From a bacterium (lineage in GTDB: Bacteria; UBA10199; 2-02-FULL-50-16; JAJFLM01), in assembly GCA_965216315.1 (NCBI GenBank), contig CBDCFN010000015.1:320001-384000 (forward strand): DNA of 64,000 nt, read 5' to 3'. Below are positions 1-64,000 of the stretch, piece by piece. Position 1 is the stretch's first letter. Each line of letters starts with the position of its first letter. Below the pieces are notes generated by a model. That model saw only the letters and a program-made list of their open reading frames with translations, had not been told where the DNA came from and ran no database searches. The position numbers and the translations under genes were made by a program.

Positions 1-14
1 TTTTTATGAGCCAT
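1..14 (-). CDS. rpmA: 50S ribosomal protein L27, 5' end only (runs off window)
   Basis: Reverse strand ATGGCTCATAAAAA reads MAHK.., the L27 N-terminus, 10 nt after the rplU stop; rplU-rpmA is the canonical order. Confidence 0.8.
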
Positions 15-24
15 CTGATAATCC

Positions 25-336
25 TTATGCGATCTTGAGAATTTTGAGGGTCGTCTCCAACTGACGATGCCCCTGCTTCTTGCTATAACCTTTACGACGC
101 TTCTTTTTAAAAACCGTTATCTTGGGGGCTTTGCCTTGGTCCACGACCTCGGCCTCGACCTTGGCGCCTTCGACTTGTGGGGTCCCAATCGTAGACTTCC
201 CCTGTTTACTGACCATCAGCACTTCGTCCAGGCTCACCTTAGCGCCCACCTCACCGGCGAGCTTCTCCACGACGATCTGGTCGCCTTCCTGGACCCGGTA
301 CTGCTTACCACCTGTCTGTATAATTGCGTACGTCAT
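25..336 (-). CDS. rplU: 50S ribosomal protein L21
   Basis: [19 protein letters not shown]...[16 protein letters not shown]21 signature; start taken as ATG at 336 rather than ORF-track 369. Confidence 0.97.
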
Positions 337-474
337 AATTATCTCAATCGCGGCGGGTGACGCGAGCAATCCTTTGGACCGTCACTTCAGACGCAGCCAA
401 AGGATTGCGAATGCGGCAGGACCCGCCCAAATGCTAAAACCGACGGATCCTGGTACAAGGACTGTGGATAAAAG

Positions 475-2010
475 TCAAGGTCGCCAGTCCTCCTCGGCTG
501 CCACCTCCCCATCGATAATCTCATATTGTTCCTGATGATAGTCCTCACGGACCGTAATTTGGAGCTTTTTGTGGGTTTTTTGCTCCCAATCGACGAGACC
601 TGCCTGCTCTTCGTTGATCAAGGTGTCGCCGACGGCCGGATTCACGAGTACCGTCACGACATCGTCGAGAAAGTCCGGGGCCTCGCGTTTGAGCTCCCGA
701 AAGATCTCCTGGCAGACCGAGGTCTTACTCTTGAGATAGCCCCGCTCATCGCAATAAAAGCAGGGCTCCGTCATCATGCGACCCAGACTCTCCCGGGTCC
801 GTTTGCGCGTCATTTCAACCAGACCCAATTCGGTTATCTTGGTAATCGTCACACGGGAACGATCCTCCCGGAAGACCTCTTTGCAGGCCTGATAAACCTT
901 TTCCCGGTTGGCCGGCCGCGCCATATCGATAAAATCAATGATGATAATCCCGCCGAGATCGCGCAGCCGCAGCTGATAGGCGATCTCCTTACAGGCCTCG
1001 AGGTTTGTCTTGAGGATCGTGTCTTCAAGGTTGCGTTTGCCGACGAATTTGCCGGTATTAACGTCAATCGAGGTCAGGGCCTCGGTCTGTTCGATGATGA
1101 TGTACCCGCCGCTCTTGAGCCAGACCTTCTTGCCTAAGGCGCGGCTGATCTCGATCTCAATCCCGAAGGCGTCAAAAATCGGCTCCGGATCCTCGTAGAG
1201 ATCGACCCGGTTTTGCATGCGCGGCATGAAGGTCGAAATAAAATCGCGGATGCGCTCAAACTCGTCTGCTGAGTCGATAACGACCTTTTCGATATCGGCC
1301 GTAAAGAGATCCCGCACGGCGCGTAACGAGATATCCAGCTCCTTATGGACCAGCGCGGGAGACGGTTGCTGCTGGGCCTCGGTTCGGATGTCTTCCATGA
1401 GTTTGATCAGATAATCGCGATCGCTGAGCAGCTCTTCTTCCGACACGCCTTCGCTGACGGTCCGGGCAATCAGCCCGCCCCGCTTGGGGCGTCCCTTGTC
1501 GAGTATCTTGCGTAAGCGATAGCGCTCCTCATCTTCGCGAATACGGGAGGAAACCCCGATATGCTCGATGGTGGGCATGTAGACGAGATAACGCCCGGGC
1601 AAGCTGATGTGTCCGGTCAGGCGTGCTCCCTTGGTCCCGATCGGGTCCCGTGCCACCTGGACAAGGATGTCCTGCCCTTCTTTAACGAGGTCCTGGATCT
1701 GCGGCATCCCCCGGCCCCCGCGGCGCCGGACCCGTGGCGGCCGGCCTTGTTCACCGTTCTCGAGCGAGGCGACATCGATCGCATCGCGGGCAATGTCACT
1801 GACATATAAAAAGGCGGTCCGTTCCAGACCGACCTCGAGAAAAGCGGCCTGCATGCCGGGCAGCACACGGACGATCTTCCCCTTGTAAATATTCCCGGTA
1901 TAGCCGGATTCTTTGGATCGCTCGATGAGGAGTTCGGAGATCGCCCCGTTTTCAAGGCGCGCCACCCGAGTCTCCGTCGGGGTGACGTTCATCACGAGTT
2001 CGCTTTTCAT
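475..2010 (-). CDS. rng: Ribonuclease G (Rne/Rng family)
   Basis: GNIYKGKIVRVLPGMQAAF S1 region, IDVNTG, LRLRDLGGIIIIDFIDM, CxxC; 511 aa with no RNase E C-terminal tail. Confidence 0.93.
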   Translation of the reverse strand: MKSELVMNVTPTETRVARLENGAISELLIERSKESGYTGNIYKGKIVRVLPGMQAAFLEVGLERTAFLYVSDIARDAIDVASLENGEQGRPPRVRRRGGRGMPQIQDLVKEGQDILVQVARDPIGTKGARLTGHISLPGRYLVYMPTIEHIGVSSRIREDEERYRLRKILDKGRPKRGGLIARTVSEGVSEEELLSDRDYLIKLMEDIRTEAQQQPSPALVHKELDISLRAVRDLFTADIEKVVIDSADEFERIRDFISTFMPRMQNRVDLYEDPEPIFDAFGIEIEISRALGKKVWLKSGGYIIIEQTEALTSIDVNTGKFVGKRNLEDTILKTNLEACKEIAYQLRLRDLGGIIIIDFIDMARPANREKVYQACKEVFREDRSRVTITKITELGLVEMTRKRTRESLGRMMTEPCFYCDERGYLKSKTSVCQEIFRELKREAPDFLDDVVTVLVNPAVGDTLINEEQAGLVDWEQKTHKKLQITVREDYHQEQYEIIDGEVAAEEDWRP

Positions 2011-2143
2011 ACAGCTAACCTGCTTTCACTCTTTTAGGACCAGCGGCTCGTGAAGACGGATTGAATTGAAAAACACTATGTTATGGCGAGTCTTATGCTG
2101 GCGCTTGCTAAATCCGTCGTATTCTCCCTATCTATACCATGTC

Positions 2144-2788
2144 ATGGCTGAGACGCAAGAACGGATCAAAAACCGCGTCGCCACGCACCTGCTCGAGGCC
2201 GGCTGCGTCGTAATCAAGTCCAAACCCAGCTTTCGTTGGGCCTCGGGCCTCCATTCGCCGATTTATACGGATAACCGGCTCCTGCTCAGTGATCCCCGGC
2301 GTCGCCATGCCGTCGCCACCGCCTTTCTGGACGTCATTAAACAAGAAAAACTACGCTGCGATGTCGTCGCCGGCGTTGCCACCTCGGGAATCCCCATGGC
2401 CACGATCTTGGCGGAACGGCTTGGCAAACCGCTCGTCTATGTCCGGCCTCAAGCCAAGGCCCACGGCAAAGGGCGACAGATCGAAGGGGCTGTTAAAAAG
2501 GGCGCCCGTGTCCTCTTGATTGAGGACCTCATCAGTACGGGCGGCTCCAGTCTCAATGCCGCCCGGGCCCTCCGCAAGGCGGGTGCCAAGCTCGATACCG
2601 TCCTAGCGATTTTTGCCTACCTCCCCGCGCTCGCCCAGCGGCGTTTTGCCCGCTCACGCATCCAACTGCAACTGCTGACGGATGTCGCGGCGGTGCTGCG
2701 CGTCGGACGCCGGCGCCAACGGATCAGTGCCAAGGCGCAACAAGCCACCGAAACCTTTCTGGACCAACTCGCGGCGCACTTAAAATAA
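2144..2788 (+). CDS. pyrE: Orotate phosphoribosyltransferase
   Basis: F-x-WASG-x-x-SPIYTDNR, K-x-HG-x-x-x-QIEG and VLLIEDLISTGGS PRPP motif; start estimated at ATG 2144. Confidence 0.93.
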   Translation: MAETQERIKNRVATHLLEAGCVVIKSKPSFRWASGLHSPIYTDNRLLLSDPRRRHAVATAFLDVIKQEKLRCDVVAGVATSGIPMATILAERLGKPLVYVRPQAKAHGKGRQIEGAVKKGARVLLIEDLISTGGSSLNAARALRKAGAKLDTVLAIFAYLPALAQRRFARSRIQLQLLTDVAAVLRVGRRRQRISAKAQQATETFLDQLAAHLK

Positions 2789-3784
2789 GGGAATTCCATC
2801 GATGGCGGTCGGGCTGACAAATTCATAGGCCATTGTCGGCAACGACTTGAGCTCGCGGGCGAGCAACCAATCCCGCCCCTTCTTTCGATAGAGCTGCAGT
2901 TTGAGCTGCGCCGTATCCGTACGGTAAGCAAAGCGCGAAGAGCCGTCGGTATCGCGCAGCTCTTGGCCACTGATCTGCTGCGGATTGACAAAGACGTCCC
3001 CAATGAAACGACGGCGGCCCGTATCACTTTCAACGTGCCACCGGTCCACGTGCCCCTGACTCAAATTGCGCCGCAACCGCCAGATGCGATTGAGCCGGTA
3101 TTCCTTGCCCGAAATAATGATACGAAACTGGCTCGTACGCGGATAGCGGCCTTTCTTGCGCTGAAAACGATAAGACAGCCCTTCAAAAGAAGTCGCGGCG
3201 TAGCCCTCGAACTGCGCGACTTGTCCCCAGCACCAACTTTCCGGATAGCGCCGGCCCCAATGATGAGACTGATAACCGGGGATGCCGTTAATTTCATAAC
3301 GCACCTCCCCCCAGCGCAGCCAGCCACTCACGTGGATCTCCGGATTGGGGGCGACGAGTTTGAAGAGCGGGGCATTGACGCGGTACAAACTGCGCAGGGG
3401 CAGGTAGCGAAAGACCTTTTCGGACGGTTCCCACTGCAACTGCCACTCCAGGCTCTTGCCATCGATCTCCAAGCGTCCATGACTCCCATTGTGGTAAAAC
3501 TCCCCACCCGCCACGGAAAAGTAAAAAATATCCGACTCGATGCGCGCGTGCTCGAGTGAATAGGTCTGATTGATGCAGAGACTGCGCTGCGGTCCGCTCC
3601 CATCATAGAGGTGAAACCACAGCGCGGCCTGGTCCTCCAACTCGGCCCCGAGTGACACCTCCTGCCGGTACCATAAGGCCAACGGGCGGGTGGGATCGCA
3701 GCATCGTAAGGTATAGCTCTCGAGAAAGTTTTTTTGGCCTTTATTGCGAGGAAGGTTCCAGGATTCCGTACCAGAGAGGATCAT
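2780..3784 (-). CDS. Tocopherol cyclase-like / AttH-like beta-barrel protein
   Basis: GYQSHHWGRRYPESWCWGQ resembles the tocopherol-cyclase family Y-x-x-x-x-WG..P..W.W.Q motif; aromatic-rich strands. Confidence 0.55.
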   Translation of the reverse strand: MILSGTESWNLPRNKGQKNFLESYTLRCCDPTRPLALWYRQEVSLGAELEDQAALWFHLYDGSGPQRSLCINQTYSLEHARIESDIFYFSVAGGEFYHNGSHGRLEIDGKSLEWQLQWEPSEKVFRYLPLRSLYRVNAPLFKLVAPNPEIHVSGWLRWGEVRYEINGIPGYQSHHWGRRYPESWCWGQVAQFEGYAATSFEGLSYRFQRKKGRYPRTSQFRIIISGKEYRLNRIWRLRRNLSQGHVDRWHVESDTGRRRFIGDVFVNPQQISGQELRDTDGSSRFAYRTDTAQLKLQLYRKKGRDWLLARELKSLPTMAYEFVSPTAIDGIPLF

Positions 3785-3832
3785 TGTATCTTATTAATAT
3801 CATAAACGAATTCTAAAATCCCCCCTCTGGCC

Positions 3833-4347
3833 TTAAAACAGGAGAAAGGTAATATACACGATGATACCTAAGCCAATACAGGTCTTGGCAAACAGCGCCA
3901 CGACCTGGGAGCACAAGGTCGCGAAGGCAATTTTGATGGCCCCTCCGGCGGTCGTCTTTTCAAAGATCAGGGCATAGAGAAAGGCCCCCATAAAAACACC
4001 GACGAGAAGACCGAGCAGGGAGCCAATCAAAAAGATCGGTACGCCGATGAAAACCCCAATCAGGCCCCCAATAATCGCCGCTATGATCGCCCCGTTAGAA
4101 ACCTTAGCCAGCTTACCGCCGACGATACGGACCCCTAATTCGATCAGCTCGCCCACCCCGGCCATGGCCGCAATAATAATTAATGCCGTCCATTCCGAAC
4201 CATCGGGACTGAGATCGCTAACGAGGGCAAAGACCGCCGCCGCGGCAAACATGATCCAATTGCCGGGAAACCCTAAGGGAACAATAATCAGACCGAGGAA
4301 GAGAACGAGATAAAGAAGACCGATTCCGGAGGCGTAGAGCCAGGCCA

Positions 4348-4348
<1 letters not shown>
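3833..4348 (-). CDS. DUF456-like inner membrane protein
   Basis: Multiple Gly-rich hydrophobic helices, PLGFPGNW and GLIG-x-F-x-G-x-P patterns; start overlaps the gyrB stop. Confidence 0.65.
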
Positions 4349-6825
<2,477 letters not shown>

Positions 6826-6868
6826 TTACTAAAAGCGGGCTGACGCTAGCATAGCCATTCTCACAAGT

Positions 6869-7999
6869 CTAGAGTCTCATCGGCATAATCAGGGCCAGGA
6901 AACCCCGATCAAATTCGGAACGCATCAAGCAAGGGCTCAGTTCATCCCCCATCTCGAGCACGATTTGTTCGTCTTGAATGATGTTTAAGACATCCAGGAA
7001 ATAGCGGGCATTAAATCCCACCTGAAAGGTTTCGCCTTTGTATTCGGCCTCAAGGTCCTCGCGGACCTCACCCAGGTCAGGATTTGAAGAGCTAATTTCC
7101 AAGTGTCCCGGCGAGATGGAGAAGGACACCGGATGAGCCCGATCTTGAGCCATAATATCGGCCCGGCGCAGGGCCCCGATCAAGCTCTTGCGCGGGAGAG
7201 TGAGGGTGCGCTTATTGCCCTTGGGAACCACCTGGTCGTACTTAGGAAATTTGCCCTCAATCAGCCGCACGAAGGCGGTCAATTGGAGCTCATCGGCGTC
7301 GGCTTCCCGCACAACCATGAGCTCACGTTTCCCCAGACCCAACTTGAGACCCGCGCCTGCCTCTTCGGCAAGCTTCTTCAAGAGACTGAGTCCCTTGCGC
7401 GGGACAATGACCCCCTCCTCCAATTTGAACGACTTTTCCACCTCACGATCAATGTACGACAAACGATGCCCATCGGTCGCTACCATCCGCAGGATCGCCT
7501 TTTTATCCGAACCGGTCGGTCGCTCCAGATAAACCCCATTGAGGGCATAACGGGATTCATCCGTGCTCACGGCGTAGGAAGTCTTATCGATCATCTCCAT
7601 CAGTTGAGATCCGGAAAAGCCAACCAGGGTGTGATCCGAACTATCCGGAAAGGCGGGAAATTCCGCGGGCGGCATCCCCAGGACTTTAAATTCACTCTTC
7701 CCGCTCGTTACCTCCACTGCGTCTTTTTGACCGGTCAGCTTGATTTCTTTCTGGGGGGCTTCGCGCACGATATCAAAGATGCCTTTGGCGTTGACGAGAA
7801 CACGGCCTTTTTTAAACACCTGGCACGGGGTATGAATTTTGAGACTCAACTCCAAGTCCGTTGCCAAGATGGCCAACCCTTTATCTTCTGCACTGAGGAG
7901 TACATTGGAGAGAACCGGCATTGCCGATTTCTTTTCGGCAATCCCTTGAGTCCATTTTAATGCCTCCAAAAAATCACTCTGTTTAATTTTGAGTTCCAT
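6869..7999 (-). CDS. dnaN: DNA polymerase III beta sliding clamp
   Basis: MPVLSNVLL, ATDLE, VATDGHRL, GFNARYFLD, C-terminal IMPMRL. Confidence 0.98.
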   Translation of the reverse strand: MELKIKQSDFLEALKWTQGIAEKKSAMPVLSNVLLSAEDKGLAILATDLELSLKIHTPCQVFKKGRVLVNAKGIFDIVREAPQKEIKLTGQKDAVEVTSGKSEFKVLGMPPAEFPAFPDSSDHTLVGFSGSQLMEMIDKTSYAVSTDESRYALNGVYLERPTGSDKKAILRMVATDGHRLSYIDREVEKSFKLEEGVIVPRKGLSLLKKLAEEAGAGLKLGLGKRELMVVREADADELQLTAFVRLIEGKFPKYDQVVPKGNKRTLTLPRKSLIGALRRADIMAQDRAHPVSFSISPGHLEISSSNPDLGEVREDLEAEYKGETFQVGFNARYFLDVLNIIQDEQIVLEMGDELSPCLMRSEFDRGFLALIMPMRL

Positions 8000-8280
8000 T
8001 CCTTAGTTCCCTCTTAACTCTTATATATTATTAATAAAATAGTAGTAGTCGGGTTAGGGCGTGTGAATTGCCGTGATAAGTTTGTAAGTGGCGAATGCAT
8101 CGTGACTTTTGCCTCGTATCGCTTGTGGAAAAAGCGGGGTTAACCCCATGTATGACGCGTGGGTAAACGGGAAGATATCCCAAGCGCTTTTTTATCCCCG
8201 CGTTTCGCCCTGTGTTATCCCAAGGCTGACGGGGATAACAAATGAAAAAAGTAAATGGCCGAAATGAATTGGCTATTAGC
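8000..8280. promoter_or_regulatory. Probable oriC unwinding region (AT-rich DUE, DnaA-trios, degenerate DnaA boxes)
   Basis: Pure-AT run 8021-8040, TAG repeats 8040-8048, GC patch 8056-8061, then box-like TGTGAATTG and CCGTGATAA (8062-8079) and TGTGGAAAA (8124-8132), all between dnaA and dnaN. Confidence 0.7.
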
Positions 8281-8337
8281 TGTAGGGGTGCCCCTGGGCG
8301 CACCCGTCTTGCGGGTGGAGCAAGCACCGCCCCTACA
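8281..8337. repeat. GTAG-type REP doublet (inverted pair)
   Basis: TGTAGGGG...CCCCTACA termini with internal palindromes; the reverse arm resembles 47996-48020. Confidence 0.7.
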
Positions 8338-8338
8338 T

Positions 8339-9727
8339 TTATACGTTTAAACGCTGTTCGAGCTGGCTGATCTGTTGCTTGAGGGTCTCGTCTTCTTCGA
8401 GACAATTTTTGACTTTGGAACAGGCGTGGACGACCGTGGAATGGTCCTTGCCGCCAAACTTATTGCCGATCTCCGGGAAGGAGGCCTGGATGTGTTTCCG
8501 GCAGAGGTACATCGCGATCTGCCGTGGAAAGGCGAGGGAACGCGTGCGGCGTCGGCCTAACAGATCCGGAAGGCGGATTTGATAATATTCGGCGACGGTC
8601 TTTTGGACCTGGTCAAAGGTCAGTTGCTGTTGACCTGGTCCAAGGATGGACTGCAAGACTTCCTTGGCCAACTCGACCGTGATCGGTTGCCCGAGCAGCG
8701 AGGCGAAGGCTGAGAGCCGCACCAGTGACCCTTCGAGTTCCCGAATATTGGACTTGATCGAGGCCGCCAAAAAATGGGCGACGTCATCGGGCATGGAGAT
8801 GTGGGCGACATCCGCTTTCTTTTTGACGATGGCGACCCGGGTTTCCATATCCGGGATCTGGATGTCGGCAATGAGCCCCCACTGAAAGCGGGAGCGCAAG
8901 CGTTCCTCCAGGCCCGGGATGTCATTAGGCGAGCGATCACTCGAGAGAATGATCTGTTTGCCGCTATTATAGAGGCGGTCAAAAGTATGAAAGAATTCTT
9001 CTTGGGTCCGCTCCTTGCCGGCGATGAACTGAACATCATCGATGAGCAGCAGGTCACAGGAGTCACGGAAGATCTGGCGAAACTGATTCATGCGATCGAA
9101 GCGGATCGAATGGACCAGCTTATTGATAAACTGTTCGGAACTCACGTAGGCGATCCGGGTCGAGGGCTTGCGCCGCTTGATTTCCAGGCCGACCGCATTG
9201 AGTAAGTGGGTCTTCCCGAGCCCGACCCCCCCGTAGAGGAACAAGGGGTTGTAGTTACGGGCCGGTGATTCGGCGACCGAGCGGCAGGCGGCATGGGCAA
9301 ACTGATTGGAGGCGCCCACGACGAAATTCTGGAACGTATAACGTGGATTGAGCGTATACCCCTCCTGAGCCGATACGGCGGGAGGGGTCTCGAGCTGGGC
9401 CGCGGCCGCCAATTCACGGGTATGATCCGGTTCGGGTGGCTGGATGGACTCATCAATTTCAAAGCGAATGACGCGCGTCATTCCCGTCACTTCTTCGAGG
9501 GCTTTTTTGACCTCGAGCAGGAAGTGATCCTGGATCCAATCACGAATAAATTTATTGGGGATGGCGATCACAATCTCTGCGTCATCATCGCTGAAGCAAA
9601 CCGGCTTCACCTGGCGTTGCCAGGTCGCGTAGTGAACTTCACGGAGCCTTAACTTAAGGTTTTTATTGAGGTTTTCCCAGAGTGTGTCGTCTATAGGTGT
9701 TGGCATTTTGGGCGCAAAGATATCCAT
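8339..9727 (-). CDS. dnaA: Chromosomal replication initiator DnaA
   Basis: LNPRYTFQNFVVGASN, GGVGLGKTHL, LLIDDVQF, RLRSRF, GGKDHSTV; true start likely ATG 9727 or 9706, since ORF-track 9838 would run through DnaA boxes. Confidence 0.98.
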   Translation of the reverse strand: MDIFAPKMPTPIDDTLWENLNKNLKLRLREVHYATWQRQVKPVCFSDDDAEIVIAIPNKFIRDWIQDHFLLEVKKALEEVTGMTRVIRFEIDESIQPPEPDHTRELAAAAQLETPPAVSAQEGYTLNPRYTFQNFVVGASNQFAHAACRSVAESPARNYNPLFLYGGVGLGKTHLLNAVGLEIKRRKPSTRIAYVSSEQFINKLVHSIRFDRMNQFRQIFRDSCDLLLIDDVQFIAGKERTQEEFFHTFDRLYNSGKQIILSSDRSPNDIPGLEERLRSRFQWGLIADIQIPDMETRVAIVKKKADVAHISMPDDVAHFLAASIKSNIRELEGSLVRLSAFASLLGQPITVELAKEVLQSILGPGQQQLTFDQVQKTVAEYYQIRLPDLLGRRRTRSLAFPRQIAMYLCRKHIQASFPEIGNKFGGKDHSTVVHACSKVKNCLEEDETLKQQISQLEQRLNV

Positions 9728-9731
9728 ATGC

Positions 9732-9751
9732 TTATCCACAACTGTGGATAA
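9732..9751. promoter_or_regulatory. Inverted pair of perfect DnaA boxes upstream of dnaA
   Basis: TTATCCACA (9732-9740) and TGTGGATAA (9743-9751); a further one-mismatch box CTATCCACA at 9940-9948. Confidence 0.85.
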
Positions 9752-10096
9752 GCGGTCTAAAAATCCCTCATAAGACCCCTGCGCATGACGCGCCTGGGCC
9801 GACCTTGTTTTGGATGTCGTGAGGCATGTCGCCTCCACTCATTCGGGCTCTTTCGGGCCGTCAGGCGAGCACTTCCCCCTCGTCTGGCTACGTGTCTTGC
9901 GACTCGTTTTTTATTACCGCTGAGCGGCTGCGTAGATATCTATCCACAATTTCTTTTGCAAGACGAAATTTCCCGAAAAGACACAACCTGTTGATAAAAA
10001 AAGTGAAAAAAAATCTCGTTGACAAAGAAGGTCTGCGACCCCTATCGTCCGTGCAGTCGAAGCGACGGCGAAAGCCTTATATTTGGAGAGTTTACA

Positions 10097-10246
10097 GTGA
10101 AGCGAACGTATCAACCCAGTAATACCAAGCGCAGACGCAAACACGGTTTTCGGAAACGCATGAGTTCCGCAAATGGTCGTGCGATTATTGCGCGTCGCCG
10201 CCGTAAAGGCCGCAAAAATCTCGCCGTTACGTTGCCCAAAAAATAA
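10097..10246 (+). CDS. rpmH: 50S ribosomal protein L34
   Basis: GTG start after GGAG; (M)[21 protein letters not shown]. Confidence 0.97.
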
Positions 10247-10261
10247 TCTAAAAGGATTGTC

Positions 10262-10570
10262 GTGGCCGCTCAACACGTGCGGAAATATTCACTCAAGTAT
10301 TTTCGTGTGATTTGGGAAGATAAAAATCCGTCTGGGGCAGCGGAAAAAGGGCCTGAATTGGCACCGCGCGTGAATCGTCAACTGTCGAAGGCGACGGAAC
10401 GCAACCGCATTAAGCGGATCTTGCGCGAATTTTGGCGGGGACATCTCGCCACTTTTAAAAGGGGTCGTTGGGTTTTTATCGCAAAACGCCGAGTGGAGCG
10501 AGTTCCCAATCGAGAGGTCTGGCATGATTTGGAAACAATACTTCAACGCGTGTCTCAAGTTTCTTTTTAA
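10262..10570 (+). CDS. rnpA: Ribonuclease P protein component (divergent, short N-terminus)
   Basis: KATERNRIKRILREFWR RNR motif; position between rpmH and yidD. Confidence 0.85.
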   Translation: MAAQHVRKYSLKYFRVIWEDKNPSGAAEKGPELAPRVNRQLSKATERNRIKRILREFWRGHLATFKRGRWVFIAKRRVERVPNREVWHDLETILQRVSQVSF

Positions 10571-10778
10571 GGCAGGGATTTGGAGCTATCGTTTCACCCT
10601 GTCGCCTTTGTTGGGAGGACAGTGTCGCTTCCAACCCTCTTGTTCCGAGTATGCCTTACAAGCCCTCGATGTTCATTCACCACTTCATGCACTTATTTTA
10701 ATCATTAAGCGACTCGGTCGTTGCCATCCCTTTCATCAGGGCGGGTGTGATCCGGTCCCGGAAAGGACGCAGTCGTGA
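10524..10778 (+). CDS. yidD: Membrane protein insertion efficiency factor
   Basis: SPLLGGQCRFQPSCSEY...RCHPFHQGGCDPVP. Confidence 0.93.
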   Translation: MIWKQYFNACLKFLFKAGIWSYRFTLSPLLGGQCRFQPSCSEYALQALDVHSPLHALILIIKRLGRCHPFHQGGCDPVPERTQS

Positions 10779-12421
10779 AATCCGAACAACGATCATTGCT
10801 CGCCATTGTGCTCTCTGTCGGTGTCCTCGTGCTTTGGTACATGTTTTTTGCGCCGCAACCGGCGGAACAACCGGTAAACGAACCCTCAGCCGTTGAGACG
10901 ACGGATTCAAAGCCTGCGAGCGAGGAAAAAACCGAGCAGGATTCGTTGCAGGGAAGTCAAACGCCGCTCGAAGAGGTGACGCAAACGCCGGCGGGACCGG
11001 AAGAGAAGATTACGCTCAGCAATCAGTTTTTTGATGCGGTTTTTTCAACCCACGGGGGCGGATTGAGTGCACTGTATCTCAAAGGCTATCACGCAACGAC
11101 CGAAACAGACTCTCCCGTCACTAATTTAGTTCAAGCCGATGCAAGCAAGGTCTTAGCCTTGAAATGTCGTAAGTGTAATTTTTCGCTGGCACGTAATGCG
11201 AACTACAAAATTGTAACGTCGAGCGATAACAGTGTCACTTTGCGTTGGGATAACGATTCATATAGCATCGTACGCAAGTACAGTGTCGACGAGTCACGTT
11301 ATCTCATCCAACAAGATATCCAGATCATAAATCGTGGCGATCGTGCCATGGAGGGGCAACTCGGGATAAATTGGACCGCGAAAAATCCTGCCGATGCCGG
11401 CGGCGGTTTTTTCTCAATGCTTAAAGGGCCCAAAGACGTGCAGTCGGTTATTTACCAGATGGCCGGGCAGGTGGAGCGGGTTGCCTCCGAGGATAAGGAT
11501 CAAGAAGCGGTGGAACGCGGCGTGATTTCCTGGGCGGGAATTGAAAGCCGGTATTTTATTGCGGCACTCATTTCACGTCAGCTCTCCGAAGAAGAGGTTT
11601 TGGCCTACAACCTGCGGGGACAAAACCTGGAAACCGCGCTTTATTATCCCAAACAGCTGATCCGTGCGGGTGAAACGGCCACGATCCAGTATTCCATTTA
11701 TATCGGGCCGAAAGAAATCCATTCGCTCGGGGCGATTGGTGTCGGCCTGAAAGATGCGATTGATTATGGTTGGTTTGGCGTCGTTGCCATACCCATCCTG
11801 CATTCATTGAAATTCTTTTATAGTTTCTTAGACAGCTGGGGCCTCGCGATCATCCTTTTGACGATCATCGTCAAGCTCTTGATGAACCCGTTGACCGTCA
11901 AGGGCATGAAGTCAATGAAGGCGATGCAAAAATTACAGCCCAAACTCAAAGAACTCCGCGACAAGTACAAAGACGATAAACAGCGCTTGAACCAAGAGAC
12001 GATGGCGCTGTTTCGGGCGCACAAGGTCAACCCCATGGGCGGGTGTCTGCCAATGGTTTTGCAGATGCCGATCTATATTGCCCTCTACAAGGTCCTGTTT
12101 AACTCGATTGAGCTCTATCATGCCCCCTTTATTTTCTACAAAGATCTCGCCGCGCCGGATCCCTGGATGGTGACGCCCATTTTGCTCGGTATCTTCATGG
12201 TGCTCCAACAGAAGATGACCCCGACGGCCTCGGCCGACCCCATGCAAAAGAAGATGATGATGTTTATGCCCATCATGTTCACGGGATTCATGCTCTTCCT
12301 GCCGATGGGATTGGTCCTCTACATCCTCATCAATACCGTCATGACCGTCGTTCAGCACTACATGTTCAATCACGACATCAGGTGGCGGGATATCATGCGC
12401 GGAAGAATCAAGTTTTCCTGA
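10775..12421 (+). CDS. yidC: Membrane protein insertase YidC
   Basis: N-terminal TM, periplasmic domain, YIGPK, IDYGWF, WGLAIILLTIIVK, NPMGGCLP-x-x-LQMPI. Confidence 0.97.
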   Translation: MKSEQRSLLAIVLSVGVLVLWYMFFAPQPAEQPVNEPSAVETTDSKPASEEKTEQDSLQGSQTPLEEVTQTPAGPEEKITLSNQFFDAVFSTHGGGLSALYLKGYHATTETDSPVTNLVQADASKVLALKCRKCNFSLARNANYKIVTSSDNSVTLRWDNDSYSIVRKYSVDESRYLIQQDIQIINRGDRAMEGQLGINWTAKNPADAGGGFFSMLKGPKDVQSVIYQMAGQVERVASEDKDQEAVERGVISWAGIESRYFIAALISRQLSEEEVLAYNLRGQNLETALYYPKQLIRAGETATIQYSIYIGPKEIHSLGAIGVGLKDAIDYGWFGVVAIPILHSLKFFYSFLDSWGLAIILLTIIVKLLMNPLTVKGMKSMKAMQKLQPKLKELRDKYKDDKQRLNQETMALFRAHKVNPMGGCLPMVLQMPIYIALYKVLFNSIELYHAPFIFYKDLAAPDPWMVTPILLGIFMVLQQKMTPTASADPMQKKMMMFMPIMFTGFMLFLPMGLVLYILINTVMTVVQHYMFNHDIRWRDIMRGRIKFS

Positions 12422-12442
12422 TAGACGCAACTCTTAGCTTGA

Positions 12443-13831
12443 ATGAGCGACTTAGCTGCTATGGATACAATTGCTGCCATTGCGACGCCACCGGGGGAAG
12501 GCGGCGTGGGGATCATCCGGATCTCCGGAGCGGAGGCGCCCGCGATCGCCCAGCGAGTCTGGCGGGGCAAGCGGTCCGTCGCAGACTTTGAATCGCATCG
12601 GTTCTACTACGGAGAAATTAGGTCACCTGCTGCCAGCGAGGACAGGTGTCTCGATAATGCGATGATCGTCTGGATGCAGGCCCCTCACTCCTATACCGGC
12701 GAAGACGTTGTCGAGCTCCAGACCCACGGGGGTCCCACCTTACTCCAAGAAATCCTCAAGCAGGTGATCGCGGCGGGGGCGCGCCTGGCGCGGCCCGGCG
12801 AGTTCACGGAACGCGCCTTTGTCAATGGCCGCCTGGACCTGACCCAGGCCGAGGGGGTCGCGGACCTTATCCACGGCCAGTCCGAGCTTGCTCTCCAGCT
12901 CGCTCAAGACCAGCTTAGTGGAAGACTTACGGAGGAGATTGCCCGCATCCGTCGGGAGCTCGTCGTGATGCGGGCACAGCTCGAAGCGATGATCGATTAC
13001 CCTGATGACGAGGATGTCAATGTCTTGCGCCATGAAGAGGTCGCCGAACGCGCGGAAACCGTGGCTTCGCGGCTGGGGACGTGGCTCACGCACTACGATG
13101 AGGGGCGCTGGCGGCGCGAAGGCCTGCGGGTCGTGCTCGTCGGCCGACCGAACGTCGGCAAATCGTCCCTCTTAAATTGCCTTCTGAGCGACGATCGCGC
13201 CATCGTCCATAGCCGGGCCGGGACAACGCGCGATGTTGTTACCGAATCGGTAAAACTGGGCGGTATCCTGGTAAAGTTGAGTGATACCGCCGGTTTACGT
13301 GAAGGGGAAGGAGAGGTTGAGGCCGAGGGTATTCGCCGCAGCTGGCAGGAAGTCGAGCGCGCGGACCTCGTGATCTTTGTCAGGGACCGCAGCCAAGCCA
13401 CGACGGATGAGGATCAGCGCTTGTACCAGGAGATCGCGGGGAAGCCACATTTAATTGTTTTGAATAAGAATGATTTGCCATCGGCAGCGGGAGTCGATGA
13501 GAATACTCAAGCCTGTCATCGGACCCTCGAACTCTCGGCCAAGACCGAAACAGGTCTCCCGGCGCTGAAGCAGGCCATCATTGATTTTGCGCTCCCGCAT
13601 GGTCGCGCGAGCGATCAAATTTTCATTGCCAACCTGCGTCATAAGACCTGTTTGGAGGCCTGCGTCGCGGCCCTCCAGGAAGTAAAACGTAGTGCTGAGG
13701 CCGAAGCCGGCCTGGAACTGCTGGCCGCCGACCTCCTTGTCGCCGCCAACCACCTAGGTGAGATTACGGGAGAGATCACCAATGATGAGATCCTCTCCGA
13801 GATCTTCTCGCGATTCTGTTTGGGGAAGTAA
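12443..13831 (+). CDS. mnmE: tRNA modification GTPase MnmE (TrmE)
   Basis: DTIAAIATPPGEGGVGIIRISG, GRPNVGKSSL, GTTRD, DTAG, NKND, C-terminal FSRFCLGK. Confidence 0.98.
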   Translation: MSDLAAMDTIAAIATPPGEGGVGIIRISGAEAPAIAQRVWRGKRSVADFESHRFYYGEIRSPAASEDRCLDNAMIVWMQAPHSYTGEDVVELQTHGGPTLLQEILKQVIAAGARLARPGEFTERAFVNGRLDLTQAEGVADLIHGQSELALQLAQDQLSGRLTEEIARIRRELVVMRAQLEAMIDYPDDEDVNVLRHEEVAERAETVASRLGTWLTHYDEGRWRREGLRVVLVGRPNVGKSSLLNCLLSDDRAIVHSRAGTTRDVVTESVKLGGILVKLSDTAGLREGEGEVEAEGIRRSWQEVERADLVIFVRDRSQATTDEDQRLYQEIAGKPHLIVLNKNDLPSAAGVDENTQACHRTLELSAKTETGLPALKQAIIDFALPHGRASDQIFIANLRHKTCLEACVAALQEVKRSAEAEAGLELLAADLLVAANHLGEITGEITNDEILSEIFSRFCLGK

Positions 13832-13927
13832 ATTCTTGTGAGCTTGGATCGGATTCACTCCGTCCAAGCGAACCCATCTGGGGGCATGGGGGTATTGGGC
13901 GAAGCACATACCCCCATTTTGGAAACT

Positions 13928-13999
13928 GAGATTACGGGAGAGATTACCAATGATGAAGTGCTTGGTGAGATCTTTTCACGTTTTTGCCTCGGCAAGTGA
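13928..13999 (+). repeat. Recoded direct duplicate of the last 24 codons of mnmE
   Basis: Encodes EITGEITNDEVLGEIFSRFCLGK* versus EITGEITNDEILSEIFSRFCLGK* at 13760-13831, with many synonymous differences. Confidence 0.9.
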
Positions 14000-14024
14000 T
14001 CACGGACTTACACAAAAATAACCG

Positions 14025-14049
14025 CAACTTACGCACTGCGTTGACGATA
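14025..14049 (+). promoter_or_regulatory. Sigma28-like promoter, copy 1 (near-leaderless)
   Basis: CAAC-N15-ACGATA, 7 nt before ATG 14057. Confidence 0.65.
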
Positions 14050-14056
14050 GAGCGGT

Positions 14057-15064
14057 ATGTTTATCGCGGTGTCGGGTCACACCTTCGTGGGGATGGCGTC
14101 CGCCCTGAGTCCGCTTGTCTTGGCGAGTGGGTTGCAAGCAGAGGGTCTCCCCAATCAATTGAATCAAGCGTCGGGTTTTGCCCGTAAGACGCGGCCGGAT
14201 GTTACCTTACATCAACTTGCTGCGCCCACCGAAATGTTGATTCCGGAACCGGTCGCGTCTGAGGCGGGACCGGACGGGAGAATCGAAGTGCTCGCGGCCG
14301 GGTTGAGTCTGTGCTGCAGCGGTTGTGAGACCGGGATGACCCTCGTGCTCCCTGTGTTGACGGGGGCCGTCTTGTTTGGATTGGCGACGCTCGTGATCAA
14401 ATGGCGGTCGCGGGTTCGCCAAGAGCGCGAGGCGATGACCTTTCGTATCGCCCGGGCCCCGAGTCAGATGCGCAAGTTGGATGACTACTCCGACAAGTAC
14501 CGCAAACAGGTGACGGACGCGATTCTGCGCGCGGAGCGAAAAGATCTTGTCGCATGGCCGGTCGTGATGGAGCAGATCCGCGATGGCAACTATGGCAATG
14601 CGATCGAGACGCTGGCGACCCGACTGAAGCCTCAACTTAAAGCCGCGGAGCGCGAACGCTTGCTCCCCTTTGGACTCGCATTGGCGGCGGCTTATAAAGG
14701 CGGCAAAGAAGGGGCGTCGTTACCGTTCGGCACCTTTAATTTACTGAAGGATTTTTTTAATGAGCGTGAGGGGGTTGCGGAGGAACAGGCCCGCCAGAAT
14801 GCCATTGATCGCTTCTGGCTCGACCTGCTCCAATACTTTGTCTTCGGCATTCATATGGAGGGAATCGCCGCTGCGCGCGTCGGTGAAATCAAGACGATGC
14901 GGAGTAAAGGCCGGATCCCCTCGAATGAGAAGATGCATCGGGCCTTCCAGCGCTGGCTGGATGCCCTCGAGCCGGAACCCGATCCCAAGGTGCGCTTGCG
15001 GGACCTGCCCCTCTATCGCGACTTTGCCCAGGCGCTTAAGCGCCATTTGAACGGGCGCGCTTAA
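14057..15064 (+). CDS. Hypothetical protein with LAS-type leader and one TM helix
   Basis: 335-aa ORF, MFIAVSGHTFVGMASALSPLVLASG leader, hydrophobic LVLPVLTGAVLFGLATLVI followed by basic residues. Confidence 0.7.
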   Translation: MFIAVSGHTFVGMASALSPLVLASGLQAEGLPNQLNQASGFARKTRPDVTLHQLAAPTEMLIPEPVASEAGPDGRIEVLAAGLSLCCSGCETGMTLVLPVLTGAVLFGLATLVIKWRSRVRQEREAMTFRIARAPSQMRKLDDYSDKYRKQVTDAILRAERKDLVAWPVVMEQIRDGNYGNAIETLATRLKPQLKAAERERLLPFGLALAAAYKGGKEGASLPFGTFNLLKDFFNEREGVAEEQARQNAIDRFWLDLLQYFVFGIHMEGIAAARVGEIKTMRSKGRIPSNEKMHRAFQRWLDALEPEPDPKVRLRDLPLYRDFAQALKRHLNGRA

Positions 15065-16067
15065 GCATAAAGGCGACATTCTCATGGCAGTTGATCGGAT
15101 CGATCTTGATCTCCGGATGCCGGGTGGCAAAGACGCGGAAGATCTCATCGGCAAAGCCCTGGCCGATCGTCGTGACCCCTTGAAAGTCGAGGGTGATTTC
15201 CTTGAATTCATCCAGGGCATGGACCAGCCGCTTGGCCTGGGCGCGGGAGACGTATTCTTCCCCTTCCTGAAAGAGTTTAACCGTGACCTGACTTTTTTCG
15301 AACTGGTAGTCTTCATTGGTGTACGTGCGGAAGATCTCCGTCAGTTGCCGCGTGGCGCGGGTACTCAGTTCAAAAATGACGCGCGTCCCCTGGCGAGCCC
15401 GGATGTCCGTAATAAAAAAATCACCGATGCGATTGTCCTTGATCAGCCCTTTGTGATGGCTCTCGATCGTCAGCCGGTCGGCGACCTTGGAGGTGAAGAA
15501 GATGCCCTCGCCGGAATGTCGTTCCGGTGCCGTCGTCTGCTTGCCCTTGAGCAGGTCCTGCAGGCCTTCCATTTCACTTGCCAGCCCTTTCTTGGCGCGG
15601 ATGTTTTCGAAAATGCCGACCCCCTGGTCGGTGACGTTGAACTGAATCGTCTCGGGGAGCTTGCGGACCGCGACGTCGATGAAGGGCGATTCCGCATGAT
15701 CGATCGCGTTGTTGACCATCTCCGTGAAGGCGTAGTGGAAGAGCGAGCGCGCGTTGTCCGAGAGTTCCCGGAGTAGGTCGGTCTGGGTCTCAAGTTCGCG
15801 ATACACGCGGTCCTCTTGGAGCCCACCCGCACGGTAGCGCTTATGCCATTGCGTCTGCGTGGCGGCAATTTCCCGGATTAGCTGGGGGTCATTGCGCAGA
15901 TAATAGGTCGTCCGCTTACTGGTTCCGAACTGGCGGATGCGCCCTTCCCGTAATAACGCCTGCAAATGCCGGTGGACGGCCTGGCGGCTGATGCCGAGTT
16001 GTTGAACGAGGCCGGAAGTAGTCAGTTTTTTACCTCTTTGAAATTCTTTAAGAATTTTCTCTTTCAT
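15036..16067 (-). CDS. Winged-HTH + HATPase_c + STAS-like (DUF4325) protein
   Basis: LGISRQAVHRHL HTH; FTEMVNNAIDHA, D-x-G-x-GI and GEGIFF GHKL boxes; SRAQAKRL...LDFQGVTTIGQGFADEIFRVF STAS-like end. Confidence 0.85.
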   Translation of the reverse strand: MKEKILKEFQRGKKLTTSGLVQQLGISRQAVHRHLQALLREGRIRQFGTSKRTTYYLRNDPQLIREIAATQTQWHKRYRAGGLQEDRVYRELETQTDLLRELSDNARSLFHYAFTEMVNNAIDHAESPFIDVAVRKLPETIQFNVTDQGVGIFENIRAKKGLASEMEGLQDLLKGKQTTAPERHSGEGIFFTSKVADRLTIESHHKGLIKDNRIGDFFITDIRARQGTRVIFELSTRATRQLTEIFRTYTNEDYQFEKSQVTVKLFQEGEEYVSRAQAKRLVHALDEFKEITLDFQGVTTIGQGFADEIFRVFATRHPEIKIDPINCHENVAFMLKRARSNGA

Positions 16068-16138
16068 GTCAACTTTATGTCAACATATCTAATATGTTAT
16101 GTCAACTTAATGTCAATTTATGATAATTTTATGTCAAC
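16066..16138. promoter_or_regulatory. Five helically phased ATGTCAA(C/T) direct repeats, probable operator
   Basis: Starts at 16066, 16077, 16099, 16110, 16131 (spacings 11, 22, 11, 21). Confidence 0.65.
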
Positions 16139-16161
16139 CTCCACTCGTCAAGCTTCGCAAG

Positions 16162-16186
16162 CAACCTTTGGCTGCCCTAACCGATA
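16162..16186 (+). promoter_or_regulatory. Sigma28-like promoter, copy 2, upstream of the 16243-25490 operon
   Basis: CAAC-N15-CCGATA. Confidence 0.7.
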
Positions 16187-16205
16187 GAGTCCCCTGAAAT
16201 CACAA

Positions 16206-16237
16206 CTCTTTCACTGTCGTGGGGACAGGAGGAGGAG
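16206..16237 (+). promoter_or_regulatory. 5'-UTR hairpin motif plus SD, copy 1
   Basis: CTCTTTCA-CTGTC-GTGGG-GACAG-GAGGAGG. Confidence 0.7.
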
Positions 16238-16242
16238 ACCCC

Positions 16243-16701
16243 ATGGGAGATTTTTTCAGTAATCTTGCAGACGTCGTCCACATCGGCGGCGGTTATCGCT
16301 TACAACTCGATGATCCGATTGAGCCGCATCGCGCGACGGCCAACGTCCATGTCGGCGGGACCAGTAATTGGCGGGGGCCGGGCCTGACCTTCGGCCTCGA
16401 TGGCGGCATCGATAGCGCGGGCGAAGGGCGCGTCGGCGCTCGCGTTGGTTTTGGCGGTCCACTTCATCTCATCCTGTGGGGTGATATCGCCGCGCAGGCG
16501 GGGGCCCACCTGCAGGATACTCAGACCGGTTTTGAAGCCGGCGCCTATACCGGCGTCGTCGGTCGCTTGCTCGCTTTGACGCCAGTCGGGCTGATCGGTC
16601 TGCAGGGTGAGGTCAATGCCGGCAACCTCGGCAACGGGGATGCCCAATTGGAACTCGGGGTCCAACTGATCTGGGGAACCTCGTTTAGCCTCTGGCTCTA
16701 A
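16243..16701 (+). CDS. Small Gly-rich amphipathic beta-strand (outer-membrane-barrel-like) protein lacking a Sec signal
   Basis: Alternating strands (LTFGLDGG, VGARVGFG, IGLQGEVNAG, LELGVQLIWG), ends FSLWL; SD GGAGGAG before ATG 16243. Confidence 0.55.
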   Translation: MGDFFSNLADVVHIGGGYRLQLDDPIEPHRATANVHVGGTSNWRGPGLTFGLDGGIDSAGEGRVGARVGFGGPLHLILWGDIAAQAGAHLQDTQTGFEAGAYTGVVGRLLALTPVGLIGLQGEVNAGNLGNGDAQLELGVQLIWGTSFSLWL

Positions 16702-16710
16702 ACCGTAGAA

Positions 16711-16742
16711 CTCTTTCACTTGTCATGGGGACAAGAGGAGGA
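16711..16742 (+). promoter_or_regulatory. 5'-UTR hairpin motif plus SD, copy 2
   Basis: CTCTTTCA-CTTGTC-ATGGG-GACAAG-AGGAGG. Confidence 0.75.
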
Positions 16743-16748
16743 GAACTC

Positions 16749-17273
16749 ATGTTCAACACGCTTTCCAATCAATTAATGTCCATGGTTCGCGTCAGCGTCT
16801 TGGGCCTGGCCGGTTTGACGGCTTCGGCATGCTCTTGTAGCGCTGTGGAGAACCCGCCACCGGATGCCGCCCTTAGCGACGGGAATGTGTCAGACTCCGG
16901 TCTCCTGATGGGACCATCGACCAACCTAATCGAGGCCGTGTGCGGCAAGCTCTCCGCCTGCTATCCCGAGATGGATCTGGAGGCCTGTCGAACGGCCCTG
17001 GCGGGCGAGCCCGGCCGCCAGATCTGGGATGAATTCGGCGCGCCGGAGAATCGCTATAATGCCATGGAGCTGAATTCCGCAGTGCGCAGCGGGGACTTGC
17101 TGGTCAGTGATAGTAATCTGGGCGCCTGTGTCGATGCGATCGGTGCGCTTACATGTGCAGATCTAATCGGTGAACCGTGGTCGAGCCGCAATCCGGATGA
17201 TTTTGGCAACGTTGAGAATACGCTCGGTAGTGACGTGGTGCCTGCCTGTGGCGACGTTTTCGCGAGCAGATAA
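16749..17273 (+). CDS. Cys-rich putative lipoprotein
   Basis: Hydrophobic VSVLGLAGLTASAC lipobox-like segment; C-x5-C-x8-C, C-x7-C and PAC pattern. Confidence 0.6.
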   Translation: MFNTLSNQLMSMVRVSVLGLAGLTASACSCSAVENPPPDAALSDGNVSDSGLLMGPSTNLIEAVCGKLSACYPEMDLEACRTALAGEPGRQIWDEFGAPENRYNAMELNSAVRSGDLLVSDSNLGACVDAIGALTCADLIGEPWSSRNPDDFGNVENTLGSDVVPACGDVFASR

Positions 17274-17288
17274 AAACAGTGTTCTACG

Positions 17289-18926
17289 ATGTTTCAGTGC
17301 GCCCTCAATAGCCTGTCGACCACCCTCGCCGCGAGTGCGGTGGGCACGATTGGTACGAGTTACCTCAGTCAGTTTATGAACCCGGTGGACCCGATGATCA
17401 TGCCAACTCCAGGGGATTCTTATTATTGCTCGGTCCAGAGTGGCGACGAGGGTGGCGGTTCCAATCCGGCTCAGCGGTCATCTGTTGCCAGCTCTCTGTG
17501 GCTGCTCCGGCCGCGGAGCGAAATGACTTCCCTGTTGCGCGCGATGGCGGCGCAGCATCAAGTCACCTTTGATGTCTGGCTGGCCCGGATCCTGAAAGCG
17601 GCCGATGGCGAGGAAGTGTGCCGTCTGTTCGATCGTATCGAGCTTCGTGCAAATGCCAGCGACTGGCCGGAACCGGTGCGGACCTACGACCGGCAGGGCC
17701 GGGCGGCCGATACCATCCGCGCCTTCAAACTGGCCGGCGGCGTTCCTCTCTTACGGGACATCCTCGCAGACACCTCACACCCCTACCGGTGGCAGGCGAT
17801 TCGCGCCATTATTAGCCTGCAAGAGGCCGGGCTCCTGACAGCGACACAACAGCATGAGTTCATTCGCCCGCTGGCCGCGATGCTCCGTTCATTCTTGGAG
17901 GATCCCCGCGATAGTACGGATGGTCATGGGCTCTCGTTTGCCCTTCGGGCCCTCGGTCTGCTGGGCGCCCGCGAGGCGATTCCGGATCTCCAAGCGCTTT
18001 TCGACCTGCTCGCCGGAGTCGATGATCACACCAACAGTCTTCCGGCCCTTCTCCTACTCGCTCTCGGCACCTTGCGGGCCGCTTCCGCGCGACCGGCACT
18101 GCTGCGCTTGGCGGGAGCCGCGCAGTCACGACTGTATCGCGAAGCCATTATGGGGCTGGCGCATTTCGATGACGATGAAGCGAGCAGCCGTCTCGTCGGT
18201 CTGTTGGCCCATCCCAACCATGACATCCGCGCGCATGCGGCGCAGGCGCTCGGTAGGGCCGGTGCCCGGGAAGCGATCCTCTTATTGCAGACAGCCCTGC
18301 ACGACCGGCATGATTTAGTCCGGCTCTACGCCGCTCAAGCCTTGGTAAGATTAGGCGTATTTGATGCGGCCGTGGCTGTGTTGTGTCACTTAGCAACGAG
18401 TGAATCCACATATCTTCAGTTTCGCCTCGATGCCCTGGATACATTAGGGGCCTCTGCGGACCCCGAGATTGAGGAAACGCTACAACGGGCCTTCTTGAAT
18501 CCCGGCGAGCAACTCAATGCGCGGGCGCAAGAGTATGTTCGCTACCACGCGGCCTGCGCATTATTGCAACACGGCATTCGGGCGCCGCTCCCGTATTTGT
18601 TGGCTTTTCTTCGCGATCCTCAGCTGGATTCAAGTGCCGAGGTGTCATGGCGTTTCGCCGGTCAGACCGTTAGAAGACGCGTTCCGTTGCTGGTCAGCGA
18701 CGGTTTGCGCGTGACGACCATCCAGCATTTGAGTCGCGCGCACGTCCACGCAGCCGTTTCTTCCCTGAGAGGGTTCTTGAACTATCGCGGCCGCCAGATT
18801 GGTCAGGCCTGGGTGGGAGGGCTGGAAGTCAGAGCCGCGGCCGCCGCGGCGCTCGATCGGCTCGACCCGGGCTGGGACAAGCGCATGATGCGCGAATGGC
18901 GGGATTTCAATGGAGGTGTTCGATGA
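17289..18926 (+). CDS. HEAT-repeat protein with type-A leader
   Basis: Leader MFQCALNSLSTTLAAS...SYLSQFMNPVDP..MP.P....C; PBS-lyase HEAT repeats (IRAHAAQALGRAG, VRLYAAQALVRLG, VRAAAAAALDRL). Confidence 0.8.
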   Translation: MFQCALNSLSTTLAASAVGTIGTSYLSQFMNPVDPMIMPTPGDSYYCSVQSGDEGGGSNPAQRSSVASSLWLLRPRSEMTSLLRAMAAQHQVTFDVWLARILKAADGEEVCRLFDRIELRANASDWPEPVRTYDRQGRAADTIRAFKLAGGVPLLRDILADTSHPYRWQAIRAIISLQEAGLLTATQQHEFIRPLAAMLRSFLEDPRDSTDGHGLSFALRALGLLGAREAIPDLQALFDLLAGVDDHTNSLPALLLLALGTLRAASARPALLRLAGAAQSRLYREAIMGLAHFDDDEASSRLVGLLAHPNHDIRAHAAQALGRAGAREAILLLQTALHDRHDLVRLYAAQALVRLGVFDAAVAVLCHLATSESTYLQFRLDALDTLGASADPEIEETLQRAFLNPGEQLNARAQEYVRYHAACALLQHGIRAPLPYLLAFLRDPQLDSSAEVSWRFAGQTVRRRVPLLVSDGLRVTTIQHLSRAHVHAAVSSLRGFLNYRGRQIGQAWVGGLEVRAAAAAALDRLDPGWDKRMMREWRDFNGGVR

Positions 18927-20620
18927 CGTTTACTTGTGCCCTGAATACTTTGCCGACCACCCTCGCCGCGAGTGCGAGCATCTTGACGTCTCCGCGCGCC
19001 GTCGATTTCTTGGAGGCCTTTCAGGCCGATCCGGTCAATGGCCAATTAATAGTACCGATTCTTGCGGGAGATGCCAGCACAGCCACTCAAGATCGCTTTC
19101 ATGCGGAACCTTTTGCGGTAGAAAATTTCGCCGCCGTTCATGCGACCGTCACGACGTTGATCGCAGCCCTGCAAAAGCTCTGTGCCGGTCAGCAACGCTG
19201 CAGACTCATATTTGATGAGGTGTACCCGGGGGTTGCCCCACATATTTTTTCGATTCCCGCTAGCCCTGGAGCCTGGGAGGCTCGGCTTTACCAGGATCAC
19301 GGCACACACGCTGAGAGCTATTGGCTAGATTTCTTAAGGTCGGGACGCAAAGTAAGCATCACACTTCAGTATTCTGGTCAGCGGTACTTCGACACGGACA
19401 AGATCATGCTGTTCGGCGACATCTCGTCAGCAAGTATTGAGGTTGACGTCAGCTTTGCCCAGCCCGGGATGCGCGCCGCCCAGAACTCCCGGATGCATTA
19501 CTCCGATTCAAAAAGTAGCTCAGCGTATCTTTTACTATTTCAAGGCTCTCATCTTGATAGCTTGCGCCAGTTTTTGGGGATGGATTTATCACAAGCCTTG
19601 CCGGAACTGTCCGCCGAACTGGTCGAACACTTGGACTATGATCAATATGAAGACTCCGATGATGGCAACCGAAGCTTTTTCTACGATCATTATTCAAGCA
19701 TTGTCACACCCGATCAGCGGGTCACGGTCAGCTGGAATACAGACGATGAACTCGAAGAACCTGATGCCTATGGTCGAGTCCAAACGGAAGAACTCGGCGT
19801 GCAAATAGCTGCAGGAAGCGACGCGGCATCCGCTTTGCGTGACACAGAACGCCAGCTATGGGACTGGGTTCATCACCAAAAGGAGCCAAATCAAGAATTT
19901 CTGGAGTTTCAAGCCCAGTGTCAACGTATCAAGACTCTGCTATTCGCCTCCGGCGTTTTTCCACCAGACCATGCCCTGATAAGCGACCTCAGCGCCCCTA
20001 GCCATCCCGTATGGCATCTGGATGCCGAGAACATGGGGCATGTGCTAGGAGATATATTAAGTCGTATTTACCGTTCTCTCGAAGGATTTGAGTCCGCCGC
20101 CGCGGTTGCGCTCTATTGCCAGTTGCTCCAAGACCCAAAGCTGGGGCTGAGTGATGCTGAAAGTATTGAATATGTCATAGAGCACCTCTTGAATAATCCT
20201 CAAGCAGAGAGTCCTCCGCTGTTTGCAAAGGAAGCTGCACGGTTTCGCATTCTGCGTGCCCTCGTACCGCACCTAGTTCGGAACAACGCGACATACGGCC
20301 TTCTAGATATGCTAAGCGATTTGACATACAGCGCCCTGTTGAAAACCACGTGGTTTCAAGACCACAAAGCCGCTCAGCTCAAACCGCTGGAGGCTTACCC
20401 ACTCAATCCAACAAGAAGCGAAGCCTGGCGCCTGCTGATGGCTGAGATGGATCCGGCAGAACTACTCACGGAGGTCTTAGCCATTTGGACGGAGATAAGC
20501 GAAGAGATATTGCTATACCGTACAGTCGATGAAACCGAACGGGCCCGATTGAACGAAAAATATGAAGCCATGAAAACCTGGCTGACCTTGTGCCTGACAG
20601 GCCAGGGAGGTGAGTCATGA
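18923..20620 (+). CDS. Hypothetical protein with type-B leader and shared 'LR.YLG...W.W' domain
   Basis: MTFTCALNTLPTTLAAS...FLEAFQADPVNGQLIVP; LDSLRQFLGMD; QLWDWV; ATGA overlap with upstream gene. Confidence 0.75.
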   Translation: MTFTCALNTLPTTLAASASILTSPRAVDFLEAFQADPVNGQLIVPILAGDASTATQDRFHAEPFAVENFAAVHATVTTLIAALQKLCAGQQRCRLIFDEVYPGVAPHIFSIPASPGAWEARLYQDHGTHAESYWLDFLRSGRKVSITLQYSGQRYFDTDKIMLFGDISSASIEVDVSFAQPGMRAAQNSRMHYSDSKSSSAYLLLFQGSHLDSLRQFLGMDLSQALPELSAELVEHLDYDQYEDSDDGNRSFFYDHYSSIVTPDQRVTVSWNTDDELEEPDAYGRVQTEELGVQIAAGSDAASALRDTERQLWDWVHHQKEPNQEFLEFQAQCQRIKTLLFASGVFPPDHALISDLSAPSHPVWHLDAENMGHVLGDILSRIYRSLEGFESAAAVALYCQLLQDPKLGLSDAESIEYVIEHLLNNPQAESPPLFAKEAARFRILRALVPHLVRNNATYGLLDMLSDLTYSALLKTTWFQDHKAAQLKPLEAYPLNPTRSEAWRLLMAEMDPAELLTEVLAIWTEISEEILLYRTVDETERARLNEKYEAMKTWLTLCLTGQGGES

Positions 20621-21780
20621 TCGGTCTGAGTCACATGCTGGCAACACACCTTGCTCTCAACAGTACCCTGCTTGCGAGTACGACCTTTCTCTCGCATTTC
20701 CACAGCACCTTATTGCGCTATGGCATCGACCGTCCCGATGTCTCGATGAGTACAGCGATCAACCGTATGCCTCAGCCACACCGGCTGCTCGGCCGCATCA
20801 CCAAGCCACGACAAAGCGAGGCTGATGCGATCGCCCTCTTCCGCGATCGGCTGCTCGAGAAATTACCGGCCTATGCGGTACCGTTTGGGGATCGCCCGGA
20901 ATGGAATGCCACCATTATCAACGATCTGGCCCAACTAGTACGAAGCAAAATCGACTTGGCGCATGGGCTTCTTGGCCAGCAGAGATTCTTAGTCAGAAGC
21001 TTCACCCCTCGAGCATGGGACGCCGAGAGCTTAGATGAAATCCAGCCGGGTTTTCTCAAGAGTTTTATGGAATACGGTGTTGGACTCGACTACTATGTTA
21101 CTTATTGTTGTGAAGAATTTCGCGAAGCAGATGCCGGTCCTTTCTTCACAGGTGTTTTCGAAAGCGTCGCCACCGCAGCCAGTCGTTCTCGAGCGATCGG
21201 CATCCATAATGTCCTGAGCATGGTGCGCTCACTGGTTTATTTTGGCTTCGCGGACCTTGTGAGTGATCAAGTGAATCCCATCGCCATCATTGAAAAGGAA
21301 CCGGGCACGGGCCCGGAAAGCATCATTGAACTGGTCCGGATTCTAGGCCAGAGCCCATCACCCGACGCCTGCATCGGAGAACTGATCAAAGACTTTACGG
21401 GATATCACTGGCCGGACCGGCCCGGACCACCTGCCAGCCCTTATCGGCCCCAACATGTTTTGGAGCTCGCGCGGGCCATTTCGGCGGCCAAGATCACCGC
21501 ATTTCGACGCGGTTTTTTCCTGGTTGAGTTGCTGAAAATGACGCATTTTCAAGAATGGTGGAAGTCGTGTCAGCAAGGTGTCTATCCGGATCCGATTATC
21601 GCCAGCGTCGACATATTCATTGAGACAGTCATTGAAGCTTCAGGCCGTCGTCAGGCCGGTCCGGTAGTAGAGGAATTATGTCTCCGCTTCAACTCAACGA
21701 TGGAAAGTCTCGTCCAAGCGCGTTGGCAGCATTTTGAAAATGAAAATCCGTCACCTCCAGAAGAGGGGCCTTACCGATGA
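20617..21780 (+). CDS. Hypothetical protein with LAS-type leader
   Basis: MIGLSHMLATHLALNSTLLASTTFLSHF; SD GGAGG; ATGA overlap. Confidence 0.72.
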   Translation: MIGLSHMLATHLALNSTLLASTTFLSHFHSTLLRYGIDRPDVSMSTAINRMPQPHRLLGRITKPRQSEADAIALFRDRLLEKLPAYAVPFGDRPEWNATIINDLAQLVRSKIDLAHGLLGQQRFLVRSFTPRAWDAESLDEIQPGFLKSFMEYGVGLDYYVTYCCEEFREADAGPFFTGVFESVATAASRSRAIGIHNVLSMVRSLVYFGFADLVSDQVNPIAIIEKEPGTGPESIIELVRILGQSPSPDACIGELIKDFTGYHWPDRPGPPASPYRPQHVLELARAISAAKITAFRRGFFLVELLKMTHFQEWWKSCQQGVYPDPIIASVDIFIETVIEASGRRQAGPVVEELCLRFNSTMESLVQARWQHFENENPSPPEEGPYR

Positions 21781-22895
21781 GGTTTATTTATTCCTTGAAT
21801 TGTTTACCTGCCACGCTCGCCGCGTGTATGGCTTCCCCATCAATCGGCTACATAGAGCGCTCACTCAATCCGCCGGATGTCTTGGCCATGCCCGAGCCCG
21901 AGGCGTCGCTTTTTTGTTCAGCCCGATCCGATGATTTGTTGCGGTTAAGTCCCGGCAATCCCATCGGTGCCTGCTATCATGACGGTTCGTTTCGACTGTT
22001 CGGCCTCGACAAATTAACGACCACCGACGTGATCGGAACACTTTGCGATCGAAGGCCGCCTAGCTTCATTTTACGACTCGATGATTTAATTACAATGCGA
22101 CTTGAGAAACGAATCTTTGAGGGACCTGTAAGCGGGCTAGTTCCCATCCTAAAAGAATTCTCACGTAGATCTTGGACAAGTCGATTGGAATATAAAGCGC
22201 TGATGTGGTCGTGCGAGCGGCTCAAGCAGGAAACATCTTTTGATAGCATTGAAGAAATCGAAGTTTTTTTTGAAGCGATCGAAGCGTTTTCAGTAGCTCC
22301 AGTCTTTCCAAGGGGTCAATCACTCGGAGAACTCAAGCTAAGCGTTTACTACGCATTACTAAAAGCAGTGGAACGTTTTCTGCCTATGGGAGATGTTACT
22401 TTGTATAATCGTATCCTTAGAGCCATCCCGGCAAGTTATTATGATCACTTATGCCGGGCAGAAGACGCTATATTCCGCCTGGAGAGCGCCGCCAATTTCG
22501 GTCTCAAGCAGCGACTCCAGATCTTTCAATGTCTACTCGAAATCACAACGGCACATTACCAGGCGCAGAATGTTTTCATGATGGAAGAACAACTCGCTGG
22601 GTTAATGGGACGTACGCGAAGAGGGTTGATAGGCACAAAAAATGCGTCAAGGCTGACTGAGCAAACAGAAATAGTGCACCGTATCTGGCAGATGCTTGCG
22701 AACGTCGATAGTCTTCATGAAATTGTTTCCCAACACCTAAAAGAACTCCTGAATCACATTGAAAACGGTGTCATTACAGCGCCTCATTATTACGCATCTG
22801 GTTCACGCGACAACGTCATTAAGAACCACAAACTACACGCGGCACTGATCCATATACGTGATACCATGGAAACAAAGCGTGGAGACAGCGCATGA
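21777..22895 (+). CDS. Hypothetical helical protein with type-A leader
   Basis: MRFIYSLNCLPATLAA...YIERSLNPPDVLAMPEP...FC; ATGA overlap. Confidence 0.75.
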   Translation: MRFIYSLNCLPATLAACMASPSIGYIERSLNPPDVLAMPEPEASLFCSARSDDLLRLSPGNPIGACYHDGSFRLFGLDKLTTTDVIGTLCDRRPPSFILRLDDLITMRLEKRIFEGPVSGLVPILKEFSRRSWTSRLEYKALMWSCERLKQETSFDSIEEIEVFFEAIEAFSVAPVFPRGQSLGELKLSVYYALLKAVERFLPMGDVTLYNRILRAIPASYYDHLCRAEDAIFRLESAANFGLKQRLQIFQCLLEITTAHYQAQNVFMMEEQLAGLMGRTRRGLIGTKNASRLTEQTEIVHRIWQMLANVDSLHEIVSQHLKELLNHIENGVITAPHYYASGSRDNVIKNHKLHAALIHIRDTMETKRGDSA

Positions 22896-23536
22896 CGTTC
22901 CTAGCTGTTAACCCACTTGCCATTACACCCGCGCTCGCCGCGAGTGCGACGAATATGAATTACTTGTCGCGCGCACTGAATCCGGCGGACGTGCTGGCAA
23001 TGCCGGATCCCAACGTTTCGCATTTTTGTCAGGTGAGTGGTGAGGACGGTTCTGGAAATCCACTGTTGGCCTCTTACGCTCCGGGGCACTTCCGAATCTT
23101 TGGCCTTCCACTATCGACCTCCCAAAAGGCAAATCTACTGACTCACAATGACGGATTGTTTAGGCAGCTCAATAATCTCCTCCAGGTTTCGGTCGCAGGC
23201 CGCGGAGTCGACCAGCTAAAGCCACTTTTGCTCGCTCTCTGTGATGCATGGGATGATGCCGACGGCTATCAGAAAAAGTATCTCGATGAAATCGACATAG
23301 CCATTCACGATATCCTCTCATCACCCGCGGCTTATGCAGGGCTTGATGACATGCGCGCGTTACTTCGCTGGGTTCGACGCTTGCCAAGTCAATCACACAC
23401 CTATGAGACACAGTTGATCGTTTATTCGGCCCTGCTTTGCGTACTTGATGACCGAGATGACTTTCTCGACATGGCAGAGGAAGCCGAGGACTTGTATGAA
23501 CTTATTATGGAACTCGTTCCCGATGAGTGGAAATGA
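22892..23536 (+). CDS. Hypothetical acidic helical protein with type-A leader; N-half paralogous to 21777 gene
   Basis: TPALAASATNMNYLSRALNPADVLAMPDP...FC; GNP...Y..G.FR.FGL shared with the 21777 product. Confidence 0.75.
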   Translation: MTFLAVNPLAITPALAASATNMNYLSRALNPADVLAMPDPNVSHFCQVSGEDGSGNPLLASYAPGHFRIFGLPLSTSQKANLLTHNDGLFRQLNNLLQVSVAGRGVDQLKPLLLALCDAWDDADGYQKKYLDEIDIAIHDILSSPAAYAGLDDMRALLRWVRRLPSQSHTYETQLIVYSALLCVLDDRDDFLDMAEEAEDLYELIMELVPDEWK

Positions 23537-24657
23537 TGAACGTCTCCTCCATCAACTATGCCCTCAACAGCACCGTACTTGCGAATACGATGGGGATGTC
23601 TTATCTCGGGCAGTTCATGAACCCGGCGGACCCGACGGTCATGCCGATGCCCAGGGATGTTTTCATTTGTTCGGCCCACAACGGCGATGACAATGACGGC
23701 GGGGGATCCGCCCCGGAACGGGAGACGCCGACTCTGTTTGACCTGATACTAAATAACAATGAGCGTGATATCGCGACGCTCTTGAAACGCACGGTGCAAA
23801 CGCCGCGACAACGGCTGCGCCAATTAGACGCCGAACTCCAACGCGTGCTCGCTTATGGGGAACCCTTGACGGAGAAACAGCGTGGGCTCTTGTTGTTTCG
23901 CGGCCTTCAATCAACGTGCTGGGATGAGTTGTTTGAACCGGATTTCGAGCAGGTACGTCTCTATGTTCCGGCAGTCAGCTGGGACCTGATGGCGCCGCAG
24001 GGCTTTCGTGTTACTAAGGCGCCGCTGGCGGCGGAAAACAGCGCCAACCTGCTGGCAATGGGTCGAATGCTGCTTGCCGCCGCTCGAGTGATGGATCAAC
24101 TGCGCTTGTGGGAGGCGGGACCGCGGCCTGAAGCCGGCCCGGAACGTGGCTGGCATATCGAGGGGTCGCGGCTCTTGCTCGCGGCGCCTAATGACATCAT
24201 GATCGAAATGGTGTTTGCCGCGGACTGTCGCGCCCTGCGTCTCAAAGTGGCTCAGGCCCAGAACGACGGCTTGATTGAGCTCGCATTGACGCATGCCGTG
24301 GCGGCCGGAACCCTGCAACCCCCCTTGTTCGAAGTCGTCATGGCGAGCACGGCGGTCGACCAACTCAAACAGTATTGTGGCCTTAGTCGAGGCGCGGCGC
24401 CTTTCGATCTTGCGGCGGGGCTGTTGGCACGCCTCCAATTCCGAGTGATCAGTGTCTTTCGTGACGATCAGGATTTTTTCGAGGTCATCGGGGAAATACG
24501 AAGCCACCGAATGCGGATTCGTGTCGGAGTGGCAACGGATCCTGATGCGGGTCTTGGAGTCGAGATGGCACTCTGGTCGAATCCCGGCCAGCGGGCGCGT
24601 CTTCATGGCGAGCCCCTGATTTTTTTGAACTGGATCAAAGGATTGCGTGAGTCATGA
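23533..24657 (+). CDS. Hypothetical protein with type-A leader and shared 'LR.YLG...W.W' domain
   Basis: YALNSTVLANTMGMSYLGQFMNPADP..MP.P...IC; VDQLKQYCGL; IFLNWI; ATGA overlap. Confidence 0.75.
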   Translation: MMNVSSINYALNSTVLANTMGMSYLGQFMNPADPTVMPMPRDVFICSAHNGDDNDGGGSAPERETPTLFDLILNNNERDIATLLKRTVQTPRQRLRQLDAELQRVLAYGEPLTEKQRGLLLFRGLQSTCWDELFEPDFEQVRLYVPAVSWDLMAPQGFRVTKAPLAAENSANLLAMGRMLLAAARVMDQLRLWEAGPRPEAGPERGWHIEGSRLLLAAPNDIMIEMVFAADCRALRLKVAQAQNDGLIELALTHAVAAGTLQPPLFEVVMASTAVDQLKQYCGLSRGAAPFDLAAGLLARLQFRVISVFRDDQDFFEVIGEIRSHRMRIRVGVATDPDAGLGVEMALWSNPGQRARLHGEPLIFLNWIKGLRES

Positions 24658-25490
24658 CGTTGCCGACGGCCGCGACGATGGTGCAATGGTTTCAACCCTT
24701 GGCTGCCTTGTATCTGCGCCATGCGGATCAGCTCGGGATCGACCAGCGCTATTTCACGACGACGGAGGAGGCCTTGCAGCACTTTCGCGCGCGCGCGCTG
24801 ACGGGTGAAGGCGCCGTGTCCGATGAACCGCGCCGTATCGCCCATCACCTCGTGCGGCATTTTGATAGCAACGCCTGGGCGGCGCAATTGAGCGGGCGTA
24901 CTGAACCCTGCCGGCGCGCTCTTTGGGACACGGTACAGGATGCGGCACAGGCCTTCAGCGCCTTAGGGGTGCACACCTTGGTGCGGAACAAGTCCGAGCG
25001 CCAGTGGGTCGATGAGATTGCGGCCTGGCGCGGGCGCCGTTTTGGGGACGCGCTGCACACGCCCTTGATACCGGCTCCCGGGCTAGAGAGGACATCTTTC
25101 GTGGACCAGTTGCAGCGTTCTTTAGATGGTGATCGCGATTGGTCCGATCGCTTCGCCATGCAGGTATGGGTCCATTATATCGGGGCGATGGCGGCGGTCG
25201 GTGACGGCGCAGCCGTGAATCTGCTGCTCAGTATCTATCAGGAAAGCGCAGGCCCGACACCCGGCGATGATCACGCGTTTCGTTCGGTCTTGGCCTCGGA
25301 ATTGGAATGGGTTTCCGATCGAAGGGCGGTGTTGGCGTTATTAAACGAAGCGCAGCGCAAGACGGCGCATTGGAGCAATGTCCTGCGCCAGCGCATCGGC
25401 TTGGAGCTCGGCCTGGAGGCCATTATCGCCACTGAACGGGCGGAGCGAGCCCAATGGCGGCTGGAGGCGGCAGGCGAACCGGGTGACTAG
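24654..25490 (+). CDS. Hypothetical helical protein, last gene of coupled array
   Basis: 278-aa ORF with ATGA overlap; weak leader MTLPTAATMVQWFQPLAA. Confidence 0.65.
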   Translation: MTLPTAATMVQWFQPLAALYLRHADQLGIDQRYFTTTEEALQHFRARALTGEGAVSDEPRRIAHHLVRHFDSNAWAAQLSGRTEPCRRALWDTVQDAAQAFSALGVHTLVRNKSERQWVDEIAAWRGRRFGDALHTPLIPAPGLERTSFVDQLQRSLDGDRDWSDRFAMQVWVHYIGAMAAVGDGAAVNLLLSIYQESAGPTPGDDHAFRSVLASELEWVSDRRAVLALLNEAQRKTAHWSNVLRQRIGLELGLEAIIATERAERAQWRLEAAGEPGD

Positions 25491-25533
25491 AGTGACTTGC
25501 CTTTAGCCCCACCATTATAGGAGGATTCCGCGC

Positions 25534-26337
25534 ATGCAAATTATCTATCTCATTTTAGGGGTGGCCGCCTTGGCCTTCGGGGGACTAACCATTTATCTGC
25601 GGGTCAAACGGCCGGAGAAACTCTGGAAACTCAAAGCGATGATCGAACGCTGGGGAGAGGTCCCGGGCAAGACGATCCACATCGTCGCCTATTCCTTATT
25701 ACCGATCTGGGTCGGCCTGGTCCTGGTCTTTGCCGGCATCGGGATTTCGCTTCCGAGCGGGACCCAACAAGCCGAGCTCAATCAGATCCTCGACGTCTTT
25801 AACGCCGGTGATCTCGACGCGAGTCGCACCCAACTCGAGGCCTTCTTGGCGAAACATCCGGAGCACGAAATTGCGCTGATCTTGTTGGGTCACGTCAATT
25901 ATGACCAGGGCAAGTTGGAGGCGGCGGAACAAAGCTACCAGCGGGCGATCACGGCCTCGGGCGGGAAGAGTTTTCGAGCCCATAATGCCATCGCTATTCT
26001 GTATGAAGCTGGGAACCAATTAGAACGTGCGGAAACCCATTACAATAAGTCGATTGAACTCAATCCCAAATATGCTCATGCCTATTCGGGGCTCGCCGTC
26101 GTGAAACTAAAAAATTCCGAGGACGAGGCCGCCCTCAAGTTGGCCCAAAAAGCCTATACCCTCAATAAAAAGGATGCCGTTATCGCCTCCAACCTGGCAG
26201 TAGCGTACCACTACAACCAGAACGTGACCGAACGCGACAAGATGGTCAAGCGGGCCGCGGAACTGGGCTATGCAAACGTCAAGGATCTCCAGCAGATCTT
26301 CAGTGGTGAGTTGACCATCCGCCCATCCGCGCCCTAG
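25534..26337 (+). CDS. Tetratricopeptide-repeat membrane protein
   Basis: Two N-terminal TM helices then TPRs (ALILLGHVNY..G..EAA..Y..AI; AH..IAILY...A..HY.KSIELNP); SD AGGAGG. Confidence 0.85.
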   Translation: MQIIYLILGVAALAFGGLTIYLRVKRPEKLWKLKAMIERWGEVPGKTIHIVAYSLLPIWVGLVLVFAGIGISLPSGTQQAELNQILDVFNAGDLDASRTQLEAFLAKHPEHEIALILLGHVNYDQGKLEAAEQSYQRAITASGGKSFRAHNAIAILYEAGNQLERAETHYNKSIELNPKYAHAYSGLAVVKLKNSEDEAALKLAQKAYTLNKKDAVIASNLAVAYHYNQNVTERDKMVKRAAELGYANVKDLQQIFSGELTIRPSAP

Positions 26338-29051
26338 CGCGGACTAAAAAAGGGACTCTCCGATTCTATTTCAGGTTCAGGTAACTGCTTCGTGTTGATG
26401 GGTTCGATGGGCACCGATCCGCCTCCCTCGCCTGACGCACCACCACAACGATCCGGGTTGGCGCGACAGAAGGCATCCATTAAAGAGCTCCCGGGATCAC
26501 CTGCCGGACTACCGGCGCCGCCCGCGAGGCCGCCGCTGCAACAGGCTGCCAGCTGCGTCATGCTACTCGTGATGCCGAGTGGGTTGTTGAGCATGGTGGT
26601 CCCATCACACATCACCGTCGAACACGCCATGGTTTGGGTCAGATCATACAGCAAGTGCGGGGCACAGACGGCTCCAATCCCAAAAGCACCGGTGTTCTCC
26701 TCACAGTAGGCACGGGTGCCTCCTGTCGAGCTGCACGGGTCGCGGTTGATTGGGCCGGGCGGTTGTTCAATGCATTGGGTGAGGCGTTTATGGACAACGT
26801 CGGCGTAACTACAGCCGGATAGACCGCAGTGGCTGCTATCAGCACCGCAACTGAACATTGGGCCCGCGCGGGAATAAATGTCGCGAAGGACGCGATCAGT
26901 CCGTGCGGTATTGGTGGGATCGAAAGATCGGCCTCCCTCCGCGTCTATCAGGCTGTCCAATGCAATTACAATGCTTGCAGACATGACAGCACGCTGGATG
27001 GCTGCTGATCCTTGACGGTAGGTCGTTGCGTCAACCCAGACCTCCAGCGTTCCATCGGGATTAGTCCTGATTTGGAACCCGAAGTCACTGCCACTATCAC
27101 CTCCCACGTGGACACGGATATTGCCATGCGACATATCGTAAGCTGCTTTGGAGATGGCTGAAATAGCCTTGTATTCGAGATTGTCAGGAACCCGTTGTCG
27201 GGGGACCCCGTAGCGATCGGCGGCGACGCGCGCTACTTGTTGGGCTAAAGGCGTGTCCTCGCCACCGAAGCCAGCCGCATCCGCCTCTGCATCATCAGCC
27301 CTATCTTGTACGTCACCGGCCGCCTCTCTCACGGTCTCCTCTTGTTCCGCGCGGACTTCCGGGGGCGGCGGGGGATCATCCTCATCATCCGAAGCAATCT
27401 TCACCTGACAATAGGGATTATTCGCCAGCGGTGCGGTGAATATTTCAACGGGGATGGTGCCACCCAGGGCCTCCATCGTGCACTGAAATAAGCGCGCTTC
27501 TTCTTGATTCGCAGAAAACTTGGAGCCTTGCGAGAGGCGTCGCCCGCGGCACTGTCCCGCCGCATCGAAGCCGGCCTGGCTGTTGCCGTCACCGGAGGCA
27601 CAATTGCCCTCGCCTCCGGTCGCAGTCGACGGATCCAATGCGGCGCGTAGGTCCGCACTCCTTTGCGGGCGGGAAGGGGCCGCACCGGACGGAAAGAAGT
27701 TGTTTTGTGGCCCGGATAGTTTACCTAACTGCGAAATATCCCAATTGGATCGAGCCGTGGCGCCAGAGGCGCCTCCGGAGGCACAGGATTGCGGACAGAG
27801 ATTATTGTTGGCGCTCCGCTGAAGTAGAAAACAGGTGGCGTCGGCGTCGATCCGGTTGAGCAGCCCTTTGTCGATGAAGTCCAAGGGGTTCTCAAGTTCG
27901 ACTTTGACGAGGCGGTCTTGACTCAGGTCAAATAGGACAATTCCGTAGTTCTGAGCATCGAGTGAAAATTTATCGCCGAGCGTCTCGGCCAAGGTCCTAA
28001 TAAGGGGCATGTCTGCGTCAGTGGCCATCTCCGGATTGAACAGCGACAGCTTGGCCCGCAAGATCTCCAAGTTTGGCTGTGGACTGACGGCACCCGCCAA
28101 GTCGTTTAACTGCACGGTCAAGGGCAGCACACCATTTAGATGATGCAGGGCCAAGATACGTCGATCCGATTCGATCAGTTGCTGGACTAAATCCAAGGTG
28201 ATGGCATGATGGAGTGAATTGGCTCGGACGATGTCGGAACCGCGAATTTTCATAAAGCGCTCATGAAAGTCAGAGTTAGCCTGCCACGCGGCACCGATAT
28301 TTCCATGATGATAGGCGACCAAGAAGCGAATCAGGGCGTAATCGATGCCGTTATCTCCCTCGGGAAACATCTCACTCTGGATCTCACCAAAAGGGCCTAT
28401 GCCGGCCGCTGGCAGTTCGGAATAGAAGCGAGCGCCTTGCAGCCAGGCCAGGGTCTCGAGCGATGCTTTCAAGTCGGTATCCGGGGTAATCGTCGCGTCG
28501 GTGGGGAGCTGAGCGAAGAGCTGGCGAATCACGGCCCCGAGTTGTTCCGTCAGCTGACGCTGCTTGATATCGTTTATAGACTCCTCCACGCGGGGCCTCT
28601 CCGCCGTTTCTGTCTTTAGTTCGGCCTCTGGTCGTTTGGCGTCGATAGTAACGGAGTTTTGAGTCGACGTGTTCTTATCTCCGCTGCTAAAAAAGTCGAG
28701 CGGCAATCTACTCAGAATATTTTTTAAGAACGACGACGTTTGCGCTGGTGCTGGCGTTGCGGCGACCAGGGGATACATGTCGCGAATTATGCTGGCGAGC
28801 CCTTGTCCGGCGCCAATCACGCGCTGCCGTTCAAAGTGGATATAGGCGTCCAGGTACTGGTGCAGTTGCTGTAGTGACGTGGGGGGTGCCGCCGTTCGGC
28901 TTACGTCACGTAATGCCATGGGCGCAGGCCTGATTTGTTTGAGTGAGGTTTCGGTTTTTGGTGCCGCACTCAGCGGTGTGGCGGTGAGGCCGACGATGAA
29001 GAGGCTAAGGACCGCAATGAGATACCAACTGGATCGATGAATGTGTCGCAT
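26334..29051 (-). CDS. Large secreted Cys-rich hypothetical protein (~905 aa)
   Basis: Start ATG 29051 after GAGGAG; Sec-like signal MRHIHRSSWYLIAVLSLFIVGLTATPLSA-A; Cys/Gly-rich C-terminal half. Confidence 0.75.
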   Translation of the reverse strand: MRHIHRSSWYLIAVLSLFIVGLTATPLSAAPKTETSLKQIRPAPMALRDVSRTAAPPTSLQQLHQYLDAYIHFERQRVIGAGQGLASIIRDMYPLVAATPAPAQTSSFLKNILSRLPLDFFSSGDKNTSTQNSVTIDAKRPEAELKTETAERPRVEESINDIKQRQLTEQLGAVIRQLFAQLPTDATITPDTDLKASLETLAWLQGARFYSELPAAGIGPFGEIQSEMFPEGDNGIDYALIRFLVAYHHGNIGAAWQANSDFHERFMKIRGSDIVRANSLHHAITLDLVQQLIESDRRILALHHLNGVLPLTVQLNDLAGAVSPQPNLEILRAKLSLFNPEMATDADMPLIRTLAETLGDKFSLDAQNYGIVLFDLSQDRLVKVELENPLDFIDKGLLNRIDADATCFLLQRSANNNLCPQSCASGGASGATARSNWDISQLGKLSGPQNNFFPSGAAPSRPQRSADLRAALDPSTATGGEGNCASGDGNSQAGFDAAGQCRGRRLSQGSKFSANQEEARLFQCTMEALGGTIPVEIFTAPLANNPYCQVKIASDDEDDPPPPPEVRAEQEETVREAAGDVQDRADDAEADAAGFGGEDTPLAQQVARVAADRYGVPRQRVPDNLEYKAISAISKAAYDMSHGNIRVHVGGDSGSDFGFQIRTNPDGTLEVWVDATTYRQGSAAIQRAVMSASIVIALDSLIDAEGGRSFDPTNTARTDRVLRDIYSRAGPMFSCGADSSHCGLSGCSYADVVHKRLTQCIEQPPGPINRDPCSSTGGTRAYCEENTGAFGIGAVCAPHLLYDLTQTMACSTVMCDGTTMLNNPLGITSSMTQLAACCSGGLAGGAGSPAGDPGSSLMDAFCRANPDRCGGASGEGGGSVPIEPINTKQLPEPEIESESPFFSPR

Positions 29052-29079
29052 GTTCAAGTTCTCCTCAACGCTAGATCGC

Positions 29080-29095
29080 TGCAATATGAGTGCCA
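29080..29095 (-). promoter_or_regulatory. Sigma54 (-24/-12) promoter
   Basis: Reverse strand TGGCAC-TCATA-TTGCA, consensus match, with AT-rich upstream region. Confidence 0.75.
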
Positions 29096-29237
29096 TGGCG
29101 AAATAATATATATATCTGAAAAATATAGAGTTTGTAAGAAATTTAGACAGAACAATATTATCAAATTGATAATATTATCATTATGATAATAAATTAGCGA
29201 AAATCCTGGAAAAGTAGGCTGACATCTACAGACCTGT

Positions 29238-29786
29238 TTAACCCATCATCAAGGCGCTGTTGAGGAGACTCGCGTCACGATCGAAATAGAGCGCAATCGG
29301 ATCGTCCGTAGTCAAGGCGAGCAGGGCGAGGCCGGTGTGCAGGTCCGTAAAATTGGTCAGGGGTGCGAAGGTGGCGCGGGCGGCTGTCTCGGTTGCCTGA
29401 ATTCTTTCCTGTTGCTGCTCTTTTGCCGTCTCGACTTCATAGAGGCTGACCGCTGCGTCATAAGCCGAACGGATCAATTCATCAAAACGAGCGGTTTCTT
29501 GCTGGGCCAGCTCGCCGCGCGTTCCACTGAATTGTTGCGCGTCATTGGCGAGGGACTCCTGAAAACCCCTGAGTCCCGCAAGCTGTTGGATCAGTTCGTT
29601 GCGTCGGTAGACAAAACGGCCTCGTGGATTGGGCAAGGTAAAGACCATCTCCGGCGGCCGCAAGTAGACCTGATTCATTGTCTTGCGGGGCCAGTGGACC
29701 GGGCCGACGTGCAGGCTATGCGCGACGGGGGCCATCGCAGCCATCGTGTTCAAATAGGATAGATAATAGTTAGTCGCTAGGGACAT
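29238..29786 (-). CDS. Hypothetical coiled-coil protein with leader
   Basis: MSLATNYYLSYLNTMAAMAP N-terminus; preceded by hairpin-SD and sigma28-like promoter. Confidence 0.72.
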   Translation of the reverse strand: MSLATNYYLSYLNTMAAMAPVAHSLHVGPVHWPRKTMNQVYLRPPEMVFTLPNPRGRFVYRRNELIQQLAGLRGFQESLANDAQQFSGTRGELAQQETARFDELIRSAYDAAVSLYEVETAKEQQQERIQATETAARATFAPLTNFTDLHTGLALLALTTDDPIALYFDRDASLLNSALMMG

Positions 29787-29787
29787 A

Positions 29788-29846
29788 CCCTCTCCTCAAT
29801 CTCCCCATGAGACATTCTCGTTGTCGCAATTCCGGCCCTGGAGTTG
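29788..29846 (-). promoter_or_regulatory. Sigma28-like promoter (copy 3) plus variant hairpin-SD (copy 3)
   Basis: Reverse strand CAAC-N15-GCGACA (29846-29822), then TCTC-ATGGG-GAGA-TTGAGGAGAGG. Confidence 0.65.
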
Positions 29847-29900
29847 TGTAAAAAGGGCCTTTGAGCCCCATTTTGACGAATCTTCGCAAAGAACTTCAGA

Positions 29901-29975
29901 CAACCTTGCGCAATCAGGGTCGATAAGGCCCCCGCAAGCCCACTCTTTCACTTGTCATGGGGACAAGAGGAGGAG
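29901..29975 (+). promoter_or_regulatory. Sigma28-like promoter (copy 4) plus hairpin-SD (copy 4)
   Basis: CAAC-N15-TCGATA (29901-29925); CTCTTTCA-CTTGTC-ATGGG-GACAAG-AGGAGG from 29943. Confidence 0.75.
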
Positions 29976-29977
29976 TC

Positions 29978-30922
29978 ATGTCTCTGCTAAGCAGTAGTCT
30001 TTCCTTTAATTCGATGGCCTTGGCGAGTGCAGCCGGGTCTCAAAGACTGCTTACGAGCACGGCTCTAGGGCCATGGCTCAACGCCTTTCACTCGCAGCCT
30101 GACGTGGGGCAATTGACAGTTCCAATTGTGACGCCCGATCCAGCTCAAGCCAGTGGATTTCAAATTGCTGCGGTGCCACTGACACGTGGCAATGCAGTGC
30201 AAACGATCAGAATGATTAAGCAAATCTTGGCCGAGTTGCCGCGGGATGCTCATGGGATGCAGTTCAAGTTGACTCAACTGAGCGAAGATTGGGTTGTATC
30301 CTTTAAGATGTTTACATTTTTACCGGTCATGACTTTTAGCCGGCCGGGTCGCCGTATCAAAATTATGTCTAATTCGTGTCGCGATGCAGCCCGTATTGTG
30401 GTGGAGGAGGGTTATGAGGCGGCAAACGTGCGACAATCGGTTTTGATAACTGAGTCTCATCCAAACCGGTTTTTTATTGATAGCTATTGTTTTAGGATTG
30501 AATCCGTGTTGGTGGAAAGTCTATGCACCTATCTCAACCTGCCCACGAATGCTCCTCTTGAAGTCATCGCGCACGCGCTTCCTGCTGAAATCAGCTTTGA
30601 AGCGGGGGTCCAACGAAGCGAAGATCCTGTTCATGAGCCAATGGAGGGAGCCTTAGAGCTCGAAAGTCAACGAGTCGGTCAAACCCTTGGCGTGCATGCG
30701 GGACTTGATCCCAGCGCGCGGCGGCGCGCCGAGTATTCCGAACGCATTCATGTTTGGCTAACCATGGACCCAGAACACGACGGTCGAATGACGCCGGAGC
30801 AACTCAAATTCTGGAACTGGGTCCGATCACGCATTCAGCCTAGTGCTGAGGAGACCGCGGCATATTTGAAGCGTACTGAGGCGCGCTACCGAGCAACGGC
30901 GGGTCATGATCCAAGTGCCTGA
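29978..30922 (+). CDS. Hypothetical protein with type-B leader and shared domain; paralog of 32245 gene
   Basis: MSLLSSSLSFNSMALASA...WLNAF..QP..GQLTVP; ANVRQ, LVESLCTYLNLPTNAPLE, QLKFWNWV. Confidence 0.8.
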   Translation: MSLLSSSLSFNSMALASAAGSQRLLTSTALGPWLNAFHSQPDVGQLTVPIVTPDPAQASGFQIAAVPLTRGNAVQTIRMIKQILAELPRDAHGMQFKLTQLSEDWVVSFKMFTFLPVMTFSRPGRRIKIMSNSCRDAARIVVEEGYEAANVRQSVLITESHPNRFFIDSYCFRIESVLVESLCTYLNLPTNAPLEVIAHALPAEISFEAGVQRSEDPVHEPMEGALELESQRVGQTLGVHAGLDPSARRRAEYSERIHVWLTMDPEHDGRMTPEQLKFWNWVRSRIQPSAEETAAYLKRTEARYRATAGHDPSA

Positions 30923-30948
30923 ATAAGGCAAAAAATTCTTTCACGGTC

Positions 30949-32067
30949 CTACATGCTGGGCCACCGGAGTGAATAACTGACGCTCCGGCCTTTAGGCTCG
31001 TTGGGCTGTAAAATTCCCTTGTTGCAAAGGTCGCGTATTTCCCGATAGGCGGTTGCCCGACTGACGCGGGCAATGGAAACATACTTGCGGGTACTCAAGC
31101 CCCCTTCGAAACCACTAGGTCCCACAGCGAGGAGTTTGTTAAGGACCTTGCGCTGTCGTTTGTTGAGCGGCGTTTGAGCATGTTCTTGCCAGAATTTGGC
31201 TTTGAGCAGCACCGTCTCAATGAGCGACTCGGAGTTTTTCATCGCGCGTTCGCAGCATGCTAAGAACCATGAGAGCCACTCCGTAATATCACCGTCACCG
31301 TGCTGGGATTGTTCCAGGACATCATAATAGGTCTTGCGTTCCGTCATGATTTGAGAGGAGAGGCTGTAAAAGCGCTGCGACTGTTGCTCGTCTTGGGCTA
31401 AGGCCATGTCGGTGAGGGCGCGTGCGACCCGGCCATTTCCGTCTTCAAAGGGATGAATCGTGACAAAGTAAAAATGAGCGATACCGGCGCGGATGAAGCC
31501 TTCAATCTTGCCCTGGCTCTGCTTCCACCACGTCAGAAAGCGGCGCATATCGGTTGCCACGCGATCGTGGGGCGGCGCTTCGAAGTGAATTTTCTCGCGA
31601 CCGATCGGACCGGAGACGACCCGCATCGGTGTTGGACCCCGCCATTGACCGACTCGAATGCGGTGCAGACCCGAGTAGCCGGTCGGAAACAGCGCGGCTT
31701 GCCATCCCTTGAGACGCTGGGCGGACAGGGACTTGTCATAATGGACCGTTGCATCGAGGAGGACGTCGACCAAGCCATCCACCTGACGATCCGGTACGGG
31801 TAATCCAGCTGTCGGGAGCCCAAGATGTCTCGCCACCGAGGAGCGGATGGCTTCGGGATTCAGGGATTCGCCTTCGATCGCTGCCGTCTTGAGGGCCTCT
31901 TCGCTTAAGACCGCCGCGCGGGCCTCTTCCGTAAGATCGAGGCCCAGGGCCTCAATTTTGTTGATGAGTTGGCCTTGCCGCAATCGCGTTCGCCCGAGTG
32001 GCTGGGCCAATGTCTCACTCTGCCAGCTCAAGTTGGGCCAGCAGGCTCTTTGCCATACATAGGTCAT
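30949..32067 (-). CDS. Fic family protein (DUF4172 N-terminus, C-terminal wHTH)
   Basis: YVWQ...WP N-terminus, IEGESL, IHPFEDGNGRVAR Fic motif, SRATAYREI HTH. Confidence 0.93.
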   Translation of the reverse strand: MTYVWQRACWPNLSWQSETLAQPLGRTRLRQGQLINKIEALGLDLTEEARAAVLSEEALKTAAIEGESLNPEAIRSSVARHLGLPTAGLPVPDRQVDGLVDVLLDATVHYDKSLSAQRLKGWQAALFPTGYSGLHRIRVGQWRGPTPMRVVSGPIGREKIHFEAPPHDRVATDMRRFLTWWKQSQGKIEGFIRAGIAHFYFVTIHPFEDGNGRVARALTDMALAQDEQQSQRFYSLSSQIMTERKTYYDVLEQSQHGDGDITEWLSWFLACCERAMKNSESLIETVLLKAKFWQEHAQTPLNKRQRKVLNKLLAVGPSGFEGGLSTRKYVSIARVSRATAYREIRDLCNKGILQPNEPKGRSVSYSLRWPSM

Positions 32068-32163
32068 GACGTCTCAGCTGTAACATAAGCGCTTCACATT
32101 ATGAAGCGATTAATGCCCATAAACGCTTCATCACGACAACGAATTTATGCAAGGTTTAGTTAA

Positions 32164-32236
32164 CAACTATGCGAAATTTTAGTCGATAAGGCCTGTGCTT
32201 GCCGATTCTTTCACTTGTCGTGGGGACAAGCGGAGG
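32164..32236 (+). promoter_or_regulatory. Sigma28-like promoter (copy 5) plus hairpin-SD (copy 5)
   Basis: CAAC-N15-TCGATA (32164-32188); TCTTTCA-CTTGTC-GTGGG-GACAAG-CGGAGG. Confidence 0.75.
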
Positions 32237-32244
32237 AAATTTGC

Positions 32245-33192
32245 ATGTCTTTATTTACCAGTAGTGTTTCCCTGAATGCAATGGCGCTGGCCAGTGCGTC
32301 ATCGGCCGTTCCGCTGCTGGAGAGTCCTGCTATCGGATCTTTCCTCGATGCCTTTGCGGCCTCGCCCGCAACGGGCCAGCTGATCGTGCCGCGGGTCACC
32401 GCGGATCCGAGCCGCGCCAGCGGATTTCACGTTGAAGCGACACCGCTGACGGGGCGCAATGGGGCGCGCACGGTACGACTCATTCAAGAGCTGGCGGCAG
32501 GCTTGCCCGAGGCTGATTTTCCGTTCGGTCGGCCTGCGTTGTCACCCGCGAGTGGGGATTGGGAGCTGGCATATCGGAAGTTGGAAGGACGCTGCACGCT
32601 CTTCTTTCAAGCACCTGGTCGCCGCATCGATCTGTGCTATCGCCCGAACGAGCCCTTGGCACGCGCGGTCGTTGTCTACGGTGGTGAGACCGCCAATGTC
32701 CGGCAGACCGTGACGATTCAAGGGGCCAACTTCGCGGATATCGTTTTTAACAGCTATACCTTTGAAATTCGCTCTGTGCTGGTTGAAGGCCTGCGCACCT
32801 ATCTCGGTCTGCCGACCAATACTCCCCTCGAAGCCGTTGCGCATAGGCTTCCCGTGGCCCTCGATTTTACGGAACAAGTGGAACCGAGTGAGAATCCCCT
32901 GCATGAACCGGAGGAAGGGCTCCTGGAACTTGAGAGCCGCAGGGCGGGCCAAATTTTAACGCTGCGAGCCGGTCTCAATCCGGCGGACTTAATGTATTCA
33001 GACTATTCAGAAGAAGTCGGCCTTTGGCTCTACCCTGAAACGGAGACGGGTAAGCGCTTGACTCCCGCCCAACTCCAATTCTGGAACTGGGTCGCGTCCC
33101 AAGTCGAGCCCAGCGAAGAGGACGTTGCCGCCTACCGGGAACGCACCCGGGCGCGTTATCAAACGATTGCCGGCAATGGTGTCGATGCCTAA
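32245..33192 (+). CDS. Hypothetical protein with type-B leader and shared domain; paralog of 29978 gene
   Basis: MSLFTSSVSLNAMALASA...FLDAF...P..GQLIVP; ANVRQ, LVEGLRTYLGLPTNTPLE, QLQFWNWV. Confidence 0.8.
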   Translation: MSLFTSSVSLNAMALASASSAVPLLESPAIGSFLDAFAASPATGQLIVPRVTADPSRASGFHVEATPLTGRNGARTVRLIQELAAGLPEADFPFGRPALSPASGDWELAYRKLEGRCTLFFQAPGRRIDLCYRPNEPLARAVVVYGGETANVRQTVTIQGANFADIVFNSYTFEIRSVLVEGLRTYLGLPTNTPLEAVAHRLPVALDFTEQVEPSENPLHEPEEGLLELESRRAGQILTLRAGLNPADLMYSDYSEEVGLWLYPETETGKRLTPAQLQFWNWVASQVEPSEEDVAAYRERTRARYQTIAGNGVDA

Positions 33193-33214
33193 AAGCTGCC
33201 AATTCGGGGCCGCG

Positions 33215-33589
33215 TCAAAAGGGCATGACGACTTGGGCATCCGTCTTACGCAAATTCCGGTCCAGAGTTAGCAGGGGGACGTCTTCGACCTTGGACAGGG
33301 CATAGGCAAAACAGTCTCCCAGATTGATGGAAAAGCGGAGTCGGGCCTGGGCCGCGATCGCGGCCAGTTCATTGGTCGGTGCGACGAAGCGAATACCTGA
33401 CGTCATTAATTCGTCTTTGAGTTTGGGAAAAAGTTGAGGCTGGTGATCTTCCAACAGGATGAGGAGCTCCGTTAAATTGATCAGGCTCATTCGCAGTAGC
33501 CCTCGGTTTTCTTCCATGAGGTTTGTCACCCAGGGCCCTTGTTCCTCCTTGAAAAATACGGCCATCAGGGCTGAAGTATCAATCACCAT
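33215..33589 (-). CDS. vapC: VapC family PIN-domain toxin
   Basis: MVIDTSALMA, NLTE, INLGDCFAYAL, LLTLD. Confidence 0.92.
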   Translation of the reverse strand: MVIDTSALMAVFFKEEQGPWVTNLMEENRGLLRMSLINLTELLILLEDHQPQLFPKLKDELMTSGIRFVAPTNELAAIAAQARLRFSINLGDCFAYALSKVEDVPLLTLDRNLRKTDAQVVMPF

Positions 33590-33591
33590 GG

Positions 33592-33828
33592 TTAGGTCCA
33601 GAGATCATTATCATCGTTAAAGCGGGGCGTTTTGCTGCGTGGGGCGGCGTTGGCGAGCCCTAACCATTCATTAAAGTCACGCCCCTGTGCCGCCGCGAGG
33701 GCGTGTTCGGTGGCTTCGCGAACGGCCTTACGAATGGCCTCAGACTTTTGCCGAATGCCCGTGTGTTTCATATATTGGGCGAGATCCTTCGAAAATTCAG
33801 CGGTTACGTTGAGATTGAGCTGCGACAT
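33592..33828 (-). CDS. VapB-like ribbon-helix-helix antitoxin
   Basis: 78 aa directly upstream of vapC; QLNLNV strand followed by helices (KSEAIRKAVRE). Confidence 0.75.
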   Translation of the reverse strand: MSQLNLNVTAEFSKDLAQYMKHTGIRQKSEAIRKAVREATEHALAAAQGRDFNEWLGLANAAPRSKTPRFNDDNDLWT

Positions 33829-33966
33829 GCATATATGTATATCATCTGTACATCAAGCAGGTCAAGACATACCCGCATGGGCCGTTTTTGAGTAAGTCCT
33901 TATAATAATTAGATAAACCACATTAGGAGTGACTTGGCCGTCGCTTCGCGCCAAGCTGCGCTAGTG

Positions 33967-35178
33967 ATGAGCTATTTACGGCAGCAGCATTGGATTGCGA
34001 TTGTCTGGTTAAGCCTCTGTCTCGGCTGTACGCGCTGTGCCGCGCCACCATCGGGGGCCCAGAGGTTTCAATTTACTCCCGTCGGTTCACCGTTCCCCTC
34101 GACAGACCTCATCGACCTTGAATTTCTCCCCGGCCAGGAGGGGGCGGCGATCGTCTTGGGCAAGGGCGGGACGATCTATTTCATGACCGCCGCGTTTGCG
34201 CCGCTAAGCCAGACGGCCCAGGTCGCAGTTGCAGGGACGGGAGAGCAGGGATTGTTAAAGGTTGTCGCCGATCCCGCCTACGCACAGAATCACTTCATTT
34301 ATCTCTACCTGACCGCCCCGGGGGGCGGTCAGAATCAGGTCGATCGCTTCACGGTGCAGGTTGATAGCGGGGCCGGGAGCTTTGGACTGACAGATCGCCA
34401 GCGTATCATTGAGTTTCCCAAGTCCGATTCCCCCAGCCCGGGCAGCAACCATAACGGCGGTGGGCTCGCCTTTGACAGTGCGGGGCGTCTCTTGATCGGG
34501 GTCGGGGACGGGGGAGGGAGCGGTTCGGCGGACCCGGCGGCTGAGATTGGCCAAGACCCCTCGACGCGCCTGGGAAAGATTCTGCGCGTCAATCCCAATC
34601 GAACTCCCGGTGAGGGTGGTTTTACGCTCCCCAGTGAAGGCAACAGTGGTCCGGTCGATACCTTCCCGGAGATCTTTGCCTTAGGCCTACGCAATCCCTT
34701 TACCTTGGTGGCGCGGGAAGTAGCTGCTTTTATTGGGGATGTAGGGGCAAGCGGCTTTGAAGAGATCAACCTGGCGGATACGGCCGGGCTCAATTTTGGC
34801 TGGCCCTTCGCCGAGGGTCCCGCGGACAACCCCATGTACCAGGACCCGATTCACGGCTACGCCCACGGCGACACGCGCTTTAATGCGGAAGATCCCGAGG
34901 GGAGTGCGACGGCCGTGACCCCCAAGTCGATCATGCTCGGGACCTTCTATTCGGGGCCCCGCTATGACGAGGCGCTCGATAATCGCCTGATCTACGCGGA
35001 GTTCTACGCCGGCTGGGTCCGTGGTCTCGAGTTGGATTCCAATAATAAGGTCCTCAGTGATCGCCATCTGACTCATCTCGCGGGCATGACGGCACTGAAA
35101 CAAGGTCCGGATGGTTTTCTCTACGCCGTCTCGCTGTTTCAATCCGATCGCCTGCTCAAATTAGAATTGGTCGACTAA
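33967..35178 (+). CDS. PQQ-dependent sugar dehydrogenase (GSDH family beta-propeller)
   Basis: GEQGLL, NHNGGGLAF, GVGDGG, LGKILR, IFALGLRNPF, GDVG...EEIN...NFGWP; start uncertain (33934-33967). Confidence 0.88.
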   Translation: MSYLRQQHWIAIVWLSLCLGCTRCAAPPSGAQRFQFTPVGSPFPSTDLIDLEFLPGQEGAAIVLGKGGTIYFMTAAFAPLSQTAQVAVAGTGEQGLLKVVADPAYAQNHFIYLYLTAPGGGQNQVDRFTVQVDSGAGSFGLTDRQRIIEFPKSDSPSPGSNHNGGGLAFDSAGRLLIGVGDGGGSGSADPAAEIGQDPSTRLGKILRVNPNRTPGEGGFTLPSEGNSGPVDTFPEIFALGLRNPFTLVAREVAAFIGDVGASGFEEINLADTAGLNFGWPFAEGPADNPMYQDPIHGYAHGDTRFNAEDPEGSATAVTPKSIMLGTFYSGPRYDEALDNRLIYAEFYAGWVRGLELDSNNKVLSDRHLTHLAGMTALKQGPDGFLYAVSLFQSDRLLKLELVD

Positions 35179-35231
35179 AGTTCCCGTCGGTCTCTTGATC
35201 CGCGCCTGAGCAAGCGCTATACAGAGATGAC

Positions 35232-37121
35232 ATGCAAACACCGCACTATGACATCATCGTGATTGGCGGCGGGCACTCCGGCTGCGAGGCCGCCTTGGCG
35301 GCGGCCCGTATGGGGGCGTCGGTGGCGCTGATCACGTCCAACCATGAGAACATCGCGCAGATGTCCTGCAATCCCGCGATTGGTGGGGTCGGCAAGGGGC
35401 ATCTGGTCCGGGAGATCGATGCCTTGGGGGGCGAGATGGGGCGGGTCGCCGATGCGACGGGGATTCAGTTCCGGCGCTTGAATACCAAGAAGGGGCCGGC
35501 GGTCCAAGGGACGCGTTGTCAGTCGGATATGATCGCGTATAAACGCAAGATGCAGGAGGTACTTGAAGGCCAGGAAAACCTCGCGATTATTCCCACCATG
35601 GTCGATGAAATTTTGACGGCGGGGCAAGCTGACCTCGCCCCGGAGGCTTTTGTCACCGGAGTGGTGACCGAGCATGGGGAGAAGCTTTCTTGTGGTGCCC
35701 TGATCATTACGACGGGGACCTTTTTGAATGGTCGCATCCATATTGGCCACGACAACTGGTCGGCCGGACGGCGCGGGGACAGGGCGGCGACGCGGCTATC
35801 GCAGAGCCTGGCGGCATTTGGGCTCAAACTCGGGCGGCTTAAGACGGGAACCTGTCCGCGCCTTGACGCACGGACGATTGATTTTGACGCACTCATCGCC
35901 CAGCCGGGCGATACGCCCCGGCCGCATTTTTCTTTTGACGAGGTTCCCAATGAAATGGAGCAGGTTTCCTGTTATCTGACGCGGACGACCCCCGCAACCC
36001 ATGAGGTGATACGCCGCAACCTCAAGCGCTCCGCCCTCTTTGGCGGGAATATCGAGAGTCGGGGGCCGCGTTACTGCCCGTCGATCGAGGACAAGATCGT
36101 TAAATTTCCGGAAAAGGGACAGCACCAGATTTTCTTGGAGCCCGAGGGCTTGACCGTCGAAGAATGGTACCCCAATGGGCTCTCGACCTCGTTGCCGGAG
36201 GACGTCCAACGGGAGTTTTTGCGGACCATGCCGGGACTCAGTCGCGTCGCCATTGCCCGGCCGGGTTACGCGATTGAGTATGACTACGTCCCGCCGACCC
36301 AGTTGACGCCGAGCCTCGAAACGAAGGCCGTCCGGGGCCTGTTTTTGGCGGGCCAGATCAATGGAACGACCGGCTACGAGGAGGCCGCTGCGCAGGGGCT
36401 GATGGCGGGGATCAATGCCGTGCTCCAATTGCGGGACGCCGAGCCGTTCGTCTTGGATCGTTCCCAGGCCTACATCGGTTTGATGATCGACGACCTGGTC
36501 ACGCGTGGGGTCGAAGTGGCCGGTCACGATGAGCCCTATCGCATGTTTACGTCGCGTGCCGAGTATCGCTTGCTGCTGCGGGAAGACAATGCGGACCTGC
36601 GGCTCACGGAGTTGGGGCGACAGCTGGGACTGATTTCCGAGGCCCGCTATGCGCGTTTTCAGGCCAAGTGCGGGGAGATCGAACGCCTCAATGGACAGTT
36701 AGCGGCGCATTCCCTGCAGCCGACACGGGAAATTCAGGCCCAATTAGCGGAATTAGGGAGTTCTCCGATTGAAGGCAAATATGATTTGGCCACCCTCTTG
36801 CGTCGGCCGGAGCTATCTATTAAGAAGCTGATGAAAGTAGCGGGTTTGGACTGTCGATACAGTGATGACGTGGAGCAACAAGTGACGATTCAACACCGTT
36901 ATGCCGGGTATATTGCCCGGCAAGAGCTGGAAATTGAGCGTTTTAAAAAGCTCGAAGGCCGGCGGATCCCGGAGGCGTTTCAGTATGAAGGCCTCGCCGG
37001 GCTTCGCCCCGAGATTATTGAGAAACTAAAAAGGGTTCGACCCCGCACCCTCGGTCAGGCGTCGCGCATCAGTGGGATGACGCCTGGCGCGATGTCGGTC
37101 CTGTTAATACATTTGAGGTAA
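35232..37121 (+). CDS. mnmG: tRNA uridine 5-carboxymethylaminomethyl modification enzyme
   Basis: VIGGGHSGCEA, MSCNPAIGG, GPRYCPSIEDK, AGQINGTTGYEEAAAQG, PYRMFTSRAEYRL. Confidence 0.99.
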   Translation: MQTPHYDIIVIGGGHSGCEAALAAARMGASVALITSNHENIAQMSCNPAIGGVGKGHLVREIDALGGEMGRVADATGIQFRRLNTKKGPAVQGTRCQSDMIAYKRKMQEVLEGQENLAIIPTMVDEILTAGQADLAPEAFVTGVVTEHGEKLSCGALIITTGTFLNGRIHIGHDNWSAGRRGDRAATRLSQSLAAFGLKLGRLKTGTCPRLDARTIDFDALIAQPGDTPRPHFSFDEVPNEMEQVSCYLTRTTPATHEVIRRNLKRSALFGGNIESRGPRYCPSIEDKIVKFPEKGQHQIFLEPEGLTVEEWYPNGLSTSLPEDVQREFLRTMPGLSRVAIARPGYAIEYDYVPPTQLTPSLETKAVRGLFLAGQINGTTGYEEAAAQGLMAGINAVLQLRDAEPFVLDRSQAYIGLMIDDLVTRGVEVAGHDEPYRMFTSRAEYRLLLREDNADLRLTELGRQLGLISEARYARFQAKCGEIERLNGQLAAHSLQPTREIQAQLAELGSSPIEGKYDLATLLRRPELSIKKLMKVAGLDCRYSDDVEQQVTIQHRYAGYIARQELEIERFKKLEGRRIPEAFQYEGLAGLRPEIIEKLKRVRPRTLGQASRISGMTPGAMSVLLIHLR

Positions 37122-37126
37122 ACCGT

Positions 37127-37840
37127 ATGTCTTTCCCGGATGAACTGATCGATAAATTTAAGCAGGGGCTGGAGTCGATGGAGATTCAGGTAGAAGACTC
37201 CGTTGTTGAAAAGACGACGGCCTATCTGGACATGCTCCTGACCCGCACGAAAAAGGTTAATTTGACCGGCATCCGCGATCCGGAAGAAGCGATCGAGAAA
37301 CATCTGCTCGATTCGCTGGCACTACTCCCCATCATCGATCGACTCCCGATCACCAATGATACCAGTACAAACGGGCGGGGTGCCGCCGCGTCGGTTTCCA
37401 AAGGCGCGTTGATGGATATCGGAACGGGTGGGGGCGTGCCGGGGATTCCTATTAAATGTGCGCGGCCGGACATCCGCGTCTCGCTGGTCGAGGCGAAGGC
37501 AAAAAAGGTCCGTTTTCTTAAAGACGCGATTCAGAAGCTGGGCATTAAGGGGGTGCGGGCCTACCACCATTTTCTGGATCCGGAGTGTCCGGTCGATTTC
37601 TTGGGTCGTTATGACTGGATCGTCAGTCGGGCCAGTCTTTCCATCGTTGAGTTTGTGCGCTCGGCCATCCTGTACAAGAAAGAAGAAGGTTCCTTGCTCC
37701 TCATGAAGGGCCCCAACGTCGATGAAGAACTCGAGCAGGCCGCCGGCCAGATCCAACGCCTCGGTCTCAACATCGATCAAAGAATCGAGTTCGAGCTACC
37801 CTTCAGTGGCGCCGGCCGCTCGATCATTATCCTTCGATAA
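37127..37840 (+). CDS. rsmG: 16S rRNA m7G527 methyltransferase
   Basis: NLTGI, KHLLDSL, DIGTGGGVPGIP, VSRA, MKG; follows mnmG. Confidence 0.95.
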   Translation: MSFPDELIDKFKQGLESMEIQVEDSVVEKTTAYLDMLLTRTKKVNLTGIRDPEEAIEKHLLDSLALLPIIDRLPITNDTSTNGRGAAASVSKGALMDIGTGGGVPGIPIKCARPDIRVSLVEAKAKKVRFLKDAIQKLGIKGVRAYHHFLDPECPVDFLGRYDWIVSRASLSIVEFVRSAILYKKEEGSLLLMKGPNVDEELEQAAGQIQRLGLNIDQRIEFELPFSGAGRSIIILR

Positions 37841-37844
37841 AGGG

Positions 37845-37874
37845 CCTGCCCTCCGAAGCTTTAGCGAAGGAGGG
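37845..37874. repeat. Short REP-like imperfect palindrome
   Basis: CCCTCCGAAGCTTTAGCGAAGGAGGG just after the rsmG stop. Confidence 0.5.
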
Positions 37875-38027
37875 GGATAACTCCCACCAAATCGAGGTAA
37901 AAACTCCGCACTCACGGATATATATTCGACCAAGTTCGGTGGATCGCTCGATAGAGCCACCAAAAATAATTCAATAATTACAATAAGTTATATCGATTCG
38001 TCAGATTTTGATAGAAATTTAAGCAGT

Positions 38028-38043
38028 CGGCACGCGCCTTGCA
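38028..38043 (+). promoter_or_regulatory. Sigma54-type promoter
   Basis: CGGCACGCGCCTTGCA (GG-N10-GC), preceded by an AT-rich tract. Confidence 0.6.
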
Positions 38044-38053
38044 TTTACTTGAA

Positions 38054-38123
38054 GACAGATTCCCTCTCAAACCCCTAGACCCACTAAAGGCGTCTCCGTT
38101 CTCGCGGAGGCGCCTTTATTTTT
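38054..38123 (+). ncRNA. Putative ~70-nt small RNA
   Basis: Lies between the sigma54 motif and an intrinsic terminator; no ORF; CU-rich single-stranded 5' part. Confidence 0.45.
38085..38123 (+). terminator. Rho-independent terminator
   Basis: TAAAGGCGTCTCCG-TTCTCG-CGGAGGCGCCTTTA followed by TTTTT. Confidence 0.8.
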
Positions 38124-38135
38124 GTGGCGTTTCAA

Positions 38136-38954
38136 TCAGGCGCGTCCGACGGGCTTTTCACTAATGGCAAGCTGGTCAGGCTCTTTGATGAGATAGGCCT
38201 CCGGGATGGGGACATAACCATTCGCGAAACCATGTTCCTCTCCCATCTTGATGAGTTGGCTGGCATCTCGGTGCAAGAGCAGCGCGCCGACGATGCCAAA
38301 ACCAAGTTGGGCTGGGGTGTGATCGATCCAGACGCCTTGTTGTGAGTTGAGCCAGCGGACACTCATGTCGTGCCAAGTGGAGAGCCCCATGATCGTACCG
38401 AGACCGTAGCCAAAGTAGCAGCGCAGACTCTGGCTGTGGCGCATGTCGTCCTCGATGGACCACTGCAGCTTGTAATAAGGGCGGCAGGGAGCCAAGGGAT
38501 CTTGAGTCTCCATCTCGTGGGTGCTGAAGCGGTGCATAGTCGCCAGGTAGTGTTGTTCATGGCGTTGGCCGTGGTAGACGAGGCTCGCACTGCGGTACAT
38601 TAGCGAGAGGACGTCCCGCATAAAATCAGAACGGGCCGCTCGAATCCAAGTATTCAGCTGGGCCAGCATGTCGCCGAGCTGTAGATAGACTGTCGTCCCC
38701 TTTGGAGGGGTATTGAGCAAGAACACCTGAGAGCAGGGGTGATCGCCCCCCAAGGGACTCCGCACACACGGGTGCCAGGGGCTGCGGGCGATGAGAAGGC
38801 TCAGTTGGTCGCGCAGAGTTCGCGCCACGTCGAGGATGGCTCGATAATTATCGGGGAGATGGAGGGGGGAACGACCCCATGGGACCACGTTGATGGCCTG
38901 GGCGCCAGCGAGCACGGTCGTCGCCTGAAATGCCATTCCTCCTAACAACACCAT
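38136..38954 (-). CDS. Hypothetical protein with QATTVLA leader; paralog of 40504 gene
   Basis: MVLLGGMAFQATTVLAGA; YYKLQWS and GFG...L.L..D....GYV motifs shared with 40504 product. Confidence 0.72.
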   Translation of the reverse strand: MVLLGGMAFQATTVLAGAQAINVVPWGRSPLHLPDNYRAILDVARTLRDQLSLLIARSPWHPCVRSPLGGDHPCSQVFLLNTPPKGTTVYLQLGDMLAQLNTWIRAARSDFMRDVLSLMYRSASLVYHGQRHEQHYLATMHRFSTHEMETQDPLAPCRPYYKLQWSIEDDMRHSQSLRCYFGYGLGTIMGLSTWHDMSVRWLNSQQGVWIDHTPAQLGFGIVGALLLHRDASQLIKMGEEHGFANGYVPIPEAYLIKEPDQLAISEKPVGRA

Positions 38955-38963
38955 AGCGACGCT

Positions 38964-38988
38964 GATCGGATGAAAGCCCGAAAAGTTG
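38964..38988 (-). promoter_or_regulatory. Sigma28-like promoter, copy 6 (near-leaderless)
   Basis: Reverse strand CAAC-N15-CCGATC, 9 nt before ATG 38954. Confidence 0.7.
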
Positions 38989-39012
38989 TGGCCACGTTTT
39001 CAGTCGGCGGAA

Positions 39013-39028
39013 TGTTCCACGTGGAACA
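39013..39028. promoter_or_regulatory. parS centromere site
   Basis: Perfect TGTTCCACGTGGAACA palindrome. Confidence 0.95.
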
Positions 39029-39287
39029 TTCGTGGGTATACGCGCATTCATGTGCGCCGGGGCCTGGTTCTTCGCAGACCTTGGGCTGCGTCTCTAAAAG
39101 CAGACGTTCCCAAGGCAGCTCGAACCTGCCTTGCCGGTAGGCAGGCCACCCGGCGTCAAATCGATTCATTTTGGAGCGGGTGGCGCGAGGAGTCGTTTTA
39201 TTGTGACGCCCTCGGCACAAGAAAATGACTCCGTAGGCGACAGGACCCGCTAAGTTGAGAGTGAGGGAAGATGGGCCCCTATATGGA

Positions 39288-39312
39288 CAACTTTTCGCCC
39301 TTTAGGCCGAAA
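39288..39312 (+). promoter_or_regulatory. Sigma28-like promoter, copy 7 (near-leaderless)
   Basis: ACAACTTT-N11-GCCGAAAA, 10 nt before ATG 39323. Confidence 0.72.
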
Positions 39313-39322
39313 AGGGCCCGCC

Positions 39323-40405
39323 ATGAGCTATCAAGGTGCCATCCTCTCAACCAGTCGAACCGCGGCGATCATGAACAGTTTTGTCGCTATGCCCCTGAGT
39401 GGCTCTGTCGGGGTGCCCGCGGCCCTTGCCGGGGGGACAGGCTTGAATGGAGTGATGCTGACGGATCAAAACGCGGCCGCCCTGGTCCAGTCGGTCGACA
39501 GCATGACTGCCGAGTCACGCCACCTGGAGGCGCTCCATGATGCCTGGGCACTGCCTCAGAACACGGCTCTTCTCGGCACAACTAATGATTGGTCGATTAG
39601 CGCCTTTCCCGTCCGCGAGTTTCAGTCATTTGATGATATCGATATCGGAGAGAGCCCCGAAGGACTCATTCTGCACGGTCCCCATAACCGGCGTGTCCGA
39701 CTCAATCTACTTAAAGAAGGCCTGGAGGTGAGCCTGGGGCTCAACGGTTCGATCGGGAAGGCCATCCAGACGGTTTTTATTGATTCGGCTCATCGGGTCT
39801 GGACGAGCAGTTATCATCTGGATTTCATGGGGCAAGCGGTCCAAGGCCTCCGCCATTATCTGCAGATTGACGGCGATGCTCCCCTCGCGGCAGTTGCCGT
39901 CTCACTGGTCGAGCAGATCGTCGCCTCTCAACAATTCGCGGGTGTCTCACTCGGTGAAATGACTCCAGGCCCGGCTGAAAACCCGAGCTCGGTTGCGCTC
40001 AGTTCAGAGGCGTGCGTGATTACCAATGGGCGCAGGGAGCATCCCGAGCCGGCCATAGAAATTACGGGCGAGGAGGGCGCCAATGGCTTTTTGACCTTAA
40101 CGATGAGGTGGGATGTCCGGCGCCCGACAGCTAAATCCGAACAGCGCCTGGTACCGCTGTCTCCAGCCGGCTTTAAACTCTGGCGGGGCGCTTCCCTGTG
40201 GGCACTCCACGAGCCGACGCTACAGGAGCAGGTGCAAGCGATTGTGGGCGACCAGATACACAGCCAAGTTATCGAACAAGTGGACCGGGTCGCTCGAGAA
40301 ATGCACAGGAGCATGCACAAGGAGCTTGCAGTGGATATTCGGGAGATTGCCGAGCAAATTATCCAGCGTGCGCTGGCGCCCAATGTGGGCAAAACAGAAT
40401 CCTAA
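39323..40405 (+). CDS. Hypothetical protein with leader and shared 'LR.YL' domain
   Basis: S/T/A-rich N-terminus; AVQGLRHYLQIDGDAPLAAVA aligns with the 29978/32245 products. Confidence 0.75.
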   Translation: MSYQGAILSTSRTAAIMNSFVAMPLSGSVGVPAALAGGTGLNGVMLTDQNAAALVQSVDSMTAESRHLEALHDAWALPQNTALLGTTNDWSISAFPVREFQSFDDIDIGESPEGLILHGPHNRRVRLNLLKEGLEVSLGLNGSIGKAIQTVFIDSAHRVWTSSYHLDFMGQAVQGLRHYLQIDGDAPLAAVAVSLVEQIVASQQFAGVSLGEMTPGPAENPSSVALSSEACVITNGRREHPEPAIEITGEEGANGFLTLTMRWDVRRPTAKSEQRLVPLSPAGFKLWRGASLWALHEPTLQEQVQAIVGDQIHSQVIEQVDRVAREMHRSMHKELAVDIREIAEQIIQRALAPNVGKTES

Positions 40406-40427
40406 AATTTGCGTTCACATCGCATAA

Positions 40428-40443
40428 TGTTCCACGTGGAACA
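40428..40443. promoter_or_regulatory. parS centromere site
   Basis: Perfect TGTTCCACGTGGAACA. Confidence 0.95.
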
Positions 40444-40467
40444 TTGCGCCGACTGAAAACGTGGCCA

Positions 40468-40492
40468 CAACTTTTCGAGGCGTTGACCGATC
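40468..40492 (+). promoter_or_regulatory. Sigma28-like promoter, copy 8 (near-leaderless)
   Basis: CAAC-N15-CCGATC, 11 nt before ATG 40504. Confidence 0.7.
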
Positions 40493-40503
40493 AGGGCAGC
40501 GTC

Positions 40504-41310
40504 ATGGTGTGGGTGGTGCAAACAGCAATGCAGGCGACGACAGTGCTCGCCAATGCGGCCGGAGCCGCGACGGTGATCAGCCCGCTGGCGCATGTGCCCC
40601 TGCAGGTACTCGATGAGGCCACGGAATCGTTGGCCGAGTCCGCCTTTAGCCTGACAAAACAACTCTCCTGTGAACTGAGCTATTGCGTGACCCAAACGGC
40701 CTGGGAGCCGGTGCCTCAAGCCGATTTTTCCCGTGCCCACAGTCGAGAGCTGGCACTGACGGGTGAAAGCCTCCATACGGGCAAACGCCGAAATGAGATC
40801 TTTTCCATCGGCCAGTACGCACGGCACCTGAGGCTTGACTGCTCGGATTCATTCATTGCAAATTGCCTCGGTCTGTTGGAGGCGAGCGCGCAACATTTGC
40901 TTCAGCTCGAGCGTTCGGACGCCGTATCGTTGGCGACTATTCTCCGGCGGCGGCTTCCCGATGCTCCAGAGCAAGCCATCCGCAGGGGGCCCGTTGATTT
41001 CTATGTCTTTAAGTGGGTGGATCAAGATAGTCCGCTGATCCTGGCGATCAAGGCCTTTATTGGGCTCAATATGGGCGAGCTGTGGCTCACGGAAGAGTGG
41101 CGCCTGATTAGGCAACGGCGTGAGGCTGTCCTGTTGGCGGATGCGGATCGCGACGTCGGTTTTGGCCTTTATGCGGGGCTGGGACTCTGGCTTGATCACC
41201 CGCAGTATTTGGACTTGTTAAGCGAACCAATGGCACATAGGTCTGGGTTCATCACCCCGCGGAAAGACAGTCTCCAGTTCAATGGGGATTCGTTTACCCT
41301 CACTAAATAA
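40504..41310 (+). CDS. Hypothetical protein with QATTVLA leader; paralog of 38954 gene
   Basis: MVWVVQTAMQATTVLANA; start chosen by analogy with the inverted copy rather than ORF-track 40198. Confidence 0.72.
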   Translation: MVWVVQTAMQATTVLANAAGAATVISPLAHVPLQVLDEATESLAESAFSLTKQLSCELSYCVTQTAWEPVPQADFSRAHSRELALTGESLHTGKRRNEIFSIGQYARHLRLDCSDSFIANCLGLLEASAQHLLQLERSDAVSLATILRRRLPDAPEQAIRRGPVDFYVFKWVDQDSPLILAIKAFIGLNMGELWLTEEWRLIRQRREAVLLADADRDVGFGLYAGLGLWLDHPQYLDLLSEPMAHRSGFITPRKDSLQFNGDSFTLTK

Positions 41311-41318
41311 CGGTCGCA

Positions 41319-41334
41319 TGTTCCACGTGGAACA
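41319..41334. promoter_or_regulatory. parS centromere site
   Basis: Perfect TGTTCCACGTGGAACA. Confidence 0.95.
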
Positions 41335-41492
41335 ATTCGCAAAGTGAAAGCACGCCGCGCGCAGAGCTTGCGGCACCTGGGGCGCCAGTGGCGCTGAGCA
41401 GAGCTTCCACTTTGCTTTAGCAGGGGAAAGATAACTCTCTCTCCCCTGCACTCCTCATCGTGTGAGCCAATCATTTCTGATTTTGTGGCGGA

Positions 41493-41636
41493 GTACAGCG
41501 GATCAGTTGCCTGGCATCGACCGTCTGCCGCGCTCACACGCCGCGCGTCCACGGTCTGCGATCTCCCCTTGCTGGCATTATAGGCTGCTAGGGAAAGCAA
41601 GGCTGCGATAGCTGCCGATCAACTGATCCGCTGTAC
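41493..41636. repeat. 144-bp element bounded by 17-bp perfect inverted repeats (MITE-like or structured RNA)
   Basis: GTACAGCGGATCAGTTG (41493-41509) / CAACTGATCCGCTGTAC (41620-41636), flanked by GGA on both sides. Confidence 0.6.
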
Positions 41637-41792
41637 GGAGTGCTTGACCGTGAAAAAAACCAGCTCAGCTAATGTACCATTTGTGCTGCAATAGTGAGGC
41701 TTTTCTCGCATCACTTGATTTTCCATTGCGTTTGCCCCTTGCTTTGGTCTAGTTATCAACAAACTCAGACGAGACCAGCCAAGGGAGGCTAA

Positions 41793-42596
41793 GTGGCTAA
41801 AATCATTAGCATTTGTAACCAAAAGGGCGGCGTGGGCAAGACGACGACGGCCATTAATTTAGGGGCGAGCCTGGCCGCCGCTGAGAAGCGGACGTTAATC
41901 GTCGATTTTGATTCCCAGGCCAATACGACCGGGGGCTTGGGTCTCGCCAAGGGCGGTGATGGACTGAATAGCTACCGGACGGTGTTGGGCGAGGTGACGG
42001 CGGCCGAAGCGACTCACGACACCAATATTTCTTTTCTCAAAGTCATCCCGGCAACGATTGATTTGGTCGCTGCCGAAATCGAGTTGATTGAACAGCCACA
42101 GCGGGAAAGCCGCTTAAAACAAGCCTTGGCGCCGGTTGCCGATGATTATGACTACATTATTATCGACTGTCCCCCCTCTTTAGGCTTTCTGACGATCAAT
42201 GCCTTGGTTGCGTCAAATTCCGTGTTGATTCCGGTTCAATGTGAGTACTACGCCCTTGAAGGACTCAGCGATTTGATGCGGACCATCTCGCAGATTCGCG
42301 AAGAACTCCATCCGGCCCTGGAGATCGAGGGGATACTGTTGACGATGTCGGACATGCGCACCAGTCTCAGTCGTCAGGTCGAGGCGGAGATCCGCGAACA
42401 CTTTAAAGAGAAAGTCTTCAAGGTCCACATCCCGCGAAACGTGCGACTGGCCGAGGCACCGAGTCATGGCAAGCCGGTCCTGACCTATGACTTTCGTTCG
42501 AAAGGGGCCCAGTGCTACCTGGACCTGGCCAAAGAATTTCTTGCGTCACAACCTGCGTCATCCGCAGCAACGGGGGTGAGTCATGGAGCCGCGTAA
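41793..42596 (+). CDS. parA: Chromosome partitioning ATPase ParA/Soj
   Basis: NQKGGVGKTTT, IIDCPPSLG, IPVQCEYYALEG, IPRNVRLAEAPSHG. Confidence 0.98.
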   Translation: MAKIISICNQKGGVGKTTTAINLGASLAAAEKRTLIVDFDSQANTTGGLGLAKGGDGLNSYRTVLGEVTAAEATHDTNISFLKVIPATIDLVAAEIELIEQPQRESRLKQALAPVADDYDYIIIDCPPSLGFLTINALVASNSVLIPVQCEYYALEGLSDLMRTISQIREELHPALEIEGILLTMSDMRTSLSRQVEAEIREHFKEKVFKVHIPRNVRLAEAPSHGKPVLTYDFRSKGAQCYLDLAKEFLASQPASSAATGVSHGAA

Positions 42597-43524
42597 AGCC
42601 TTAGGGAAGGGACTGGCCTCGCTGATCCCGAAGTCAACAGTTCCAAAGGCGGTCCCGGACGCGCGTGAGCAAGATGGAGCGTCACCCGCAGCGGTCAGCG
42701 GTCCGTTTCGCGAGGTGGCCATTACCGAGATCAAGGCCTCGGCGGCCCAGCCGCGCAAGTATTTTGATGAAGAGCGGATCGAAGAACTCGCCCAATCCAT
42801 CAAGCAAAAAGGCATTCTCCAGCCCCTGTTGGTTCGCACGGTGGAGGGGGGGTATGAGCTGATCGCGGGGGAACGGCGCTGGCGGGCGGCCAAGCAAGTA
42901 GGTCTCGCCAGGGTCCCCGTCATCGTGCGGGATGTCGCGCAGCAGGAACAGCTGGAGCTGGCGTTGATCGAAAACATTCAGCGTGCCGACCTTGATCCCA
43001 TCGAGGAGGCCCAGGGTTTTTCCGAGTTGATGAGCCGCTTTGATATTACGCAGGAAGAAGTGGCGGAACGAGTGAGTCGGAGTCGCAGTGCGGTGGCCAA
43101 TAGCCTGCGGCTGTTGAAGCTACCGGATAAGGTGCAGCAGGCCCTCCGGTCAGGTGCGATCAGTGTCGGTCATGCCAAGGTACTGTTGGGAGAGACCATC
43201 GATACCCAACTCTTGCTCCTGGACAAGTGCATCAAAGACGACATGGCCGTGCGTCAATTGGAGCGCTTGGCCAAGGCCTTGGGCGGGCGGCGCACCAAGG
43301 CTAAAACCGGGTCGAGCGCGTCAGCCGCCAAGGTCTCGTTGACGCCGACCTTAGAGCGGATCACCGAGGAACTGAAGAAGCGTCTCGGGACCAAGGTCCA
43401 GATCGAAACGACGGAAAAAGGGGGACGCATTCTTATCGATTACTATTCGGATGAGCAGCTGGATGATCTCTACCAGCGCATTACGGGCTATCATTTAACG
43501 CGCCGAAAAACGCGAGGGATATAA
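42583..43524 (+). CDS. parB: Chromosome partitioning protein ParB/Spo0J
   Basis: ALGKGLASLI, QPRKYF, IAGERRWRA, ENIQRADL, SRSAVANSLRLL. Confidence 0.98.
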   Translation: MEPRKALGKGLASLIPKSTVPKAVPDAREQDGASPAAVSGPFREVAITEIKASAAQPRKYFDEERIEELAQSIKQKGILQPLLVRTVEGGYELIAGERRWRAAKQVGLARVPVIVRDVAQQEQLELALIENIQRADLDPIEEAQGFSELMSRFDITQEEVAERVSRSRSAVANSLRLLKLPDKVQQALRSGAISVGHAKVLLGETIDTQLLLLDKCIKDDMAVRQLERLAKALGGRRTKAKTGSSASAAKVSLTPTLERITEELKKRLGTKVQIETTEKGGRILIDYYSDEQLDDLYQRITGYHLTRRKTRGI

Positions 43525-43527
43525 ACT

Positions 43528-43986
43528 ATGTTTGGACAAAAAGAATATGGTGAGGGGGGGGCAGACAGCCAGGTCAGCGCTTTGCTGGAGCCGGGTTGTG
43601 AGTTTGAAGGCAAACTGACCTTTCAAGATACGGTCCGCATCAATGGCCATTTTAGAGGGGAGATCTTTTCAGAAGGGACATTGATCGTTGGTGAAGGTGC
43701 GGTGATTGATGCACGGGTTGAGGTGGGGAGCATTATCATCAACGGCAAGGTCAATGGCGAGATTGAGGCGCAAGACCGGATCGAGATGCGTTGCCCCGCG
43801 CAGGTGCGTGGTGACATCAGTGCGCGCACCTTGGTTGTTGAAGAAGGCGTCGTTTTTGAAGGGGCGTGCCGCATGGGGGAGCCACCCATTATTAGTCAGC
43901 GGGACGGTGACGTCACCCAGCTCCATGCCGCTAACAGCGACGTGAGTGCCGACGAGGGTTTGGGCGAAAGCGGATCTTTAATTTAA
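43528..43986 (+). CDS. Bactofilin (polymer-forming cytoskeletal protein)
   Basis: EFEGKLTF..TVRING.F.GEI.SEG.LIVGEGA beta-helix repeats, EEGVVFEGAC. Confidence 0.9.
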   Translation: MFGQKEYGEGGADSQVSALLEPGCEFEGKLTFQDTVRINGHFRGEIFSEGTLIVGEGAVIDARVEVGSIIINGKVNGEIEAQDRIEMRCPAQVRGDISARTLVVEEGVVFEGACRMGEPPIISQRDGDVTQLHAANSDVSADEGLGESGSLI

Positions 43987-44056
43987 CTCGATAATCGTTT
44001 ATCCACAGGCTTCATCTTGACAGGGCCCGGGGTGCATACTAGAGAGTTTCGGGCCT

Positions 44057-44491
44057 ATGATTGAACTCATTCCCGACAGTACGATTGTTTATCAGTGGGT
44101 CATGTTTATGCTGGCCGCCGTGATCCTGACGTTTGGGGTCTTTAAGCCGGCCCTGCGTATCATTAATGCGCGCCGTTCCGCGACGGATGGCGATGAGGCC
44201 AAGGCCGAAGATTATGAGCGCAAAATCGAGGAGCTCAGCAGCAAGGTAGAAGCGAGCCTCAGTGAAGCCCGGACGGAGGGCCAGGAGGTCATCGCGACGC
44301 TGCGGCAGGAGGCCGAGGAGACGGCCAACCAGACGATCCAGACGGCCCGGGAACAACTGGACGCCGAGCTGCAAACGTTGCGCGCCAAGCTGGAACAGGA
44401 ATCGAAAGAAGTGGAACTGCAGCTCAAGCAACATGCGCAGGACCTCTCCAAGGAGCTGGCGCAACGCGTGTTGGGACGCAATATTAGTTAG
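44057..44491 (+). CDS. ATP synthase F0 subunit b'
   Basis: N-terminal TM, FKP..RII..R, long charged helix; first of two b-type genes. Confidence 0.85.
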   Translation: MIELIPDSTIVYQWVMFMLAAVILTFGVFKPALRIINARRSATDGDEAKAEDYERKIEELSSKVEASLSEARTEGQEVIATLRQEAEETANQTIQTAREQLDAELQTLRAKLEQESKEVELQLKQHAQDLSKELAQRVLGRNIS

Positions 44492-44499
44492 AGGAGCGG

Positions 44500-45003
44500 A
44501 TGGACCTTCACCTATTATACGCGGCGATCAACTTTGTGATTTTTGCAGGGATGCTGGGTTTTCTGCTCCGGAAGCCGATGCGGGAGTTTTGGGGGAATCG
44601 CTCCGAAGGGTTGCGGACCCGCATCGAACAGGCCCGCCAACGCCGCACGCAGGCCGAGTCCGAGTTCCAACGGCTTGAAGCCCGTGTCAATCAGCTGGGC
44701 CAGGAGATGGCTGCACTTAAGGAGCGCATGAGCCAGGACGGAGCGCTCGAACAGAAAAAAATTATTGAAGAGGCCGATGCGGCGGCGCACCGGCTCAAGA
44801 ACGCGGCAAAACGCATCGGCGAGCAAGAATGGACGAAGGCGCGTTTTCGCCTCCGCGGGACGGCCACCCGGCTGACCGTGGATCTTGCCCAGAACCAGGT
44901 GACTCAGCAGATTAATGAGGACGATCAGAAACGCCTGATCGGAGACTATTTGAATCGCCTCGCGGCCGAAGACCTCAAGGTCTTAGATGGGGGCCTAGCA
45001 TGA
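44500..45003 (+). CDS. atpF: ATP synthase F0 subunit b
   Basis: INFVIF TM, KP...F...R...I, DQKRLI..YL. Confidence 0.88.
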   Translation: MDLHLLYAAINFVIFAGMLGFLLRKPMREFWGNRSEGLRTRIEQARQRRTQAESEFQRLEARVNQLGQEMAALKERMSQDGALEQKKIIEEADAAAHRLKNAAKRIGEQEWTKARFRLRGTATRLTVDLAQNQVTQQINEDDQKRLIGDYLNRLAAEDLKVLDGGLA

Positions 45004-45016
45004 GAAAGGCAAAGCT

Positions 45017-45556
45017 ATGATTCAGGGCTCGTTGCCGTATCGCTATGCCCGTGCCTTGGTGGAGCTCGCCGAAGAAGCGAATGCCGTCGATAAGATCGCC
45101 GACGAGCTGGCGTTTTTTGAAGAGGTCGCCCGCCAGACGCCCGGCATGATTCGGCTGCTCAGCGATATCGTCGTGATGAAGACAGACCGGCGGCGCGTCC
45201 TGAGCGAAATCCTCGAGCGCATGGCGGCCTCGGAGCTATTTCGTAAGTATGCCAAATATCTGCTCGAGAAAGAGCGCTTCGGTTATTTTACGGGGATTGT
45301 CCGGGCTTACCAGGAATTGCGGGACGAGCGGACCAACCGCATCCGGGCCCGCGTGACCTCGGTAGCACCGCTGGACGCGGCCATTACCGAGCGCCTGGAA
45401 AAAATTCTCGCTGACAAGACGGGCAAACAGGTGGCCGTTGATTATGAACAGGACCCTTCCTTGATTGGGGGGCTAGTGATTCAGATGGGCAGCCGGATCT
45501 ATGACGGATCGGTGAACGGCGAGCTCGTCCGTTTTCAAGCCAAGATGCTTAAATAA
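45017..45556 (+). CDS. atpH: ATP synthase F1 delta
   Basis: [27 protein letters not shown]. Confidence 0.93.
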
Positions 45557-45578
45557 GGCGCGTTTTAAGGAGACATCC

Positions 45579-49458
<3,880 letters not shown>

Positions 49459-49459
<1 letters not shown>

Positions 49460-49860
49460 TGAGTGAACTCACCGTCGACATCATTACCGCGGAATCGAGC
49501 CTGCTCGTTGGCGCTCCGGCGTCAAGCATCGTCGCTCCGGGTGTCCAGGGGGCCTTTGAGGTCTTGCCAGGGCACACGACCTTTTTGACCGAGTTGGAGA
49601 CGGGTCCCGTGACCGTTGAGGGTCCCGAGGGGACTCAACGCTTTGTTGTCAGTGGTGGTTTCGCCGAGGTCATGATCGGGCATGTCCGCATTCTGGCGGA
49701 CCACGCCAATGCCGTCGCCGCCATCGATGCCGCTCAAGTCGATCAAGACCTCAAGGCCGTTACGGCCGAGCTCGAAGGGGCCGACCCCTTCGCAGCGGAG
49801 ACCGAGGCCTTGCGTAAGCGCCTGAAATTCCTTGAAGTTCAGCGCTCTCTCCTCAGTTAA
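49459..49860 (+). CDS. atpC: ATP synthase F1 epsilon
   Basis: PG..G.F.VLPGH, VSGGFAEV. Confidence 0.95.
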
Positions 49861-49899
49861 TCTGTATACAATCGTGGACAGCATTCCCGAATAAATTCG

Positions 49900-49924
49900 C
49901 AACCTTTTTAGGCAGTGGCCGAAG
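49900..49924 (+). promoter_or_regulatory. Sigma28-like promoter, copy 9, upstream of FAS
   Basis: GCAACCTT-N11-GCCGAAGA (CAAC-N15-CCGAAG). Confidence 0.62.
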
Positions 49925-50006
49925 AGTTTGAGCTTGTGGGCGTCCCTCCTGGGTCGGACGGAATGCCTCAATATATTGTGCACTCGTTAAAGAAGGGGTA
50001 TTGGGC

Positions 50007-53000
50007 ATGCCTATTATTGGTTCCTCACTCGGGTTGGGAAACGCTGGGTTATTGGCTGCTGGAGGGGCGAGCCATAACGTTGGTCTCTTCCAAAGTTTCT
50101 TAGGACAAGCGGTTTCACAGGTCATCGCGTCCGATCGTGCCACGGAAGTTGTCGAGGGCTTGCTCTCACAACCCAATCACGGCACCCTTCTCCAAGAGTC
50201 CGGCATCCAGGCCGAGAGCAGTGAGGACATTCTCGAACAAATAGCCGGTTCCACGGAATATGCCCGCCGTGCCCTCGACAACAGGGAACTCCTCGAGGGG
50301 ATTATTGCCAGTTTTGTTACCCAGGGTCAGGTTGAACTGGGCGATGAGTTTGCGGTTCTCCTCAATCCCGTCACAGCGGGTGTCCATTTTACCGCTGCGG
50401 AGCTCGGAGGAATATACAGCCCCGTGGCGGGGACGGATGCGGGCGCGCGTTATGCGCAACCCCTCTCGCATGCGATTCAAACCGAGACCGCGACCCTGCG
50501 GAACGCCCTGAGTGAGGCGACGACTGCGACGCAGCGTTTAATGGATGCGCGTCATGTGGATGCCACGCAAGCGGCCGCAATTAACGCGGTGTGGACGTCG
50601 ATGGCACGCCTGGACCGGCTCCTCAACGTCGATGTCGTGCAGAAACCCGCCCGGCTGGGAGAAATCGATGAGCTCCAAAAGGCAACGGAGGCCTATCTGA
50701 GTGACTTAGGACTTCAACCGATGTCGCAGTTGGCGCTTGAGATGCGTGAAGGCAATTATCGATTCATGCTCCAGGCCCCGGGTCAGGCCAATGAATATAT
50801 TGGTCTGTTTAAACAGGTCTATGGGCGGTCGGATGTTGCCCGTCGTTTTGTCGACGAGATCGTGATTCCGGCGTTGCGCTCCGAAGGCATTGACGTCAAC
50901 GAATATCTGGACATGGATCCGGCCCAACTCAGCCTCGAGCAGAATAAAGCGGTCCTCAATAGCTCGCGTATTTCGCAGCCGATGATACTGGCGACGCAGC
51001 TGGCGCTGCTGGAAGAATTGAAGTCCTATGGCTTTGATCCGCAGTTTTTTACCGCGGGTTCCGGGCATTCCCAAGGGTTATTGTTGGCGTCGGTAGCGGC
51101 CGGCAAGACAGGTCCGGCTGAAGCCCTGCGCATTGTGGCTATTCACGGACGTGAGATGCAGAACGGCACCAAGGCGGCGAACACGAAGGTGCCGATGGTT
51201 TCCGTGCTGGGTATTTCGCGCATGGAAGCCGCGCGCATGAGTAATGAGATCAATTTGCACTTAGCGCTCGTCAACGGGATACCCGGTGAGACGGCTCCAC
51301 TCAATCCCTCACAGTTGCGCGAACTCAAGGAAAAGGCCGATTCCGATATGCTGTATGGCCGGCTTTTTCCGGTCGAAAAAATGGCCCAGGATCCGGCGTT
51401 GCGTGCGGCCTATCCTTTCTTTGCCCGTTATTTTAACCGCGATTTTCATCTGACGGACGAAGAGATTCGCAAGTTGGGTCTGCCGCGTGGCCTCAATGAG
51501 AGCGCCGCCTTTATCATTCGTGGTGACATGGAAACGACCTATACGGCACTGATCAATATGGAACCGAGTGATGGTTCCCGAACTCGCGGCGTCATGCCGG
51601 CGTTCATCTTTTCCGGGACGCATCAGGCTCAGGAGTTGGTGTTAGGATTATTGGGCAACAAACAAGCCGGAACCGAACCCCATCCCGCGTTTCGCAATGT
51701 CGGGTATAATTTTAATAAGAAAGAAGAGACGACCTTTCCCAAGACGGCAGTCTTGATCACCTCATCACCGTTCCATCATGCCGGGGAACAACGGGCTGCC
51801 TTTGAAAAATCCGTTGCGCGTGCCGATGAGACCCGTGGGGAGGCGACTTTTCCCGTCGTGCTCAACAGCGAGCCCGCGAGTTTTGCCGAACTCGGATTGA
51901 CGCCCCAGCAGGAGGCCCAGCGGATTACGGCGGAACAACATGTGCGCCACGTCGATTGGCCGGCAACGGTCGAAAAAATGCTGACTTTTGGCGATCAGAC
52001 GAAACCGGCTGTATTTGTCAGCATGGGAGACGGAGTGGTGGCGGGTTTTACCGCAGCGACAACCGCGGGTCGTGCGACGACGATTGCCGCGGCCAATAAA
52101 GATGGCAGTGGCTTTGCTCAACTGACTTCACGCAAATCCGCAGGGCTCCGCTTGAGGACCGCCCCACTGGCCGACCGCAGTATCTATGAGCCGATCGAAG
52201 CCCAGGTCTTGGCGGGGCGACCGAACGTCGATGGCCAGTATCTGGGGCCCATAGGCTATCTCTCCAGCGTCACACTCGGCAATGATAAGCAACGCCTGGA
52301 TCTGATTCGCCGCATCCGGAAGGTCGTCGATTTTTCGGATCCCATGCATCCCAAGTTCAATAACGATGAAATTCTAGCACGCCTGGGGGCCGAAGGACCT
52401 TATGGCGTGGCAGCGATGACGGGTCCAGGGACCTCTAAGCTCATCGGCGCCGTCGCCCGCGCAGGGCGGACCGCCTATCTCGCGGCGGGTAATTACCCGG
52501 GCAAGGCCCACCTGAATATTTCTATTAAGCAAGGCTTTATTACCGGACTTATTGATACCGCATGGGAAACAACCCGCAGTGCCGACCCCGCAACCGGCGA
52601 ACTTGATGCGGGGTCCCTGACCTATGGAGGCGAGCCGGTCGTACGCGGTTCGATTGAGACGTATTCGGACCGTGCTCAGACGGATGGTCAGTATCTGGGT
52701 GAGGCCCGCTTTGAAGGCCCGATGAAATCATTCGGCGTCAATCTCATGCATGCTGCCGGCGGCGGTGTTTTCAGTAAGGCGCAGTGTGATGCGACCGCTG
52801 AAATGATCGATCGCGGTCTCCCCATCGATAAGATCAGTGTGGGGATCTATCTGATCCAGGATAATGCGGAACTGCGCCGTTACATTCCTTTGTTGGCTCG
52901 CGGCGTGCGCTTTGCCCCGTTGCTTCCCAACATGAATGCGATTCGAATCTATCAAGATGAGCATATTCCTTACCTTAAAGAGGAGTTGAAAAAATACCTT

Positions 53001-56000
53001 GAGGGCGGGTGGCGCACCTTCAATGCCGATAACCCGGGTTATTATGAAAGTGACGCGATTCACAGCCGTTTTGCGGCGGCCCATCCGGAGTATTTCGGCA
53101 AGGGGGGCTATGACCGCTTCATGGCCGACCATCCCGATCTCCTCATGAAGATGAGAGAGGGGAATGACGGGGGCGGACACAATTCCCCTGAAGGCACCCC
53201 GACCTATCGTCTCGTGCAAGACGCAGTGGTGAATCCGAAGAATGAGAAGACCAAAAATATTTCCACCGGGGGGTATTCTTTCGGAGTTGCGGTGGCCGAT
53301 GCTTTGTTGTCCGGAGCGGCTGGCGTTCAGGCGGGGAGTGTCTTTGAGATCACTCAGGAAGCTGACCTTCCCTACAAGGTGAAGGCCTTGATCATGGAGG
53401 TGGCGGACCCGGACTCCCCACGTGAAGCGACGAACATTGTCAGTGAATTTGGTAAGCCGCTCAATGTTGCGGTGAATGCCTTTAGTCAGGCCTATGTGGA
53501 TTTGGTGGCCACCGATGACGCCGAAGAGATTCTGGATATACTGGCGCGGGAACCCGTCGACTCGGTACGTTTTCACCGCGAGTTCTGGAACAACGGCATT
53601 GAGACCGAAGATCCCGCGCTCAACTTTGTCATGAAAAACGAAGCGGTCTTCGAACCCATTTGGGATTTTCTCGTCGGCGATCGCCAGTCGGGGCGCCAAG
53701 CGGCCCTGGACGCCATCCGTAAGCTAAACGCCGAGGACGAGAAACGCTGCCATGCCAATTTCTTGAAGAAGCATAAAGATGAGTCAACGCGTCCCGCGTG
53801 GAACCCCACCGAGGGGAATGACAAGGCGCAACTGATTACATTTTATCGCGTGTTCCGGACCAACATGATCCAGAGCGGCGAGGTCGATCCCGAGTGGGCC
53901 TATGTCCTCGTCGGTCGTTCGATCACGCGCATGCCGCAACAGTTCTTAGAGCGCTTCAAGGCGGACGGAACCCTGCCGACCGTGAGCGAGTTTATCAATA
54001 CGATCGAGTCGGATGCCTTGAGCTACCTGACTCAGTTGATGGGGCGCGCGTTGACCGTGCAGGCCCAACGGGCCCAGGCCTATGAGCTACAATCTTTTGA
54101 TCCGGTGCCGAATGTCCAGATTTTCCGGCAGGCCAGCGAAGAGGGTCAACAGACCTTGCGTGTCCGTCCGCTTGGGGCGATGAGTGAAGATGCGCTGGCC
54201 TCCTTTCGTCGTGCTGCGAAGGCACAGGGGTATGGTCACGTGGCGGAGGTATTGCGCCAGGGCTCTGAATTTAATCGCTTCTTTACCCCGAGAGCGGGAC
54301 GCGAGTTCTACTTCGACCTGCAAGCGACGGATGGCCAGAGTCCTCAGCTGGTGGCCGTTCGTATCCTCCAAGACGGCAAAGAGATCGCACGTGTCGAGTC
54401 ACCATCAGCGACGGAAGTCACCATGTCTTATGAAGTGCCCCGGGATGCGTATGGAGAGCTGGAGCCGCGAACCCTCACGTATCAATACAATCTTCAAGAG
54501 CCAGTTCCAGGCGTTCATGAATGGCGCCTGGATCGCGAGCGCGTCCAACGCGAATCGACCGCTATTTTTGGCGAGTTGTTGACGGGGACGCAGCTGGATT
54601 ACACGGGTCGCACGATCAGTGACACATATACCGATCAACGCCCGGTGAGTGAGGAGCGAGTGCGCGAATATGCGCGTATCGTCGGTGAGGGCTATGACGT
54701 CTTTCATCGCGAAGGTGTCGTACATCCCGGCTTGGTTGGGGTTGAGAGTCTGCGCAGTGCGGTCCTCGCCAGCAATCATCCGGATTTCCAGACCGATCGC
54801 TTCCAACTGTTGCATGCCTTCTTTAATCAGAGTTTTGGAACCTCGGCATCTGTTGGGAGCGACGTCCAAGTGGCCTCTCGTAATACCGAGGCCACCGGAC
54901 TCGATAACGGGGGCTTCAGTCAAGATGCACGCATTGTCACGCGCAATGCGGCAGGTGACGTTGTCAGTGAAGTCGATACCGGCTTTGTCAATCTCGACCC
55001 GAGGAGTCGTTTTACGCCGCTGTCGGAAAGCATTGATCCTGAGCTGGCGGATCCCGCGACGGCCGAGACGCTGACAGGTTTTGCGGCCTATCCGATCTGG
55101 CAGCCCGAGCGGGTGGTCAAGGTCACGCGGCAGGATATTCTCGATTATACGATGTTCGATCCCAATGCGATCCACCATGCCGATTTCGTGGCTCAGATGG
55201 CGGGATTGGATGATGGGATTATTGCCCAAGGCATGCTGGTTCACGGCAAGATGGTGTCACACATGTTGGGGGGGTATCTGCAAGGAGACCTCGATCGTGC
55301 CGTTTCGGTCAAGACCACGTTTACCGGCAAGGTTCTCCCCGGCGAAGACCTGGATCTGGTTGCCTACCGCATCGGTCAGCAAGGCGAATACGATATCTTA
55401 CGGTTTGACGCGACCAACGCCGATGGCAATACGGTCGTGACCCAGGAGTGGAAAGTCCGGCGCAATGGTCAGATCGTGGCCTTTCCGGGACAGGGTTTTC
55501 AAAAGGCGGGCATGTGGACGAGCGTTACGAACCGCTACCAGGCACCGCAGGACGCCAAACCCGAGCTGAAGGCGGCCTATGAGCGCGCGCAGCAAGCACA
55601 ACGAACCTTTCTAAAGCAGGTGGATCAGCATAGTCTTGAGAGGTGGGGCTTTAGGCTCTCCGATGTCGTCAAACATGCGCCCAAGACGTTGAGTTTTAAC
55701 GTCAGCGAAGATTACGCCGGTGAGTCCTATCGAGGCCGGTCAAAAGGGGAGCGGCTGACGGTTCGCAACGCCAGCCAAAATGGCATCCTTAGCGAAACCG
55801 ATTTTACCCAGCCGGCGCTGTTTGTTGCCTATGTCCTCGATTGGATCGGCATGCGCGAGTTAGGCAAGATTCATCCGGATGCGGATATCGTTTATAACTC
55901 GCTCGGCAAGATTGCGGCGCTGGTTGCGGTCGGGGCCATCTCACCGGTTGATGGTCTTCAATTGGCCCGGGCCCGTGGTGTGTTCATGGGCGAGGTCAAG

Positions 56001-59000
56001 GGGGCCTTCGGGGTCGCGAGCATCAAAGGGAAGAATGGTCTGTGGGATGTCGTGGAAAGAGAAGCCCAGAAGGTGCGCGATGAATTGGGTCCTGACTATA
56101 ATGTTCACGCGACCAACCAAAATTCAACGCGGCAAGTCGGCTTTGCCGGGACGGAAAAGGGTGTCGAGGCCCTGGTCCATCGCCTCAGTGATCTTGGTAT
56201 CGACGGGTTGAAGACCCGGCGTCTCAATGCGATTGAAAACCCCTTTCATACGGACGCCTATGCCGATGCCGCCGAACGGATGTATCAATACCTGCAGGGA
56301 CTGGAGATCGACACATCACGCCTGCACCACATGATTTTAAACCATACCGGCGAGCGCTTTGCACCCGGAGACCAGGATATACGCCGTGCCCTCGCCAATC
56401 ACATCATGATGCCGATTCGGGTCGCCGATGGGCTTGAAACCGCCATTCGCGCCAATCCGAGCGCCGAACTGTTGGAGCTCGGCCATGTGACTGAATTGAC
56501 CAAGCGCGCTGCTGAAACGGTGGATGATCGAGGTTTGAATCACACGGGGGCAAGTCATTCCGCAGCGGATTCCTTTGCAGCGCTGACGTACGCCGAGCCC
56601 GATGACAAGATTGAGGTGGAGCAGCGGGCCGTGCGCTTGACGTCCGCGACGCCGCAGGCCGCTCCGGCAGCCGCCCCCGCAGCACAAGCGGCGGCAGCCG
56701 CGCCCGCAGCGGCAGTAGCCGCCCCCGTGGCGAGTGCCGCTGTGAGTGGAAAATATATTGAACCGCCCGCAGCCGGGACTCCCGAACACACGGCCTTACA
56801 GCAGGACGTGCGGGTGAGCTCCGCGATGCTGCTGACGGTTATGCCGGGGGCTTATAACAATATGCGCAGTGGCGCCCTGGCCCCCGATGACGCGGATTTA
56901 GTCGCGGCCGGGACCAATGCCCTGGTGACTTTAGGACCCGGGGCGATCGAGGGGCTTCAGACCGAACTCAAACACCGCGAAGACGCGCGGGATCGTTCCA
57001 CTGGCGCCGATAAGAAGATCCAGGAATTCATCGTCACGGCGCTCAATGCGGCGATCGAACGCTTGAAGGCCGCTCGCAAGGAGTTGGAGGCGTCCAAAGG
57101 CGGCGGCGGAGGGGGAGTCGACGTCGATTCACCGGAATTCCGGAGTGGTGTTGCGCAGGTCATGGATGCCGAAGCTGAAAAATTGGGTTTTGTCAGGACC
57201 TCAGCGGAGCAATTAAGCGACGCATCCAGCTACATTGCTGAAGTGGGTTCTGACGGCACGCTCTATCAACCCGGTGGGGTCAAGCAGGTGCAGGCCCAAG
57301 CGATCGCCGATGAGATCGCGACCAATACCTCCAAGCGTTTTGTTCGGATGATGACGGGTTCTTATAATGGCATCCGTTTCCACATGGATCAGATCCAGCA
57401 CAATGGGGCGGAAACCAATCTGTTTAACCTGGCCCGCGAACTCCGCGTGGCCGACAATGCCGGAACCCTCGCTAACATGTCGCAGGCGGCGATAGCACGC
57501 CGACGCCGGCGTTTGGCCAATCAGTTGGATGCGGATGGCGCAGCGCGTGCCGAAGCGCTGGCCGATCTGGCGGAGAGTCAAGGTTATGGGGCCGCCGCTG
57601 AAGTGTTGCGCGGTGTCGCGGCCGAAACCCGTGAGAGTTTGCAGGTCGGTGGATTACCACCGCTTCATCACTTTGAAATCACCGATTTTGATCCCCTTTA
57701 CGGCACGACTCAAATGGGTCGCGATGTATCCCGCGATATGTCGCCTGAGGAATCGCTGCAGTATCTCAAGGCGAACCAGCTGATCGACCCGGAACTGGCC
57801 GATCGTATCTTGGATTTCGTGACGGGCAAGGTCTCGTTGCGGGGTGAACGTGTCCTTGTAATGGGGAGTGGTACGATCTCAACACCCCTGATTGGTTTTC
57901 TCCTGGAGCAGGGGGCCCACGTTATTATGACGACGACGCGTCAGCGCGAACGCGTCAATCAGGAGGTCCATGACCTGTTCCAGGAATACGCCTCGCGCGA
58001 GGCGCGCTTGGAGGTCAAGACCGAGTTCGGCTTTAATCCGACCAACTACGTCAAATTGCGTGATGAAATGCGGTTGGATGGCTTTGCACCGACCCTTTTT
58101 CTCAATGGGGCCGGTCTGGGTGACTACGGTGCGTTTGCGGACGTTAGTACCGAAGACTGGCATGCCGTTTCCGAGGCCCTCGTGCGAGCACCCCTCTACA
58201 TGACCCGACTCTTGGCCAACTGGTATCTCCAGGAACAAAACGGCGTGACCTATACTTATATGGAACTCGCCAGTCCGGCCGCGGCCCGGCCTCTGCCTGG
58301 CAGTGGCTCTTATCGGGCGGCGAAGAATGCCCTCGATAACTTCGGCTGGGTCGATCATGTCGTTGCCTCTGAGGGGATGCGCCATGCCGACGGCACCCCG
58401 GTCGCGCGCCAAAAACAGCTCGTAGTCGGCTGGGTGAATGCCCCGGCCGATGCCAGCGGGAAATTGATGAGCGAGATGCGCAATAACTCGATGGCCGTCG
58501 TCGACCGCGCCCGTGAGGAAACGAATGTCCTGTTACATATCTTTAATGGTCAAACCATGGCGTCTGGGGCCCTTGGTGTCCTTCATCCGGCGCATCGAGG
58601 TCAGTCGGAACGTCTGGAGGCCTTAGGAAACTTTGATCATCCGCAATTAGAAGAAAATGGGCGCCTGGCGCAGATTATGGATGCCGTCAATAAGGCGGAA
58701 AAAGAGAAACACGACCAGGCGAAACGCCAGAACGGTAACAAGCCCCTGTCGGTTGCCGCGTCGCTACGTCATGCGGGCCGCACCGAGGAGGCCGATCGTC
58801 TTGAGGCCGCGCAACGCGAGGCCCGTGAAGTGGCGGAGGCCCATCCGTTTCAACATGGCTTGTTGTTCCGTGTTTGGGACATGCCTTTTTACATTCGTGA
58901 TGCGGCCAATGATGTCGATACTTTTGATGCCAACCGCCATGTCGAGGCCAGTAACGATGATCTCGTCGCCGTCGGTGTCGCCGGCACGGGTCCTTATGGC

Positions 59001-61571
59001 AAGACTTTGATCGGTAACTATCGCAATCCGCTGGAACGTTGGGGCGTGACCGGTGATTGGGGCGGTGCGGATTGGCAGGAATTAACGTCCACGATGCCGG
59101 ATATTCAGGCGGCCATGGTCAAGGCCATTGATGGCGTCGATAAGCCGGAAGACCTGACGCCGGAGCACTTCCGCGCGGAGTCTCCGGACGGCAAACCCTG
59201 GAGCGATAGAATTTTTGCGCAATCCGGTCTGCGTCAATTGGAGCACCTTGCCCGTCATCGTCGACTCGGATCGACCGTACTCAGTGACGATGCGTGGGTG
59301 CCGCTCTCGATTAACAATAAAGAGGTGATCAAACGCCACAGCGATGCGGGTCATGAAATCAAGGTTGAAGAGGCCTACAACGCCGAAACCGGCGAATATG
59401 AAACGCGGGTTTATGGCCGGGTGCCTCAAGGCGAAGATGTCTTTACCTGGGTGATCGATTCGCTCAACGTGTCGACGCTGGCGGATCTCCCGGGCGGGAC
59501 CGATAACTTCTTTAAGGCGATTACCGGGGTCTCTCCCAATGAGATGGTGATTCGCTCGTTTGCAACGGTGCTGACACGACTCACGGTCTCGCAGCTCCTG
59601 CGTTTTATGGGGATGAATGCGACCGATATACGCCGTGAAGTGACCGCGGCGGCGATTAACGTCGTGGCCGGGATCGGGATGGTCGACTTTAATCCGACGG
59701 ACGAGATGATGCTGTCGGCCGCACTTCGGGACAAGACCGAAAAAGACGCGATTGAAAAGGCGATTCCCAATGCGGTTTCCAATGCCAAGATCCATCAATT
59801 GGGCGCTGCGGACAGTTCGACGACGACCTCCGAGGCCTGTGCGACGGGTCCGGGGGCCCTTAAGATCGTTGAGGAGCAATACCTTGCGGCGAAGGCGCTG
59901 ATGGACAAAACGGCCGCGGCCGTGGCCGCCGGGCATGCCACGGAGGATCAACTCTTTAATGTGGCCCTCGATTACTACATGAAGGCCTACTTTGCCTGGT
60001 CCGTGGATCACGCCCAGGGGGCTGCTAACGTGCAGTCCTTTGATGCCCTCGGTGATCGTGGCGCGATGGCGCGGGATGACTTTTTGGCCGAGAATGGCCT
60101 GCCCCATCACTTGGCCTTGGCCGCGCACAATGAATATCGAGACGGTTTTATCGCCGGCGTCATGATCGGTGGGATTACCTTCTTCCCACGTCTGCTGGCG
60201 GATATCGTCGGGGCCCGACCGATTGCCCGCATGATTGGGGTGACGGGATCAACGGACTTTAATCCGCAGATCAGTGGAGGCAGTTCCAGCCGGGCGGATA
60301 CCGCGCCGGGAGTAGAAGGTCAGATCTTATCACTGATACGCTTGATCGATCGACTCAAGCAAGAAGGGTACAGCATCGATGATATCGTTGCCTGGTTTAC
60401 CCACTCAACGGGGACCATGGGCGATGACAAGCAGTCCGAGGCCCTACGCGAGGCCTTAGAGTTGGCCAACGCGGCCGAACCGGGCTTGGCTGTTGAGGTC
60501 TTTGCTAAACAAATCTTTGGTCATGGTCTCGGGGCGACGATGTTTGAGCAGGCCATTGCCTTGGTCTTTCTCCACATCGGACAAACATTGGGTCAACCGG
60601 CCTTGAGCCGGACGATTGCGGCGACGGCGGAGAATCCGCACATGTTTCCGAGCCGCCAGCCCTTGGACGTCTTTGGCGCCGTGGGACGCAGTCCGCGTCG
60701 CGGGGTCGTCGGAACCAATTTTGGGTTCCACGGTGAAAACCGCGCCTGGGCGATGTTTGCGGATACGACAGGGTATCAATCCGTCGGTGCGGCCATTGCG
60801 GGGCAAGAGCGTCGGGTCCTTAATGAGGCCCAGGCGATTGCGGACACGCATGCCAATCGCGACGGCGCGATGGATGATATCACCAAGTACAATACCGAAC
60901 ATGCGCCGGTCAGTAGTCATCCGCACGCCCAATTTATGGCCGATCATGCCCGCACGATTGCGATGATGATGGTCGAACAAGAGTTGACCGATCGTGCCTT
61001 CGACTTTGATAGCAATCTAGAAAATGAGGTCCTGGCCTATGAAGCCCGCCTGCGTCAACAAGGGCAGCTGCCTGGTCGGGTGACCTTGGGCCATAAGCGA
61101 GCCCTGGCAGCCATGGGTGGCGCGGATTACCAAGGACCCAACGCAGCAGTCGTGAACGCCCACCAGAGCGAGCAACAGGTCAGCAATGACGCGGTCCGTA
61201 CGGCTTACCAGCAATGGGGGGAGGGTTTTGCCGATGTGGCGGAGACCCTCGGTATCGATCAAGATTTCGTCCAGGGATATCTCGATCAATATGCCCGCGT
61301 CATGAGCCAGCTCAATGTCGCGCGACAGATCCCGCGTGATTGGAATTATCTGGCCAAGAGTTATCTTATCAAGGTTGGCGCCAAGGACGCCGCGTTGCTC
61401 TTACAGCGCACCATTGCTGATTTGACGCGTCGTCACGGTGAGGATCCTGTCTTGAGCCAGGCCATGGCCCTTTGGGTCTATCAGATGGCGGCCCAGAATC
61501 GTTTAAATGAAGTAAGTTGGGCACAGGTCCGGCAGTTGTGGGCGAATCGCCAGACGGCTGCTGCAGAATAG
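50007..61571 (+). CDS. Divergent type I (mycobacterial/fungal-architecture) fatty acid synthase AT-ER-DH-MPT-[linker]-KR-KS with N-terminal leader
   Basis: AT: APGQ, GHSQG, SPFHH; ER: AAMT, EG..GGGHNS; DH: DPNAIH..IIAQGM; MPT: FPGQGFQ..GM, TQPALF, NSLG, NPFH; Ala/Pro linker; KR: VLVMGSG..GA.VI.TT, YRAAK; KS: G.GPYG, EACATG, THSTGT, KQIFGH, NFGF. Confidence 0.88.
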   Translation: MPIIGSSLGLGNAGLLAAGGASHNVGLFQSFLGQAVSQVIASDRATEVVEGLLSQPNHGTLLQESGIQAESSEDILEQIAGSTEYARRALDNRELLEGIIASFVTQGQVELGDEFAVLLNPVTAGVHFTAAELGGIYSPVAGTDAGARYAQPLSHAIQTETATLRNALSEATTATQRLMDARHVDATQAAAINAVWTSMARLDRLLNVDVVQKPARLGEIDELQKATEAYLSDLGLQPMSQLALEMREGNYRFMLQAPGQANEYIGLFKQVYGRSDVARRFVDEIVIPALRSEGIDVNEYLDMDPAQLSLEQNKAVLNSSRISQPMILATQLALLEELKSYGFDPQFFTAGSGHSQGLLLASVAAGKTGPAEALRIVAIHGREMQNGTKAANTKVPMVSVLGISRMEAARMSNEINLHLALVNGIPGETAPLNPSQLRELKEKADSDMLYGRLFPVEKMAQDPALRAAYPFFARYFNRDFHLTDEEIRKLGLPRGLNESAAFIIRGDMETTYTALINMEPSDGSRTRGVMPAFIFSGTHQAQELVLGLLGNKQAGTEPHPAFRNVGYNFNKKEETTFPKTAVLITSSPFHHAGEQRAAFEKSVARADETRGEATFPVVLNSEPASFAELGLTPQQEAQRITAEQHVRHVDWPATVEKMLTFGDQTKPAVFVSMGDGVVAGFTAATTAGRATTIAAANKDGSGFAQLTSRKSAGLRLRTAPLADRSIYEPIEAQVLAGRPNVDGQYLGPIGYLSSVTLGNDKQRLDLIRRIRKVVDFSDPMHPKFNNDEILARLGAEGPYGVAAMTGPGTSKLIGAVARAGRTAYLAAGNYPGKAHLNISIKQGFITGLIDTAWETTRSADPATGELDAGSLTYGGEPVVRGSIETYSDRAQTDGQYLGEARFEGPMKSFGVNLMHAAGGGVFSKAQCDATAEMIDRGLPIDKISVGIYLIQDNAELRRYIPLLARGVRFAPLLPNMNAIRIYQDEHIPYLKEELKKYLEGGWRTFNADNPGYYESDAIHSRFAAAHPEYFGKGGYDRFMADHPDLLMKMREGNDGGGHNSPEGTPTYRLVQDAVVNPKNEKTKNISTGGYSFGVAVADALLSGAAGVQAGSVFEITQEADLPYKVKALIMEVADPDSPREATNIVSEFGKPLNVAVNAFSQAYVDLVATDDAEEILDILAREPVDSVRFHREFWNNGIETEDPALNFVMKNEAVFEPIWDFLVGDRQSGRQAALDAIRKLNAEDEKRCHANFLKKHKDESTRPAWNPTEGNDKAQLITFYRVFRTNMIQSGEVDPEWAYVLVGRSITRMPQQFLERFKADGTLPTVSEFINTIESDALSYLTQLMGRALTVQAQRAQAYELQSFDPVPNVQIFRQASEEGQQTLRVRPLGAMSEDALASFRRAAKAQGYGHVAEVLRQGSEFNRFFTPRAGREFYFDLQATDGQSPQLVAVRILQDGKEIARVESPSATEVTMSYEVPRDAYGELEPRTLTYQYNLQEPVPGVHEWRLDRERVQRESTAIFGELLTGTQLDYTGRTISDTYTDQRPVSEERVREYARIVGEGYDVFHREGVVHPGLVGVESLRSAVLASNHPDFQTDRFQLLHAFFNQSFGTSASVGSDVQVASRNTEATGLDNGGFSQDARIVTRNAAGDVVSEVDTGFVNLDPRSRFTPLSESIDPELADPATAETLTGFAAYPIWQPERVVKVTRQDILDYTMFDPNAIHHADFVAQMAGLDDGIIAQGMLVHGKMVSHMLGGYLQGDLDRAVSVKTTFTGKVLPGEDLDLVAYRIGQQGEYDILRFDATNADGNTVVTQEWKVRRNGQIVAFPGQGFQKAGMWTSVTNRYQAPQDAKPELKAAYERAQQAQRTFLKQVDQHSLERWGFRLSDVVKHAPKTLSFNVSEDYAGESYRGRSKGERLTVRNASQNGILSETDFTQPALFVAYVLDWIGMRELGKIHPDADIVYNSLGKIAALVAVGAISPVDGLQLARARGVFMGEVKGAFGVASIKGKNGLWDVVEREAQKVRDELGPDYNVHATNQNSTRQVGFAGTEKGVEALVHRLSDLGIDGLKTRRLNAIENPFHTDAYADAAERMYQYLQGLEIDTSRLHHMILNHTGERFAPGDQDIRRALANHIMMPIRVADGLETAIRANPSAELLELGHVTELTKRAAETVDDRGLNHTGASHSAADSFAALTYAEPDDKIEVEQRAVRLTSATPQAAPAAAPAAQAAAAAPAAAVAAPVASAAVSGKYIEPPAAGTPEHTALQQDVRVSSAMLLTVMPGAYNNMRSGALAPDDADLVAAGTNALVTLGPGAIEGLQTELKHREDARDRSTGADKKIQEFIVTALNAAIERLKAARKELEASKGGGGGGVDVDSPEFRSGVAQVMDAEAEKLGFVRTSAEQLSDASSYIAEVGSDGTLYQPGGVKQVQAQAIADEIATNTSKRFVRMMTGSYNGIRFHMDQIQHNGAETNLFNLARELRVADNAGTLANMSQAAIARRRRRLANQLDADGAARAEALADLAESQGYGAAAEVLRGVAAETRESLQVGGLPPLHHFEITDFDPLYGTTQMGRDVSRDMSPEESLQYLKANQLIDPELADRILDFVTGKVSLRGERVLVMGSGTISTPLIGFLLEQGAHVIMTTTRQRERVNQEVHDLFQEYASREARLEVKTEFGFNPTNYVKLRDEMRLDGFAPTLFLNGAGLGDYGAFADVSTEDWHAVSEALVRAPLYMTRLLANWYLQEQNGVTYTYMELASPAAARPLPGSGSYRAAKNALDNFGWVDHVVASEGMRHADGTPVARQKQLVVGWVNAPADASGKLMSEMRNNSMAVVDRAREETNVLLHIFNGQTMASGALGVLHPAHRGQSERLEALGNFDHPQLEENGRLAQIMDAVNKAEKEKHDQAKRQNGNKPLSVAASLRHAGRTEEADRLEAAQREAREVAEAHPFQHGLLFRVWDMPFYIRDAANDVDTFDANRHVEASNDDLVAVGVAGTGPYGKTLIGNYRNPLERWGVTGDWGGADWQELTSTMPDIQAAMVKAIDGVDKPEDLTPEHFRAESPDGKPWSDRIFAQSGLRQLEHLARHRRLGSTVLSDDAWVPLSINNKEVIKRHSDAGHEIKVEEAYNAETGEYETRVYGRVPQGEDVFTWVIDSLNVSTLADLPGGTDNFFKAITGVSPNEMVIRSFATVLTRLTVSQLLRFMGMNATDIRREVTAAAINVVAGIGMVDFNPTDEMMLSAALRDKTEKDAIEKAIPNAVSNAKIHQLGAADSSTTTSEACATGPGALKIVEEQYLAAKALMDKTAAAVAAGHATEDQLFNVALDYYMKAYFAWSVDHAQGAANVQSFDALGDRGAMARDDFLAENGLPHHLALAAHNEYRDGFIAGVMIGGITFFPRLLADIVGARPIARMIGVTGSTDFNPQISGGSSSRADTAPGVEGQILSLIRLIDRLKQEGYSIDDIVAWFTHSTGTMGDDKQSEALREALELANAAEPGLAVEVFAKQIFGHGLGATMFEQAIALVFLHIGQTLGQPALSRTIAATAENPHMFPSRQPLDVFGAVGRSPRRGVVGTNFGFHGENRAWAMFADTTGYQSVGAAIAGQERRVLNEAQAIADTHANRDGAMDDITKYNTEHAPVSSHPHAQFMADHARTIAMMMVEQELTDRAFDFDSNLENEVLAYEARLRQQGQLPGRVTLGHKRALAAMGGADYQGPNAAVVNAHQSEQQVSNDAVRTAYQQWGEGFADVAETLGIDQDFVQGYLDQYARVMSQLNVARQIPRDWNYLAKSYLIKVGAKDAALLLQRTIADLTRRHGEDPVLSQAMALWVYQMAAQNRLNEVSWAQVRQLWANRQTAAAE

Positions 61572-61601
61572 CAACGCAACGAGTTGTAGAAGGAGAGAAG
61601 C

Positions 61602-61898
61602 ATGTTTGCATCAATTGGAATGACGTCACTTTATTCCATGGCCGTCCCGACGCTGGCCTCATCGAGTTTTGATATGGCCCTGACTTCAGTGCGCAATTTG
61701 GTCGTGGAAATCAGCGGCAACCAAGCAGCCGCCCAGGCTCCGGCGACGGCAGAATTTACGGATTTTATGGGTTCGGATCTCTTGCCAACGGTCTTGACGG
61801 GATTGGCGAATGCCGTCGGCGAAGATGCCGATACGCTGCGCGGTAAGAAAATTATGACTTTTGGTCAGGCGGCTCAGTATATTCTGGATCGCTCCTAA
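61602..61898 (+). CDS. Stand-alone acyl carrier protein with N-terminal leader
   Basis: After a ~25-aa leader: AEFTDFMG-S-DLLPTVLTGLANAVG (Ser at the start of helix II) and KKIMTFGQAAQYI, resembling ACP KITTV..AIDYI; SD AGGAG. Confidence 0.62.
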   Translation: MFASIGMTSLYSMAVPTLASSSFDMALTSVRNLVVEISGNQAAAQAPATAEFTDFMGSDLLPTVLTGLANAVGEDADTLRGKKIMTFGQAAQYILDRS

Positions 61899-63537
61899 GC
61901 GCGACGACACTCACGATCGCATCCCCTGCACGATGGACGATGCCTTCGGCATGATGGGCCTGCCATTGACGCAAGCCGGCCAAGCTTCCCCCGCTTAATT
62001 CCAGTCGGTGCCAACGTTCCGTTTCAAGTGGCGCGTTAAACTCGCGGTACATCCACATATTATGACGCGCATCCGGATGGTGCGGGTAGAGGGCCTTGAA
62101 GATCGCCTCACTGATCGCATGACGTTCGGCCATCTGATGGGCACTGGGCCGCGTGTCACCGGGAAACAGCTCTTGGTAGCGGTCTTTAGGGAAATAAATC
62201 TTGGGATCTCCTGGTCCCCACCAGCCTTCTTCGTGGCGCCAAAAAACCCGGGCATCGGCCAGATCGATACCCAGACCGAGAAGATGCGGTGTTTGATGGG
62301 CCGCGCGAATACTCAATAAGCCGAGGGACAAACGGCCCACATCAGTAAAGCTGAGCCGGATATCACCAATGTTGCGCGCCTGTCTTATGCGCTCGAGTGG
62401 TTCGGATAACTGAAACTGCGCGAGACCCGTGTCTGGATCGGGAAAAATTTCAATATCCTGAGGACTCCAGAGGGTATCTCCGCATTCCGGGGCTTGATCG
62501 GTGAGGTATTGCCAGAGGGCCCGCTTGATCTCGATCCAGTTTGTTAGCTTGCGAATCTGTTCCTCGGGATGGTCCTTGAGGGCGGCGATACGTTCCATAA
62601 AGTAGCCCTGCTGCTCCGCGGGAGAAAAATAGTGAGTGATGAGACTGAGGGGCTCGCGACGCTGTTGGCGGCCAATGGGCTGCGTGTCAGCGGCCCAAAA
62701 GATCAGCCCGTGCAGGGGATCCGTCCGGCTTCGGGCGCGCTTAATGACGCGGAGTTGATGCTTGTCCGAATGAATGATGTCGGGGCTGACGGGACCCTGA
62801 AAGAGGGCATTAAGCTCCTGTGCGAAGTCAATCCAGCGCTGGCGTTCGCGCCTCTTGGGTGAAAGCTTCATGGGACGGTAGCCCCGGTAGACCTTTAGTT
62901 CACGTTGTTTTTCGTGACGTGTTTGCCGGGCCGCAAAGGTCTTGGGCAGGAGTCTCTGTCCGAGTTCACGACCGAGATCGAGGCTGAGACTGACCATCAA
63001 GGCCTGACCGGCAAGTCCTAAGGAGGCCCCGAAGAAGCCCGTGTCGCCGGCGATAGACAGGCCTAATAAGATGGCGCCAAATTGGAGACCTTCGCGCAAG
63101 AGAAAGCGGTAGACCTTGCCGGCCGTACTCAGTTCGCTGCGTCGTCCAGGCTTATTCAACAGTCCGTGTTGCAGGAGCCAGGTTGTGGCCTGCTCTTCCG
63201 TCCAGGCGGCGGCCTTGACCAGGCCGACGACGGCCGCAACCGAGGCCGTCGTCGAAAGGAGGTCGGCACCGGAAACGGCGGCCTCACCGGCCGCGAGCTG
63301 ACCGATGGCCTGCTCAATGTTGTGCGTGACGCTTAAGGTGACGGTCTCCGCCGCCAAGCCGATGCCGCGGGCCTTCAATAAGTCGCTCGACTCGGGGCTA
63401 AGCGGATTGATCTCAGCCCCTCGATCAATGGCATTGTCGACGGTTTCGCCCGCCAGCATATTTACGGTGTTGGCAGCGAGACCCCCGAGGAGGCTCGAAG
63501 AGGCCAGGATCGTCGATTGAGTACATACAGGCAACAT
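61852..63537 (-). CDS. Membrane-anchored 4'-phosphopantetheinyl transferase with two AcpS-like domains and a leader
   Basis: Domain 2: LGLGIDL...AERHAISEAIFKAL (AcpS G-x-D and A.RFAAKEA..KAL); domain 1: YFSPAE..W.EIKRAL..DIEI..D..G...IRLSFT; hydrophobic segments upstream; start ATG 63537 follows the promoter motif. Confidence 0.72.
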   Translation of the reverse strand: MLPVCTQSTILASSSLLGGLAANTVNMLAGETVDNAIDRGAEINPLSPESSDLLKARGIGLAAETVTLSVTHNIEQAIGQLAAGEAAVSGADLLSTTASVAAVVGLVKAAAWTEEQATTWLLQHGLLNKPGRRSELSTAGKVYRFLLREGLQFGAILLGLSIAGDTGFFGASLGLAGQALMVSLSLDLGRELGQRLLPKTFAARQTRHEKQRELKVYRGYRPMKLSPKRRERQRWIDFAQELNALFQGPVSPDIIHSDKHQLRVIKRARSRTDPLHGLIFWAADTQPIGRQQRREPLSLITHYFSPAEQQGYFMERIAALKDHPEEQIRKLTNWIEIKRALWQYLTDQAPECGDTLWSPQDIEIFPDPDTGLAQFQLSEPLERIRQARNIGDIRLSFTDVGRLSLGLLSIRAAHQTPHLLGLGIDLADARVFWRHEEGWWGPGDPKIYFPKDRYQELFPGDTRPSAHQMAERHAISEAIFKALYPHHPDARHNMWMYREFNAPLETERWHRLELSGGSLAGLRQWQAHHAEGIVHRAGDAIVSVVALRSDPEYTEPPDQKS

Positions 63538-63545
63538 CGTCCCTG

Positions 63546-63570
63546 TTTCGGCGAGCGGGACGGACTGTTG
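63546..63570 (-). promoter_or_regulatory. Sigma28-like promoter, copy 10 (near-leaderless)
   Basis: Reverse strand CAAC-N15-CCGAAA, 8 nt before ATG 63537. Confidence 0.68.
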
Positions 63571-63644
63571 CTCGAAAATGAGCAATAATTAGCCTTTATT
63601 TTCAAAGACTTGTCAGATATCACTTTGTTAGCGAGGAGACTCGG

Positions 63645-64000
63645 ATGTCGGTCAGTGATCGTGCGAAAAAAATGAAGCCCTTTTTGGCCATGGAACTTTT
63701 GGAGAAGGTTCAGGCCGCCCAGGCCGAGGGGCGCGATGTTATTTCCCTCGCACTCGGCGAACCAGACTTTGACGCGCCAGAATGCGTCAAGAAATCTATT
63801 GGTGCTGCAATCGCCGCGAACGAGACCAAATACACTCACAGCCAAGGATTGATGGGGCTTCGCGAGGAAATCTGTCGCCATTATTATGAGCGTTATAAAG
63901 TTGAAATTAGCCCAGAGCGCGTCATAGTGACGTCGGGAACTTCGCCGGCCTTGGTCCTGATTTTTGGGGCCCTGCTTGACGCGGGTGAGGAGTTCATCCT
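63645..64000 (+). CDS. PLP-dependent class I/II aminotransferase, 5' part (runs off window)
   Basis: After SD GAGGAG: MSVSDRAKKMKPFLAMELLEK...VISLALGEPDFD...KYTHSQGLMGLREEI...VIVTSGTS. Confidence 0.9.
   Translation, partial: MSVSDRAKKMKPFLAMELLEKVQAAQAEGRDVISLALGEPDFDAPECVKKSIGAAIAANETKYTHSQGLMGLREEICRHYYERYKVEISPERVIVTSGTSPALVLIFGALLDAGEEFI

Follow-up and report, generated by a model that had tools for sequence, protein, structure and literature searches.

In Bdellovibrio (PMC3627812), the consensus TTAAG-N16-CCGATA was found in 92 of 140 attack-phase promoters, and FliA controls approximately two thirds of attack-phase promoters, many non-flagellar genes included. In E. coli, late flagellar substrates begin with runs of uncharged residues (35 in FlgK, 19 in FliC, 17 in FlgE and 13 in FliD). 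The window analysed here (the whole stretch of 64,000 nucleotides) comes from an uncultured bacterium which lacks a flagellum, in which about eighty scattered genes stand under one flagellar-type promoter whose -10 element agrees with the CCGATA part of the Bdellovibrio consensus. Approximately half of these genes encode proteins tagged with an N-terminal leader resembling the late flagellar substrates, a likeness proposed in an earlier note on this DNA and borne out by the runs above; as scattered genes with one promoter type and a shared tag, they probably encode the cargo of a flagellum-like secretion machine.

A flagellar-type promoter class

The loose pattern CAAC-N16-CGA was matched 33 times in the window, compared to 10.9 +/- 3.3 times in shuffled sequences, and 33 matches were reached in 0 of 100 shuffles. 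A 28-nt position weight matrix (PWM) was derived from nine promoter copies; the consensus of the class is CAACyTTt-N11-12-cCGATAaGG. In the whole genome, 89 sites scored at least 16 bits (80 of them outside the nine training sites), while three Markov simulations gave 6, 8 and 12. The observation made in the earlier note was confirmed and extends far past the window.

Ten promoter copies had been counted in the window, of which eight are solid (19-32 bits) and one is plausible. Genes are referred to below by their first coordinate. The eight sites lie at 14025-14052 (+; 19.0 bits), 16162-16189 (+; 27.0 bits), where it heads the gene chain 16243-25490, 29901-29928 (+; 27.3 bits; gene 29978), 32164-32191 (+; 30.0 bits; gene 32245), 38961-38988 (-; 28.0 bits; gene 38136-38954), 39288-39315 (+; 31.9 bits; gene 39323), 40468-40495 (+; 32.4 bits; gene 40504) and 49900-49927 (+; 23.3 bits), upstream of a gene for a 3854-aa FAS-like protein with a 5' UTR of approximately 79 nt. 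The plausible site, at 63543-63570 (-; also given as 63548-63570), which sets the end coordinate given in the earlier note, matches the loose pattern and scores below 9 bits, despite which the gene downstream (61852-63537) has a leader-type N-terminus.

Among 77 promoter-linked genes, 34 have their start codon 3-8 nt past the motif, compared to 10% at random positions, and in 32 of these 34 it is ATG. In the window, the start codon follows the motif by 4 nt (ATG of gene 14057, leaderless), 6 nt (gene 38136-38954), 7 nt (ATG of gene 39323) and 8 nt (ATG of gene 40504), and by 5 nt (ATG) at the weak site. Established here are the promoter class, the association of the leader with it and this leaderless geometry.

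Five elements in which a hairpin sequesters the Shine-Dalgarno sequence had also been claimed for the window; four are present, and the fifth lies on a different contig. The four copies, all on the forward strand, were located at 16206-16238 (within a 5' UTR, with a stem shorter by one pair), 16711-16743 (preceding a lipoprotein-type gene), 29943-29975 and 32206-32238. On folding, each forms a single stem-loop with CUCUUUC paired to the Shine-Dalgarno sequence GGAGGAG, and in the last copy a compensatory double change from C-G to U-A preserves pairing. Folding-energy z-scores of the four window copies ranged from +0.1 to -1.6 and were not significant.

The uncharged leader

The leader was defined as an N-terminal run of at least 18 residues without D, E, K or R. 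Such a run was observed in 41 of 77 promoter-linked ORFs, compared to 165 of 2412 in the background; restricted to non-training promoter sites the figure was 36 of 68 (p = 7e-23), so that the anticipated enrichment of promoters upstream of leader genes was confirmed. Leaders are rich in S, T, A and L, with a frequent LA[AS] core, found within residues 6-32 of 24/77 promoter-linked proteins and 188/2412 background proteins (83/2210 at internal background positions). The leader is largely compositional, and no crisp motif emerged from an EM search. A filter for uncharged, non-membrane N-termini was passed by 144 sequences, compared to 60 expected from internal Met-started segments. Three Hrp export-signal rules jointly held for 31% of promoter-linked proteins and 9% of the background.

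Approximately 17 leader proteins had been proposed in the window, and among 19 candidate genes the leader was found in 15, with LA[ASGN] in residues 6-32 of 13 of them. The remaining four are the Gly-rich orphan at 16243-16701 (+; 152 aa), which has promoter and hairpin and no leader; the 174-aa protein at 16749-17273 (+), which follows a hairpin and by eye looks like an ordinary lipoprotein (signal with LTASAC and a lipobox) rather than leader cargo; gene 21777, with R at position 2; and the orphan at 39323-40405 (+; 360 aa), which has a leaderless transcript and an uncharged run of just 11.

The orphan at 14057-15064 (+; 335 aa) has an uncharged run of 28 with PLVLASG. Within the gene chain, all on the forward strand, leaders were found in a HEAT-repeat protein at 17289-18926 (545 aa; MFQCALNSLSTTLAAS), whose earlier label was confirmed, and in orphans at 18923-20620 (565 aa; ALNTLPTTLAAS), 20617-21780 (387 aa; ALNSTLLAS) and 23536-24657 (373 aa; ALNSTVLAN), while the final gene of the chain, the orphan at 24654-25490 (278 aa), has an uncharged run of 21. 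An 85-aa N-terminal module is common to the HEAT-repeat protein, gene 23536 and the orphans at 21777-22895 (+; 372 aa) and 22892-23536 (+; 214 aa); it sits on unrelated C-termini, both here and in two foreign proteins. The orphan at 29238-29786 (-; 182 aa) has an uncharged run of 33, without an LA[ASGN] core or a promoter match. The N-terminal half of the gene 18923 product is paralogous to the orphans at 29978-30922 (+; 314 aa; FNSMALAS) and 32245-33192 (+; 315 aa; LNAMALAS), and from one paralog of this leader-bearing family the leader is wholly missing. For gene 32245, residues 1-20 are predicted to be disordered in the structural model, and no known fold was found. Two further orphans, at 38136-38936 (-; 266 aa, or 272 aa from the ATG at 38954) and 40504-41310 (+; 268 aa; leaderless transcript), carry QATTVLAG and QATTVLAN respectively.

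Cargo proteins

The largest tagged protein, the FAS-I-like multidomain protein of 3854 aa at 50007-61571 (+), has a leader with NAGLLAAGG. It contains acyltransferase, MaoC dehydratase, short-chain reductase (KR) and NMO-like domains, while a ketosynthase (KS) was not detected. The orphans at 61602-61898 (+; 98 aa; leader with VPTLASS) and 61852-63537 (-; 561 aa; leader with STILASS) had been labelled an ACP and a PPTase; the former had no Pfam match and the latter no Pfam or PDB sequence match, and both identities were dropped.

Among 40 cargo proteins, 27 were without a Pfam family, and the others were unrelated enzymes and repeat proteins; for one cargo family, a search of 5.8 billion protein clusters gave no match beyond the family itself. 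The cargo includes an RtcB ligase and a malic-enzyme-like protein in addition to the FAS-like enzyme, which, foremost among the tagged proteins, would be an awkward cargo for type III secretion. As ordinary lipoproteins, Sec-type proteins and the members of a repeated gene family (these with 5' UTRs) are also driven by the same promoter, the regulon is wider than a secretome.

Sigma factor and type III secretion cluster

A FliA/WhiG-family sigma factor and a secretion locus had been suggested as partners to be sought elsewhere in the genome, and one of each was found. The genome has a single FHIPEP gene and a single type III secretion system (T3SS) cluster, on a contig other than that of the window, encoding YscD-like FHA proteins, SctJ, SctL, SctN, SctO, SctP-like and SctQ-like proteins, SctR, SctS, SctT and a sigma factor; SctU is located apart. 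SctV scored above the hrcV cut-off (806 vs 692 bits). The best family for the sigma factor was FliA_WhiG (E = 1.3e-38), at a score under the curated cut-off of that family (133 vs 189.6 bits). The best match to E. coli FliA in the genome was the same gene, the two other matches being RpoD and RpoH, and it is the only FliA/sigma-28-like sigma gene of the genome.

Only two promoter matches were found at gene starts in the cluster, before two orphan genes immediately after sctT (17.2 and 13.4 bits), along with two weaker opposite-strand matches inside it (12.6 and 13.0 bits). The first of the two orphan genes bears the leader, and in both same-family genomes the ortholog has likewise retained promoter, short spacing and a leader. 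Proteins that homology would make early T3SS substrates were found to be without the leader; among them, the FliK/SctP-like protein has a charged N-terminal start. SctJ and several regulon members have classical Lys/Arg-plus-hydrophobic signals or lipoboxes.

Flagellin, rod, phage-type sheath, VipB (T6SS) and VirB4 (T4SS) were not found in the genome, and FliS, FlgM and CsrA had no family match. No secretin or needle assignable to the T3SS was found; the one strong secretin belongs to a T2SS operon.

Proposed regulon and alternatives

The interpretation of the earlier note, a late-class secretome, is partly supported overall. We give about an even chance to the reading that the window holds part of a regulon of late-class T3SS substrates which follows flagellar class 2 to class 3 logic. 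The apparatus operon, without these promoters, would be made first, and the sigma factor along with it; the sigma factor would then fire approximately 80 or more promoters. The mRNAs from almost half of them would be leaderless, their AUG lying 3-8 nt past the motif; the remaining mRNAs would have 5' UTRs, five of which would share the hairpin hiding the Shine-Dalgarno sequence. Of the proteins so encoded, more than half would begin with 18-35 uncharged residues rich in S, T, A, L, G and N, often with an LLA[AS][SG]-like core, and this leader would be the peptide signal handing them to the T3SS export gate, and the T3SS their exporter. The proposed order is that of flagella, but filament proteins would be replaced by approximately 85-140 mostly orphan cargo proteins, which would leave the cell and may, as the earlier note suggested, be delivered into a host or prey cell or packaged in a compartment. 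In favour of this reading are the promoter excess and its link to the leader, the leaderless geometry, the sigma gene within the T3SS cluster and its conservation, the lack of a rival machine among those sought, the effector-like character of the cargo and the likeness to known substrates. Weighing against it are the early T3SS substrates without the leader, a strict leader clear in one family only beside a class-wide T3SS and promoter, the negative searches for an assignable secretin or needle and for FliS, FlgM and CsrA, the awkward 3854-aa cargo, the lipoproteins and Sec-type proteins of the regulon, the sigma score under the family cut-off and the largely compositional nature of the leader.

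The regulon might instead serve a phase of the life cycle (attack, dispersal or infection), as in Bdellovibrio, with the T3SS one co-regulated item among many and the leader, unrelated to it, acting in an unrecognised export route, in membrane or pole association, or in assembly. The breadth of the FliA regulon in Bdellovibrio (PMC3627812) favours this, as do the lipoproteins, Sec-type proteins and repeated gene family of the regulon, the enzymes among its cargo, the absence of the leader from early T3SS substrates, and the restriction of the strict leader to one family while the T3SS is class-wide. However, a search for other specialised export machines (T4SS, T6SS or sheath) found none, nearly all relatives have the sigma gene within the T3SS cluster, the two genes after sctT have the promoter, with leader and promoter conserved in orthologs of the first, and the leader is similar to late flagellar substrates; we consider this alternative possible but rather unlikely. 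It seems improbable that the leaders are atypical Sec (or other general) signal peptides of periplasmic or surface proteins, with LA[AS] as the signal-peptidase site. By eye the LLA[AS][SG] core is like AxA or a Cys-less lipobox-type cleavage region, and LA[AS] is commoner at N-termini than internally in the background, an excess due at least in part to true signal peptides; but the leaders lack a basic n-region, the promoter was present on 0 of 21 uncharged, strongly hydrophobic N-termini compared to 43 of 144 less hydrophobic ones, the genome also has classical signals and lipoboxes, and cytoplasmic-type enzymes are among the cargo.

The leader could also be a stability or timing tag, a degron or chaperone-holding segment through which the proteins would stay inactive or be short-lived up to a certain phase, in keeping with the predicted disorder of the leader and its modular presence or absence within one family; this is quite improbable, as neither a protease nor an adaptor could be tied to the leader, which is closer in likeness to export signals. 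Alternatively, leader composition could be the by-product of a nucleotide-level need at the 5' end of leaderless mRNAs, which approximately half of the promoters give and on which an uncharged run of at least 18 is commonest (30 of 38); second codon positions of leaders are also A-poor (0.11, compared to 0.30 in gene bodies). Against this, third positions are the same as in gene bodies and every synonymous Leu, Ser (both families), Ala and Thr codon is used, so that the leader appears to act at the peptide rather than the RNA level. The leader also occurs on the long-5' UTR genes 29978, 32245 and 50007 and on operon-internal genes (17289-24654) without a promoter of their own, and we regard a nucleotide-level origin as very improbable.

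Conservation among relatives

The gene neighbourhood of the sigma factor was compared in 45 related loci, several of which stop at a contig edge. Downstream of the sigma gene, a FliG-like gene was found in 41, SctL in 38 and SctN in 37, while SctJ lay upstream in 32. It is established here that the only sigma-28-like gene lies within the T3SS cluster and that this arrangement is conserved. All 31 of 31 class members contained FHIPEP, and in most the promoter pattern was above control. Both T3SS and promoter are class-wide, while the strict leader is clear in the same family only. Among promoter-linked ORFs from 30 loci of three relatives, 10 per genome, the strict leader was found in 4/9 (G001), 5/10 (G002) and 1/10 (G003), and in two more distant genomes in approximately 3-4 of 20 (G023) and 2 of 18 (G030).

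A sigma-28-like promoter class

It is as good as certain that the source genome holds a regulon of sigma-28 character, with a predicted leaderless transcript geometry and an association with uncharged N-terminal leaders, and that a sigma gene is embedded in its type III secretion system (T3SS) cluster. The genome (2.96 Mb in 16 contigs, 98% complete) was analysed with crude gene calls, namely the longest non-overlapping ORFs, and background figures refer to the 2412 such ORFs of at least 100 amino acids.

The loose promoter pattern of an earlier note, made from the sequence of the window, matched 33 times in the window, compared to 10.9 +/- 3.3 in shuffled sequences. A 28-nt matrix was trained on nine sites (eight window copies and one from another contig), giving the consensus CAACyTTt-N11-12-cCGATAaGG with the core cCGATAaGG. 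The genome contained 89 matches of at least 16 bits, compared to 6, 8 and 12 in simulated sequence (three first-order Markov runs), and 59 of at least 18 bits, compared to 3-5 simulated; 80 of the 89 were non-training sites. Ten copies had been claimed for the window, of which eight stood at 19-32 bits, while a ninth candidate, 63548(-), was weak by the matrix.

The -10 element of the matrix is GCCGATAA-like, as in the sigma-28 (FliA) class. The -35 element, CAACyTT, lies 15 nt before CCGATA and does not match the canonical TAAA / TTAAG at ~15-16 nt, and is therefore a variant box. A FliA-type consensus, TTAAG-N16-CCGATA, is described for 92 of 140 attack-phase promoters of Bdellovibrio in the available part of that study (PMC3627812); its CCGATA is the -10 part found here, whereas its -35 part differs.

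An ORF of at least 80 amino acids begins within 150 nt of 77 of the 89 sites. The start codon was located exactly 3-8 nt past the 28-mer in 34 of these 77 (10% at random positions), with none at 0-2 or 9-11 nt, and was ATG in 32 of the 34. Judging by this spacing, about half of the regulon transcripts should be leaderless. Regulon members without the N-terminal leader also occur: a cluster of paralogous genes on contig C16 (2,161,000-2,186,000) encodes proteins that start M(G/T)CDLYGASNLEG..GLCRANPGTAYG, most of them with a sigma-28-like promoter of their own and a 5' UTR.

An uncharged leader on promoter-linked proteins

The leader, an uncharged N-terminus rich in Ser, Thr, Ala and Leu, was measured as the number of residues ahead of the first Asp, Glu, Lys or Arg, with a threshold of at least 18. 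The LA[AS] core of the earlier note was used together with the charge-free run, in place of a strict regular expression that had captured too little. Runs above the threshold were observed in 41 of the 77 promoter-linked proteins and 165 of the 2412 background ORFs. With non-training sites only, the count was 36 of 68 (odds ratio 15, p = 7e-23), which bears out the link between leader and promoter that the earlier note had drawn. The predicted leaderless class gave 30 of 38 and genes with a 5' UTR 11 of 39, the latter an underestimate because naive start-codon choice adds false N-terminal residues. An LA[AS] core within residues 6-32 was found in 24/77 promoter-linked proteins, compared to 188/2412 in the background and 83/2210 at internal background positions.

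Among ORFs with an uncharged run of at least 18 that were not strongly hydrophobic (n = 144), 43 had a promoter of at least 14 bits within 130 nt, compared to none of 21 strongly hydrophobic uncharged ORFs and 31 of the 2247 remaining ORFs. The same filter is passed by 2.5% of internal Met-started segments, so that ~60 N-termini would be expected by chance against the 144 seen. Many leader genes without a promoter, such as window genes 17289-24654, are operon-internal.

The leader is largely compositional: an EM motif search (width 7) across the 38 N-termini of the leaderless class gave no sharp motif, and a protein-atlas search with a 60-residue leader piece gave no match. A likeness beyond composition was seen between the leaders of the FAS-like gene at 50007 (..GLLAAGGASHN..) and of a GT28 gene at C16:256529-257926 (locus L132; ..GLLLAGASHNN..), which suggests that leader modules may have been copied between unrelated genes.

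A non-flagellar T3SS cluster with a FliA-like sigma gene

The earlier note had placed the export machinery outside the window, and one non-flagellar T3SS cluster, with a sigma gene inside it, was found at C16:339-362 kb. It encodes two FHA/YscD-like proteins, TPR proteins, SctJ, a sigma-70-family sigma factor, a FliG_C-like protein, SctL, SctN, SctO, a FliK/HpaP-like protein, a FliM/SctQ-like protein, a FliO-like protein, SctR, SctS and SctT, and contains the only FHIPEP gene of the genome. SctV scored 806 bits (hrcV cut-off 692) and did not reach the FlhA cut-off, while SctN scored 620 bits (cut-off 605) and also passed the FliI clade-2 cut-off. The FliP, FliQ and FliR families were also found in the cluster; the export gate and the ATPase of a non-flagellar T3SS are present. 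The SctJ model matched at E = 3e-33 with 115 bits, below its cut-off of 162, alongside two FHA/YscD_cpl proteins. SctU (Bac_export_2, 377 bits) is encoded away from the cluster. Across C16:339083-364413 (loci L001, L003 and L004), flagellum-type FliG_C-, FliM-, FliO-, FliK-like and FliA-like sigma genes are retained.

A FliA/WhiG-family sigma factor had been anticipated; FliA_WhiG (TIGR02479) was indeed the best NCBIfam family of the cluster sigma (E = 1.3e-38), though its 133 bits fall below the curated cut-off of 189.6. E. coli FliA also found this protein as its best match in the genome, two further matches being RpoD and RpoH. Gene-start promoter matches in the cluster were confined to two, ahead of two orphan genes (717 and 491 amino acids) directly after sctT; two weaker matches lie within the cluster on the opposite strand. 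Such a layout would be expected if apparatus and sigma factor were made first and the sigma-dependent late genes next. An atlas search with the 717-amino-acid protein gave weak matches only (0.85), including NleC and HopF2 effector clusters, a likeness that serves as a lead only.

Overlapping the sigma stop codon is a helical ORF of 162 amino acids (L003:13407-13895; C16:351407-351895), and 41 of 44 related loci carry an ORF of ~160 amino acids in this position behind the sigma gene. The 162-amino-acid protein had no family, PDB or FliE match, and its AlphaFold model (pLDDT 53) was too poor for a structure search. FliE/SctI was rejected as its identity, since hhalign against E. coli FliE gave a probability of 0.2 and a PDB profile search nothing relevant, as was FlgM, the Pfam family of which has no match in the genome. 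Possible roles are those of an anti-sigma factor or an inner-rod protein.

The flagellar axial domains Flg_bb_rod (PF00460, 18 candidates scored) and Flagellin_N (PF00669, 6 scored) were unmatched in the genome, as was CsrA (PF02599, 13 scored). No family match was obtained there for FliS or FlgM, and no phage-type sheath, T6SS VipB or T4SS VirB4 was found. Two secretin matches were present in the genome: a strong one, whose neighbours (GspE/F-like genes and pseudopilins) mark a T2SS operon as judged by eye, and a weaker one (27.6 bits) away from the T3SS genes. Neither could be assigned as a dedicated SctC, and no secretin lies inside the cluster. The small ORFs of the cluster matched no Pfam or NCBIfam family, and no needle was assignable by these family searches.

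Cargo proteins and shared modules

Twenty-seven of 40 leader-plus-promoter proteins outside the window had no Pfam family. The Pfam domains recognised in the others were unrelated to one another: a cysteine-dioxygenase-like cupin, GGDEF, TPR, two LamG domains, RtcB, FGE-sulfatase, a GT28 glycosyltransferase, a malic-enzyme-like domain, HAD and, as a weak match, FHA. The labels that the earlier note had given to cargo in the window (HEAT, FAS, ACP, PPTase) could be kept for the HEAT and FAS-like proteins, which have recognisable domains; the other window cargo has none.

The FAS-like protein (50007-61571; 3854 amino acids) has, in order, an NMO-like reductase, a MaoC dehydratase, an acyltransferase and a ketoreductase, which we take to be the order of fungal or corynebacterial type I FAS. 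No ketosynthase was detected in it, and its last 1054 residues had no match in Pfam or PDB. A 561-amino-acid protein had no PDB sequence match.

A homolog search with gene 32245 returned only itself among 5.8 billion protein clusters. In its predicted structure (pLDDT 68.6, pTM 0.69), residues 1-20 fall below pLDDT 50 and the remainder folds; Foldseek found no PDB match with E at or below 0.001, and the best Z in a wide VIA-align search (6.2) was in the noise range. A C16 paralog of the 29978/32245 family lacks the first ~21 residues, and the leader is therefore a separable module. Fic genes adjoin this family at two separate loci, a DUF4172+Fic gene between 29978 and 32245 in the window (30949-32067, minus strand) and a Fic_N+Fic gene directly upstream of the leader-less paralog (L156:161-1312; C16:110660-111811), which hints at a functional pair.

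Genes 17289, 21777, 22892 and 23536 have an N-terminal module of 85 amino acids in common, made up of three parts: the leader, a stretch conserved as LNPxD..MPxP..C, and a linker that is acidic or rich in Gly. Searched against 1.84 billion representatives, a profile of this module found only 8 proteins: the four query proteins themselves, two foreign proteins bearing the module N-terminally on unrelated C-termini, and two weak internal repeat matches.

Comparison with known export systems

The arrangement resembles the flagellar class 2 to class 3 switch in having a sigma-28-like gene beside export-apparatus genes, a CCGATA -10 element and targets with uncharged N-termini rich in Ser, Thr, Ala, Leu and Asn, as in E. 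coli FlgK, FliC and FliD. In E. coli K-12, late flagellar substrates have uncharged S/T/N/A/L-rich runs of 35 (FlgK), 19 (FliC), 17 (FlgE) and 13 (FliD), while rod proteins, FliK and FlgM are without long uncharged N-termini; runs of at least 12 were found in 4 of 14 substrates and 2 of 25 neighbouring genes. The FliK-like protein of the present genome is also without a leader. The system differs from the flagellar one in that no flagellin, rod, hook, FlgM or FliS genes were found, the -35 element is CAAC and not TAAA/TTAAG, ~80 promoters serve mostly orphan genes and no filament parts, and the targets have no homology to the N-terminal domains of flagellar axial proteins.

Hrp-type export signals contain at least 10% Ser, an aliphatic residue or Pro at position 3-4 and no acidic residue among the first 12. 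All three rules were obeyed by 53% of the leader-plus-promoter set and, when no protein filter was applied, by 31% of promoter-linked proteins, compared to 9% of the background. Hrp/Ysc injectisome effectors are alike in their disordered, Ser-rich N-termini without acidic residues and with an aliphatic residue at position 3-4, in their orphan, fast-evolving cargo, and in the use of one N-terminal module on unrelated C-termini. T3SS signals have, to our knowledge, no sequence consensus and are usually Leu-poor, whereas the leaders described here are rich in Leu and have an LA[AS]-type core in common. Unlike in Hrp/Ysc systems, no class I chaperone genes were recognised, and the predicted regulation is by sigma-28 and not by AraC or HrpL-type factors.

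Secretin-less T3SSs of Myxococcales form the 'Myxo' group in the available text of Abby and Rocha 2012 (PMC3459982), and a needle-less T3SS* is described in the accessible parts of two further papers (PMC12428579, PMC12075869). As far as these texts extend, the resemblance lies in a non-flagellar basal body to which no secretin or needle has been assigned, in a lineage formerly counted among the Deltaproteobacteria. The present cluster differs in its sigma-28-like gene and its FliG_C-, FliM-, FliO- and FliK-like genes, and in allowing a set of candidate substrates to be listed from the genome. In the open-access literature searched, no description of this regulon or leader was found, and the lineage, mentioned in 27 papers there, was absent from their titles and abstracts.

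Interpretation of the leader

A Sec or lipoprotein signal has a basic n-region followed by a hydrophobic h-region. The leaders do not show this pattern and contain no Lys or Arg over 18-42 residues. A constraint acting purely on the mRNA was weighed against codon usage. In codons 2-22 of 55 leader genes the base composition at the third position equals that of gene bodies, every synonymous codon of Leu, Ser (both families), Ala and Thr is used, and a difference from the bodies is confined to the second position (A 0.11 vs 0.30). The leader is also present on genes with a long 5' UTR and on operon-internal genes. Because of this normal codon usage and distribution, a purely mRNA-level cause is unlikely, and the leader signal would act on the peptide level. 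A regulon that marks one phase of the life cycle would offer a further explanation. In the available part of Karunker et al. 2013 (PMC3627812), the attack-phase regulon of Bdellovibrio bacteriovorus likewise has a sigma-28-type promoter spread to ~100 non-flagellar, often uncharacterised genes, and probably marks one life phase. Bdellovibrio differs in being flagellated and in having no T3SS-embedded sigma gene; within the same text no shared N-terminal leader is described for its regulon, and the word 'leaderless' occurs 0 times.

The best-supported reading is that the leader is an export signal of the T3SS, to which we give about an even chance on the grounds of co-regulation, resemblance and exclusion of other machines. 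Against it stand the strict leader's more limited distribution, the early substrates without a leader, the missing secretin and needle, and the very large enzymatic cargo. A possible but rather doubtful extension is that the lineage represents a living intermediate between flagellum and injectisome: a secretin-less T3SS in which FliA and FliG-, FliM-, FliO- and FliK-like components persist together with the checkpoint between class 2 and class 3, and in which the late substrates have given way to ~100 effectors with a recognisable, sequence-defined export leader, many of them made from leaderless mRNAs.

Were this extension true, a genome would for the first time directly reveal which substrates a needle-less T3SS has. 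A lineage in which 4-6% of the proteome has a common leader that can be recognised, under a single promoter type and often on leaderless transcripts, would offer a clean natural system for studying what the export gate reads. The substrates of the Myxococcus T3SS* are stated to be unknown in the accessible part of PMC12428579, and the leader proteins are concrete candidate substrates for secretin-less T3SSs. The presence of sigma-28 and FliG-like genes within a non-flagellar T3SS cluster bears on the origin of injectisomes from flagella, as treated in the available text of PMC3459982.

Distribution among relatives

The FHIPEP gene was found in all 31 sampled genomes of the class, which represent 17 families; with a T3SS in every one, the regulon is a first handle on the lifestyle of these small-genome bacteria, which could be predators, parasites or symbionts. 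The promoter pattern exceeded its reversed control in most of the sampled genomes of the class (90 vs 0 in genome G023), but not in genome G029 (16 vs 10). Relatives of the sigma gene were located at 45 loci titled 'Deltaproteobacteria bacterium', 'Myxococcota bacterium' or 'UBA10199'. Downstream of it lay a FliG-like gene in 41, SctL in 38 and SctN in 37, and SctJ lay upstream in 32; several loci stop at a contig edge.

In close relatives, the leader was judged on 30 fetched loci, 10 from each of three genomes. By our count, a strict leader followed the promoter in 4 of 9 and 5 of 10 ORFs of two genomes of the same family and in 1 of 10 in a sister family of the same order; two other families gave about 3-4 of 20 and 2 of 18. 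Orthologs of the T3SS-adjacent 717-amino-acid gene were confined to the same family, and both retain the promoter, the short spacing and a leader whose sequence has drifted.

A duplicated hairpin and the surroundings of the leader genes

Of five hairpin-SD elements claimed for the window, four were located there and the fifth elsewhere in the genome. In the four window copies CUCUUUC pairs with GGAGGAG around a stem of 5-6 bp; one carries a compensatory change from C-G to U-A and one lacks a mutually pairing U and A. Folding energies were ordinary for the base composition. Of the five genes behind a hairpin copy, three carry a leader, one is of lipoprotein type and one is Gly-rich. The hairpin was not found in 30 relatives with up to 3 mismatches, and across the window no Rfam family scored at or above its gathering threshold. 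The element is a 5' UTR duplicated recently and specifically in this genome, not a conserved RNA, and is read as a recently duplicated translational control cassette outside the core system, perhaps responsive to temperature or a factor. Control by CsrA, suggested by the GGA motifs, was ruled out, as the genome has no CsrA gene.

The intergenic stretch 16068-16160, between promoter 16162 and a divergent regulator gene (15036-16067, minus strand) with HTH, HATPase and DUF4325 domains, contains ATGTCAA(C) in five direct copies, which look like operator or iteron sites for this regulator. A PIN-domain gene (33215-33589, minus strand) with a small ORF upstream, probably a toxin-antitoxin pair, is situated between leader genes and a glucose/sorbosone dehydrogenase-like gene. 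At 12443-13831 and 35232-49860, housekeeping genes of the origin type (mnmE, mnmG, rsmG, parA, parB, the F1Fo ATP synthase operon and a bactofilin-like gene) alternate with the leader genes, as seen by eye from translations; these accessory genes are therefore located in core chromosome and in no obvious island.
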